A stretch of DNA of 64,000 nucleotides from Malacoraja senta. Lineage: Eukaryota. The stretch lies in NCBI GenBank assembly GCA_038087875.1, contig JAXLNO010002693.1, positions 1-64,000 of the forward strand, given 5' to 3'. Position numbers and translations under genes: made by a program. Of this stretch, positions 1 through 64,000 are shown piece after piece. The notes below the pieces were generated by a model. The model saw only the letters and a list, made by a program, of their open reading frames with translations, did no database searches and was not told where the DNA came from. The first letter of the stretch is position 1. Every line of letters starts with the position of its first letter.

Positions 1-1238
1 GACAAGGTCCCACACAAGAGATTAGTGTGTGTTTTCAGAATGACAGGCAGTGACTAGTGGGGTGCCGTAAGTCTCAGTGCTGGGACCCCAGTAATTTACA
101 ATATATATTAACGATTTGGACAAGGGAATTAAATGAAACATCTCCAAGTTTGCAGATGACACATAGCTGGGTGGCAGTGTGAGCTGCGAGGAGGATGCGG
201 TGAGGCTGCAGCGTGACTTGGATAGATTGGGTGAATTGGCAGATGCATGGCAGTTGCAGTATAATGTGGATAAGTGTGAGGTGATCCACTTTGGTGGCAA
301 GAACAAAAAGGCAGATCACTATCTGAATGGTGGCGTGGGAGATTGCAAACTTCACGTGGTCTGCACTGTTTCAACGAGTGCATTCAACCTGGCGTGCACA
401 ATCAAATAAGATCGAATAGAACAAGTTGTCCCACAACTTTAGGCTGTGCACGCCATACACAAGAAGAAGATCTGAATTATGTCAGATTATGTCAGAAAAT
501 GGGAGGAGCAACGAGACCTGGGTGTGCTTGCACACCTGTCACTGAAAGTAAGCATGCAGGTAAAGTAGGCAGTGAAGAAAGCAGATTACATGTTAGCCTT
601 CATAGCGAGAGGATTTGAGTACAGGAGCAAGGAAGTCTGACTGCAGTTGTACGGGGCCCTAGTGAGACCACACCTGGAGTGTGTGTAGTTTTGTTCTCCT
701 TATTTGAAGGACATTCTTGCTATTGAGGGAGTGCAGCGTACGTTCACTGGGTTAATTCCCTGGGTGGCGGGACTGACATATGAGGAAAGAATGGGATGAC
801 TGGGGTTGTACTCACTGGAATTTAGGAGGATGAGAGGGTATCTTATGGAAACATATACAATTCTTAAGGCATTGGATAGGCTAGACTAGATGCAGGAAAA
901 ATGTTCTCAGTGTTGGTGGAGTCCATAGCCTGGGGTCACAGTTTAAGAATTATGGGTAGGCCATTTAGGATTGAGATGAGGACAAACCTTTTCACCCAGG
1001 GAGTTGTGAATCTGTGGTATTCTGTGCCACAGATAGCAGTGGAGGCCAATTTACTGGATGTTTTCAAGAGAGAGTTAGCGGTAGCTCCTAGGGCTAACGG
1101 AATCAAGGAATAAGGGGAACAAGCTGGAACAGGGTACTGATTTTGGATGATCAACCATGATCATATTGAATGGGGGTGGTGGCTCGATGCGCCGAATGAT
1201 CTACTCCTGCGCCTATTTTCTATGTTTCTATGTTTCTA
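1..1238 (+). mobile_element. CR1/HER1-like LINE 3' fragment (decayed RT region to tail)
   Basis: RT-type peptides (SCEEDAVRLQRDLDRLGELADAWQLQYNVDKCEVIH) and tail ending ...ctactcctgcgcctattttctatgtttctatgtttc; multiple stops; interrupted at ~335-470. Confidence 0.9.
335..470 (+). mobile_element. Short interspersed element with (AAG)n tail, copy 1
   Basis: Near-identical to 13516-13651; ends gcacgccatacacaagaagaaga; inserted within the CR1 fragment. Confidence 0.65.
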
Positions 1239-1259
1239 TTCTCTGGGCTTTGTTCTCAC

Positions 1260-1584
1260 CTTCCACAATCAGCAGCGTTGGAATTACAGAGTGACATTTT
1301 CCAACATTGAGCTTCAGGTGGCACCGGTATTTATCATATCCTCCCGGTTCAATCGCGCCACCATCATCTAGAAATCTTTCTGCCTGAGGTTCTCCACGAA
1401 TCTGAACCGACCCCCTCCGGCATCCTGCGTCACTTCACCGCAAACCGGGATATGTACAGTTAAACAGAAGGCTGGGTGAGGATGTGATCAGTGGGTGGCT
1501 AAATGTACACGGCAACACAGCGGAGGCTCCTTCCACGGCAGACACGCACCAGACCGGATATTGTCCCAACATGGTACGGAATGT
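1260..1584 (-). pseudogene. SIGLEC15-like V-set exon, copy 1 (internal deletions, frameshift, stop)
   Basis: Acceptor atatag|AC at 1584, donor G|gtgaga at 1260; homologous to 12975-13361 but 325 nt; lacks the C-strand Trp segment; F strand reads YRCHLKL. Confidence 0.85.
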
Positions 1585-1739
1585 CTATATGTCGAGAGAG
1601 ATAGAAAGAGGAAGGGAGGCGGGGGGGGGGGGGGCATGGGCGGAAATGGCTTTTAAAACATGGGGGGGGGCACAAAGCCGAAACTATCCGGCCCGCAGGC
1701 GTAATTTTTTTTCAATTACTTTTCGCGACCTTGGAACTG

Positions 1740-2225
1740 CAGCGAGACCTGGGTTAAGCGAGCCGACCTGGGTGCTACAGCCAGTCCTGCGGCATGCGAT
1801 CCGGCCTGGGCGTTACACCCAGTCACGGAGCAAGCGAGCCGACCTGGGCGCTACAGCCAGACCTGGGGCAAGCGAGCCGAGCTGGGCGCTACAGCCAGTC
1901 CCGAGGCAAGCGAGCAGACCTGGGCGCTACAGCCAGACCTGCCAACCGACCTGGGCGCTAGAGCCAGTCCCGGGGCAGGCGAGCCGATCTGGGAACTGCA
2001 GGTCCTTTGGCCCACCGTGTCCGCGTCGACCAGCAATAACCCCGTACACTAGCACCATCCGACACACTAGGGCCAATTGACAATTCACCGAAGCACTTAA
2101 CCTACAAACCTGCACGTCTTTCGAGTGTGGGGCAGGCCAGCCGACCTGGGCGTTACAGCCAGTCACGGGGCAGGCGAGCTGACCTGGGCGCTACAGCCAG
2201 ATCTGTGGCACGTAGGCGACCTGGG
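1740..2225. repeat. GC-rich ~38-bp minisatellite, interrupted by a SINE fragment (~2020-2130)
   Basis: Unit gcgagccgacctgggcgctacagccagacctggggcaa repeated about 10 times with variants. Confidence 0.85.
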
Positions 2226-3394
2226 ACTGGGTGGGGAGGGGGTTGTCCCCCACCTCTCAAAAAATGGGGGGAGGGACAGGTCCCCCCCATACCCCCCAGG
2301 ATTTCAGGGGGTGGTTAACGTTAGTACGAGGAACAGATGCGGAGTTCCAAATCCACACTTTTCCCGGGGTGTTGTCACAAGCGATGTCTTCAGATGTCGG
2401 TGGTACAGATACATCTACACGGGGAGTGGGTTACAGGCTGCGATATAATCAACAGTTCATGTGTGTGTGAATCGCGTCTGTTCCCCGGCTCAGTTGTTTT
2501 TTATAATGTTGCTGATTTACTTTCTGGAGAGGGGACATGTGTCTACATTTTGCGGCACCGGTTACGGGTTCCCTCATGGTTACAGCGGTGGAGATGGCTA
2601 TTCGGCCCATTGAGTCTACACTGACTCCATGGATCATCATTACAGTCAGTCCGACTTCCCCACCACATTCTCGACCCACAGCCCTGCAACTTCCTTCCTT
2701 TCATATACCTCCCCCGCTGTCCTTTGAACGCCCCGGGTAAGTCTGCCCGCCACTTCCACCCCAACCGCCTCCCCCACCCCCCACCCCCGACCCTGCTCCC
2801 TGCGAGGACTCATGTCCCCCCAGCAGCACACTTGGTTCTTTGGCCAACACCAAGAAATCTAAATCGTCATCTCTTATGCGTCCACCCATGGGAACAACAG
2901 CCCTGTACACAATGTTAAATCCTTCCATTAGATCTCCTCACGACCTCGGTGTGAGGAGCTGGAAACCAGTCGGCCCCTCCAGCTCGCACCTGCGGTCGAT
3001 AACATCGCGGTTGCTCTGCTGATAATTCTTTCTCCACATCCCCGCCTGCTCCCGGCAATGTTGCCCCCCCCCCTCTTGCTGATCGAGAGTCTGACTCGGT
3101 TTTATGAAGGGCGGTCTCCATACGCATTTTCCTCCATTTGCCTCGCCACCCGGTCACCCTCACCAGGAGATCGGTGGGTCAAGAGGGCGCCTCACCACCA
3201 CCTTCTGAAGGACACTATATGGACAATATATAAAATAAATGTATTATTATTATTATTAATATCAACACATTCCCCACCCGCCCCACCCCATACATTGGCA
3301 AACCTGAGCCAAAGTACAAACAGCTGGAGCGCGGTACATTGGGGGAGATGACGAGACAGAGGAGATAAGAAGGAGACAACCAAAAGGCACCTCC

Positions 3395-3455
3395 TGTAAC
3401 CCTGGACTGAGACGGAGAGCAGGACGGTGCAGAGACAAACGCGGAGAGAGCGCAT
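3395..3455 (-). pseudogene. SIGLEC15-like leader exon, copy 1 (donor mutated GT>GG)
   Basis: MRSLRVCLCTVLLSVSVQGY; junction reads A|ggaggt where copy 2 has A|gtaggt. Confidence 0.8.
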
Positions 3456-3726
3456 CGCCAACGCGTCGCTCAAATGCGGAACTTGCTCTGTAGGTTCCTT
3501 CACTTCCTGTCAAAAGTTGAGGAACTATTTTAATTATTTATAATTCGTTATTTATAGCGGACCACTGTTACGAACAAAACACAAGTTACTGGAGGAACCC
3601 AATCGTTCAAGCTGCATCTATGAAGGGATATGGACAGACGACCTCTGAAGTCAGGCCCCGACCCGACATTTCCCCCCAAAGATGCCGCTGGCCGGTGAGT
3701 TCCTCCGGCACTTTGGACGCAGAATT

Positions 3727-4317
3727 GGGCCTGTCCCACTTGATCGTCATTTCCGCATCACGCAGATGGCGCGCGAAGATTTTGTACATCACAAAATCCT
3801 GCGACGCCGCGCGCGGCCGCGCGTCACTACCTATGTAGTGACGCGCGGCCGGGACGACAGATGGTGCAATGGGCTAAGTGTTCGGCTGGCAACCGGAAGG
3901 TAGCCGGTTCGAATCCCGCTTGGAGTGCATACTGTCGTTGTGTCCTTGGGCAAGACACTTCACCCACCTTTGCCTGCGTGTGAATGTGTGTGAATGTGTG
4001 TGAGTGATTGGTGGTGGTCGGAGGGGCCGTAGGCGCAAATTAGCACCCACGCTTCCGTCAGTCTGCCCCAGGGCAGCTGTGGCTACAGAAGTAGCTTACC
4101 ACCACCGAGTGTGACTGAGGAGTGAATGAATAATGCGATGTAAAGCGCCTTGAGTATTAGAAAGGCGCTATATAAATCCCATCCATCATTATTATTATTA
4201 TGTCATCGCGCACCATGCGCGCATCACGTGCGTGTCATGATGCGCGCGTCGTGCGTCGTGACGCGTAAATGATGTGGCGTAAATTACGCGCAAATGACGG
4301 CCAAGTGGGACAGGCCC
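3727..4317. mobile_element. MITE with 16-bp terminal inverted repeats (PIF/Harbinger-like)
   Basis: gggcctgtcccacttg (3727-3742) and caagtgggacaggccc (4302-4317); internal palindrome gcgcgtcactacctatgtagtgacgcgc. Confidence 0.8.
3851..4200 (+). mobile_element. tRNA-derived CORE-type SINE with L2-like tail, nested in the MITE
   Basis: B-box ggttcgaatccc, CORE-like gtgtccttgggcaagacactt, tail tgtaaagcgccttgagtattagaaaggcgctatataaat followed by (tta)n. Confidence 0.8.
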
Positions 4318-4339
4318 TTGACATTGCCCAGGCAAACGG

Positions 4340-5300
4340 TGTTGGACTAACTTAATCCCCTGCAAGAACAATCCCCATGAACACATAAGTACAACTTCCA
4401 GCAAAAGAATTCGGCTGACGTTACAGATTGTACTTTGCACAATGTTGATGCATTTCAATCTTCCAGATGTGTAGATGTGGTCAAACGGTGCAACATCTAT
4501 GCATGTTGTACCTACCTCTCCTTTGCATTAACGGATGCTGTGCGGAGGATGCATATTGTATGGAACGGCCCTCTTAGGGGAGATAGTGTGTTTTGCTTCT
4601 TTATTTATCCGTGACGTCCCATAATCCCATCCGACCTTGACCCCTTTGCTCCACCTCCCAATGGGATAACAAGAACAAAGTTTGTTTGAGGGAAGCCATT
4701 TTTGGTTGAACCCTGTTTCATCACCAGCCAACAGCTAGCCATTCACACTGAGCCCACATAAATCCCAATCAGTCCAAATACAGGCTGTATCTCACTCCCG
4801 GGCACCAGACATCTCGGTTTGCTTCCATTCATCCCGAAGCTGTGAACAATGTTTCAAGACTTTACTGTTTGTATGAGAAAGTGAATCTAAAGAATGAACC
4901 ACACGTTGTCACGATGCAATGAGAGCAACAGCAGAACTCTGAAAAAAACATACACAGAGACACTTCTTCACCAACAGCTCAGTTGATGCACTCACGCGGT
5001 TTTCTTTTCTTGACACTGAAATGCAGACGTTGCTGCAAAATGTTCAAGCACCGCTCAAGCACAACACTGACATTCATCACTCAAAGGAAGAAGGGGGCAG
5101 AGCAGAGAAGTCATTCTAGTCATTCTAGTAATGAGCGGCACAGCAGCAAACTTTGCCTCCAAAGGAATCCTACCCGACTATAGGGAAGCACTGCAATGAA
5201 TGTCAGGGGTGAAGGATCCAGAAACATTGTTACTTCATCCCAAAGTGAAGCAGTGTGAGCCGGACAGGAAGCACAGAGAGGACGAAGTGGATGTTGTCAT
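4340..5300 (-). pseudogene. Type-B relic module 1 (decayed promoter/leader plus possible Ig-like exon)
   Basis: Block homologous to 14830-15700, 16905-17130/18400-18920 and 19800-20350; contains sequence alignable with the SIGLEC15-like leader and promoter. Confidence 0.45.
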
Positions 5301-5429
5301 TTCATGCAGAGCACTGTTGTGAGCATAACACAGGTTACTGGAGCAACTGAACAGGTCAAGCTGCAGCTGTGCAGGGAAATGGGTAGGCGACGTCAGACTG
5401 TTGTAGGAAGGAACTGCAGATGCTGGTTG

Positions 5430-5680
5430 AAACCGAAGATAGACACAAAATGGTGGGGTAACTCAGCGGGACAGGCAGCATCTCTGGAACTGGGGAATGG
5501 GTGACGTTTCCGGTCAAGTCTGATAGAGGGTCTCGACTCGAAACGTCACCCATTCCTTCCCGCTGAGTTGCTCCGGCATTTTGTGTCTATCGGAGGACGT
5601 CTGAAGTCAGGCGCCGATTGGATACATTTGTCCATTTCCCCCCATAGATGCTGGCTGGGCCGCTGAGTTCTTCCAGCACT
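5430..5680. repeat. Penelope-associated short repeat
   Basis: actcagcgggacaggcagcatctctgg...gggtgacgtttc motif and its inverted copy; the same motif recurs at ~14620-14790, 15750-16000, 18920-19020, 32230-32360, 55930-56070 and 60770-61000. Confidence 0.6.
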
Positions 5681-6317
5681 TTGTGTTTCGCTGACGATTC
5701 GTGGTGTTTTGTGTGCCTGGGTTATCGTCCTGAAGTGATGCAGTGCGGGATGAGGTCTCGTTGCCCAACATGTCCACACTCGTGGTGCGAGTGGCTCTGA
5801 GAAGTACAGAAAATGTCCGAGAGTTCTTCATGAACAAATTAGGAGGGCTAAGTTGAAATATCACTGGCAGAGAAGATTAATGAAAACCTTGTTCAATTTA
5901 CTGTCGGACAAGGAATACAAAGTGATCTATTTTGTTGTTAAACCAGAGCAAGAATAATACAGCGAATATGAGACTCGTAATTCATATTTGATAGGAGTAG
6001 AATCTAGATCATTCGCTTCATCAAGTTTACTCCGCCGTTCAATCATGGAGGAAATCTATCTTTTCCTCTCATCCATATTCTCTTGCCTTTTGCCTATAAC
6101 CCTGCCACCCGTACTAATCAATAATCTATCAATCTCTGCCTTAAAAATATAGTTTGACTTGGCCCTCACAGCTTTCGTTAGCAATGAATTCCACTGATTC
6201 ACCATTCTCTGACTAAATAAATTCCTTCTCACCTCCTTTCTACCCAGGCACGTTCTGTTATTCTGAGGCCATGGCCTCTGGTTCTAGACTCTCCCCCTAG
6301 TGGAAACCTCCTCATTG

Positions 6318-8056
6318 GGAAACCTCCTCATCGGAAACGTGGCCGACGGGCAGGACTTCAGGTCAGAATGAAGCGCAGGGGACTTCGGCCCCCTCTCCCT
6401 ACTATCCTACTGGTCAATGTACAGTCACTAGAAAATAAAGTGGAGGACTTAAGGGCAAGACTGCTTTATCAAAGGGAGCCGAGGGAATGCTCGGTGTTCT
6501 GTTTCACAGAGACATGGCTCACCCCCAGCGCCCCAGACTCAGCGGTCCAGCCTGAAGGGTTTTCCATCCATAATATGGACCGTACCCTGGCATATGGGAA
6601 AGGGAGAGGAGGGGGCATCTGCCTCATGGTCAACTGTGCGTGGTGCTCAGACGTGGCAGTCCTGTCCAACTCCTGCTCTCCACACCTCGAACACCTGGCG
6701 GTGAAGTGCCGTCCCTTCTACCTTCCGAGGGAATTCACCTCCATCATCCTGACCGCGGTATACATTCCACCCCAGGCAGACGTCCGTCTGGCACTGGAGG
6801 AGCTGCACGCCATGGTCAACAAACACCAGACGTCTCATCCCGAGGCATTTACCACCATTGCTGGGGACGTCAATAAGGCAAACCTAAAGAAATCACTTCC
6901 TAACTTTCACCAACATGTCTCCTGCTGCACCAGAAGACCAAACACCCTCGACCACTGCTACACCACCATCAAGAATGCCTATCGCTCTATCCCTCGCCCT
7001 CACTTCGGTAAATCCGACCATACCACGGTGCTGCTTCTTCCTGCCTACAGGCCGCAATTAAAGAGCGCACCCCCAGAGGTGAGGACAGTACAGAGCTGGT
7101 CGGGGGAGGAAGAGGAACAACTACAGGACTGTTTGGACTATATTTAAGAGGGAGTTAGATGTGGCCCTTGTGGCTAAAGGGATCAGGGGGTATGGAGAGA
7201 AAGCAGGTACAGGATACTGAGTTGGATGATCAGCCATGATCATATTGAATGGCGGTGCAGGCTCGAAGGGCCGAATGGCCTACTCCTGCCCCTATTTTTC
7301 TATGTTTCTATGTTTCTATGTAGACTGGGCAATGTTCAAGGACTCGGCAACGGACTTGAACGTATACGCCACAGTCGTTACAGACTTCATTAAGAAATGT
7401 GTGGAGGACTGCATCCCTACAAAAACCTTCCGAGTGTTTCCCAATCAGAAACCTTGGAAGAACTTTGAGATCCGCTCTCTCCTGAAGACCAGACACCGGG
7501 CATTCATGTCTGATGATACAGTGGTCTACAAGAATTCCAGATACGACCTTGGTAAGGCCATCAAAAAGGGCAAAAGGGACTTCTGCTCCAAACTGGAGGA
7601 AGAGACAGATGTTCGGCGGCTGTGGCAGGGCCTGAATGCAATCACCTCTTACAAGGCGAAATCAGGAGGCAGCTCGAATGTCGGCGAAACATCACTCCCT
7701 GATGAGCTCAATGCGTTTTACGCACGCTTTGATAGGGAGAACACCGATGTGCCTTCCCGAGCCCTCATTCGCTGTGATGGTATTTCAGTCTCAGTCACAG
7801 AGGCCGACGTCAGGAAATCCTTCAGTGGTGAATCCTCGAAAAGCGCCTGGACCTGATGGTATACCTGGTCGTGTTCTAAAAACCTGTGCGGACCAACTGG
7901 CTGGAGTTTTTACGGACATTTTCAACCTCTCACTTCTGAGGTCTGAGGTTCCTACCTGCTTCAAAAGGGCATCAATTATACCACTGCCCAAGAAGAGTAA
8001 GGTGACGTGCCTCAATGACTATCGACCTGTGGCACTAACGCCTGCGGTGATGAAGT
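6318..8056 (+). mobile_element. Rex1/Babar non-LTR retrotransposon (endonuclease to start of RT), 3'-truncated
   Basis: 259-aa ORF with NVQSLENK, CFTETWL, RGGG, CRPFYLPREF, AVYIPP, TLDHCY, FGKSDH; downstream [14 protein letters not shown]...NDYRPVALT; stops abruptly at atgaagt. Confidence 0.9.
7139..7320 (+). mobile_element. Young CR1 3'-end insertion inside Rex1
   Basis: About 180 nt nearly identical to the reverse complement of 56420-56600; interrupts the Rex1 frame between QDCLD and VDW. Confidence 0.85.
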
Positions 8057-8381
8057 TCCCATGCTAGCGTTCCCATGTTCCGGAGATGGACCTCCGCCAG
8101 ACACAGGTACCCGTGACTGTCCTACACACTCAGCTGCTTTATCCTGGTTGAGGCGTTTCCCCGTACTGGGTCCCCGACCAGCTCGAACCGGGTTGCTCCG
8201 TTCTCTGCCGCCCAGGATCCGGTAGCTTGGGGTCTGAACGTGACGATGTGTCGGTAGGGATCCTTCCTCATCCATGTGACCACAAGTGAGACAAAGCCGG
8301 CTTTCGGCGGTGGGAACACACAGGGCAACGTGGCCGAAGCCCCCTCAGTCCCAGTCACCACTGAGACATTCCCGCCGGCAG
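8057..8381 (-). pseudogene. Second V-set exon (V2) of copy 2; premature stop, 3' end deleted
   Basis: Acceptor ttccctcag|CT; AGGNVSVVTGTEGASATLPCVFPPP...VTWMRK...RFELVGDPVRGNASTRIKQLSV*DSHGYLCLAEV; TAG at 8122-8124; abuts truncated Rex1. Confidence 0.85.
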
Positions 8382-8439
8382 CTGAGGGAAGGATAGACAC
8401 CGGAATGTATCAGCGTTCTGTGGGTGAATCGTCTTGTAC

Positions 8440-8670
8440 CGACCTCTCCCTGTGGGAGTTGGTGGAGGCGGTGCCCAGAATGGAGCTGACAGTGACGGTC
8501 CCATGGAATATGAGTCGCAGGGCGCAGGGGACAGGACATATTCAAGGATGGCTCCAGATCAGTGGTCACTGGGCGCCTCTGACAGCGCGGCTCTCCCTCG
8601 GCGCTGCGCTGAGAGCGAGAGAGTGAGCGACAGCGAACCCGCGCCTCCCCGGAACCTAACATTGTTCTCC
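8440..8670 (-). pseudogene. Degraded C2-set-like exon of copy 2
   Basis: QRSAEGEP resembles the SIGLEC15 C2 motif LCTAEGEP (CGC for TGC); downstream TVTVSSILGTAST resembles YTCTAANSLGRSE; frameshifted; paralog at 29765-30000. Confidence 0.5.
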
Positions 8671-9269
8671 ACGTGGAATATTCAATGTGTGAAGCGGTGA
8701 ACTACACACCGAAAGGGAGATCGGGCGTGGAGAACGAGGAGGGCTGTCGAAAAATGGGGAGGGTCGACGCTATCCAAGTGGGACACGGCGGGGAAGGGAA
8801 AGGGAGGGGGAGGCGTGGGGGAGGGGGGTGGTCAATGTGGGAGAGAGGCGTTAGGGAGGGGAAGGCAATAAAACTGTTCGGTGAACATTTGTAACTTTGT
8901 CGACGGCAAACGTGGTAACACTTGTGTACTGCCTAGGTGAAGTCTGCTACATCAATTCACTGCGTTGTCTGTAAAACAAGGTATTTCACGGTACCTAGGT
9001 ACATGCGAGAATACAGTGTCATTAGATCATTGAATTGAATCATCAACATGTATTGATCAGCATTGTACCTGGGGAACCCTTGGTCCGTGAGCTCTTGGGC
9101 AGCTACATTCTGAATGTGTGGCTGGCGATTGGAGAAGGGAGCAGGGATTTAGATTTCTCGACCACTGGGATCTTTTCTGGGGCAGGGGTGACCTGTACAA
9201 AAAGACGTGTTGCACCTTAATTGGAGGGGGCAACATCTTGGTAGGCAGGTTTGCTAGTGGTATGCGGAA

Positions 9270-11126
9270 GGGGGGATTCATAATAAGGTAGATGAATTGA
9301 ATGCGCAGTTAGTTGTTAACGGATATGATATCGTTGGGATCATGGAGACATGGCTCCAAGTGAATGAGGGTGGGAGCTGAATGTGCAGGGGTATTCTATA
9401 TTCAGAAAGGATAAACAGTAAGGAAGAGGAGGTGGGGTGGCATTGTTGGTTAAAGAACATTAATGCAATAGGAGAGACATAGAAACATAGAAACATAGAA
9501 AATAGGTGCAGGAGGAGGCCATTCGGCCCTTCGAGCCAGCACCGCCATTCATTGTGATCATGGCTGATCGTCCCAAATCAATAACCCGTGCCTGCCGTTT
9601 CACCATTTCCTTTGATTCCATTAGCTCCTGGAGTATCTAACTCTCTTAAATCCATCCAGTGATTTGGCCTCCACTGCCCTCTCTGGCAGGGAATTCTACA
9701 AATGCACAACTCTCTGGGTGAAAACGTTTTTTCTCACCTCAGTCTTAAATGGCCTCTCCTTTATTCTAAGACTGTGGCCCGTGGTTCTGGACTCGTCCAA
9801 CATTGGCAACATTTTTCCTGCATCTAGCTTGTCCAGTCCTACTATAATTTAATATGTTTCTATAAGATACCCCTCATCCTTCTAAACTCCAGTGAATACA
9901 AACTTAGTCTTTTCAATCTTTCCTCATATGACAGTCCCGCCATCCCAGGGATCAATCTCGTGAATTACGCTGCACTGTCTCAATCACAAGGATGCCCTTC
10001 CTCAAATTAGGAGACCAAAACTGTACACAATACTCCAGATGTGGTATCACCAGAGCCAAATACAACTGCAGAAGAACCTCTCTATTCCTATACTGAAATC
10101 CTCTTGTTATGAAGGCCAACATTCCATTAGCTTTCTTCACTGTCTGCTGTACCTGCACGCCAACTTTCAGTGACTGGTGTACAAGGACACCCTAGTTTCG
10201 CGGGACCCCCTCCCCACCCCCCTTTATCTAACCTAACCCCATTGAGATAATAATCTGCCCCATTGTTTTTGCCGCCAAAGTGGATAACCTCACATTTATC
10301 TATATTATACTGCATCTGCCACGCATCTGCCCACACACTCAACCTTTTCAGGACACTCTGCAACCTCCTAACATCCTCTTAACAGTTCACACTGCCACCC
10401 AGCTTTATGTCGTCCGCAAACTGCCTGCCATTCTGAAAAGGACCCGTTCGCTCCTATTCTTTGCTTCCTGTCTGCCAACCAATTTTCTATCCATGTGAAC
10501 ACCCTACCCCCAATACCATGTGCTCTAACTTTAGTCTCCCGTCTCCCTTGCGGGACCTTATCAAAGGCTTTCTGAAAGTCTAGATACACTACATCCACTG
10601 GCTCCCCTTCATCCATTTTACTTGTCTCATCTTCAAAAAATTCCAGAAGATTAGTCAAGCATGATTTCCCTTTCATAAATTCATGTTGACGGACTAATCC
10701 TTTTACTGCTATCCAAATGCCCCATAATTACCTCTTTAATAATTGACTCCAGCATCTTACCCACCACCGAAGTCAGACTAACTGGTGTGTAATTCCCCGT
10801 TTTCTCTCTCGCTCCATTCTTGAAAAGTGGGATAATATTAGCTCTCCTCCAATCCAGAGGAACTGATCCTGAATCTATTGAACATTGGAAAATGTTCACC
10901 AATGCGTCCACTATTTCTTGAGCCACCTCCCCGAGGACCCTGGGATGCAGACCATCCGGCCCAGGGGATTTATCATCCTTCAGTCCCATTAGCTTACCCA
11001 AAACTATTTCTCGGCTAATGAAAAATTATTTCAGTTCCTCTACCCCCTTAGATCCTTTGTCCTCCAGTACACCTGGGAGATTGTTTGTGTCTTCCTTAGT
11101 GAAGACAGATCCGATGCACCTGTTCA
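9270..11126 (-). mobile_element. CR1-like LINE fragments (short + strand 5' piece, then - strand RT-to-tail with deletions)
   Basis: Tail catagaaacatagaaa at ~9475; ORFs KSCLTNLLEFFED, DFQKAFDKVP, KSPGPDGLHPRVL. Confidence 0.9.
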
Positions 11127-11199
11127 CATTAAACAGACATTAGCTTGAATACTGCAGAATCCGTATGAGTAGAACTGCTAAATAGCCAAGGGCAGAAAA

Positions 11200-12955
11200 C
11201 GCTTATTGGAAAACAGCAGTAGGGAGGTTGGGGATAGCATCAAGCAGTAAATTAGGGATGCGTGTAGCAAAGGTACATCAGTTTTCATGGGTGACTTTAA
11301 TCTACATATCGATTGTGCTAAGCAAATTGGTAACAACATTGAGGAGGAGGATTTCCTGGAGTTTATTCTGGATGGTTTTCTAAGCCACTATGTAGAGGAG
11401 CCAATTAGAGGGCAGGCCATCCTAGACCGGGTATTGTGTAATGAGGAAGGATTAGTTAGCAATCTTGTTGTGCAAAGCCGCGTGGGCAACAGTGACCATA
11501 ATGTGGTGGAATTCTGCATTAGGATGGAGAGTGACACAGTTAATTCAGAGACTAGTGCCCTGAACATAAAGAAAGGAGACTTTTATGGTATGAGACGGGA
11601 ATTGGCTAGGATAAATGGGCGAATTATACTTAAAGGGTTGACGGTGGATATGCAATGACACAGAATTAAAGATCGCATGGATGAATTATAACAATTGTTC
11701 ATCGTCTGGCGTAAAAATAAAATGGGGAACGTGGCTCAACCGTGGCTAACAAGGGAAATGAGGTATAATGTTAAATCCAAGAAAGGCATATAAATTGGCC
11801 AGAAGAAGCAGCAAACCGGGATGATTTAGAATTCAATAGAGGCGAACAAGGGGGTTAATTAAAGGTGAATGTACAGTATGAAAGCAAGCGTGCAGGGAAT
11901 ATAAAAACTGACTGTTTGAAATGTGAAGATGAAAAGATTAGCGAAGATAAATGTAGGCCCCTTACCGTCAAAAACAGGTGAATTAATAATGGGAAACAAG
12001 GAAATGGCAGATCAGTTAAGACCAAGTTCTTCGGTTCTGTCTCCACGAAGGAAGGCACAAACAATCTCCCAGAAATACCTGGGGACTGAGGATCTAGTGG
12101 GAGGGAGGAACTGAAGGGAATTCACATTGGTCAGGAAATTGTGTTAGGTAAATTGTTGGGACTGAAGGCAGATAAATCGCCAGGGCGTGATGGTTTGCAT
12201 CTCAGAGTACATAAGGAGGTGGCCCTGGAAATCGTGGGTGCATTGGTGATCATTTTTTAATGTTCTATAGACTTTGGATCAGTTCATGTGGACTGGAGCG
12301 TAGCTAATGTAACCCCGCTTTTTAAGAAACGAGGGAGTGAGAAAACGGCGAATTATAGACCAGATAGCCTTACATCGGTAGTGGGAAGATTATTAAAGTC
12401 GATTATTGAGTCGATTATTAAAGATGAAATAGCAGCGCATTTGGAAGGACATTCTTGCTATTGAGGAAGTGTAGCGTGGGTTCACCAGGTTAAATCCCGG
12501 AATGGCGGGACTGACATATGATGAAAGAATGTGTCGACTGGGCTTGCATTCACTGGAATTTAGAAGGATGAGAGTGGACCTTATAGAAACATATATAAGT
12601 TTTAAGGGAGTGGATAGGCTAGATGCAGGAAAAATATCCCCCATGTTGGGGGAGTCCAGAAAAATGAGACGCAGTTTAAGAATAATGGTAGACCATTTAG
12701 GACTGAGACGAGTTAAAACGGTTTCACCCAAAGAATCTGTGGAATCTGTGGAATTCTCTGTAAAAGAAGGCAGTTGAGGCCAATTCACTGGATGTTTTCA
12801 AGAGAAAGTTGTCGGGCTAACGGAATCAAGATAGTTGGGGAAAACGGGAACGGTGATTTTGGGTGATCAGCCATGATAACATTGAATGGGGTTGTTGGCT
12901 CGAAGGGCCGAATGGCCTACACCTACACTTATTTCTGTGTTTCTATGTTTCTACT
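11200..12955 (+). mobile_element. CR1-like LINE, decayed, with large internal deletions
   Basis: MGDFNLHID...SDHN endonuclease segment, RT-end segment and tail at ~12900-12955. Confidence 0.9.
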
Positions 12956-12974
12956 CTCTGAAAATTGTTCTCAC

Positions 12975-13361
12975 CTTCCACATACACCGTCGTATACACC
13001 CCAGAGTGAACGTGTCCAACATTGAGCTCCAGGCTGCACCCGTACGCATAATGGTCACTCAGGCTCGTTTGCTTAACCATCATCGAGGCATCTCCCTGCC
13101 TGAGGTTTCCCACGAATCTGAACCGACCCCCTCCGGCCTCCTGTGCCACTTCACCGCACCGGCAGCGGCCGGGACCGGCATATGTGCAGTTATACACAAA
13201 GCTGGAAGACGTGCGTGTCACCCTATTCCACAGCACGGAGCCGGTGAGGTCGTGATCAATGTGTGGGTGGGTGAATGTACACGGCAAAACAGGGGAGGCC
13301 CCTTCCACGGCAAACACCACATCCGGCCCGGATATTGTCCAACCATCGTTGCACGAAACGT
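12975..13361 (-). CDS. SIGLEC15-like V-set exon, copy 2 (open frame, intact splice sites)
   Basis: 387 nt, phase 1-1; acceptor tttccag|AC, donor G|gtgaga; GWTISGPDVVFAVEGASPVLPCTFTHPH...SVLW...YNC...RCRC...RFRFVGNLRQGDAS...YGCSLEL; LPCTFTHPH matches SIGLEC15. Confidence 0.85.
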
Positions 13362-13377
13362 CTGGAAAGAGAGGGAG

Positions 13378-13395
13378 AGAGAGAGCGAGCGAGCG

Positions 13396-13432
<37 letters not shown>
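13378..13432. repeat. (GA)n/(GAGC)n microsatellite in the acceptor polypyrimidine tract of the copy 2 V exon
   Basis: gagagagcgagcgagcgagcgagagagag... directly visible. Confidence 0.95.
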
Positions 13433-13515
13433 CAGGGAGAGTGCGAGAGAGCAACGTCCTTACCCCTGCAACGTCCTTACCCCTGCAACGTCCTTACTTT
13501 CACATACTGTACGGG

Positions 13516-13651
13516 GTGGGAGATTCCAAGCTTCATGTGGTCCGTCCTGTTTCGACGAATGCAATCAACCCGGCGTGCACAATCAAATAAATTGAAATAG
13601 AACAAGTTGACCTACAACTTTAGCCTGTGCACGCCATACGCAAGAAGAAGA
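13516..13651 (+). mobile_element. Short interspersed element with (AAG)n tail, copy 2
   Basis: Homologous to 335-470. Confidence 0.65.
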
Positions 13652-14297
13652 TATACTGTACGTACGGTTAAATTTGCCCGTCTCCTACGCCGCTCCCGCT
13701 CCAGCTGCCGGCCCCAGTGGAACCGCTCCCTGCGAGGACTCATATCCCCCAGCCACACACTTGGTTCCTTGGCCAATCACCCCCATTCTCTATCGTCATC
13801 TCTTCTCTGTCCACCAATGGTAACGACCTCCCTGTACACGATGTTAAATCCCTCCATTAGATCTCCTCCCGACCTCAGTGTTAGGAGCTGGAAACCAGTC
13901 GGCCCCTCCATCTCGCACCTCCGGTCAATAACATCGCGGCTGCTCTGCTGTTAATTCTCTCCCCACATCCCCGCCTGCTCCCGGCAATCTCGCCCCCTCT
14001 TGCTTATCGAGAGCCTTGCTCTGTTTTCTGAAAGGCGGTCGCCATACGCATTTTCCTCCATTTGCCCCGCCACCCGGTCACCCTCACCAGTGGATCGGTG
14101 GGTCAAGAGCGCGCTTCACCACCACCTTCTGAAGGACACTTTATGGACAATATCATCACCTTCCCCACCCGCCCCACCGCATCCATTGACAGACCTCAGC
14201 CAAAGTACAAACTGCTGGAGCGCGGACCGAGTGCGAACCGGTACATTGGGAGAGATGACGAGACAGAGGAGATAACAAGATCAACAAAAACACCTAC

Positions 14298-14367
14298 TGT
14301 AACCGTGGACTGAGACGGCGAGCAGGACGGTGCAGAGACAAACGCGGAGAGAGCGCATCGCCAACAT
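14298..14367 (-). CDS. SIGLEC15-like leader exon, copy 2 (intact)
   Basis: MLAMRSLRVCLCTVLLAVSVHGY + A|gtaggt; phase 1, compatible with the V exon at 13361. Confidence 0.8.
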
Positions 14368-14399
14368 TTCAGTGTGGAGTCCACCTCACCCACTGCTGT

Positions 14400-14460
14400 T
14401 AGATTCTTGACGCTGAAATGCAGAACTTGCTCTATAAGTTCCTTCACTTCCTGCCAAGAG
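14400..14460 (-). promoter_or_regulatory. Putative promoter of copy 2 with ETS-like GGAAGT site
   Basis: Minus strand gcaggaagtgaaggaacttatagagcaagttctgcatttcagcgtcaagaa; similar at 3470-3510, 31900-31930 (partial) and 32095-32150. Confidence 0.45.
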
Positions 14461-14829
14461 ATGAGGAACTGTTCTAATTATTTATAATTCGTTACTTCTA
14501 GCGGAGCATTGTTATGAGCAAAACGTAAGTTACTGCAATAACTCATCTTGCATCAAGCTGCATCTCTGAAAGGAAATGGACAGACTCTGCACTCAGTCCC
14601 CGACCCGACATTTTATTCGTCCACGTTCCTCCCTAGATGCAGCTGACCCGTTGTTCAGTCTGAAGAAGTGTCTCGACCCGGAAGGTCACCCATTTCTTCT
14701 CTCTAGAGATGCGGTCTGTCCCGCTGAGTTACTCCAGCATTTTGTGTCTACCGTCGACGCAGCTGACCCGTTGAGTTCCTCCAGCATTTTGGACCCGGAC
14801 TTACTAACCTAGGCCAGGTAAACAGGTTT

Positions 14830-15700
14830 GGACCAACTTAATCCCCTTCAAGAATAATCCCCATGAACACATAAGTACAACTTCTAGCATAAAGGAAGCC
14901 GGCTGACGTTGCAGATTGTACTTTGCACAATGTTGGTGCATTTCAATTCTCCAAATGTGTAGATGAGGGAAACGGTGCAACTCAATCTATGCATGTTGTT
15001 CTACGCACCTCTCTTGTTTGCTTTAACGAATGCTGTGCGGAGGATGTGTGTTTTATGTATCCTCTTTGGGGATATACAGTAGTGTGTTCTACTTCTTCAT
15101 TTACCTGTGACGCCCCGTAATCCCATTCTATCTGTGACCCCTCTGATCCACCTCCCAATGGGATAACAAGAACAAAGTTTGTTTGGTGACAGCCATTTTT
15201 GGTTGAACCCTGTTTCATCACCAGCCATCAGCCAGCCATTCACACTGATCCCTCATTAATCCCATTCAGTCCAATACAGGTTGTATATCACACCCGGGCA
15301 CCCGTCATATCGGTTTGCTTCTATTCATCCTGAGGCTGTGAACAATGTTCCTGGACATTACTGTTTTTTTAATGAGAAAGTGAATCTAAAGAATGAATCA
15401 CACGTTTTCACGCTACAGTGTGAGCGACAGCAGAACTCAACAAAGACAACCCCACAGTCTTCACCAACAGCTCATTTGCTCTCTCGCGGTTTTCTTTTCT
15501 TGACACTGAAATGCAAAAGTTGAGCAGAGAGAAAAGCCATTCAAGGGATGTGAGGCACGACAGCAAACTTTGCCTCCAGGGAATCCTACCATGACGATAG
15601 GGAAGCACTGCAATGAACGTCATGGGTGAAGGATCCAAAAATGTTAACTTCCTCCCAAAGTGAAGCAGTGTGAAGCGGATAGGGCACACAGAGAGGTGTA
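14830..15700 (-). pseudogene. Type-B relic module 2
   Basis: Leader-like GCLC*VLLSLTL*REN at ~15400-15450; homologous to 4340-5300. Confidence 0.45.
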
Positions 15701-16904
15701 AGTGGATTATGTAATTTCAAGCGGAAAGTTTATGCTGGTTTAAACTGAAGATAGTCACAAAATGCTGGAGCATTTCTGGATAGAAGGAAGGGGTAACTTT
15801 TCGGGTCGAATCTGAAGCAGGGTCTCGACCCGAAACGTCAACCATTCCTTCTATCCAGAGCAGCTGCATGTCCCGATGTGTTACTCCCGCATTTTGTATC
15901 TATCAGACGAAGCCTGAAGTCAGTTCCGGACCCGATACATCTGTCCATTTCCCTCCATTGATGCTGCCTGGGCCCTGAGTTCCTCCAGCACTTTGTGTGT
16001 TCGCTGAAGATTCCAGCATTTGTTGTCCCTTGTGTCCCAGGGTTAGCGTCCTGGTGTAATGTAGTGCTGAAAGAGGTCATGCCCAACATGTCCACAATGA
16101 CCATGGAGTATCCATCTATGGTAATGCGAGTGCCCCCTGAGAAATACAGAGAAAGTCGAAGAGCTTTTCAAGAAGACATTTGGAGGGTAAATTGGAAATA
16201 TCACTGGCAGAGAAGATTAATAAAAATCTCGTTCACCTTAGAAAGTCGGACAAGGAATGCAAAGTGATCTATTTTGTTAAGCTGAACCAGAGCAAAACTG
16301 ACACAGTGAATAAGAGGCTCATAAGTTCATGTGATTGGAGTAGAATGAGACCATTTGGCTCATCAAGTCTACTCCGCCGTTCAATCATGGCTGATCTATC
16401 TTTTCCTCTCAACCACATTCTCTTGCCTTTTGCCCAATGTCCTGTCATATATTAATCAAGAATCTATCAATCTCTGCCTTAAAAATATCCGCTAATTTGG
16501 ACTTTCGATGGCAATGAATTCCACTGATTCACCACTCTCTGGCTAAATAAATGTATCCTAGTCTCCTTTCTAAAGGCACGTCCTGTTATTCCGAAGCCAT
16601 GGCCTCTGGTCCCAGACTCTCCCGCTGGTGGAAACATCCTCATCTGGAGAGTGTTTCAAAACAGCGACCTAGTTGAACAATGATATAGTTCCCTGGGGTT
16701 GACAGTTAGACACGATGGTGAAGAAGGCGTATGGCACGCTAGCCGTCATCGGTCGGCACATTCAATAATATAAGTGGGGGTCATGTGACAGCCGTTCAGG
16801 AGTTGGACGAACCTAAGATTTGAGGAGAGTGTGGTCTCTGCGGAAAGCGTAAGTGGGTGTGAATGAGAAGATGATGGGATCGCGGTCAAGCAAACGGGGT
16901 TGAC

Positions 16905-18920
16905 CTAACTTAATCCCTTGCAAGAGCAATCCCTATGAACACACGTGCAACTCCCAGCATCAAGGAAGCCGGCTGACGTTGGAGAATGTACTTTGCACAA
17001 TATTGGGGGATAGAGTGTGTTCTGCTTCTTTACTTCCTCGTGATGCCCGGTAATCCCACCCGTGACCTCTCTTTTGGAGCTCCCATTGGGATAACATGAA
17101 CAATTATTGTGCAATGTTTGTTTGGAGGCAGCCAGTTTAAGCTGAATCCCGTGGGCACTCCTCGTATAACTTCATCGGTCTTCCAGCATCAGGGCCATTT
17201 CAACTCTGTGTTTGGTAGTGTCCCAATCCCGTTAACTCAGATTTCCGGTGACATCTCCAGTCCCCCATAGAACAATGCAACTGGAGGCCGGGGTTTGATC
17301 GGGCAGCAATAGGAGGGATCTACTTCTGCAGAAAAAGTCCCGGACACTCACCGACCGCCGGTGGAGTCCAAGTTTCACTCCCATCCTGGATCTCCTCCCC
17401 AATTCCTGGGTGCCCTCTGCTATCAACAAGATCTCACGAGTGTTTAATTGTCACATGCACCATGACAACAATGACATTGCTGCTGTAACACTGCAGGTCC
17501 ACTAAATGCAAGAACAAAACTGTAAGTTTGAGGTAAGTTGTCAGTTATGCTTGTAAACCAAACCATAGCAGTGCAAGCCGCAGTAATGGAACCTCAGTGC
17601 AAAGTTCTTCGTGTTTTGGCCCGGAGGTTGGCTTGTGGTCCGGATGCTGAATGTGGTTCAGCAGCGTGATGGTTGTGGACAGCCTGATTGCATTCGTGTA
17701 AAGTTCTTTGATGGACAGCAGGCAATATAAAAGGCTTTCACTGTACCTCGATACATGTGACAATAATAAAGTAAAGTAAAATAAAGTAAAACAAAGTAAA
17801 GTAAACTGAAAACCTGTTCTTTAAACATACAATCATGGCTCTCATGTCCCTGCATCTTCCTCTTGGTACGAGCAGTGAGATAAGAACGTGAGCAGGGTAG
17901 TGTTGATATTTGATGACATTAGCTGTATTGTTGAGCCCAGCGTTCATGTAGACCCTTCATGCTGTTCCGTATGTCACTGTTCATGGCTCCCGGCATCTAC
18001 AGGGAGATCGCTGACGCTCTATTGTTCGGGAAGACAAAGGCCAGGGCGATTGAAGCAACAATTATAGAAAGATGTACGAATACAGGCCATCCAACCCTCC
18101 AAGTATGCGCCGATGGAGATGAGGAGGAATTTATTTAGTCAGAGGGAGGTGAATCTGTGGAAGCTATTACCACGGAATCGCTGTGGAGGCCGAATCAATG
18201 GATATTTTTAAGGCGGAGATTAACAGATTCTTGATTGGTCCGGGAATCAGGGGTTATGGGGTGAAGGCAGGAGAGTGCGATTGAGAGAAAATATAGATTA
18301 GCCATGATTGAATGGCGGAGTAGATTTGATGGGCCGAATGGCCTAATTTAGCTCCAATTACTTATTAATATGAACTGATGAGTCATCAACCACCCATTCG
18401 CATGAATCCCACATTAACCCCATTCAACCCAAAGCAAGCCGCATCTCACTCCGGGGTACATATCATTTCGGGTTATTTCCATGTATCCTGAGGCTGTAAG
18501 CTATTTTTCTGGACTTCACGGTTTGTGTGAAGAAATAAATGTAACACATGAATAACCCGCTGTCACCCTGCAACGAGAGCGATACCTGGGCCCTGCAAAG
18601 ACAAACCTATAGGCCTTTCGTCAGAGACAGCTCAGTTGCTGCTCTCTCGCGGATTCGTCATTGTTTTTTTTAATTTCTGAGAAATACATTATTTCGTCAT
18701 TTGTTGCCCAATGTTCAGGCAGCACTAAACTACAACAATGACATTCACGACTAAAAGGAAGCAGGAGCCATAGCAGAGAGCAAAGTCATTCTCGGAATAA
18801 AAACAACAGCAACCTCTGCCTCCATGCGAATGCTTTATTTAATGTACGAAAGCGCTCCAATGAATGTCGGAGGTCAAGAATCAAAAAAATGTTCACTTCC
18901 TACCAAGCGGAATCAGTGTG
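16905..18920 (-). pseudogene. Type-B relic module 3 (split by repeat insertions at 17130-18400)
   Basis: Leader-like VCLCRAQVSLSLQGDS at ~18555-18610; Ig-like NVSRL/LDAGSCTCV at ~16935-16985. Confidence 0.45.
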
Positions 18921-19799
18921 AGACTGATCAGTCTGAAGATGGGTCTCGACCCGAAACGTCACCCATTCCTTCTCTCCAGAGTTGCTGCCTGTCCCGCTGA
19001 GTTGCGCCAGCCTTATATGTCTACCTGCGTTTACTTGTGGCCGTCAGTGATAGGAGAGGTAGCGGAGAGCCCTGTGCTTGTGTCCCAGGTATTGACAAAT
19101 TCTCCAGTGTCAACACCGGGGCCGGTTTACTGCTTAAAGCATTTCGCAATGAACCCAAGCATTTTCAAATAAGTGTCCGGAACCGGTCACTGTTGAGTTT
19201 AAAGGGAGCGAGGAAACTAGGGTCCGTGTGAGCTTACTTTACCTTATTTTATTTTGGGTTAGTTTAGCAGAGTTTACTTTACTTCACTTTGGATTATATT
19301 AGATAGTTTATGACTGTCACATCTACAGATGTACAGTGAGAAGCTTTTATCTGCGTGCTATCCAGTCAAAGAGATTACTTTACATGAATAGAAGCAATAG
19401 GTCCGCAGTGCACAGATACAGGTTAAAGGATAAACAGTTATACAACATTTAGTGTAAGGTAAAGTCGGATACAATGAGATGAAAGCGATGCTGGAGTAAC
19501 TCGGGGAAGAAAACCAATTATCATGCCTGTTTAGCGTCTTCCAGGTGGGAAAGATGAGAGGCGCGAATGGCAATGTTGGCGTGTGTCTTTGGGGGTATTA
19601 GCTGCATTGTTGAAGTCTTCTGTTGACCAATCTCGAGCATATTTCGCATTTCATGGCTAATTGCAGCTGAAGGGAGATTTCTGAAACTCTGTTGTCGAGG
19701 AAGACAAGGGACAGGGCGGTGGAGCAAGATGGATAGAGAAATGTAGCTGGGCAGCAGGTCCCAGTCCCAACCTCCACCCCCCCCCGAGTCTGCACCAAC

Positions 19800-20350
19800 C
19801 ATCAGCCACCCATGCACACTGATCCCACATTAATCCAATTTAGTCCAATAGAGACTGCACTTCACTCCCCAGTACATGTCATATCGATTTGGCTCTTTAG
19901 ACCCTGACGCCGTGGACTCTGCTTCTGGACTTTACAGTTTGTGTGAGGAGGTAAATGTTAGGAATGAACCACCCGTTGTCACGCTGCAATGTCAGTGACA
20001 ACTGGACCCAGCAAAGACAAACACACAGATATTTGTTTATCAATATCTCAGTGCTGTGACCTCCTCGCTCTGCTGTTTATATCCTGACGCTGAAATGCAG
20101 AAGTTGATCCTTCGTTTGCTGCAGAATGTCTAGAAGCTGCTAAACTACAAAACGAACATTAATGGCACAAACGAAGCAGGTTGTAGAACAGAGCGCAAAT
20201 GTTTCTAAGAACCTAAGTGAACAACAACAACAACCTCTTCCCCCATGGGAATCATACTTTTAATGCAGAGAAACATTCCAGTGAACGCCAGGGTGAAGCA
20301 TCCACAAATGTTCACTTCTTGCCACACGGAAGCAGCGTGAGACAGACAGA
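19800..20350 (-). pseudogene. Type-B relic module 4 (promoter/leader only)
   Basis: Leader-like VCLCWVQLSLTLQRDN at ~19970-20025; promoter-like tcctgacgctgaaatgcagaagttg at ~20081-20105. Confidence 0.45.
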
Positions 20351-20439
20351 CACAGGGAGGAGTGAGTGAGTGTTTATCCGTGAGTGGGGTTACAGAGAGA
20401 TCTGTGTTTGTGCTCCAGCAATTGATAAGCGTGCACAGA

Positions 20440-20770
20440 ATCTCTTGTCCAGAGTAGGGGAATTGAGGACCAGAGGACATGGGTTCAAGGTGAAGGGCAA
20501 AAGATTTAATACGAATCAGAGTGGTACCCTTTTCACACAAAGGGTGGTGTGTGTATGGAACAAGCTGCCAGATGAGGTAGCTGAGGCTGGAACTATTCCA
20601 AGGTTTAAGAAACAGTTGGACATGTACATGGATAGAACAAGTTTGGAGGGATATGGATCAAGCGCAGGCAAGTGGGACTAGTGTAGCTGGGACATGTTGG
20701 CCGGTGTGGGCAAGTTGGGCCGAAGGGCCCGTTTCCACACTGTATCACTCTATGACTCTAAACTGTCTTA
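20440..20770 (+). mobile_element. CR1/L2-type LINE 3' end
   Basis: RTRGHGFKVKGKRF...FTQRVVCVWNKLP, tail ctgtatcactctatgactcta. Confidence 0.8.
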
Positions 20771-20795
20771 TGACACAACAGAAAAGACATAAAGC

Positions 20796-20990
20796 GCTGG
20801 AGTAACTCAGCGGGTCAGGCCGCATCTCTGGAGAACATGGATAGGTGACGTTTCACAGAGTGCTGGAGTATCTCAGCGGGTCAGGCAGCATCTCTGGAGA
20901 ACATGGATACGTGACGTTTCACAGAGTGCTGGAGTAACTCGGCGAGTCAGGCAGCATCTCTGGAGAACATGGATTGGTGACGTTTCTGGT
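20796..20990 (+). repeat. Three tandem 66-bp units of the Penelope-associated motif
   Basis: gctggagta starts at 20796, 20862 and 20928. Confidence 0.9.
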
Positions 20991-21029
20991 CGGGACCATT
21001 CTTCAGTGTGGAGATTACAATGATATAGT

Positions 21030-22060
21030 AAGTGGCGGCGCTGCCTTAGCAGCTGCGGCTCCCCTGCAGTCCGTCTGTTGTTTTTCGTTTTTGTTGTTTT
21101 CTTCTGTCCTGTTTTAGTTAATTTTAGTTTATTGGGTTGTGTATGTGTGTGTGTGGGGGGGGGGGGGTGGGGTGGATGGGAGACACATGGTTTTGTTCTC
21201 TTCCTTCGGGGGAATGCGACCTTTTCTTGTCGTATCCCCCGTCTCCGTCTCCGTCTGCGCTGAGGCCTAATGGCGGAGCTGGCGGCCTCCAACTGGGTCC
21301 GACCTCGAGGCACCGGAGCAGAGCCAGCCAGGACTTACGAGCGCGAGGCTGGCCGACTTCGGGGCTGTGGCGGCGTACCGACGTTCCGGTGGCGGCGACC
21401 CGACTTAGGAGCTGTGTCGGCGTTCCGGCGCGGCGGCGACCCGATTTCGGAGCTGTGGCGGCGTTCCGGCATACCGGCGACGGCGGCGACCCGACTTCGG
21501 AGCTGTGGCGGCGACCCGACTTCGGAGCTGTGGCGGCGTTCCGGCGGCGACCCGACTTCGGAGCTGTGGCGGCGTACCGACGTTCCGGCGGCGGCCCGAC
21601 TGCGGAGGCTCGGCCGCGGGCCCAGTGGACGACATCGTCGGGACCTCGCAGGTCACAGGTTGGTGACCTGTTTTTTCCGGAGCTCACGCAACAACAGCTT
21701 CGTCCGCTGGACTGGAGGGCGGCAGCTTCGGCAGATTCGACCACCCCGGGCCGCGGAGTTTGAACCGGCCCGTTCGCGGAGCTCGGATTCAGCCGCGGGA
21801 CTGACTTACTTACCATCACCCGGCGGGGTCACAACATCGAAAGCCTGGATCGCCTCAGCGCAGAGGGAGAACAAGGAGGGAAGAGACAAAGACTTTAAGA
21901 CTTTTGCCTTGCATCACAGTGAATAGGTGCCTGGTGAACTCACTGTGGTGGATGTTAAATTTGTGTTTATTGTGTGTTTTTGCTATTTTATTATATGCAT
22001 GACTGCAAGGCAACGAAATTTCGTTCAGACCGGAAGGTCTGAATGACAATAAAGGATACT
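21030..22060 (+). mobile_element. Non-autonomous interspersed repeat with internal GC-rich ~33-bp minisatellite (21345-21605)
   Basis: Unit cggcgacccgacttcggagctgtggcggcgttc; 3' end ...tgaatgacaataaagg resembles Rex/L2-type tails. Confidence 0.55.
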
Positions 22061-22588
22061 TTACTTTAGTTGAGAGATACAGCGCGGAAACATGCCGCGC
22101 CCGCACAGAACAGCGATCCCGCACACTAACACTGTCCGACACAAACTAGAGACAATTTACATTTATATCATGCCTATTAACCTACAAACGTGTACGTCTT
22201 TTAAAATGTGAGAGGAAACCGAAGATCTCGGAAAATAACTACGCGGTCACAGGAGAAATACAAACTCCGTACAGACTGCACCCGTAGTCTTGATCGAACT
22301 CGGGGCCCTGGCGCTGTAAGCGTTGTATAAGGCAACAACAACACCGCACCACTGTACAGGAACCACCGTGACAGGAATTAAAAACTTTACAGCATAAATG
22401 TTATCCTCGTACATAGTCGTACATTGACATCGTTCCCAAACTCCCCGTCTCTCACTGCTACATCGATGAACGCATTGGAGCCTTTTTTTCATGCACCCGA
22501 ACAGAACTCGCCAATTTCATTAATTTCATCATCTATCTCCACCTGTTCCGAAATACATGGATCATCTCTGGCACCTCTCTCCCATTAT

Positions 22589-22948
22589 NNNNNNNNNNNN
22601 NNNNNNNNNNNNNNNNNNNNNNNNNNNNNNNNNNNNNNNNNNNNNNNNNNNNNNNNNNNNNNNNNNNNNNNNNNNNNNNNNNNNNNNNNNNNNNNNNNNN
22701 NNNNNNNNNNNNNNNNNNNNNNNNNNNNNNNNNNNNNNNNNNNNNNNNNNNNNNNNNNNNNNNNNNNNNNNNNNNNNNNNNNNNNNNNNNNNNNNNNNNN
22801 NNNNNNNNNNNNNNNNNNNNNNNNNNNNNNNNNNNNNNNNNNNNNNNNNNNNNNNNNNNNNNNNNNNNNNNNNNNNNNNNNNNNNNNNNNNNNNNNNNNN
22901 NNNNNNNNNNNNNNNNNNNNNNNNNNNNNNNNNNNNNNNNNNNNNNNN
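22589..22948. other. Assembly gap (360 N)
   Basis: N run. Confidence 1.
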
Positions 22949-24789
22949 CACCCACCCTCTCTCTCTTTATCTCTCACATTTTAATGCATTTATTTTCTGG
23001 GTTATTGCGTTAATGTGCCCATAAAATTATAGCAAATACGAATTTCGTTGATCCCTTCCTGGTGCGAATGACATATAAACACTCCTGACTTGCCCATCCA
23101 GCCATTCTGCTCTTCATTCCCACTTCGGATCCCGCCCACTCCCGGTAACCTGTCATCCTCTTGCCTACCGAGCGCCTCACTGTGTGTCGTCAAAACTGAT
23201 ATCCATGTTCATCTCTGTTCAGCTCCCCTAGCACTGAGTGAACTATACGCGCGCACCGCGGCTCTCTGTCCTCAGGGCCTACCACGTCGCTTCCCCTCAT
23301 TCTTTTCGGCCAACGGAACATTATGTCGGTGTGGGGACATAATGTTCCCGTTAAATTGAGGAAGTTGTGCCGAAAAGCCGGTTTACACTATGACTCTATG
23401 CTTCCATTTCCAGCACTCGCAGTGTCGAGTGTCAAGTTAATTGCTGGACATATTCCATCTATAATGCCGTGTTTATATTGTAGTCACATCATGGCATTCC
23501 TGTGATTGTTCTAATTTACTGTAGCGCCGTTCTATTATATTTCACCACATGGGCGGTAGTGCAGCAGTTAGAGATGCTACCTCCCTACGCCCGCAATCGC
23601 TGATTCAATCCTAACCTCGGATGCTGTCTGTGTGGAGCTTGCATGAACTCCCTGTGATCATGTTGGATTCAACGGGTGCTCCCAATTTCACCCCACCTCG
23701 CAAAGGCGTGCGGGTCAGTAGTCTAATTGATAGATTTAAATTGCCCCACATTTGGTTGGCAGCAGTATCGGGGGACGTCATTTGCTGGGCATACATGAGG
23801 GAGCAAGTTACATGGAAAGAGACGAGGAGTGGTGTTGATGGGATTGCTCTGCTGGATCCTATTGGCCCAATGGCCTGCATTTGAGGTATGATAGATATGT
23901 CAGAATAGTAAGTAAATTGAAACTTTGTTCCAGATAAACCAAATCAAATAAATGACAGATAAATGTATTTAATATGAATTTTATACATTGACTGTATTAT
24001 TTTCCAATCTATTTAAAAAACAAATCTAATAGCGACTAGTCTAACGTAAATTCCACTGTTATCTTTGACACCGGTGGGCGGGGTGACCGCACTCACTTTA
24101 AACTCGCCGCGGTATCGCTTCCTTGATATTCACCGGCTTCACGAGAAACATTTAGATAGGTACATGCATTTGTTACGTTTAAAGATATGTTGTTGCAACG
24201 CAGGCAGGTGGGACGGGTGTAGAAAGGACATGTTTGTTGGTGTGGTCAGGTTGGGCCGAAGGGCCTGTTTCCACGCTGTATCATTCTATGACTCTCTGAC
24301 TCATTGGACAAAACAGCAAAAAGTAAGTAAGTCAATGTATGGCGGTGCATAAATGGAAATGACAACCAATAATCCAGAAAATCGCCCAGTCCGGCATCAT
24401 CATAGTCTGCAGTGTGCCAGAATAAAGCGCGCATTTGTGTCATCATTAAGTGTTTCACAGTGGCACATTGAAACATCAGTAACACGCACAGTGTGACATC
24501 AAGGTGTACCCTAGAGATCATTAACTAGCCAATGTTTGCAGACGGTACCCTGAGTCACAACGAATGAGTGCAATGAGAAGAGTAGATTAGATCAGCTGAC
24601 AGTTTCAGCGAGGGCAACATGGGCTGGTAAATAATGTTGATGGAAAACTGCGCTTGTCGGCCTCCTGCGCTGGATTAGACTCGACCTGCTTTGAGGAAAT
24701 TATATGACCGATTAAAACGTGAGACTCGGTAATTGTTCAACAAAACCACCTTTAACAATTCCGTTAATATCCATCAGATAATCTGTGAA

Positions 24790-25130
24790 TAGATTTAGAT
24801 CGAGACGAACAAATCTCTCCTGAGTGTAGATTTCGTTGTCAGTGTCGGCGTTGGACAACAAAATTTCAGTTGGACCCACAGACACATAACTTCAATAACT
24901 GAGCGAATGAAGTGTATCAAATGGACGTGTTTATTATCAGGTGAACTGTCTTGGGTTATAGAATGATATTGTTCAGATGGTAAACGGGAACAGCTATGGC
25001 AGATGGAATTAATCCCGACAAAAGAATGTATTGCGTGTTGCTTGGACAAATCGGCGTAGGACATAACCATTCAATGTAATGGTCCATGCGAATACTGAGG
25101 AACAGTGATATCTTGGTGTGAAAATCCCAG
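24790..25130 (-). mobile_element. Highly decayed LTR-retroelement/ERV integrase-like relic
   Basis: Across frames: IRMDHYIE...QYILL, SSPDN..HFIRSVIEVMC...LKFCCP, resembling the integrase core LQMDFIE...YCLV...SDNGxHF...VI..LC...HCAYHP. Confidence 0.4.
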
Positions 25131-26149
25131 CTGCCAAACAAGTGCGTGGTTTCTGATGTTCCTTTCCCTTTCCTCCGCCCTCTAGTTCAGCTGAAAAGCT
25201 CCCAGTGTAATTATTGATAACCATCTTCACTGTTAACATACTAACTGGTCTCGGGTCATCCGCTAACTTACTAAACACGCCCTGTACATTCTGATCCATA
25301 TCGTTGATATGATGATGGATATGTTGTGGATAGATTTGATAGCGAGATCTTTCTTCGATGAGGAGGTTTATGTAGATCGCGAGGGCATATTTAACTGCTA
25401 TCTGGATCAAAATTGTTGCCCCTGCTAAGGGCTTTCAACTCAACTCGGTGCAAGTGAAATGTAAAGGGGAACCCGTGCCTCGTGTCCCTGTCCACAGTGG
25501 GACCCACTGACCTTATTTGGACGCGTAATGTGATGAACCGAAGAACGGGTTCTATTTGTCAAATGTGTTCAACACATATATTCTAACGTGCTCAACTACG
25601 AACAACCCTCTTGATGCATAGTCGCAAGTCGTAGCCCCGTCATTTATTCTCCCCTCTCCCCCCCCCAACAATATCTTCTCCATACCTTGCACGTTGGCAC
25701 ATTGCCAAGGTACAATAACGCAGCCATTCTATCAGCTTGTCCACTTACCCTTTCATCCGCTTCACATCCTGCTGCCCACTAACAGTGGCGCCTCGACTAT
25801 TATCGTCAGCAGACCAAGAACGTATCCTGGCCCCGTTTCTCAACTCCCTCCCCGCCACAACGATGACTGCATTTTCAAAGACATTTGAACAGATATACGG
25901 ATAGGAAGGGTTTAGACCGCTCTGGACTATATGTAGGCAAATTTGACGGTCCAATATGCTAACTACTCCAATAGGACAAGCCCAATTCGACTAGCCCAAT
26001 ATGCAAACTTACTTGGTATGTTGAAGATGCGCCGAATGGCTTGCATCCCTGCTATGACTCTACGCCTCCAATTCCACTTGGGTCGCCACTAAAACATATC
26101 TGCTCACTATTGATCTCTCTTTCTAATCCTGACGATAGCCTCTCCAGAG

Positions 26150-27050
26150 ACAAGTACTACAAACCCATTGACTACCACACCGACCACAACTACGACCGAG
26201 ACCCCTTCTGTCCTTTGCATGGACGTTATCATTTCATTGCAGTTTCTCAGTTACCGTCGCATCTGCTCTGAAGATGTGGTGTTCCACTCCAGTACTTCTG
26301 AAAATCACTCCTTATCCACGAAATGTACTTTCTCCCCGCAATTGTGGCTGGAAGTGTCGCCTGTGTCAGATCCATCCATTTTCCACAACATTGATCTAAT
26401 CTCCCATCCAGGCAGGGAAGAATGATGTTCCACTTGTCCTCACCTTTTACTCGACAAGCCCTTACATAAAAACACATTATTCTCTGATAGTTTCAACGCG
26501 ATCCCACCAGCAATCACATTTTCCTCTTCCCTACTTTCTGCAGAGACCACACTCTCCGTGACTCATTGCTTCGCTCAACTCTGTCCTGGAATCTCTCCAC
26601 CTCCCCAGGCGCATTCCCCTGCAACCACCTCCTCCAACAACTCCTCCAACACCTCCTCCCTCACCTTCTCTCCGGGATGGCGACCGCCCTTCCAGGTGAG
26701 ATAATGGTTCATGTGCGTCGCTTCCAAGGTCGTACATCAAATTCAGGTCTGTTGACGTGACATTCTCTATATTGGTGAGACAAAGCGTAGACGACCGGAC
26801 TGCTTTGCTGAACACCTGCATTCTGTGCGCCAGGGTCTATTGCAGTTCCCGGTTCTAGCTACTTCAGTTCCACTTCCAAATCCCATACCGCCCTCCCTGC
26901 CCATAGTCTTCACCACAGCGCCTTATTTTCCTTTGGGGTAGCCATCAACCGAACGGCATGAAAACGGGATTCCCCAATTTCAGTCAAACACCCCTTTTCT
27001 TTAATTCAACTCGCCATCCACTAACCGCCACTGCTTCAGAATTTCTTGCC
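26150..27050 (+). mobile_element. Penelope-like element fragment (RT C-terminus and GIY-YIG endonuclease)
   Basis: KPIDYH...SxQFLxxRRICSED and LYIGETKRRRPDCFAEHLHSVRQG. Confidence 0.8.
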
Positions 27051-27624
27051 AAACTCAACTTCATCTTTCTTTTACTCTACCTCCCCTATCTTCACCACCA
27101 ACCCCAGAAATTCCGCCCCCCAACACCCCCACCCGGGACGGTATTTGGATCCCCCCCCCCCCACACATACACACACTAGAGGAACGGCACCTCGTTTTCC
27201 ATTCGGGTATCCAAGTTCAGACAAACATTCCTCTGTTTTTCAACTCAGCTCCCACCACCAACCCCAGCGCCAAGACTGTTTCCCACTGCCAATGGCCGCA
27301 TCATCTAACTTCTTTCCTCTACTCTATTTCGTCGATGTGTTCAACATCGCCCCACCCCCCACTCCAGGGGCCTCTCCTGCCCCCATCTACCGGACATACT
27401 CTTCTATTGGTCCCACGTTTCACTCTCCTCCTTCCTTTCTTATGAGTTTCCACTATTTCACTCTTTTATCTTTTCCACGTCACCTCCAGCCTCGGTCCCT
27501 ATCTCCACCTTGGTCTCCTGCAACTGACTCATTAACTAATCATCCGCCTCCTTCAGGAACTTTTGTAAGCTCTTGCCCTACTCCCAGGGACGGCGTTTGA
27601 AGAGGCGGCGAAGACTCGGTCTCA

Positions 27625-29210
27625 AATCTCTGGAATGGGACATGACCATCAAGGGAATCAAGGGATGCAAGTTAGTGGAGTGCCTATTACCAGGGAGAAT
27701 GTGCTTCAGAAGCTGAAAGGGCTGCAAGTGGATGTCACTTGGGCCGGATGGACTGCACCCTTGGGTTCTGAAACAGGTGGCCTTAGAGATTATGGAGGCA
27801 TGATAATGATATTTCAGGAATCATTAGCATTGTGACCAGGAATGGTCCCAGGTGATTGAAACATTGCCAATATCACCCGGCTGCACTAAAAGGGAGCAAG
27901 GCAGAATTGTGGGAACTGGCCGGTTAGTCTGACTTCGGTGATTGGTAAAATTTTAGACTCCATGATAAACGATGCGGTTATGAAGTACGTAGACAGTCAA
28001 AGGAGAGTCAGTAGACGTTGTTTACTTAGATTTTCAGAAAGCCTTTATAAGGTGCCACACGTTATGCTACTTAGGAAGATGAGAGCCCATGGTATCAAAG
28101 GGCAGATACAAGCATGGATAGCAGATTGGCTGCATTGCGGATAACAAAGAGGGGGATTTTTCTCGTTGATTGATGGAGTTCTGCAAGGATCGGTGCTGGG
28201 GCTGCTACTCTTCACGTTGTATATTAATAGATTGAACGAGGGGATTGAAGGCTTTATCGCCATGTTTGCGGATGATACGAAGATAGCTGGAGGGGCAGGT
28301 AGTGTAGAGAAAGCCGGGACTCTGCAAAAGGACTTGGACAGGTTGGGAGAGTGGGCAGAGAAGTGGCAGATGGAATATAGTGTAGCAAACAGTGGAATCA
28401 TGCATTTTGGGAGTAGGAATAAAGGCGTGGACTATTTTCTCTATGGGGTGAAAATCCAGAAATCGGAGGTGCAAAGGGACTTGTGAGTTGTGAGTGCTGG
28501 TGCAGGATTCCCATAAAATGAATCTGCAAGTCGAATCGGTAGTAAAGAAAGCAAACTCAATGCTAGCATTTATTTCAACAGGGATTGAAAACAAAAAAAC
28601 GGGGATCTAATGCTGAGGCTCTATAATGCGCTGGTCAGGCCGCATTTAGAATATTGCGAGCAATTTTGGGCACCATATTTGAGGAAGAATGTGCTGGCTC
28701 TGGAGAGGGTCCAGAGGAAGTTTACAATAATGACCCCAGGAATGAGTTGGTTAATCTATGATGAGCGTTTGTCGGCACTGAGCCGTTACTCGCTGGAGTT
28801 TAGAAAAAAAATGAGGGGGGGGGGGGGGGACCGCATTGAAACATACAAAATAGTGAAAGGCTTGTTTCGAGTGGATGTGGAGAGGACGTTTCCATTAGTG
28901 GGAGAGTGCAGAACTAGAGGTTATAGCCTCAGAATTAACGGACGTTCTAGTAGGAAGATTAGACATTTCTTTAGTCAGAGAGTGGTGAATCTGTGGATTT
29001 ATTTGCCACATAAAGCTGTAGAAACCAAGTCAGTTGATATTTTGAAGGCAGAGATAGATAGATTCTTGATTAATGCGGGTGTCAGAGGTTATGGGGAGAA
29101 GGCAGGAGAATGGGGTTAGGAGGGAGAGATAGATCAGCCATGACTGAATGGCGATGTAGACTTGATGGGACGCATGGCATAATTGTACTCATATTCCTTA
29201 TGACCTTAAG
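27625..29210 (+). mobile_element. CR1-like LINE, decayed RT to tail
   Basis: GVLQGSVLGLLLFTLYIN...MFADDTKI; [12 protein letters not shown]. Confidence 0.9.
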
Positions 29211-29328
29211 ACGTTATGAGGCGAGGCTGTGTCCGCTAAGCCCAGAGAGACAGGGTTTCCGGTTCCTGCTCCAGTCCCTCGCTCTACACCCTCGCTGTGC
29301 ACTGCAGAATGTGCCGATGGTTTCTTAC

Positions 29329-29725
29329 CGGCTGTGACCCGCAGGCGGACCTCACGCTGCGACAGATGGATAAACGGCGGTTTTACTTTGAATAGATGAT
29401 TTGGGGACCATACAGGGCGGTAGTAATCAGGTTTCCTGATCTCCACCAGACACAGGTAGCCGCGACTGTTCTTCCCCACTCAGCAGCGTTATCCTGGTTG
29501 AGGCGTTTCCCTGCTCTGGGTCCACGATGAACCGAGTTGCTCCGTTCTCCGCAGCCCAGGATCCATTAGCTTGGGGTCTGAACTTGACGATATGTCGGTA
29601 GGGTTCCTTCCTCATCCATGTGACCGCGAGTGGGACGTGGTTGAGTGCAGGCGGTGGGAACACACATGGGAGCCTGGCCGAAACACCCTCAGTCCCAGTT
29701 ATCACTGAGACATTCCCGCCGGGAC
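29329..29725 (-). pseudogene. Second V-set exon (V2) of copy 3; +1 frameshift
   Basis: Acceptor ttccctcag|GT, donor G|gtaaga; 397 nt (3n+1); LPCVF, VTWMRK, then in the shifted frame GYLCLVEIRK...VRLRVTA. Confidence 0.85.
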
Positions 29726-29764
29726 CTGAGGGAATGTATCAGAGTTCTGTGGGTGAATGATTTT

Positions 29765-30000
29765 GTACCGATCTCTCCCTGTGGTGAGTGGGTGGAGGCG
29801 GTGCCCAGTGTCGTGATGACAGTGACGGTCCAAGGGAAGGTGGGTCAGAGGGCGCAGGTGACAGGACATATTCAAGGATGGCTCCGGATCAGGGCTCACT
29901 GGTCGCCCCTGACAGCGCGGCTCTCCGGCGCTGCCCTGAGAGCGACAGGGAACCCGCGCCTTCACCAGCGCGCAACATTGTTCTCCACGGGGCGAAGTCA
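29765..30000 (-). pseudogene. Degraded C2-set-like exon of copy 3
   Basis: QGSAGEP and TVTVITTLGTAST; paralog of 8440-8670. Confidence 0.5.
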
Positions 30001-30797
30001 GGAGAATAGGGAGGAGGGAGAGATAGATCAGCCATGATTGAATGGCGGTGGGCTTAATGGGCCGACCGGCCTAATTCTGCGCCTATCACTTATGACCATA
30101 TGACCATTCAATGTGAGAAGTGGTGAACTCCATATCAGGCTGGAGATGCGCCCACAAAGGATTGGGCACCGGACACCGACACTGCCTTTACTACTGGGCA
30201 CTTCAGTGTCCATTGCTATTTTAGATCTGAGAATAAAACGCCAACAAGGTAGTTAACGCCTTCTTATTTCTCCTTACCCAATCTAACTTTATTTGATTGA
30301 ATGGTACAGCACGTAGACAGGGCCATCGGCTCACCGAGTGCACGCCGCCCATGCATCACCCGTTAACATTTGTGCTGTTATCTCCCTTTGGCATCCACTC
30401 TCCACAATTTAGAGGCAATTTACAGAAAGTCAATTAACCTACACACGTCTTCTGGATGTGGGGGGAAACCGGAAGAAACCCACCCGGTCCAGGAAGAACT
30501 TGCAAACTTGCAAACTTCGCACACAGCCAGCACTCGAGGTCAGGATCGAACCCGAGGTACTGGCGCTGTGAGGCAGCGGTTTCATTACCCTCGCTATGTT
30601 GCCGGCCCTTTGACAGGATCACAGGTAGGATCAGCGCCTAGTCTAACCCCAGGAGCGCACTATCCTGTGGGATTCACTTGAGAGGGTTCAGGAGCATCGC
30701 CTGGGGCTGATCAACATGTATTGATAACACATGTTTCGGGGGTGCCTGAGGTCTGTGGGATCTGGGTGATCTAAAATCTCTATACATTGGTTCTCAC

Positions 30798-31178
30798 CTA
30801 TCACAGTCAGGCTCGTTCGAACCACACTTTGAAAATCTCCAATATTGAGCTCCAGGCGGCACCAATACTTATCATCGTCCTTCCGACTCAGTCGCTCCAC
30901 CATTATCGAGGCATCTCCTTCTCTGAGGCTCCCCAATCTGAACCGAGCGCCTCCAGCCTCTTGTGTCACTTCATCCCTCCGGGTGCGTCCGGAACCGGGA
31001 TATGTACAATTGAACACCAGGCTGTTATCCCACGTTTTCTCTCTGTACCACAGCACGGAGCCGGTGACGATGTGATCAGTGGGTGGGTGGGTGAATGTAC
31101 ACGGCAACACAGCGGGGGCACCTTCCACGGAAGACACATCAACAGCACCAGAGATTGTCCAACCGCTGTACGAATAGT
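30798..31178 (-). pseudogene. SIGLEC15-like V-set exon, copy 3 (open frame, acceptor AG>AA)
   Basis: 381 nt open: GWTISGAVDVSSVEGAPAVLPCTFTHP...SVLW...YWCRLEL; acceptor position reads tttgcaa|AC versus tttccag|AC in copy 2. Confidence 0.85.
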
Positions 31179-31795
31179 TTGCAAAGAGAGGGAGAGAAGA
31201 CGATACGCAGCTGAATAGATCCACAGTTTCAGAACCACAGTGAGCCTGGGCTATTGTCACAAGTGGTGTCATCACATATGAATGAGACTGGTTTATAAAT
31301 CTACACAGTGGAGTAAGTCACTGGCCAGGATCTACAATGGGATAGCTATGGGTCTGGATAGAACATAGAACAGGCCAGGAATAGGTTTAATGATACAGAG
31401 CGGAAACATGATTTGTTCCCGGGTCTCTACCGCTGCGCCACCGCGCTGCACGAATGAACTGCAGTCTAATTCTAATTCTCCATTCTCGTCGACACCGACT
31501 AACATTTCACCCCTTTGCTTGTCATATGCCCCATTTTGGTTTATAAAGGCCGGGTTCCGCGTGCCATTTCTCCCGCTTGCCCTGACACCAAATGACCTGC
31601 AAAGGAGTGCAGTGGCCCATGACGATATTTGATCCCATCTCACCAAGGGCAATTAGTGCTGGTCAATATCACTGAATTCTCCCCTACCACCGTCGCAATT
31701 GACAGACGTCGGCGTGAGCCAAAGTACAAAGAGCAGAAGCATCGACAGAGTGGAAACAAGAACACTAGGAAAGACGATGAGACAACAACACCCAC

Positions 31796-31862
31796 TGTAA
31801 CTCTGGACTGAGAACGAGAGCAGGACGGTGCAAAGACAAACCCGGAGAGAGCGCATCGCCAT
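31796..31862 (-). CDS. SIGLEC15-like leader exon, copy 3
   Basis: MAMRSLRVCLCTVLLSFSVQSY + A|gtgggt. Confidence 0.8.
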
Positions 31863-33089
31863 CTCTTCTGTGTGGTGTCCACCTCACGCACTGCTGTGAG
31901 GTTCTTGACGCTGAAATGCGGAACTTGCTCCAAATGTTGCATCATGTCTTGCACAATGTCGAGGACTGTAAGTGCTGATAGCTACTCATTTCTAACTTAG
32001 CAGGGTTTGACTCAGAGGAAAAAACAGACCGCTGGTTGACCTCGGCGCGCCAGGCTGCATCTATAGAGGGGAATGGACAGAGGCCCACCACTGTGAGCTG
32101 CTTGATGCTGAATGTGGAACTTGCTCAGAGTGTTTCTTCACTTCCTGCAACAGCTTGTGGGACAGAGAAAACAATATTTGCCATTTCAAACTGGTGAGGG
32201 TTAACGTCATCAAGGAAATAAAGACAATCCGCTGGAAGAATTCAGCGGGTCAGGCTGTATCTGTGGAGGGAAATGGACACAACATGCTGAAGAATACAGC
32301 GGGACCGGCAGCATCTCTGGATAAAAGGAATGGATGACGTTTCGGTTCGAGACGGTCGAGAGGAGAGGGAGGCCCAGAGATATGGAAGAGTAAGTTGAGA
32401 AAACGAGACATCAAAGAAGAGGTGAATCAAGGAAAATGTAGAATAGATCATTGTTAGCTAAGGGAAGTTGACAACGAAGCACACAGTGATAACATTTAAA
32501 CAAAAGGACAGTCAGATTGGTCGGTGAACTAGGATGGGGGAGGGATGGAGAGAGGGTTTCTTGAAGTTAGAGAAGTTGATATTCATACCACCCAAGCGAA
32601 AAAAGAAAGGTCCCCTCTCGTTACGTTGCCACTGTATTTTCCTCCTCAGATCCGGCCGAACCCGTTGAGTTCTTCAAGCGATTTGGTTTCTCCTCACTAT
32701 TTCCAGCATGTCCATGTCATAGGAGCGGAATGAGACTATTCGGCCCACTGGGTGTACTCCGCCATTCTATTGTGGCTGATCTATCTTTTCCTCTCAATCC
32801 AATTCTCCAGCCTTCTTCCTATAAAATGTGACATCCGTACTTACAAAGAACTTGGCCATCTCTGCTTTAAAATCACCCGATAACCTGGCCTGCACTCTCT
32901 TATGTCCTCAACGATGAAATCATGGAGGGGCTTTGTGCAGCAACATGCTAGTTGTCCCACCATGACCACGGTGACCATGAAATATCTATCTGGAATAATC
33001 GAAATAGCCATTGAGAATGTCAGAAAGTTCTTTAAAATAATGAAATGCTAGAGAACCATGAAATGTCACTTGCAAAAGAGGAATCCAGC

Positions 33090-33300
33090 CAAGACCTCAA
33101 CGGTGGAACAGGGGGAGGACGATGGCTGACCTTAGTGGAGCGTCACAACGGCTGCGAAGGCGGATGAAGGTTGCAGCAGAAAAGGGTCTCCGTTCGTCTT
33201 GGACTCCATGCCACCGGATCCTGCCCTAGATCTCTCAAAGACCGTGGGGTGGCTGCCTGTGCACCAGTCTCCCCACGTTACACAAAGTCACGCACAGGCG
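33090..33300 (-). mobile_element. Probable RTE-clade 5' region fragment
   Basis: Minus strand ggcatggagtccaagacga...gcaaccttcatccgccttcgcagccgttgtgac resembles recalled RTE 5' regions; lies near an RTE 3' end. Confidence 0.4.
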
Positions 33301-33689
33301 TCCTCCAGGCATCCTCCATATAGCACTCTGGAGGGGTGAAGGGAAACACCAAATGCAAACCTCCATTTCCTTGTGGCTATTACCTTATTCAGGAAAGGTG
33401 AAGAATGGATCCGGTGGAATACGCGGAGGAGACCACCATTTGGCTGTCCAACGGGTCGGAAGATGGACCCAACAAAGCGTCGTGGAGCGCAATTAAGGCA
33501 CAATGTCCACGTTGAACACTGGTGTCCATCCACTGCATCCTGACCTATCGCCAGTCGTCTTGACTAGGTCTTGCCGCTGGATCCAGATACGCTGGGAGGA
33601 GAGAGTGAGGCTGACGATTTGCGCAATTCTCCCTCACTTTAATCTAAGTCAAGCGCAAGTCATGACTTCAGGATCCGCGCCCCCAACTG

Positions 33690-33932
33690 GGCGAAGCAAG
33701 ATCACCACAGGAGCGCGTACAGCTGAGAAGAAGCGCACCGCAGAAGCTCAGAGGAAACACGCCGCTGCAAGGCTCGAGCCACTTCAACTTCTACTGCAGC
33801 ACCCACCCAACTGTGTCCCATATGCAGGCGAGCCTTCCGGGCCCGGATCCGTCTCACCAGTCACATACGGACCCACAAACAGACACACTAAATTCATGGT
33901 CTTCTTCGACTACGAAGGACGAACAACAACAG
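33690..33932 (+). mobile_element. RTE-clade LINE 3' end
   Basis: C-terminal CPICRRAFRARIRLTSHIRTH zinc-finger-like motif, then catggtcttcttcgactacgaaggacgaacaacaac tail. Confidence 0.75.
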
Positions 33933-33934
33933 GA

Positions 33935-35379
33935 ATTTTTTGAGGATGTTACTAGGAACATGGACAAGGGGGAGCCAGTGGATGTAGTGCACCTGGATTT
34001 TCAGAAAGCATTGGATAAGGTCCCACATACTTAGTGGGCAAAATTAACGCATATGGTATTGGGGTAGAGTGCTGACATGGATAGAAAATTGGTTGGCAGA
34101 CAGGAAACAAAGAGTAGGGTTTAACAGGTCCCTTTCAGAATGGGAGGCAGTGACTAGTGCGGTATCGCAAGGCTCGATGCTGGGACTGCACCTATTTACA
34201 ATATATATCAATGATTTAGATGAAGGGATTCAAAGTAACATTAGCCAATTTGCAGATGACACAAAACTGGGTGGCAGTGTGAACTGTGAGGAGGATGCTA
34301 TGACAATGCAGGGTGACTTGGACAGGTTGGGTGAGTGGGCAGATGCATGGTAAATGCAGTTTAATGTGGATAAATGTGAGGTTATCCACTTTGGTAGCAA
34401 AAACAGGAAGGCAGATTATTATCTGAATTGTGTCAAGTTGGCAAAATGGGAAGTACAACGGGATCTGGGGGTTCTTGCTCATCAGTCAATGAAAGAAAGC
34501 ATGCAGGTAAAGCAGGCAGTAAAGAAAGCGAATGGAATGTTGGCCTTCATAGCAAGATGAGTTGAGTATAGGAGCAAAGAGGACTTTCCGCAGTTGTATA
34601 GGGCCCTAGTGAGACCGCACCTGGAGTATTGTGTACAGTTTTGGTTCCCTAATTTGAGGAAGGACATTCCTCCTACCGAGGGAGTGCAGCGTAGGTTCAC
34701 AGGGTAAATTTCTGGGATGGCGGGACTGCCATATGCTGAGAGAATGGAGCGGCTGGGCTCATATACTCTGGAATTTAGAAGGTTGAGAAAGGATCTTATT
34801 GAAACATATAAGAATATTAAGGGTTTGGACACGCAAGAGGCAGGAAACATGTTCCCGATGTTGGGGAGTCCAGAACCATGGGGCACAGTTTAAGAATAAA
34901 GCATAAGGCATTTAGAAGGGAAATGAGGAAACACTTTTTCACACACAGAGTCGTGAGTCTGTGGAATTCACTGCCGCAGGGGGCGGTGGAGGTCGTTTCT
35001 CTAGATACTTTCAAGAGAGAGCTTGATAAGGATCTTAAAGATAGCGGATATCGGGTGAAGGTAGGAACGGGGTATGATTGTGGACGATCAGCCATAATCA
35101 TTTTGAATGGCGGTGTTGGCTCGAAGGGCCGAATGGCCTACTCCTGCACATATTGTCTATTTTCTATTGACCCCCAGATCCTCCTGTACTTCCCTTTTCC
35201 CAACTTGACTCCATTTAGATAATAATATGCCTTCCTATTTTTGCCACCAAAGTGGATAACCAAGCATGTATCCACATTAAACTGCATCTGCAATGCATCT
35301 GCCCACTCTCCCAACCTGTCCAAGTCACCCTGGATCCTCAGAGCATCCTCTCCATGCTGCCACCCAGCTTTGTGCCCTC
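33935..35379 (+). mobile_element. CR1-like LINE RT-to-tail fragment, followed by a short inverted CR1 piece (35165-35379)
   Basis: DFQKALDKVP, QFADDTKLGG, tail at ~35100-35165. Confidence 0.9.
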
Positions 35380-35469
35380 TGTTATGCGAAAAGTGTGCCC
35401 AGTCTGTGACCCATACCGCGGTGGCCATAGCGCTATTTTTAAAGCCCACATCGCTATGTTTAAAGGTCA

Positions 35470-36432
35470 CTAGACTAAGTGCAGACCCGTTGGGTCTGGA
35501 CCCCGAACGTGCTTCAGACCCGGTATGGTTCCCGAACGTGCCTCAGCGTCTTGACGGCGTAGACACAGAGGACGTCGAAAAGCAGAGGGGGAAGAGCCGA
35601 TGTTTGGCTTGAGCCAGCGTGAGAGTGTCGGCCCGGGAGGGGGGGGGGGGAGTGGAGGAGAGCTGGGCGGCAGCAGCTAAAATCGCTAGCGAAAGAAAAA
35701 AAAATGTCGGCGTTTTTGGAGCAGAGCCGGGCGGCAGTAGCCGTTATGGTGGCTGGCCAGCAGGAGGCGACAAAATGAGTGAGTGGGGGGGGGGGGGGGG
35801 GCGGGGGGGGGGGAAGATGGATTTTATTTAACAAATGTGTACATAAAAATATCTAAATCTAATAAGGAGTGCGTTAGGGTATGTAAAAGTGTAATGTCTA
35901 GCGAAATGGAAAAAAACTCGGAGTTTTCGCGTGTGGTTTTGGCGGAGCAAGGAATCAAAGGCCAAATCTGACACAAACACACACACCCACACTCCCACAC
36001 ACACACACACAAACAGAGTTTTAATAGTATACTAGACCAAGAGCAGACCCGTTGTGTCTGGACCCCGAACGTGCTTCAGACCCCGGGGCGAAAATCACTA
36101 GCGAAAGAAAAAAAATGGCGTCGTTTTTGGAGCAGAGCCGGTCGGCAGCAGCCGTTTTGGTGGCTGGACAGCAGGAGGAGATAAAATGAGTGAGAGGGGT
36201 GGGGGTGGATTTTATTTAAAAATGTGTACATACAAATGTCTAAATCTAATAAGGAGTGAGTTAGGGTATGTAAAAGTGTAATGTCTAGCGAAATGGAAAA
36301 AATGGCGGAATTTTCGCGTGTGGTTTTGACGGAGCAAGGAATCAAAGGCCAAATGTGACACCCACAAATAAATAAACACATCCACACACACATCCATCCA
36401 CACACACACACAGAGTTTTAATAGTATATAGA
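35470..36432 (-). mobile_element. Two head-to-tail non-autonomous Helitron-like elements (35470-36031, 36032-36432)
   Basis: Each minus-strand 3' end has a hairpin (cagaccc gtt gggtctg; one mismatch in the second copy) just before CTAG; 5' TC at 36432-36431; inserted between A and T; no TSD. Confidence 0.75.
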
Positions 36433-36694
36433 TAGATAGATAGCGCTGGGGCCGGTAGCGTTATATTTAGAACCATAGCGCTGCAGCCGACAGCGCTTTG
36501 TTTCAATTCGCACGAGCTAAATTGACAGCCGCTTTGATTAAACCTTTGCGCGCCAAGTCTGTAGCGCTGTGTGTATTGCTATGCGCGCCAAGTCTGCAGG
36601 TGATAGCGCTGTGTGTATTACCTTACACGCCACGCCTGTCGCACTCTGTATCACCTTGAGCGCCAGTCTTCAGCTGATAGCGCTTTGTTTCCAG

Positions 36695-36915
36695 GAGGGG
36701 TGGGGGGGGTAGGGTGGTGGGAGGGGGACGGGGGTGGGAAGGTGGTGGGGGAGGGAGGGTGGTGGGGGGAGGGTGGGCAGGGTGGGTGAGGAGGGTGGTG
36801 GGTGGGGGGATAGGGTTGTGGGGGAGGGGAGGGTGGGGGTGTGAGGTGGGGGGAAGCTGGTGGGGTGTGGGGGGTTGGGGGTGGGGGGTGGGGGGTGGGG
36901 GGTGAGGGGTGGGTT
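36695..36915. repeat. G-rich low-complexity tract (G-quadruplex-capable)
   Basis: Dense runs of GGG or longer separated by 1-3 nt. Confidence 0.9.
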
Positions 36916-37111
36916 GCTTGAATGCAGTCGTCTGCCATTGGTTGTAATTTGAATTTGGGAGCAGCGCTGTTGGCCAGGACTTACCGGTTGTAATTTCGAC
37001 GACTGATTTCTGCCTGTATAAAGGCAGGTGCCAGTAAGCCATCAGTTAGTTCTTGACAAGAGGGGATCGCCGAAGGGTTGAGTTGCGATTAGCGCCGCGG
37101 ACGGAGGCAGG

Positions 37112-37143
<32 letters not shown>

Positions 37144-37618
37144 AGATGGGCTGCTGTAAGACCGGCCCCGCGCATACCGAGATAATTATAATTGTTTTCT
37201 CTCTCGTGCGAATAAAACTGATTTAACTTAACGGACGAGTGTGCCTTCTTTCTGTTCTACTAGTCAGATACTTGAACCTGTTCCCTTGTAACACCATCGG
37301 GGTACATGTACAGAGTTCCCTGAAAGTGACGGCGCCAGTAGACTGGCCGTGCATTAGACATTACAAATGCTTGCTTTCACCGGTCATGGTATTGGATTTT
37401 AGATATGGGGATAAAGGTACAGCTGTGTAGGATGTTGTTGAGACATAATTTAAAGCATTGTATGCAGTTCTGGTCGCCAATACTGTAATGGGGGTGGCTC
37501 TAACACATTGATGGGGTTAAAAAGCCTAAAAACAGGTTGTCGTGTCTGGTCGGGTCGTGAAGCGGGCGTGACGCGTGGTGAGGCGTGGTTACGCATGCAG
37601 TGACGCGCGGTGCTTCCC

Positions 37619-37661
37619 TGTCGCCCCAGGATTTTGGAATGTTCAAAATCCAGGGGCGACA
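37619..37661. repeat. Hairpin from the interior of a Harbinger-like MITE
   Basis: tgtcgccccaggattttg gaatgtt caaaatccaggggcgaca. Confidence 0.6.
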
Positions 37662-38177
37662 TTTGGGTGTCTCATCATGTCGTGTGCCCTGTCATACGCA
37701 TCGTATGTTGTCCTGTGGGTGACGCCCGGTTAGAGTTTAGGGTTGGGGTTAGGGACCACAGATGGGCTGCAAAGCAATCTTCCTTCCATGCATGGACTTT
37801 AAACATTAATATATTAAAATGAATACAATAAAATCAATTGTGCAAATGAAAAGATGTCCGAGTCGTTCAGGTTTATCTATAGATGTATTGGTCCGCTACC
37901 AGATCCAATCACCGTCTCTATAACTTTTCAAAGGGATGGATTCAGTGAGTGTAGACTGAACTCGCCTCACCCCACTTCCCCCTCCCGCCACCATCCCTCC
38001 TTATCCACTCCCCTACCCTTCCCCACTCCCCTGTCCCCCTTCCCTTCCCCCCTCTTACTCCCTTCTCCCCGCTCCACTCTTCTCCCCCTTTCCCCACTCC
38101 CCTCTCCCCTCACATCCCCTTCTCCCACTCTCCCTCCCTTCTCCCATTCTCCAACCCCCCCCCCACCGTTTATTACA

Positions 38178-38268
38178 GCCGTTGGATTAACCGGCGGGTT
38201 TGTTGAAACCGTTGGATTATCTGGCGGGTTTGTTGAAGCCGTTGGATAATCTGGCGGGTTTGTTGAAG
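38178..38268. repeat. 30-bp tandem repeat, about 3 copies
   Basis: ccgttggattatctggcgggtttgttgaag. Confidence 0.9.
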
Positions 38269-40149
38269 TTGATTTAGTTCGGAAAGACAATTCTATTTGA
38301 GCTATAAAGCAACAGAGAAAATGATTCGGGTTAATCTCACCGGAGTAGACGGAGTGGGAGTCATAACGAACTGTGGGTTCTGCAATTTTGAGCAAACGCA
38401 AACTGCTGTTTGAATTAGGCGGGCCAAGCAAAATGTGTGGAAGGAATCGAAAGACGACACTTCAAGGTCCGATACGAAATGTTGCCTATGCATTCCGACT
38501 ACCGATGCTGCCTGACCCGCTTAGTTCCTCTAGCAATTCGTGCTTAGACCGAGTGGGAGGCTGTATTGATACTTTGCTTAAGCAACTGTCGTTTGAACTG
38601 GTGGACCGTCGTACATGGTGACACAACGAACAGCAGATGTTACCAAAACGAAGAAACACAAAGTGCTCGATTCTGGTCAGGCAATCTCACTGGAGGACAT
38701 TGATAGGTGGGGCTATCTTTGTTCTTATATGTAGATGTTTATGCTTCCAGCGCCATGAGTATTTATTGCATTGGCGGACTGTACGCCATGTCTTCTCACA
38801 TCAATTCCTCAGGTACAGTGCTTCTTGTAGAATTGGGTGGCGTTACCCCTACTTTGTCGAACATTGATCGGAGAGAGATGGATCCCACTCATCCATCCTA
38901 TCCACAGAAGCAGCTTGACCCGCTGAGTTATTTCGGTTCTCTGTTTTGATCAATATTTAACCATCGTTATTTTATACAAGAAACACGCGGCGGTCACCAT
39001 TCGAACTGACATTTCCGTGGTTAGGGAACGGGACTGCCTGTAGTTGAGGATTGGAGGCGGAGTAGGGCGGCGGTGGTTGTGCAGACGTTTCCATGTACAA
39101 TGCAGGAACTCAGCCTGAACTGGCGCCCACTAAATCTCACTGCTCATTGTTTTGATCGCGATTCTCACAGAGATAATGCGCCGCAGTGGCGCATCCGGGA
39201 GGGCTGCTGGCTCTTGGAACCAGAGCCCCGCATTCGGCCCTGACCTCCGGTACTGTTTGTCTCACGCTTACACGTTCTCCCCGAGGTCACTCGCGTGTAG
39301 TCCGGGTGAGCCGGGATCCCCCCACATCCCAAGCAGATTAATGTTTGGAGGTTAATTGCCCTTTGTAAATCGCCCGCAATATGCAGGGAGGTGATGAGAG
39401 AATGGGTTAAGAAAAGATCCCGTGAACGAGAATTTGATGGTCAACGGGGTCACGGTGGGCCGAAGAGCCGGCTTTCAAGCTACATATTTTGATGATTAAA
39501 TGATATAGACACGACTGGAGCTCCCACAGCTTCACATTCCCACACAACCCCGGAATATACTGAGTGAAGAAGCATTCAGATCCGACACGTCGCATGTCCG
39601 TTCCCGACACAGCAGCTGCGTGACCGACTGAGTTACTCAAGCACATTGTTATTTATTATTGTTCTCTAACGTGTTCCCAATATTTCACGGGAATTCAATC
39701 TCATTCATTATTGATGGATGACGGGAAACAGCCAATATGTGATTTGCTTTTCTCGAAACGAATTAGCCAGCAATGTGTGCATCTCCGGATTGATTCTCGA
39801 TTAAATGAAAGTAAAATGTCATTTTATCTCTAGCTCTCTATCTCCTGTTGTTCGTACGGACTTAGTTTCCTTTCCGTAATTCTTTCTGTCATGATTCTGC
39901 AGTATTATTTTCTGTGGTGTTTATAATCGAAAACCATGGATTTTTGCACGAGCATTTTTATTAACCTTTTTCATTTCATTGCTAAATAGACTCTTTGTGA
40001 TGATTATGTGAAATCTCTCTCGTTGGGACATGGGCCACAACGAACCAAACCGAACCCCCAGCAAAGCCTTTCTTTCGACAACAGAGAGCCTTCAGAATCA
40101 TGGAATAATTACGATCACTGTTTAAATTCGTTGGTGCATGTCTCTGCAG

Positions 40150-40740
40150 CTCACCACCATATCATATTTCATTCTTTCCTCGTAAACCTGATGGCGATCG
40201 CGGCCATGGTGGCGCAACGGTAGAGTTACTGTCTTACAGCCCTTGCAGTGCCAGTGACCCGGGTTCGATCCCGACTAGGGGTATTGTTTGTACTTTCTCC
40301 CCGTGACCGCGCGGGTTTTCTCCGAGATCTTCGATTTCCTCCCATACTCCAAAGACGTACAGATTTGTAGGTTAATTGCTTGTTGTATGTGTAAATTGTC
40401 CCTAGTGCGTAGGATAGTGTTAGTGTGCGGGGATCGCTGGTCGGTGGGCCGAAGGGCCTGCTTCCGTGCTGTATCTCTAAACTAAAAAAACTTATCCGGC
40501 GGCAAGTGTGGTCTCTCCAAAATGCATCACTCGTTACCTGGTGGCCATGGCGACGGCGGACTTCTCCGTGAAAGTGTGCGACGTGATGCTTCATATATTT
40601 GGTGACCTCTATTGGCGAGGATTTGCCGTGTTCTACACTCCCGTGTGCAGATTCATTATCTTTCTTGCTCATCTAGCTATTGACTGTTCTATTTGGATCA
40701 CGGTCGCTTTCACCATTTGATCGATTTGTGGCCATTCGCA
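40150..40740 (+). pseudogene. GPR139-like rhodopsin-family GPCR pseudogene fragment (TM1-TM3)
   Basis: VNLMAI [SINE] LSGGKCGLS/KCITRYLVAMATADF...TPVC...DCSIWITVAFT/DRFVAI; two +1 frameshifts. Confidence 0.8.
40200..40487 (+). mobile_element. tRNA-derived SINE (HE1/V-SINE-like) inside the GPCR pseudogene
   Basis: ggtggcgcaacggtagag A-box-like, gggttcgatccc B-box, tail ctgtatctctaaactaaa; related copies at ~22070-22330(-), 23540-23880, 30300-30600(-), 42335-42540, 47650-47970, 50030-50280, 54240-54345(-), 54630-54845. Confidence 0.8.
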
Positions 40741-42160
40741 CAATACAACAGGTCAGGAAATGTGGGACACGTACACAGCGCATCATGCCGTAATGTGCAT
40801 TGACTGAGTGTGTGTTAGATTGCATGGACACCCCCGCGTATGTACGCGCGTATAACCCAGATGAACCGTGATGCGCCTATCAGGTCGTGTTCTGGACTCG
40901 CGAATGGCCCCATCCGATGACCACCAGATGGTCACCAGACGCAGTCACGGCGATCTGTTGCAATCGGGGCTTGTGATAATAAAGTGACAATTTGGAACTT
41001 AAGAGCACATTTCTGGCCTTGAAATAATTGGAGTCTATGATGCACTAAAACGGTAAGGGAATGAACTGCAGATGCAAAGAGAGTCTGGAGAAGTTTGCAA
41101 GGGTACCTGTCACGATTTATTCCGAACAGCTGTCACAGAGGACTCTGCGATTTACGGACTGTTCCCAGGAACGCATTCAAAGACCGACACCGAATGCTGC
41201 TGGGAGGTCATCAACTCGGTGAAAGACGCTCCTTGGTGTGCCTGAGCTTTGTTGACCTCCCAGCAGAGCGAGATGTCCGTCGGGGAATGTTGGCGACTGA
41301 CCCGCTGCAGACTGCAGGAGTGCAGCCAACATCAAGGCTCTGTGGGGGAGGACCATGGTCTAGGGTCTTTCACCTGCTGGACATGGGGGGCAGGGTGTGA
41401 TAGAGACGCCCCTCAAAATAAGGGAAGGGATTTCACGCCAGTGGGCCACATGAGTGGCAAGGGTGGGAGGTAAAATTGCGTAATTTGTGTAAACAGCATT
41501 GAATCTATGTTTAGCCTCCGAGAATGTCGGATGGAGTTACAAGACCTTACAAGTTCATGTATTGTATATATTTATTTCTCGAATAAAGTATATTTTGAAA
41601 TAAAAAAATCTTGACGCACCGTGACTGTTTCCACCATTCACAATAATCGCAGTCGTTTTCCCCACAAACGAGGTCTGCGTAGGCGGAACCATTTCCATGT
41701 AAAGACCCAGTCAAATATTGCGATTTCTCAATTGATGGCAGATCCTCCCCAACTGCCCTGATATCCACGCCACTCCACTGAGCGAGAGTGCATTTGAATT
41801 ATCTTCCAATCTCCGATGTTTTGTTTACATGACGGACAAAACCCTGTAGAGTTAGCTTATTCGACAAGATAATTTGTGGGCCATTGTTTGCTTATATTTT
41901 CTTTGATTTTGGAGATAGATTTTGAAGGTGAATCTCAGTATTAATTTGAATTTGAAACTCATGGCTGCCTGAACCTGTCGCGATTATGGTAATGTTAGCC
42001 GTTGGTACCAATAATGTTTATGTACTTTGCATAAGTATATGATTTTAAATGTTAGTGAACGTCTGACTGTTCACGTGGTGACGGCAACGCTGAAACTACA
42101 CAGAGTGAACGGTGCTCGGTCTAATATTGTTTCCACCGGAGACAGAAAAAAACGCCATAC

Positions 42161-42231
42161 TCCCTGACCACGAATCGAATCCAGGCAGCAGCGGTTTGTG
42201 CGCAGAATACAAATCACCAGACCACTTGATA
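42161..42231 (-). pseudogene. Decayed tRNA-Glu-like pseudogene
   Basis: tatcaagtggtctggtgatttgtattctgcgcacaaaccgctgctgcctggattcgattcgtggtcaggga is collinear with tRNA-Glu TCCCTGGTGGTCTAGTGG...GGTTCGATTCCCGGTCAGGGA; anticodon loop destroyed; T7 run about 8 nt downstream. Confidence 0.7.
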
Positions 42232-42549
42232 CACTGCTGCAACTCATGAAATTCCAAACCTATTTTGCCGGCTAGCTGAGGTTAAAGTTCATCCCGCTGC
42301 ACTCTTTATAGAAACAATTAACACATTTGTCGGCACAGTGGCGCAGCTGCTGCCTCAAAGCTTCAGAGACCTGGGATCAATCCAGTACTCGGGTGATGTC
42401 TGAGTGGTGTTTTCGAGTCTCGCTGTGACCGTGTCGGTATCGTCCAGGTGCTCTGATTTCCTCCCGTATCCCAAATACGTGTGATTGTTTAGGTTAAATG
42501 GCCTCTGTAAACATGCACCAAGTGTGTAAGGAATAGATGGAACATGTAC

Positions 42550-44215
42550 TTTGTATCTGTCTTCACTAAGGAGGACACAAACAATCTTCCTGATATAGTA
42601 GTGGCCAGAGGATCTGGGGTGACAGAGGAACTGAAGGAAATCACATTAGGCAGGAAATGGTGTTGGATAGACTGATGGGACTGAAGGCTGATAAATCCCC
42701 AGGGCCTGATGGTCTGCATCCCAGTGTACTTAAGGAAGTGGCTCTAGAAATCGTGGATGCATTGGTGATAATTTTCCAATGTTCTATAGACTCAGCATCA
42801 GTTCCTGTGGATTGGATGGTAGCTAATATTATCCCACTTTTTAAGAAAGGCGGGAGAGGGAAAACAGGGAATTATAGACACGGTTAGCCTGACAAAGGTG
42901 GTGGGGAAGATGCTGGAGTCAATTATAAAAGATGAGATAGCCGAACATTTGGGTAGCAGTAACGGGATCGGTCCGAGTCAGCATGGATCTACGAAGGGGA
43001 AATCATGCTTGACTAATCTTCTGGATTTTTTGAAGATGTAACTAGGAAAATGGACAAGGGAGAGCCAGTGGATGTAGTGTACCTGGACTTTCAGAAAGCA
43101 TTTGATAAGGTCCCACATAGGAGGTTCTTGGCAGACATGAAACAAAGAGTAGGGATTAACGGGTCCCGTTCAGAATGGCAAGCAGTGACTAGTGGGGTAC
43201 CGCAAGGCTCGGTGCTAGGACCGCAGCTATTTACAATATACATCAATGATTTGGATGAAGGCATTCAAAGTAACATTATCAAATTTGCAGATGACACAAA
43301 GCTGGGTGGCAGTGTGAACTGTGAGGAGGGTGCTATGAGAATGCAGGGTGACTTGCACAGGTTGGGGGAGTGGGCAGATGCATGGCAGATGAAATTTAAT
43401 GCGGATAAATGTGACGTTACCCACTTTGGTAGCAAAAACAGGAAGGCAGATTACGATCTAAATCGCGTCAAGTTGGGAAAAGGAAAAGTACCACGGAATC
43501 TGGGGGTCCTTGTACATCAGTCTATGAAACTAAGCATGCAGGTACAGCAGGCAGTGAAGAAAGCGAAATGCATGTTGGCCTTTATAACATGAGGAATCGA
43601 ATATAGGAGCAAAGAGATCCTTCTGCAGTTGTACAGAGCCCTAGTGAGACCACACCTGGAGTATTGTGTGCAGTTTTGTTCCCCTAATTTGAGGAAGGCC
43701 ATTCTTGCTATTGAGGGAGTGCTGCGTAGGTTTACAAGGTTAATTCCCGGGATGGCGGGACTGTCATATGCTGAGAGAATGGAGCAGCTGGGCTTGCACA
43801 CTCTGGAGTTTAGAATAATGAGAGGGGCTCTCATTGAAACATGTAAGATTGTTAAGGGCTTGGACACGCTAGAGGAAGGAAACATGTTCCCGATGTTGGG
43901 GGAGTACAGAACCAGGGGCCACAGTTTAATAATAAGGAGTAAGCCATTTACAACGGAGACGAGGAAACACTTTTTCTCACAGAGAGTGGTGAGTCTGTGG
44001 ATTTCTCTGCCTCAGAGGGCGGGGGAGGCAGATTCTCTGGATGCTTTCAAGAGAGAGCTAGACAGGGCTCTTAAAAATAGCGGAGTCAGGGGATATGGGG
44101 AGAAGGCAGGAACGGGGTACTGATTGGGAATGATCAGCCATGATCACATTGTATGGCGATGCAGGCTCGAAGGGCCGAATGGCCTCCTCCTGCACCTATT
44201 GAATATTGTCTATTG
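42550..44215 (+). mobile_element. CR1-like LINE RT-to-tail fragment
   Basis: [51 protein letters not shown]; tail cctattgaatattgtctattgtc. Confidence 0.92.
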
Positions 44216-45182
44216 TCTGTTGAAAGAGTTATAACATGGAAAGACAGTTCCAACGATGGTCGGCGTGGATTCGGTGGGTGAGGTCCTCAGGAATGAATTT
44301 CATATGCCAAAACAAGGCAGATGAAGGTGAGAGGAACTGAAAATATTGATTGAAGATGGCTCCTTACACATCCTTCTGTCTTTGCTTGCAATTTACTTCA
44401 TATAGAAATCACGCACATTTCTCGATCAAAACATCGCAATAACTCCCATTTTCACGACACTGCCGAAGCAACTGCCCACTGCCTTTCGCATTTGGACGGA
44501 TGCCGTTAATAATGTGATGCTTTTTAGAATCATAGCATCATAGAGTCTAACAGCGTGGAAAGACACCCTTCGGCCCAACTTGCCCACACCAGCCAACGTC
44601 TTCCATCTACACTAGTCCTACCTGCATGCGTTTCGCCCATATCCATCTACATCTATCATATCCATGTACATGTCAACATTCTTCTTAAACTTTGTGATTG
44701 TACCTGCCTTAACTACTCCCTCCGGCAGTTCGTTCCATACGCCGACCCCTCTTTGTTTGAAAAAGTTACCCTTTAGGTCTCTATTAAATTATCCTCCCCA
44801 CTCTGTGGTTCTCGATCCCCATAATCTGGCCATGAGATTCTGTGAGTTTACCCGATCCATTTATTTTGGGTATATGCGCACTATTATTGTTTCGTTTAAC
44901 AATCTCAGGCTTCGCACCTCCACTACCGGTTACCAGAACAAGTGTGCCTTCCTCAACCACGGTTTATGCAACTACTCTCGGGGGGAAAGCTGCATTCCTG
45001 CTACGTGTATTTCAATTGGCTGAGACCCCGCTGCCCACCCACATCTCTGACTCCATCACCGAGGGGGACAGGGCAGTGACAGCGAACACCCAGAGACCAG
45101 CAGACGCTCTTTGACTGAGAAAACGCTCCAGTTTGTGTCTCTTCAAGTTCGGAACTCAGCTAGTATAGAGTGGACGGGGATA

Positions 45183-45228
45183 ATGCGTTTCATCGGCATC
45201 TGTGTTCTGTGGGGAGTGTTTCTGACAG
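45183..45228 (+). CDS. TCR alpha/delta V segment leader exon
   Basis: MRFIGICVLWGVFLT + G|gtaatt, phase 1. Confidence 0.85.
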
Positions 45229-45346
45229 GTAATTCTGGATCAACATTTTCAGTTCCCCTCGCCTTCCTCAGTCAGGTTTTAGCTTTGGAAGTGCAATCTC
45301 ATGGCTCTCCGGTGTCTGTTACTATCTCAATATATTTATCTTACAG

Positions 45347-45653
45347 TCAGGATTCACGGAGAATCTGTCACTCACCTTCTGCCCTCGGCGACGAATACAA
45401 AAGGAGAAGCGGTTACTTTAACCTGTAACTATGATACCACGTCGACTGGATACACTTTATTCTGGTACCGACAATATCCAGGCCGGCAGCCCGAGTTTAC
45501 TATGTTGAAAAACACCAACAACTATGAAGATAAGGCCCAAAACGCTGATACTCGTTTCTCTATTGAGCTCAATACCGCAACAAAGTTCACCAGCTTCAGT
45601 ATCTCAGGGCTGGATCCCAGGGACTCTGCAGTCTATTACTGCGCACTGTGGCG
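45347..45653 (+). CDS. TCR alpha/delta-type V exon (TRAV/TRDV-like), open frame
   Basis: Acceptor ttacag|TC in phase with the leader; RIHGESVTH...GEAVTLTCNY...LFWYRQYPGRQPEF...RFSI...DSAVYYCALWR. Confidence 0.9.
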
Positions 45654-45692
45654 CACAGTGATGGAATCAATTAACGCCTTTGTGTTGCTTTC
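45654..45692 (+). other. Defective RSS: consensus heptamer, non-consensus nonamer
   Basis: CACAGTG at 45654-45660; after 23 nt the sequence is GTTGCTTTC rather than ACAAAAACC; no nonamer at 12-nt spacing either. Confidence 0.85.
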
Positions 45693-45959
45693 TGCTCCGC
45701 TGATGCAGTTGGACGTGCCTGCTTTCCCTTTCTCTCTCAGTTGTCGGTTGCTTTCATTCTGTGCAGGTGTCCTGGTGGTTTTGATGTTTCGAACTGCGAG
45801 CTGCTTCTCCGGAATCCGTTTCCATATCATTAGCCGCTCGCTGCAGAGAATTGCAAGAGCTCTTACGACACTTGGCAGCGGGATGGGAAATGTGACCAGA
45901 GATCTGAAACGTTTGTCTTGTTTCACTCTCTCTCGATCCTGGATAACCTGTTTATTATT

Positions 45960-47040
45960 ATTATTATTTTTAAAATATTTTTATTTTATTAGAAGTAAGT
46001 ACAGTAATGTGGTACCAAGGTGCCTAATGTATATTGACTTGTTACATTTTATGTACAGCTTCATATTTTGTTACCTTTACAATAAAAGAGAAAAAGAAAG
46101 AATAGGTAATAAAGAAATAGAAAAGCGTGTGATGTCTAGATGTGTGAAAAGGAAAAGGGAGGAAAGAGGGGAAGAAAAAAAGAGAGAGAAAAAGAGGAAG
46201 TAGAGAGTAAGAGATTGTCGGAGATAGTTATTTATATTCTTGACCATCCTTCACCCAGTCCTGAAACAGTTGGTTTCTATGATTTTGTTGCACCATATGC
46301 TTCCAAGAAATCGATAAACGGAGACCAACTCGTTAAAACTTGGTCTGTTTTATCTGTTAGGAGGAATCGCATTTCTTCAAGATGTGCGGTTTCCAACATG
46401 TTTGAAATCCACATTTTAAGCTTTGGTATGGGCGTATTTTTCCAAAATTTAATTATATTTTTTTGCCGTTATTAACCCATAATTAACAAATGAATTTTGA
46501 AATGTGTTCAGTTTGTTCCCTTCTTCCGTTACTCCAAGTATAATTATTTCAGTGTTAGGCTCCATTTTTATCTTGAATAATTTTGTAAATATTTCAAAGA
46601 TGTCGCTCCAGAATTTATGAAGATTTATGCAGGAAACAAAAGAGTGTGTTATGGTGGCATTTTGAGATAAAGATTTATCACAAATGGGAGAAGTATTTGG
46701 CTAACATTTATTCAATCTAGTTTTGAATAATATAATCTATGTAGAATTTTGAATTGAATTAAGTTGTCTTACGTTAATCGAGCATTTGTGTATATATATC
46801 AAATGTTTTTCCCATGTTTCATTCGTGATTTTTATCATTAATTCTCGTTCCCAATCTTCTCTAAGTGCCTCTGTCGATGGTAGTTCAATGTTTAAAATAC
46901 TATTATATAAATATTATATTAATTTCTGTGTCAGCCGTAATATTCATTGCTTCTTCCAGTGGATCTAAAGTTAAAGTTTGATATCTTTGTATATATTTGT
47001 TTGGATAACCTGTTTATAACTGCAGAATTTTCTGTTTTAA
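45960..47040 (-). mobile_element. L1/Tx1-like LINE ORF2 C-terminus and 3' UTR
   Basis: Minus strand IIILG...NYGLITAKK...MWISNMLETAHLEEMRF...WSPFIDFL and A-rich tail. Confidence 0.75.
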
Positions 47041-47447
47041 TTATAGAAACGAGGGTGTCACTGGATGGAGGATGGGCTGGCCCGGAATTGTCAGAATTAC
47101 CAATTCTTCATTACCGACACCCTGACAGGCTTCCTCATTTCAGGTGGTGGTTGGCCTTCAGTAATAGCAGCAATATCGTCGGGGACGCGGGAAGAATAGG
47201 AAGAGTCTATAAACCAAAATATACTACCGCAAATGGCGGATTAGCAGTAATGCAGACGGGTAGTTCACCATTGGGCCCTGCTGAGTAATCCAGATCTGAG
47301 TCGCTGGATATATCACTGGACACCAGATGCATAGCCACAGCAACCGCTAAAGTAACAAACAGTTGTTATAAATGCCCGGATGGATATTCACGTGAGGGCA
47401 GTAAAATTAAACGCCTGGCGCCTTTCCCAATGGGCGACTGCATAAAT

Positions 47448-47455
47448 ATGCAAAT
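47448..47455. promoter_or_regulatory. Perfect Ig/Oct octamer ATGCAAAT (ATTTGCAT on - strand)
   Basis: Directly visible, adjacent to tgcataaat; function unproven. Confidence 0.35.
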
Positions 47456-48019
47456 ACCTTAAAGCAGTAATTACTGTTATTGCTCAATGAGCCGGTACTG
47501 AATTGATTATCTGCGTCGATATATTCTGGGAATTCCTCCACAACAACAGCATGACGCCGCCTTAACTAGAAGGTTGTTCCAGATCATAGCTCTACTATAC
47601 CCCCTCGAGGGGCTACGCAAAAACGATAGTTTGAGCAGGGTAGGACTAAATTAGGCGGCATAGTGTCGTAGCGGCAGAGTTGCACCCTTACGGTGTCAGA
47701 GATCCGGGTTGGAACCTCAGTACTGGTGCTGTCTGTATCGATTTTGCACGTTCTCCCTATGACTGCCTGGATTTTCTCCGGGTGCTCCGGGTGCTCCGGT
47801 TTCCTCCCAGACTCGTACATAATTATAGTTTATTTTTAACGTCTGTAAATTGTAACTTGTCTCTAGCTTGTAGGATAATGCTACTGTATGGAGTGATCGT
47901 TGGTAAGCGAGGATTCTGTGGGACGAAGGGCCTGTTTGCACGGCGGATCTCTGATATCTTAAGTCTATATTCGTTAGGCGCAGGAGGCTGAGTGTATGAA
48001 ATCATTAGCGGATTGGACA

Positions 48020-48700
48020 ATGTGAACGAACCCTGTCTTTTTACCAGAGTTGATGAAATTTTAGAACCAGAGGAATTAGGTTAAAGGTGAGAGGGGAAAT
48101 ATTTAACAGGAACGGGAGGGAAATCTTTGCACTTGAGAAGATGATATGTATCACCTGGGTGGTCCGTGTTCATCACTCACTGAAAGTAAGCATGCAGGTA
48201 GAGCAGGCAGTAAAAAAAACTAATGGCACGTTGGCCTTCATAACAAGAGGAATTGAGTATAGGAGCATACAGGTCCTTCTGCAGTTGTTCAGGGCGGTTG
48301 GGCTTATACACACTGGAATTTAGAAAAATGAGAGGGGATCTTTTTGAAACATAAAAGATTATTAAGGGATTGGACACGTTGGAGGCAGGAACCATGTTCC
48401 CGATGTTGGGGAGTCCCGAACCAGGGGCCACAGTATAAGAATAAGGGGTAGACTATTTAGAACGGAGATGAGGAAAACTTTTTCACCCAGAGAATTGTGA
48501 ATCTGTGGAATTCGCTGCCAAAGAAAGGAGGCCAATTCTCTGGGTGTTTTAAGAGGGAGTTAAACAGAGCTCTTAAAGATAGCGGAATCAGGGGATATGG
48601 TGAGAAGGCAGGAATGAATGTGGATGATCAGCCATGATCACAGTGAATGGCAGGCTCGAAGGACCGAATGGCCTACTCCTGCACCTAATGTCTATTACCT
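48020..48700 (+). mobile_element. CR1-like LINE 3' fragments
   Basis: KVSMQVEQAVKK...; tail ctactcctgcacctaatgtctatt. Confidence 0.85.
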
Positions 48701-51509
48701 ATAAGGAACTAACTGCCCGACGAGTTAGTTGCGGCAGGATGTATAATACTATGTAAAATATATTTGTGCGGGCAAATAGATAGGATAGATTTAGCGGGTA
48801 CCGCGAGCAAATGGGATTATCTTGGATGGGGCATTTTGATCGGCATGGACGTTCAACCGAGGGGTCTGTTCGCGTGCTATATAATTTTATGACTTGAAAC
48901 AAAGTCGCTCAATGTGACCCGTGGGGGAATTGAATGGGAGTGTTTTTGATGAGGCGGCACAGAGGGAGCCCGGCTCCTCATTTTACCAGACCTGACAGTG
49001 TTTTATGGGACATAGAATTGGGAGTGCCTGGAACAGAAATGCCAGAAAAGCTCACCGCGCGGTGTGAAACAAGGCGCAGTCCACTGTATATTCCTGCCTT
49101 ACTCCATTGTCCCAATTAAAATAATAGAAAGTAAATTGTCTGGGCCATCAAGTTTTATTTGCAATCACAAACGAGATGAGTTTTTTCCAACAATGTACTA
49201 CCAGCACGTGAACATCATGCTTCTAAGAAAATAGGGTCGACGTCTATACGATCAGTTACCCGGGCTTCATTGCACCACTCAGTGTAAGCTGCACAATGTA
49301 ACAGGGACTAAAATGAAGAACAATCAACAGACGTCGATTCTAATGACATTGGTATAAAATAGGAATCTCTAAGTCAAATTTAATAGACATCAAATTAGTT
49401 GATTAGTGGGCTTGTTTTATGCCATTAACATTTTATTTTACCAGAGATTTAATTTTCTATAATGAGTCTTTGTGTAAAAGAACAGGTACTAGATGTGTTG
49501 CTCGAAGACAATTCAACGAAGCACTGATTTCATCGGATGCAACTGTGAAGTACCAGTTCTGAAAGGTTACATATGGAACTACAACTAGTTTCCTCCTTCC
49601 CCACTGAAGCAACAGTACATCGTACTAGATTCACTACTAAGTTGCGCCCCAAACAAATTATTTCCTGCCCAATACCGTCCACATTCACTTAAAAGAGTGA
49701 ACAGCATATATAGGTAAACTTTGATGGAAATTTAGCTCGCAATATTCTACAGGTCTTCTTGACTGCCCCAATAACATAACCATATAACACCCCCCCTTAT
49801 GAGTTCACTCACATTGACTGTGATTGTGAAAAGAACATATAAATTACCCGCTGGTATACAGTTCCGTAGCAAAGCAACTGTATCTTTTAGCCAATTTGCT
49901 TAGGAACTCCCACTGATGATCTTACTTTCCACGCGACAATGTGAGATAGATTATCGCCATGCGATGTGGGAAGACACTGGAGCAGCCGAAGGAAATCGCC
50001 CACTATTAGCGGAATACTCAAGATGAGGCACAGTGGCGCGGCTGGTAGAGCTGATGCCTCATTGCCCCAGAGGCCCGTGTTTGATCCTGACCTCGGGTGA
50101 TGTTACTGTATCGGTTTGCGCCCATGTCCTAAGGCGTTCGGGTTTGTAAGTTAATCAGCCATCTGTAAATCCCCCCTCGTGTGTAGAGAGTCGCTCGAAT
50201 GCGAGATAACATAGAACTAGTGTGAACGGGTGATCGGTGGAGGCGTTGACTCGATGGGCCGAAGTCGAAGGGCCAGTTGTCATGTAACTTACCCCGCTCC
50301 ACACACTAAATCCCTCCCTGGTTTATCTCCACAGTGAAACCATTTCCCCAACATCAACTACCTCACATACTTTACCTCAAATATTAAATATATGGACGTT
50401 CCCCTCGCCCATTCATCGCCCCCAACCTCATATGGTTCCCAATGGATCTTAATTACACTGGCATGAATTGTGGGAATAGAGAAGGTGTAATATCAGCTGT
50501 TGCATCTGCAGCAACAAGGAATTGAACATGCTGGATTACAACGACATCGTCCACCATGGGAAAGTGATGCATGCTGGGGAGACCATTGCTCATAACTTAC
50601 ACATGCGCCTATTCCTACCAACGGTCATCTCGTGTGACTTTTTATGTTTAAAATTAAATATTTGGTTGAAATTGTTAACGAATAGAGCAGAGCGTACATT
50701 GTAGGAACAGCGTTATGCCGATACTCAGAGTTTGCAAAGATGCAGGGAGGCTTCAAGGGAGAACAGTAAATGAACGGTTGGGTAAAGGATCGGTCCATGG
50801 GCAACGGAAGATAATGTGGGAAGTGTGTTGTTTTGCAATTGCAAACCAAAACAAGCAGGGATTGGATAAAATCGGGGAAGTAGCACCCAGAGAGCAATTT
50901 AGATGTTTGCTTTCGAGCAACATTCCGTCTTCGATGTGCGAAAAACATCTAGTGAGTCAGTTGGAACCTTTTGAAGTGAACTCCTGTCAGCAGTTCAGAG
51001 AAGCCTTCCCACACTTTGCTGAGAACTGTTCCTTCTCTGTGTACTCGTAATGCCAAAAACGATTCTAGAATTGTGACATTCCACCAACCGCATTTAATCT
51101 GTTTAACGCCTGATGCAATGTCCTCTGTTAATCTCTCCATTCATAATGTATATATTATTTTAACAATTATTGTTATATTTATTAATATTTTGTAATATTT
51201 TTATTGATATACTAGACTAAGTGGGTCCCGTTGGGTCCCATGTTCACACAGGGGGGCTGGTCCCCCGACGCAATATTCCACCTCTCCACCAATTCCAATA
51301 TTGGTGGCCAGTGGGGGGGGGGGGGCTTTCTGGAGCGCTGGTATGAGTGTTGTTGGCTGCAGGGACTACAGGTCTACAGAGGGCTAGTATGGACAATGTG
51401 GGCCAAATCGATTCATGGGGTGGCAGCTCAGTCCCTCAAGCTTCAGGTGCTGGCAGCTCACTCACGGCTGGTGAGCTGGCAGTTGACTCACGGCTATTCC
51501 TTGACATTC

Positions 51510-51957
51510 CATTTCAAGCAGAGTGCAAGGCCACCAAATTCAAATCCATTTTCCTACCATTTGAAGCAGGGTGCAAGGCCACCAAATTCAAGTGCAGTTT
51601 CTTACCTCTTCGAGCAGGGTGCACGGCCACAAAATTCAAGTGCAGTTTCATACCACTTCAAGCAGGATGGAAGGCCACCGAATTCAAGTGCAGTTTCCAA
51701 CCACTTCAAGCAGGGTGTAAGGCCACCAAATTCAAGTGCAGTTTCATACCACTTCAAGCAGGGTACATGGCCATCAAATTCAAGTGCAGTTTCATACCAT
51801 TTCAAGGAGGGTGCAATGCCTCCAAATTCAAATGCAGTTTCATACCATTTCACGCAGGGTGCAACGACACCACATTCAAATGCAGTTTCATGCCATTTCA
51901 TGCAGGGTGCAAGGCCACCACATTCAAATACAGTTTAATACCTTTTCAAGCAGGGTG
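51510..51957. repeat. 48-bp tandem array, about 9 copies
   Basis: ttcaagcagggtgcaaggccaccaaattcaagtgcagtttcataccac; 16-aa periodicity in the ORF track. Confidence 0.95.
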
Positions 51958-52349
51958 AAACCACCATAATACCACCATAAAACCACACAAAACGCCACAC
52001 TCACAGTTCAGTAGACATTCAGTGTGTTCAGTTGATTCACAGCTCAGACAGAGTCGTGACCTCTCCCTCCCCCATCATGCATAAACTAAGCTACACCCAC
52101 ACTTCCGCGTTTTATTATCCCTCCCCCTCCCACCGGAAAAGGTGTGGCCTTCATGGCGTGATTGACAGGAGAGAGATTCTCAACATTTTTAAAACACTAA
52201 TAACACTTTTATTTTTCATTGATGGGAAGAATCATCTGCACCTGATGAGCGGAGGGGGACTGAGTAAGATGGCCAAAAATCACAGCCGAAAGTGCTAGCG
52301 TTTTATCTAAAATCAATATAGTGCAAACAGGACGTTTTCAAATATAGAC

Positions 52350-53800
52350 AAACAACCATTTGCAGTGCTTTTCACTTCAACCCAAAACACCCCCAAACAA
52401 CCATTTGCATTGCTTTTATACTTCAACCCAAAACATCCCAAACAACCATCTACAGTGCCTTTTTACTTCAACCCAAAACACCCCCAAACAACCATTTGCA
52501 GTTCCCTTTTACTTCAACCCAAAATACCCCAAACATCCATTTGCAGTGCCTTTTTATTTCAACCCAAAACACCCCAAACAACCATTTGCAGTGCCTTTTT
52601 ACGTCAACCCAAAACACCCCAAACAACCATTTGCAGTCCCTTTTTACTTTAACCCAAAACACCCCAAAAAATCATTTGCAGTGCCTTTTTACTTCAACCC
52701 AAAACACCCCCAAACAACCATTTGCAGTGCCTTTATACTTCAACCCAAAACACCCCCAAACAACCATTTGCACTGCCTTTTTACTTCAACCCAAAACACC
52801 CCCAAACAACCATTTGCAGTGCCTTTTTACTTCAACCCAAAACACCCCAAACAACCATTTGCAGTGCCTTTTTATTTCAACCCAAAACACCGCAAACAAC
52901 CATTTGCAGTGCCTTTTTACTTCAACCCCAAACACCCCAGACAACCATTTGCAGTGCCTTTTTACTTCAACCCAAAACACCCCAAACATCCATTTCCAGT
53001 CCCTTTTTACTTCAACCCAAAACACACCAAACAACCATTTGCAGTGCCTTTTTTACTTCAACCCAAAACACCCCAAACAACCATTTGCAGTGCCTTTTTA
53101 CTTCAACCCAAAACACACCAATCAACCATTTGCAGTGCCTTTTTACTTCAACCCAAAACAGCCCCAAACAACCATTTGCAGTACCTTTTTACTTCAACTC
53201 AAAACACCCCCAAACAACCACTTGCAGTGCCTTTTTACTTCAACCCAAAACACCCCCAAACAACAATTTGCAGTGCCTTTTTACTTCAACCCAAAACACC
53301 CCCAAACAACCATTTGCAGTGCCTTTTCACTTCAACCCAAAACACTCCGAAACAACCATTTGCAGTGCCTTTTTACTTCAATCCAAAACACCCCAAACAA
53401 CCATTTGGAGTGCCTTTTACTTCACCCCAAAACACCCCAAACAACCATTTGCACTGCCTTTTTACTTGTACCCAAAACACCCCAAACATCCATTTGCAGT
53501 GCCTTTTTACTTCAATCCAAAACACCCCAAACATCCATTTGCAGTGCCTTTTTACTTCAATCCAAAACACCCCAAACAACCATTTGCAGTGCCTTTTACT
53601 TCAACCCAAAACACCCCAAACAACTATTTGCAGTGCCTTTTTACTTCAACTCAAAACAACCCCAAACAACCGTTTGCAGTGCCTTTTTACTTCAGCCCAA
53701 AACACCCCCAAACAACCATTTGCAGTGCCGTTTTACTTCAACCCAAAACACCCCAAACAACCATTTGCAGTGCCTTTTTACTTCAAACCAACCATATTTT
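52350..53800. repeat. 45/46-bp tandem array, about 32 copies
   Basis: aaccatttgcagtgcctttttacttcaacccaaaacaccccaaac with 1-bp indels. Confidence 0.97.
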
Positions 53801-54351
53801 CAATTTCAAACCACATTAAGGGCACTCACAGTTGAGTAGACATGTATTCAGTGTTATTCAGAGCTCACAGAGACCCTCTCTCTTCCTCCATCTGGCAGAG
53901 ACTGAGTGAGGCACACCACTTCCGGGTTTTATAGTCCCCCCCCTCCCACCAGCAGGGGCAGCAGAGAGAATGGCAAAACATTTTAAAACATTAATATCTC
54001 TCTGATTTTTCATCAATGGGAAAAATGAACTGGTCCAGTTGGGCGGAGGGGGCTCTGAGCGAGTTGGCCAAAAATGATGGCCGTAAGTGGCGGCGTTCTC
54101 TCGGTAATCACATCCCAGTGAGTCAAAAGCGGTCAAGATCTTACTTTTAGTAATATAGATATTAATATTTATGATCAGGATTAATTTATGACTTGTTACT
54201 TGGCACCACCTTCCGCACAAATCTTTCCATAACATTGTTTACTATCAAACCCGCAGAGGTGCCGCAGCGGTAATGTTGCTGTCCTATACAGCCAGATAAC
54301 CGGGTTTGATCCTGACCACGGTTGTTGCCTGCACTGAATTTTCTCCGTTAT

Positions 54352-54630
54352 AGACAATAGACAATAGGTGCAGGAGTAGGCTATTCGGCCCTTCGAGCCA
54401 GCACCGCCATTCAATGTGATCATGGCTGATCATCCCCAATCAGTACCCCGTTCCTGCCTTCTCCCCATATCCCCTGACTCCGCTATTTTTAAGAGCTCTA
54501 TATAGCTCTCGCTTGAAAACATCCAGATAACCTGAGGCAAAAAAATCCACAGACTCACCACTCTCTGTGAGAAAAAGTGTTTCCTCGTCTCCGTTCTAAA
54601 TGGCTTACTCCTTATTCTTAAACTGTGGCC
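54352..54630 (-). mobile_element. CR1-like 3' end
   Basis: atagacaatagacaataggtgcagg tail. Confidence 0.85.
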
Positions 54631-55536
54631 CGCGTGACCCGTTGTGCGTTCTCCCCGTAGGTTTTTATCCGGGTGCTTCGGTTTCCTCGAATACTCCAAA
54701 GACGCATCGGTTTGTAGATTAATTGGTTTCGGTAAAATGGTAAATTTTCTCCAGTGTTTAGGAAAGTGTTACTGTGCGGGAATCGCTGATCAACGCGGAC
54801 TCGGTGGGCCGAAAGGCCTGTTTCCGCGCTGTATCTCTAAACGAAATATATGTGTGTATATACATATTATTGCACGAATGTGTGAGAAGCAGTCTACAAG
54901 AAAGTTATCAAGATTTGTGCTCTGTGTACTTACATGGATAATCATAGATGGCCTCAAAATGAAAAGAGTGATGGGCAGGGAACGGTTGAGGCACGGAATA
55001 GTGGAGCGATTGGCAGTGAGAGCTGAAGGCGTGGCTGTTGAATTCATAGTATGGAGGGTTTGATTATAAATAATGTTATGGAAAGATTGGTGCAGATATT
55101 GCCGCCAAGTCCAAAGTCACCAATCAACCCCGATCCCCATCAATATCTTAGCTGGCAAAAACAGCTGGAAAATCCCTTATTTTTCGTAATCAGTTACATT
55201 TTAATTAAAAGCCTCCTCCATTATTCTGACTGTCTTCATTACGGGCAACTAAACCACATATACATCCCATTGCGAAGTCCTCCCCGCAGGGCTGGCGCTA
55301 GGCCGATTGAACCGATTTTTCCAAATTGGGTCCCGCGCTCAAGGGGGGCCCCGCGTTAATTTTCGGTATTTCATATGGAAATACAAATTCGCTTTGTTAA
55401 ATAAAGATTTAAAAAAAACATTCGCCATACGGATTTTTTTACAAAACTTACATGGTTTTGTACGTGGAATACAAGCGCTGTACGGTCATCAGACACAAAC
55501 GATGTGTTAACAGCCTGTAGTTAACAAGTAGTTATC

Positions 55537-55713
55537 CAATGCGTCATCAATGCATCGATCCACATTCCTCAGTAAATGTGTAATTGTGTTTTATAAGAAG
55601 TATTAATGACGCTGCGTTCCTTTGAATACAATTCACGCGGCGTCATTAACACTTCTTCAAAACATAATTACATTTTACTGAGGAATGTAGATTGATGCAT
55701 TAATGACACATTG
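55537..55713. repeat. Long imperfect inverted repeat (~80-bp arms, ~17-nt loop)
   Basis: Left arm caatgcgtcatcaatgcatc...aatgacgctgcgt; right arm acgcggcgtcatt...gatgcattaatgacacattg. Confidence 0.85.
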
Positions 55714-56419
55714 AGAATTTCTTAAAACTCACCATCATGAGTGAGAACTTCTTCTTGGTCTGCAGGTTAGTAATTCAATTTACCTACCGACCCACGTTGT
55801 GTCTCTCTGTCTTTCGCTCTCTCCCTCCCTCTCTCTCTCGCGCGCTCTCTCTCCCGTGCGCGCTCTCTCTCTCCCGTTCCCCACCTCTCTCTAGCTCTCT
55901 CCGCATTCCCGGAATCATTAACGTTTTGCGGTATACAAAAATGCTGGAGAAACTTAGCGGGTGAGGCAGCATCTATGGAGCGAAGGAAATATGCAACGTT
56001 TCTGGTCGAAACCCTTCTTCAGACCCGGCTATTTCCTTCACTCCATAGATGCTGCCTCAAGCCCTGTCCCACTGTGCGAGTTCACACAAGAGCTTTATAT
56101 CTCTGGTAGCATCTCTGTACCCATCTTCAAATTCCCACTTTAAAATAAAATACAGTTTTCGACTTAAACATTTTGCAGCAGGATCGCGATTAGTCGATTC
56201 CCACGCATTTTCAATCATCGTTCGATTCAGTGTAATTTTCACACCTGGTTGATAAAGTTTTTTTTTAAAGATACAGTACATTACAATAAATAGTTTCAAA
56301 CATACCCGGTACTAAACGCACAAACATTAAGGTGGTTACTGATGCTACAAACGGTTATAAATGAATATAATTTCAAAGTGAAATAGGAGATTTCCGTGGA
56401 AAGAATATTTAACCAGAAT

Positions 56420-58945
56420 ATAGATACATAGATACATAGAAAATAGGTGCAGGAGTAGGCCATTCGGCCCTTCAAGCCTGCACCGCCATTCAATATGATC
56501 ATGGCTGATCATCCAACTCAGTATCCCGTACCTGCCTTCTCTCCATACCCCCTGATCCCTTTAGCCACAAGGGCCACATCTAACTCCCTCTTAAATATAG
56601 CCAATGAACTGGCCTCAACTACCCTCTGTGGCAGAGAGTTCCAGAGATTCACCACTCTCTGTGTGAAAACGTTTTTCCTCATCTCGGTCTTAAAGGATTT
56701 CCCCCTTATCCTTAAGCTGTGACCCCTTGTCCTGGACTTCCCCAACATCGGGAACAATCTTCCTGCATCCAGCCTGTCCAACCCCATAAGAATTTTGTAC
56801 GTTTCTATAAGATCCCCTCTCAATCTCCTAAATTCTAGCGAGTATAAGCCAAGTCTATCCAGTCTTTCTTCATATGAAAGTCCTGACATCCCAGGAATCA
56901 GTCTGGGGAACCTTCTCTGCACTCCCTCTATGGCTATAATGTCCTTCCTCAGATTTGGAGACCAAAACTGTACGCAATACTCCAGGTGTGGTCTCACCAA
57001 GACCCTGTACAACTGCAGTAGAACCTCCCTGCTCCTATACTCAAATCCTCTTGCTATGAAGGCCAACATACCATTCGCTTTCTTCACTGCCTGCTGCACC
57101 TGCATGCCTACTTTCAATGACTGGTGCACCATGACACCCAGGTCTCGCTGCATCTCCCCATTTCCTAATCGGCCACCATTTAGATAATAGTCTGCCTTCC
57201 CGTTTTTGCCACCAAAGTGGATAACCTCACATTTATCCACATTATACTGCATCTGCCAAACATTTGCCCACTCACCCAGCCTATCCAAGTCACTTTGCAG
57301 TCTCCTAGCATCCTCCTCACAGCTAACACTGCCCCCCCAGCTTAGCGTCATCCGCAAACTTGGAGATGTTGCTTTCAATTCCCTCGTCCAGATCATTAAT
57401 ATAAATTGTAAATAGCTGGGGTCCCAGCACTGAGCCTTGCGGTACCCCACTAGTCACTGCCTGCCATTGTGAAAAGGACCCGTTTACTCGTACTCTTTGT
57501 TTCCTGTTTGCCAGCCAGTTCTCTATCCACATCAATACTGAACCCCCAATACCGTGTGATTTAAGTTTGTATCCTAATCTCTTATGTGGTACCTTGTCGA
57601 CAGCCTTCTGAAAGTCCAGATACAACACATCCACTGGTTCTCCCCTATCCACTCTACTAGTTACATCCTCGAAAAATTCTATAAGATTCGTCAGACACGA
57701 TTTACCTTTCGTAAATCCATGCTGACTTTGTCCAATGATTTCACCACTTTCCAAATGTGCTGCTATCCCATCTTTAATAACTGACTCTAGCAGTTTCCCC
57801 ACTACCGATGTTAGACTAACTGGTCTGTAATTCCCCGTTTTCTCTGTCCCTCACTTCTTAAAAAGTGGGGTTACGTTTGCTACCCTCCAATCCTCAGGAA
57901 CTACTCCAGAATCTAAAGAGCTTTGAAAAATTATCACTAATGCATCCACTATTTCTGGAGCTACTTCCTTAAGTACTCTGGGATGCAGCCTATCTGGCCC
58001 TGGTGATTTATCGGCCTTTAATTCATTCAATTTACCCAACACCACTTCCCGACTAACCTGGATTTCACTCAGTTCCTCCATCTCCTTTGACCCGCGGCCC
58101 CCTGCTATTTCCGGCAGATTATTTATGTCTTCCTTAGTGAAGACGGAACCAAAGTAGTTATTCAATTGGTCCGCCATATCCTTGTTCCCCATGATCAATT
58201 CACCTGTTTCTGACTGCAAGGGACCTACATTTGTTTTAACTAATCTCTTTCTCTTCACATATCTATAAAAACTTTTGCAGTCAGTTTTTATGTTCCCTGC
58301 CAGTTTCCTTTCATAATCTATTTTCCCTTTCCTAATTAAGCCCTTTGTCCTCCTCTGCTGGTCTCTGATTTTCTCCCAGTCCTCTGGTATGCTGCGTTTT
58401 CTGGCTAATTTGTACGCATCATCTTTTGCTTTGATACTATCCCTGATTTCCCTTGTTATCCACGGATGCACTACCTTCCCTGATTTATTCTTTTGCCAAA
58501 CTGGGATGAACAATTTTTGTAGTTCATCCATGCAGTCTTTAAATGCCTTCCATTGCATATCCACCGTCAACCCTTTTAGAACTAATTGCCAGTCAATCTT
58601 GGCGAATTCACGTCTCATACCCTCAAAGTTACCTTTCTTTAAGTTCAGAACCGTTGTTTCTGAAGTAACAATGTCACTCTCCATCCTAATGAAGAACTGA
58701 ACCATATTATGGTCACTCTTGCCCAAGGGGGCACGCACAACAAGTCTGCTAACTAACCCTTCCTCATTACTCAATACCCAGTCTAGAATGGCCTGCTCTC
58801 TCGTTGGTTCCTCTACATGTTGGTTTAGATAACTATCCCTCATACATTCCAAGAAATCCTCTTCCTCAGCACCCCTGCCAATTTGATTCACCCAATCTAT
58901 ATGTAGATTGAAGTCACCCATTATAACTGTTATTGAAGTCACCCA
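56420..58945 (-). mobile_element. Young 5'-truncated CR1/HER1-like LINE (~2.5 kb)
   Basis: Consecutive ORFs of 363, 159 and 310 aa separated only by one TGA (57851-57853) and one +1 G in a G-run near 57330; full RT motifs; tail (atagatac)n. Confidence 0.97.
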
Positions 58946-60011
58946 TTATAACTGTCTTTATATGGCGAGGTCGCTGCAAAATGCTCACTTAAAACAATAC
59001 GCCGTCAACTCAGGATTGTTTCTTTATCACGCTGACAGGTGTTTTCAATCTCACCTCGCAGCTCGCTGTTAATCGATTCATAGCCATTAATTTTCATTCC
59101 TGGTCCGTATCGAACTCCAAATGTAAACGCTTCAAGTTACGCTTCTTGTGTGGTGGTAAGGAGGGGGGAGGGGGGAAATGCTAGGATAAAATACCATATA
59201 TTTGTATTTATATAGCGATCCTGCTGCGAAATCTTAGTCGAAAGTTGTATTTTAATTCAAAGTGGCAATTGGAAGATAGGGACAGAGATGCTACAGAGAT
59301 TTTGATAGGAAGGAAACGTTGCAGCAGCTGAGTAAAAGATTAGTCAAATGGTAGGTTCAATGAAGATCGGGCGAGGGGGATTGGGGGTGGGGGAAAAGTA
59401 TCTATAGCTTGGGACATGCCTAAATGAGTACTGAGATGGATTATCATTCCACACCAAATTTCTTAGACAATAATACATTTTATGCAATTATCACAGCATT
59501 TTATTGGATATGGATCAACCTATGGTACATGCTCGTAAATTAGTAAAACAAATGTTCTTTAAGTACTGTTGTTTCTGGGATGGGGTGACTGATAACAAAT
59601 AACCTACATTCTATATTTTGTCATAATGTGGCTGAAACAATGGCATATTTTGTGATATTTATTGAGATAGAAAGATACAACTGAGTTTGGGCAAGATATT
59701 ACCTTGCAACATTCTGTATGTCTGATAGATATTGTGAAATGGAACTCAGAAATTATGGGAGGATTACATAAAACTACAATTCAAAGGTAATGAATATACA
59801 GAGTATTCTTATTTCCATCATGAACATACAATAGTGATATACGACACCAGGTCCTACTACGGTAAACTCACGAGCTACTACGGTATGACTACGTGTTAAA
59901 AAGTATAAAATGTTTACATCCTGAGTATATTTTACATGTTGACATTTTTCAACATGTTGAAAAATCTTCACGAGTTACCACGTTTCCCGAGTACCTGCCG
60001 TTAGCGCTAAG

Positions 60012-60660
60012 AAATGGCATGTTGGCCTTTATAACAGGAGGAATCGAATATAGGAGCAAAGAGGTCCTTCTGCAGTTGTACAGAGTTCTAGTGAGATCGC
60101 ACCTGGAGTATTGTGTGCAGTTTTGGTCCCCTAATTTGAGGAAGGGCATTCTTGCTATTGAGGGAGTGCAGCGTAGGTTTACAAGGATAATTCCCCGGAT
60201 GGTGGGACTGTCATATGCTGAGAGAATGGAGCAGCTGGGCTTGTAGACTCTCGAGTTTAGAAGTATGAGAGGAGATCACATAGAAACATATAAGATTTGT
60301 TAAGGGCTTGGACACGCTAGAGGGAGGAAACATGTTCCCGATGTTGGGGGAGCCCAGAACTAGGGGCAACAGTTTAAGAATAAGGGGTAAGCCATTTAGA
60401 ACGGGGACGAGGAAACATTTTTTCTCACAGAGAGTGGTGAGCGTGGAATTCTCTGCCTCAGAGGGCGGTGGAGGCAGGTTCTCTGGATGCTTTCAAGAGT
60501 GCTAGATAGGGCTCTTAAAAATAGCTGAGTCAGGGGATATGGGGAGAAGGCAGGAACGGGGTACTGATTGTGGATGATCAGCCATGTTCACATTGAATGG
60601 CGGTGCTGGCTCGAAGGGCCAAATGGCCTACTCCTGAACCTATTGTTTATTGTCTATTGA
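60012..60660 (+). mobile_element. CR1-like 3' fragment
   Basis: LAFITGGIEYRSKEVLLQLYRVLVRSHLEYC; tail tattgtctattg. Confidence 0.88.
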
Positions 60661-61599
60661 AACGTTCCGAGCACCGACGTACCAGCTACGTTCATTCTAC
60701 GTGTTTACCACGAGTTTTGATTTTTTTTAAACTCGGGAGAGCTCTTGGGTGAACTTGCACAGTGGGGCAGGGCTTCACACCCGCTGAGTTTCTCCAGCAT
60801 TTTTGTCTATCTTCGATTTTCCAGCATCTACAGTTCCTTCTTAGACGTTTTGCGGTGATGGCTGCATCTGCGGTTCCTTTCTGTTGGGGGAAGGGGGGGG
60901 GGAGAGTCCTGGCCCGTGGCGGCGCCTGAGAAGTGATATGTTCCCTCCGCGGGTGCTGCCTTGCCCGCTGAGTTCCTCCAGCACTCTGTGTTTTGTGTTT
61001 GGCTCTGAAGTTGAAGGTGGACCCCCCTGTGTCTACCTTCAACTCCCTGTCTGTGGTGGCTCAGCGGGACGGGCAGGGGCTCTGGGGAGAGGGTTGCGGT
61101 TCTGGTCGAGATCCTTCTTCAGACAATCACAAGTACTCTCATCGACGAGAGTTCAGTTCAGTCGGAGGGGGTCGACCGGGGATCATGCCAGCATCCAGCT
61201 CAAGGGCGGGGCAGCGGGCGATGGATAACAGGACAGCGGGCGGTGGCGCTTACCCCATGTGTCAGTGCGAGTAACCTCAATTGATCCCTTGTTCGCGCTG
61301 ACACATGAGTAAGCTCCACTGCCCGCTGTGATGTTATCCATCACCCGCTGACCCACTCCACTCTATGATCTTTGCTCTTGAGCTGGTCCCCTCACTGTTC
61401 AGACGGAGAGCACTACCAGAGGTGAGCGGGCCGGCTGAAGGCGCTGAGATGGCAGTCGGTTCCGCTGTCCGGTGATGGAGGCCGCTCGTAGGCGAGCTGC
61501 TTCCCTCCCGCGTCAGCGGTGAGTGAGTGTTACTGGCAACTTTACCCTTGGATAGATTCCCCACACGGTGTGAAAGGAACTCTCCCCCGAATTGTCATG

Positions 61600-62060
61600 T
61601 TACTCACGACACGTGACTCATTTATAATTATGTGGATTATAGAAATGACGGAGACCTTAAACGTGGAAAGAATCAGATTTTCCCTGTTGGACAAACAGGA
61701 ATTATTCGTAGGAACATGGTCTCCTTTTATTGATTACTTAAAGGGTCAGAATAGTTCAGCACAGGAACATGACTAGCACTCGGTCTAAAGAATGGATGAA
61801 ATGCTATACTCTGAAATGTACGAACATATCTCGAATGAAGTTTTTTATTTCAATAAATTTTTCCATTCTTCTTTAACTATTTTCTCTTTTTTTTAATTTT
61901 ATTCTTCTTTTCTTTCTTTTCTTTCTTTACTTCATCTATCTCTTTAGTTCTATTTAGTTTAAAAAAAAAGGCAAAAGGTATTGGAGACAATGTAATAATA
62001 ATTGATAACATTATCAATTTAAAAATGTCAGACTGTAATGATGTAAATAAATTGTGTACT
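61600..62060 (+). mobile_element. L1/Tx1-like LINE 3' end
   Basis: MWIIEMTETLNVERIRFSLLDKQELFVGTWSPFIDYL, paralogous to 45960-47040. Confidence 0.7.
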
Positions 62061-62197
62061 NNNNNNNNNNNNNNNNNNNNNNNNNNNNNNNNNNNNNNNN
62101 NNNNNNNNNNNNNNNNNNNNNNNNNNNNNNNNNNNNNNNNNNNNNNNNNNNNNNNNNNNNNNNNNNNNNNNNNNNNNNNNNNNNNNNNNNNNNNNNN
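62061..62197. other. Assembly gap (137 N)
   Basis: N run. Confidence 1.
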
Positions 62198-62233
62198 CCC
62201 AATTGGGCCCCGCACCTCCTAAGGACGGCCCTG
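62198..62233. mobile_element. Terminus of a hAT-like MITE
   Basis: cccaattgggccccgcacctcctaaggacggccctg; related sequence at ~55285-55355. Confidence 0.4.
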
Positions 62234-64000
62234 CCTCCCCGAGATGCACTCGAGTCTGAGAAGCATCCTTTCGAGCTATTTCCTCGTTTTCATTCCCCAC
62301 TCTTTTCCTGTGCAGAGCTGCAGCGTCTGCGCTGCGATAGTGGCTTGGGAGATAAATGCTGGACGAATTTGCAACTATGACCAATCACAATAGCGAAACT
62401 TCTCACTTTACCGCCATGCCTACTACACTCTGCTTCTCAAAATATAATTAGTTTCCCTTGCTTGTATAAACACCACTCGCAACCGTTGGATGCAACTGGT
62501 AAAGAGTGAATCTTTAATGTACATTGTAATCTCATTATATCAAGCAAATGTGTAACCTGGGTACTTACATGGGCAATCAGAGATTGGTTTAAGGAAGAAT
62601 AGTGTGATGAGGTGGAGGAGTCAAGGACCGGAATAGTAGAGCTATTGGCATTGAGAGTTAGAGGCATTGCGGCTGGATTCAACGGATGGAGGGTTTGTTG
62701 ATAAACAGTTATGAAAATATTTCTGAGGATGGTGGCGCCACGTCACAAATGGACACTGATCCCCATGAATGTCAAAACTGGCACAAGCAGCTGAAATATC
62801 AATAATTTTGTTCCGAAATTACATTTGTTATCAGTTTACAGTTTGGTAGAAAGCCTACTCGATCATTCTACATTATTTCTCTGCAAGTAACTAAACAACC
62901 AACAAGTCGCCTACTTGGGGAATCGGCCAAGAGATGCTCTCGAGCTTGAGAAGCAATCTTTTGAGCTTCTTCCTCTCCGTGATGCTGACGATAAGAGCGG
63001 TGAATTATGCTTACGATGCAATCACTGAAAACTGATATGGGTTTTAAACAATTAGTCTGGCACACTGATTTTAGTTACTTCGCCCTTCGCCTCAGCAGAG
63101 CTGCAGCATCTGCGCAGCATCAATGGAGGTGGGGCAATAATGCAAAGCGATTCTGGATCTCTGGCAAACCACACAGGCGAACTTACTCACTTTGTCGCCT
63201 TCTCCTGGATACTCGCTTGTTACACACTGCTTCCATGAAGAATATCATCAGTTATGCATACTTGGGTGAATATCACCCACTACTTTTGGCTGCATCTTGT
63301 GCAGAATTAATATATTTAATGACAACCGAAAGCCTCTGTTAGTAGCAATGAGGAATTACATTCAGTGCGAGAAGCAAAATTAAAATTGAACCACCATTAA
63401 ATTAAATGTTGCAGCAAGAATTTTATGAAACACATTTGTGCATTGGGCATTTACATACGTGATCATGGAACGTCTCAAAGTAGAGTAGAGGAAATGAGGA
63501 TGAAATGTTTAGCACCATTATGGCTGTTGTCATTGCGCGCTGGAGGCGTTGCCGCTATGTTCAAAGGGAGGTGGAAACAGTAAACGTGAGGCTAAAATCC
63601 GGAGACATTGAATGTCTGTTCCAGTGTAACAAAGCGCACGGTTCCCCAATGACCGTTCTCCCCACTGAGCAATTGAACAATGTGCCGGTCTCCCATGATA
63701 AATAGATGGCCAAATCTGCACTCCAGTGCAGGGGACACGTTCAGATTTTGATTGTACATCCAAACTATTTGTTAAAAAAATGGATGCGGATAGATTTCAG
63801 AGAAAACTCATCATTACCTAGCTATTGCACTCACTCAAGAAGGAATTTGAGTTGCAATGTTATTTTACACCAGGTTTTCTCGATTTTATTAAACTTACAG
63901 TTAGGGTGAATGGGTATTTGAGTGCCCGGAGCAGCTGGTCTCTGAACCTCCTCTGGGTCACGGTGTAAATGAGCGTGTTTGTGCAGGTGTTCAACAGCTG

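Follow-up and report, generated by a model that had tools for sequence, protein, structure and literature searches.

Does the cluster of Siglec-15-like exons in this window, the whole 64,000-nucleotide stretch of Malacoraja senta DNA analyzed here, encode working receptors, and in what order would the domains of such receptors follow one another? The answer favored here, with a probability of roughly 0.8, is that the region consists of three old tandem duplicates, now unprocessed pseudogenes, of a cartilaginous-fish receptor family descended from Siglec-15. None of the three copies, most likely, makes a receptor.

The window carries three paralogous minus-strand units, each with a leader and V1 exon pair, and in two of them a V2 exon follows. 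Exon mapping thus bears out the three tandem units described in the sequence-only reading, and both sequence and coordinates place the junctions of the leader and V exons in phase 1, as had been proposed. The V1 and V2 exons both match the Pfam V-set profile, and the order leader-V1-V2 with phase 1 junctions is that of a chondrichthyan Siglec-15-like V1-V2 family. Pairwise divergence among the copies is 17-27%, and the duplications are therefore old. As expected of unprocessed pseudogenes, introns are kept and disabling lesions are present; coverage of the conserved exon cores by DNA reads exceeds single-copy depth several-fold, which suggests further paralogues.

The features of copy 3 are as follows.

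31796..31856, minus strand: copy 3 leader exon, MRSLRVCLCTVLLSFSVQSY plus 1 nt (phase 1), donor GT at 31794-31795; located by tblastn of batoid proteins
30798..31178, minus strand: copy 3 V1 exon, from Pfam V-set, structure match and open reading frame
29726..30797, minus strand: copy 3 V1-V2 intron, collinear with the Rhinoraja intron and including a "C2-like" stretch at about 29738-30070
29329..29725, minus strand: copy 3 V2 exon, from tblastn and alignment with relatives; donor GT intact
28002..29257, plus strand: LINE fragment (reverse-transcriptase remnant), starting about 40 bp past the end of the Rhinoraja gene homology (29218)
24657..24875, minus strand: segment that aligns with the 3' end of Rhinoraja genes (L001 35646-35865 and 15636-15854)

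The V1 exon of copy 3 (381 nt) is open, and its F-strand, YWCRLEL, keeps the arginine. Its acceptor at 31179-31180, however, reads AA rather than AG, and the alternative AGs nearby that were checked by hand lie out of frame. Within the domain, a near-invariant cysteine is replaced by arginine and the RFRFVGN motif is one residue shorter. The V2 exon, at 397 nt, exceeds by one base the length that phase 1-1 allows; the surplus base sits in a G run at 29474-29477 and is missing in four other copies. Six nucleotides have also been deleted from this exon, and its TWMRKDPYRHIVTF motif is altered at two points (KEP and IVKF). A 531-nt contig from DNA run X1 is letter-for-letter the same over 29316-29846, extra base included, though this run possibly derives from the assembly's source sample and is hence not independent. 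One low-depth contig from X2 has no extra base at about 29470, and could come either from an allele that is intact or from a paralogue. No transmembrane (TM) exon lies downstream of V2, where one would be expected at about 1.3 kb. The stretch at 24657..24875 is, from its sequence match, probably a remnant of the 3' end of copy 3. Read depth marks a high-copy repeat at about 30013-30242 inside the V1-V2 intron. Apparent joints near 29110 to 30020 in the DNA-run contigs proved to be repeat cross-alignments, not splicing.

Copy 2 comprises four features.

14298..14358, minus strand: copy 2 leader exon, MRSLRVCLCTVLLAVSVHGY plus 1 nt; donor GT intact
12975..13361, minus strand: copy 2 V1 exon, from Pfam V-set, open reading frame and splice sites
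8089..8381, minus strand: copy 2 V2 exon remnant, from comparison with relatives and Rhinoraja collinearity
6368..8067, plus strand: retroelement open reading frames adjoining the truncated V2, from translations

Here the V1 exon (387 nt) is open with both acceptor and donor intact, although serine replaces the F-strand arginine (YGCSLEL) and 6/34 positions that are invariant in batoid relatives are altered. The V2 exon retains the TWMRKDPYRHIVTF motif exactly. Its reading frame is interrupted by TAG at 8122-8124, a codon that is GAG or GAA in four relatives, and its last ~96 nt are absent, the homology ending at 8089 beside a LINE. The adjoining reading frames appear LINE-like (endonuclease/RT-type) from their translations; a Pfam search of the two pieces returned no match.

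Copy 1 is represented by two exons.

3395..3455, minus strand: copy 1 leader exon, from tblastn of batoid proteins and sequence
1260..1584, minus strand: copy 1 V1 exon remnant, from tblastn and collinearity with Rhinoraja

The leader peptide is identical to that of Rhinoraja, MRSLRVCLCTVLLSVSVQGY, and its donor reads GG in place of GT. The V1 remnant is 325 nt long versus 384 in Rhinoraja, a net loss of 59 nt, and holds in-frame stops and a frameshift; histidine occupies the position of the F-strand arginine. The disruption of this exon and of both V2 exons had been missed in the earlier inspection. The SIGLEC15 hallmark motifs reported at that time do occur in the cluster, albeit not all of them in each copy: copy 2 has LPCTFTHPH, RFRFVGN and YGCSLE, and copy 3 has LPCTFTHPP, RFRLGS and YWCRLE.

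No copy can be completed with a membrane anchor from the window. Searches with activating and inhibitory tails (tblastn at E 50) and sensitive blastn searches with the DNA downstream of the Rhinoraja and Leucoraja genes found no TM or tail exon in the 64 kb, and all 200+ collected proteins together revealed no family exon beyond those mapped. The membrane-helix lysine, a canonical Siglec-15 feature that intact relatives carry in the form P[LF]GLK, is accordingly without an exon here. Nor does the window hold the unbroken frame with a TM lysine, or a TM segment and ITIM tail, that is a trait of the family; stops, frameshifts and splice-site losses stand in its place. The assembly contains one gap:

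22589..22948, no strand: assembly gap, intergenic, between units, touching no exon

The DNA on its two sides corresponds to Rhinoraja L001 2782-2620 and 2396-2222 with order and strand kept and about 224 bp between them there, and no protein matches lie near it. Since the gap falls in intergenic DNA whose flanks are collinear with Rhinoraja, no exon is expected within it.

Might at least one copy nevertheless work, either as a frame-intact allele of copy 3 or as a leader-V1 product of copy 2, secreted or differently anchored through unrecognised exons? V1 is open in both of these copies, copy 2 has intact V1 splice sites and an intact leader and could still be transcribed, the X2 contig dispenses with the extra base of copy 3, and few invariant residues have been lost: seven changed positions per copy versus 0-6 in annotated batoid relatives. 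By this count the V exons have not suffered heavy degradation, and as a decay test the counts do not separate the window copies from annotated genes. The same holds for dN/dS, which is high in working genes too, so that rates do not tell dead copies from live ones. What weighs against a working copy are the lesions themselves, namely the AA acceptor of copy 3 with its out-of-frame neighbors, the stop and truncation in V2 of copy 2, and a 64-kb window devoid of any TM, tail or other family exon; similar broken copies, moreover, are found in the Rhinoraja cluster. We consider a working copy unlikely, and the portrayal of these units as working receptor genes is not upheld. In the pseudogene reading, each copy would have been disabled by some of these lesions: a lost splice site, an in-frame stop, a shifted reading frame, truncation associated with a retroelement, or the missing TM exon. 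To judge from these lesions the three copies are presumably silent; the sequencing runs that cover the locus are all DNA.

The layout of the receptor is best seen in the annotated relatives, which are found in about 20 sharks, rays and a chimaera and read leader-V1-V2-stalk-TM. All 77 of 77 homologues are elasmobranch, in agreement with the proposed expansion in cartilaginous fish, and chimaera relatives also exist. Intact members have the build of type I membrane proteins, with a leader, V1, V2, a short stalk and one membrane helix. Two forms occur in the family, one with a lysine in the membrane segment and a short tail and the other with ITIM-like motifs in the tail. In skate orthologues the TM exon lies about 1.3 kb after V2, and two other skates have one leader and one TM exon per V1-V2 pair. 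Across 15 batoid proteins the V2 motif TWMRKDPYRHIVTF is nearly unchanged, one of them having IVAF. The F-strand arginine is kept in most family members and lost in the annotated Rhinoraja members P0001 and P0003.

The joining of V1 and V2 in one gene is supported by gene models of other species, exon phases and synteny, and a second V-type domain in the same gene, as first suspected, is backed by alignments, Pfam (two V-set stretches in each of P0001 and P0033) and a structure model. The contrary proposal, that V1 and V2 are separate neighboring genes and the joined models elsewhere are prediction artefacts, could draw on the outcome of seeking transcript-derived contigs by exact protein sequence for members from Scyliorhinus and Leucoraja, which gave only a genome record or nothing. 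Yet in three species a leader precedes V1 only, never V2, and a single TM exon follows V2; the junctions are all phase 1, dozens of independent gene models from about 20 species join both exons, and the two-domain model folds confidently as a single chain. Separate genes are therefore highly improbable.

A degraded C2-like exon had also been placed between the V exons, giving a V-C2-V order. This order is wrong, since in intact relatives the V2 exon comes straight after V1 and is followed by TM, and the stretches in question (about 29738-30070 and 8408-8701) are collinear with the intron of Rhinoraja and Leucoraja genes. One could still suppose that they are true Siglec-15 C2 relics, left when a V-C2 ancestor gained a downstream V2 and its C2 decayed. 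Against the C2 domain of Callorhinchus, the stretches of copies 2 and 3 do come 1st and 3rd among 3523 six-frame pieces, and SAEGEP and THIPWDRH-like strings are common to both sides. This weak pairwise match, with a tblastn E no better than 0.37 and a shuffle p of about 0.001 in 1/18 tests, is nonetheless the sole C2 signal. Mobula and Heptranchias C2 domains, expected to be as close or closer, gave nothing; Pfam found no match even at E 10, and a profile of nine Siglec-15 C2 domains with filters off did not list the stretches at E 100. Furthermore, the frame of the stretch is lost in Rhinoraja, and chondrichthyan proteins that possess a C2 domain have it after two V domains rather than between them. 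A C2 relic is thus improbable, and the stretches are better regarded as intron.

The kinship of V1 is with Siglec-15, as the motifs had indicated. Among solved structures its best match is human Siglec-15 (7zoz, E 9.1e-13), the next family being CD33 at 2e-4, and V1 groups with the V domains of Siglec-15 (support 98/95) in a domain tree with thin outgroup sampling. Within Siglec-15, it is the V domain rather than the C2 with which V2 aligns, and V2 also aligns to the V domains of CD276 and nectin-2; by Pfam, alignment and fold matches the second domain is V-type rather than a Siglec-15-type C2. A model of Rhinoraja P0001 from a 112-sequence run reached pLDDT 88 and pTM 0.80 (an earlier 15-sequence model was poor, pLDDT 58), and its top fold matches are the tandem V-V chains of JAML, pIgR, scFv and VCBP3. 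The analysis thus shows the exon anatomy, the lesions, the homology and the V-V fold. The statement that known Siglecs carry a single V-set domain was too strong. Human Siglec-12 has two, and tandem V domains occur in automatic models named Siglec-15 or Siglec-12 from lungfish, gar, newt, lamprey and chimaera.

In human Siglec-15, the F-strand arginine R143 is required for sialic-acid binding, and the membrane-helix lysine binds DAP12/DAP10 (PMC7226832). V1 of the skate family, as a Siglec-15-type V domain that usually has this arginine, may likewise bind sialic acid. By analogy with Siglec-15, the lysine forms would be activating receptors that associate with a DAP12-type adaptor, the ITIM forms would inhibit, and the two together would constitute a paired-receptor family. 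We give an even chance to the broader proposal that the window preserves relics of an undescribed Siglec-15-derived family of paired activating and inhibitory receptors across cartilaginous fish, with a second V in place of C2 and rapid birth-and-death turnover, whose open V1 exons are possible sequence donors for intact neighbors. The suggestion of an undescribed family holds insofar as full-text searches on cartilaginous-fish and lamprey Siglecs and on skate MDIR receptors yielded no published description of a V-V Siglec-15-like family; its members are, on the other hand, already in automatic annotations, and exist as such gene models only.

The cluster itself is rated as ordinary birth-and-death turnover. 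Most likely dead, the three copies matter little alone; they correct the layout to V-V rather than V-C2-V, and add direct evidence of quick family turnover in sharks and rays through duplication, retroelement damage and decay. The family itself is worth describing for its tandem V-V ectodomain, its lysine or ITIM forms, its near-invariant V2 motif and its fast-changing V1.

Among known systems, Siglec-15 (human 7zoz; conserved in bony vertebrates) has the LPCTFTHP, RFR.xGN and Y.CR.E motifs in common with the skate family in the N-terminal V domain, and its membrane-helix lysine and short tail recur in the intact skate-family relatives. Siglec-15 is, however, a single gene whose second domain is C2, whereas the skate family has a V-type second domain, many copies and also ITIM-tailed forms, and the window copies are broken and without a TM exon. 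Also related are Mobula P0098, Callorhinchus P0101 and Heptranchias P0093 (automatically named Siglec-15 or Siglec-12), which are V-V-C2-TM(Lys): they have tandem V domains as in the window's family, their first V domain groups with Siglec-15 V domains and their membrane helix has a lysine. Unlike the window's family, they keep a C2 after the second V, and this second V shows no clean grouping with the family V2 in the domain tree. In structure, the two-domain model is matched best by JAML (PDB 3mj6, 3mj7, 3mj9), a single chain that contains two V-type domains. At 13% sequence identity and with no Siglec motifs, JAML is alike in fold layout, not in family. CD33-related Siglec pairs such as Siglec-5/14 form fast-evolving clusters with activating (charged TM residue) and inhibitory (ITIM) forms and frequent pseudogenes, and the turnover seen here parallels that of these mammalian receptors and of other paired immune receptors. 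Their origin is nevertheless different, the window V1 being far closer to Siglec-15 than to CD33, and they carry C2 domains, unlike the V-V family of the window.

The window was searched with protein sequences of both exon types, and this located three exons of the Siglec-15-type V domain (V1) and two of a second, distinct V type (V2), all on the minus strand; three leader exons were then identified by mapping 19 batoid homologues to the window. Exon boundaries were set by reading the DNA for all copies, which gave the following map:

Exons of the three Siglec-15-like copies
Copy 3: leader 31796-31856, V1 30798-31178, V2 29329-29725, minus strand
Copy 2: leader 14298-14358, V1 12975-13361, V2 8089-8381, minus strand
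Copy 1: leader 3395-3455, V1 1260-1584, V2 off the window, minus strand

All junctions are phase 1, and the three paralogous minus-strand units with phase-1 junctions described in the sequence-only reading are thus upheld. Both V1 and V2 match the Pfam V-set family. DNA divergence among the copies is 17-27%, and the duplicates are therefore old.

The Siglec-15-like identity proposed for V1 was likewise borne out. The top solved-structure relative of copy 3 V1 is human Siglec-15 (7zoz, E 9.1e-13), followed by CD33 and CAR (E ~2e-4), and a domain tree, with one TCR V segment of the window as its sole outgroup, unites the family V1 in a clade with V domains of Siglec-15 from mammal, frog, teleosts, paddlefish and lungfish (support 98/95). 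V1 is fast-changing, with dN/dS of 0.7-1.4 even among annotated genes. An open V-type exon at 45301-45651 on the plus strand (...VTLTCNYDTTSTGYTLFWYRQYPGRQPEF...DSAVYYCALW; Pfam V-set E 1e-13), 13 kb away from the cluster, resembles a V segment of TCR alpha/delta.

The proposed leader-V-C2-V order, with a degraded C2-like exon between V1 and V2, did not hold. In annotated proteins of Rhinoraja, Leucoraja, Amblyraja, Hypanus, Hemitrygon and Mobula the layout is leader-V1-V2-stalk-TM, with V2 directly following V1. At the genomic loci of two of these proteins, a single leader is followed by V1, V2 and, ~1.3 kb beyond V2, a single TM exon, and no exon separates V1 from V2. Copies 2 and 3 share a conserved stretch upstream of V2, and its collinearity extends equally to the intron of Rhinoraja and Leucoraja; its reading frame is not preserved in Rhinoraja. 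Its open pieces matched no Pfam family at E 10, nor were they listed at E 100 by a profile built from nine C2 domains of Siglec-15, searched against all six-frame pieces with filters off. The Callorhinchus C2 domain gave one pairwise match (E 0.37), the pieces ranking 1st and 3rd of 3523 for this query (shuffle p ~0.001), and the Mobula and Heptranchias C2 domains gave no match. The stretch is treated here as intron, and a C2 relic keeps a small residual probability. V2 itself aligns with the Siglec-15 V domain (residues 34-134, 37 bits) and with those of CD276 and nectin-2, and no alignment to the Siglec-15 C2 domain was found.

Each copy in the window carries lesions. In copy 1, the leader donor is GG, not GT, and V1 measures 325 nt versus 384 in Rhinoraja, with stops and a frameshift. 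The leader and V1 of copy 2 are intact and open, with the F-strand arginine of V1 replaced by serine; its V2 has TAG at 8122-8124 versus GAG or GAA in four relatives, and V2 homology ends at 8089, ~96 nt before the exon end, beside plus-strand retroelement ORFs read as LINE-like. In copy 3, the V1 acceptor is AA, not AG, the nearby alternative AGs checked by hand being out of frame, and the 397-nt V2 has an extra base in a G run, absent from four other copies. Of the sequencing runs that contain the locus, all of DNA, X1, which may be the assembly's own sample, provides a 531-nt contig matching the window across this frameshift site, and one low-depth contig of X2 lacks the extra base. No TM or cytoplasmic exon, of lysine or ITIM type, was found across the whole window: downstream of copy 3 V2, Rhinoraja homology stops at 29218, ~40 bp from a LINE fragment, and is back only at 24657-24875, a stretch that matches the 3' end of the gene. 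Lost-invariant-residue counts and dN/dS fail to set the window copies apart from working genes. Gene models, exon phases and synteny suggest that these copies are not expressed and, in general, point to the joining of V1 to V2.

The assembly gap at 22589-22948, between units, touches no exon, since its flanks are collinear with 2782-2620 and 2396-2222 of L001, the Rhinoraja longicauda locus of the orthologous cluster, with order and strand kept, and the family proteins searched against the window match nothing nearby. The flank counterparts lie ~224 bp apart in L001, and window 14400-24860 is collinear throughout with L001 10000 to 613. The Rhinoraja cluster likewise contains broken copies. 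In the upstream tandem copy (L001 12464-12915), V2 has lost 1 nt, and the 144-aa product annotated for that copy, P0076, begins in a shifted frame (MDEEGSLPTHRHVQT); the protein annotation here probably covers a broken copy. In the window, the copy 2 V1 acceptor is closely preceded by a (AGAGAGCGAGAG)n microsatellite (13368-13451), and a similar CT-rich run precedes the Rhinoraja V1 acceptor (L001 ~31330-31365). GC-rich minisatellites at 1726-1993 and 21391-21579 (38/114-nt and 25-50-nt units) yield long spurious ORFs on both strands.

The suggested cartilaginous-fish expansion is supported, as all 77 homologues from a profile search with names are elasmobranch (77/77), and chimaera members with the V2 motif occur among the named examples. 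These examples also include chondrichthyan V-V-C2-TM(Lys) proteins, which look like Siglec-15 orthologues proper. An exhaustive profile search with a cut-off of E 0.001 returned 1038 proteins. Lungfish, gar, newt, caecilian and lamprey possess their own tandem V domains of Siglec-15 type. Our literature search found no published description of the V1-V2 family. Summed X1 contig depth is ~8-12x the single-copy level at 29455-29651 and 31031-31227, the conserved V2 and V1 cores, and this excess suggests that some ten additional copies of at least 90% identity lie elsewhere in the Malacoraja senta genome.

Pfam identifies two V-set stretches each in P0001, a Rhinoraja member, and in the protein P0033. 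The AlphaFold model of P0001, built from 112 sequences (pLDDT 88, pTM 0.80), finds its best Foldseek matches in JAML, pIgR, scFv and VCBP3, chains that likewise carry two V domains, whereas Siglecs of V-C2 layout, CD33 and Siglec-10 among them, rank lower. Among 15 batoid paralogues V1 varies freely, while the V2 motif TWMRKDPYRHIVTF stays nearly invariant and may form a conserved contact surface; it corresponds to P0001 residues 184-197 in alignment A2 and spans the C and C' strands of the model. Some family members possess a membrane lysine (P[LF]GLK), as does Siglec-15, and others C-terminal V[IT]YA.V motifs. In Siglec-15, the lysine binds DAP12/DAP10, and binding of sialic acid requires R143 (PMC7226832); by analogy, we infer that the V1-V2 family of cartilaginous fish could pair with DAP12/DAP10 through its lysine and bind sialic acid in an arginine-dependent manner.
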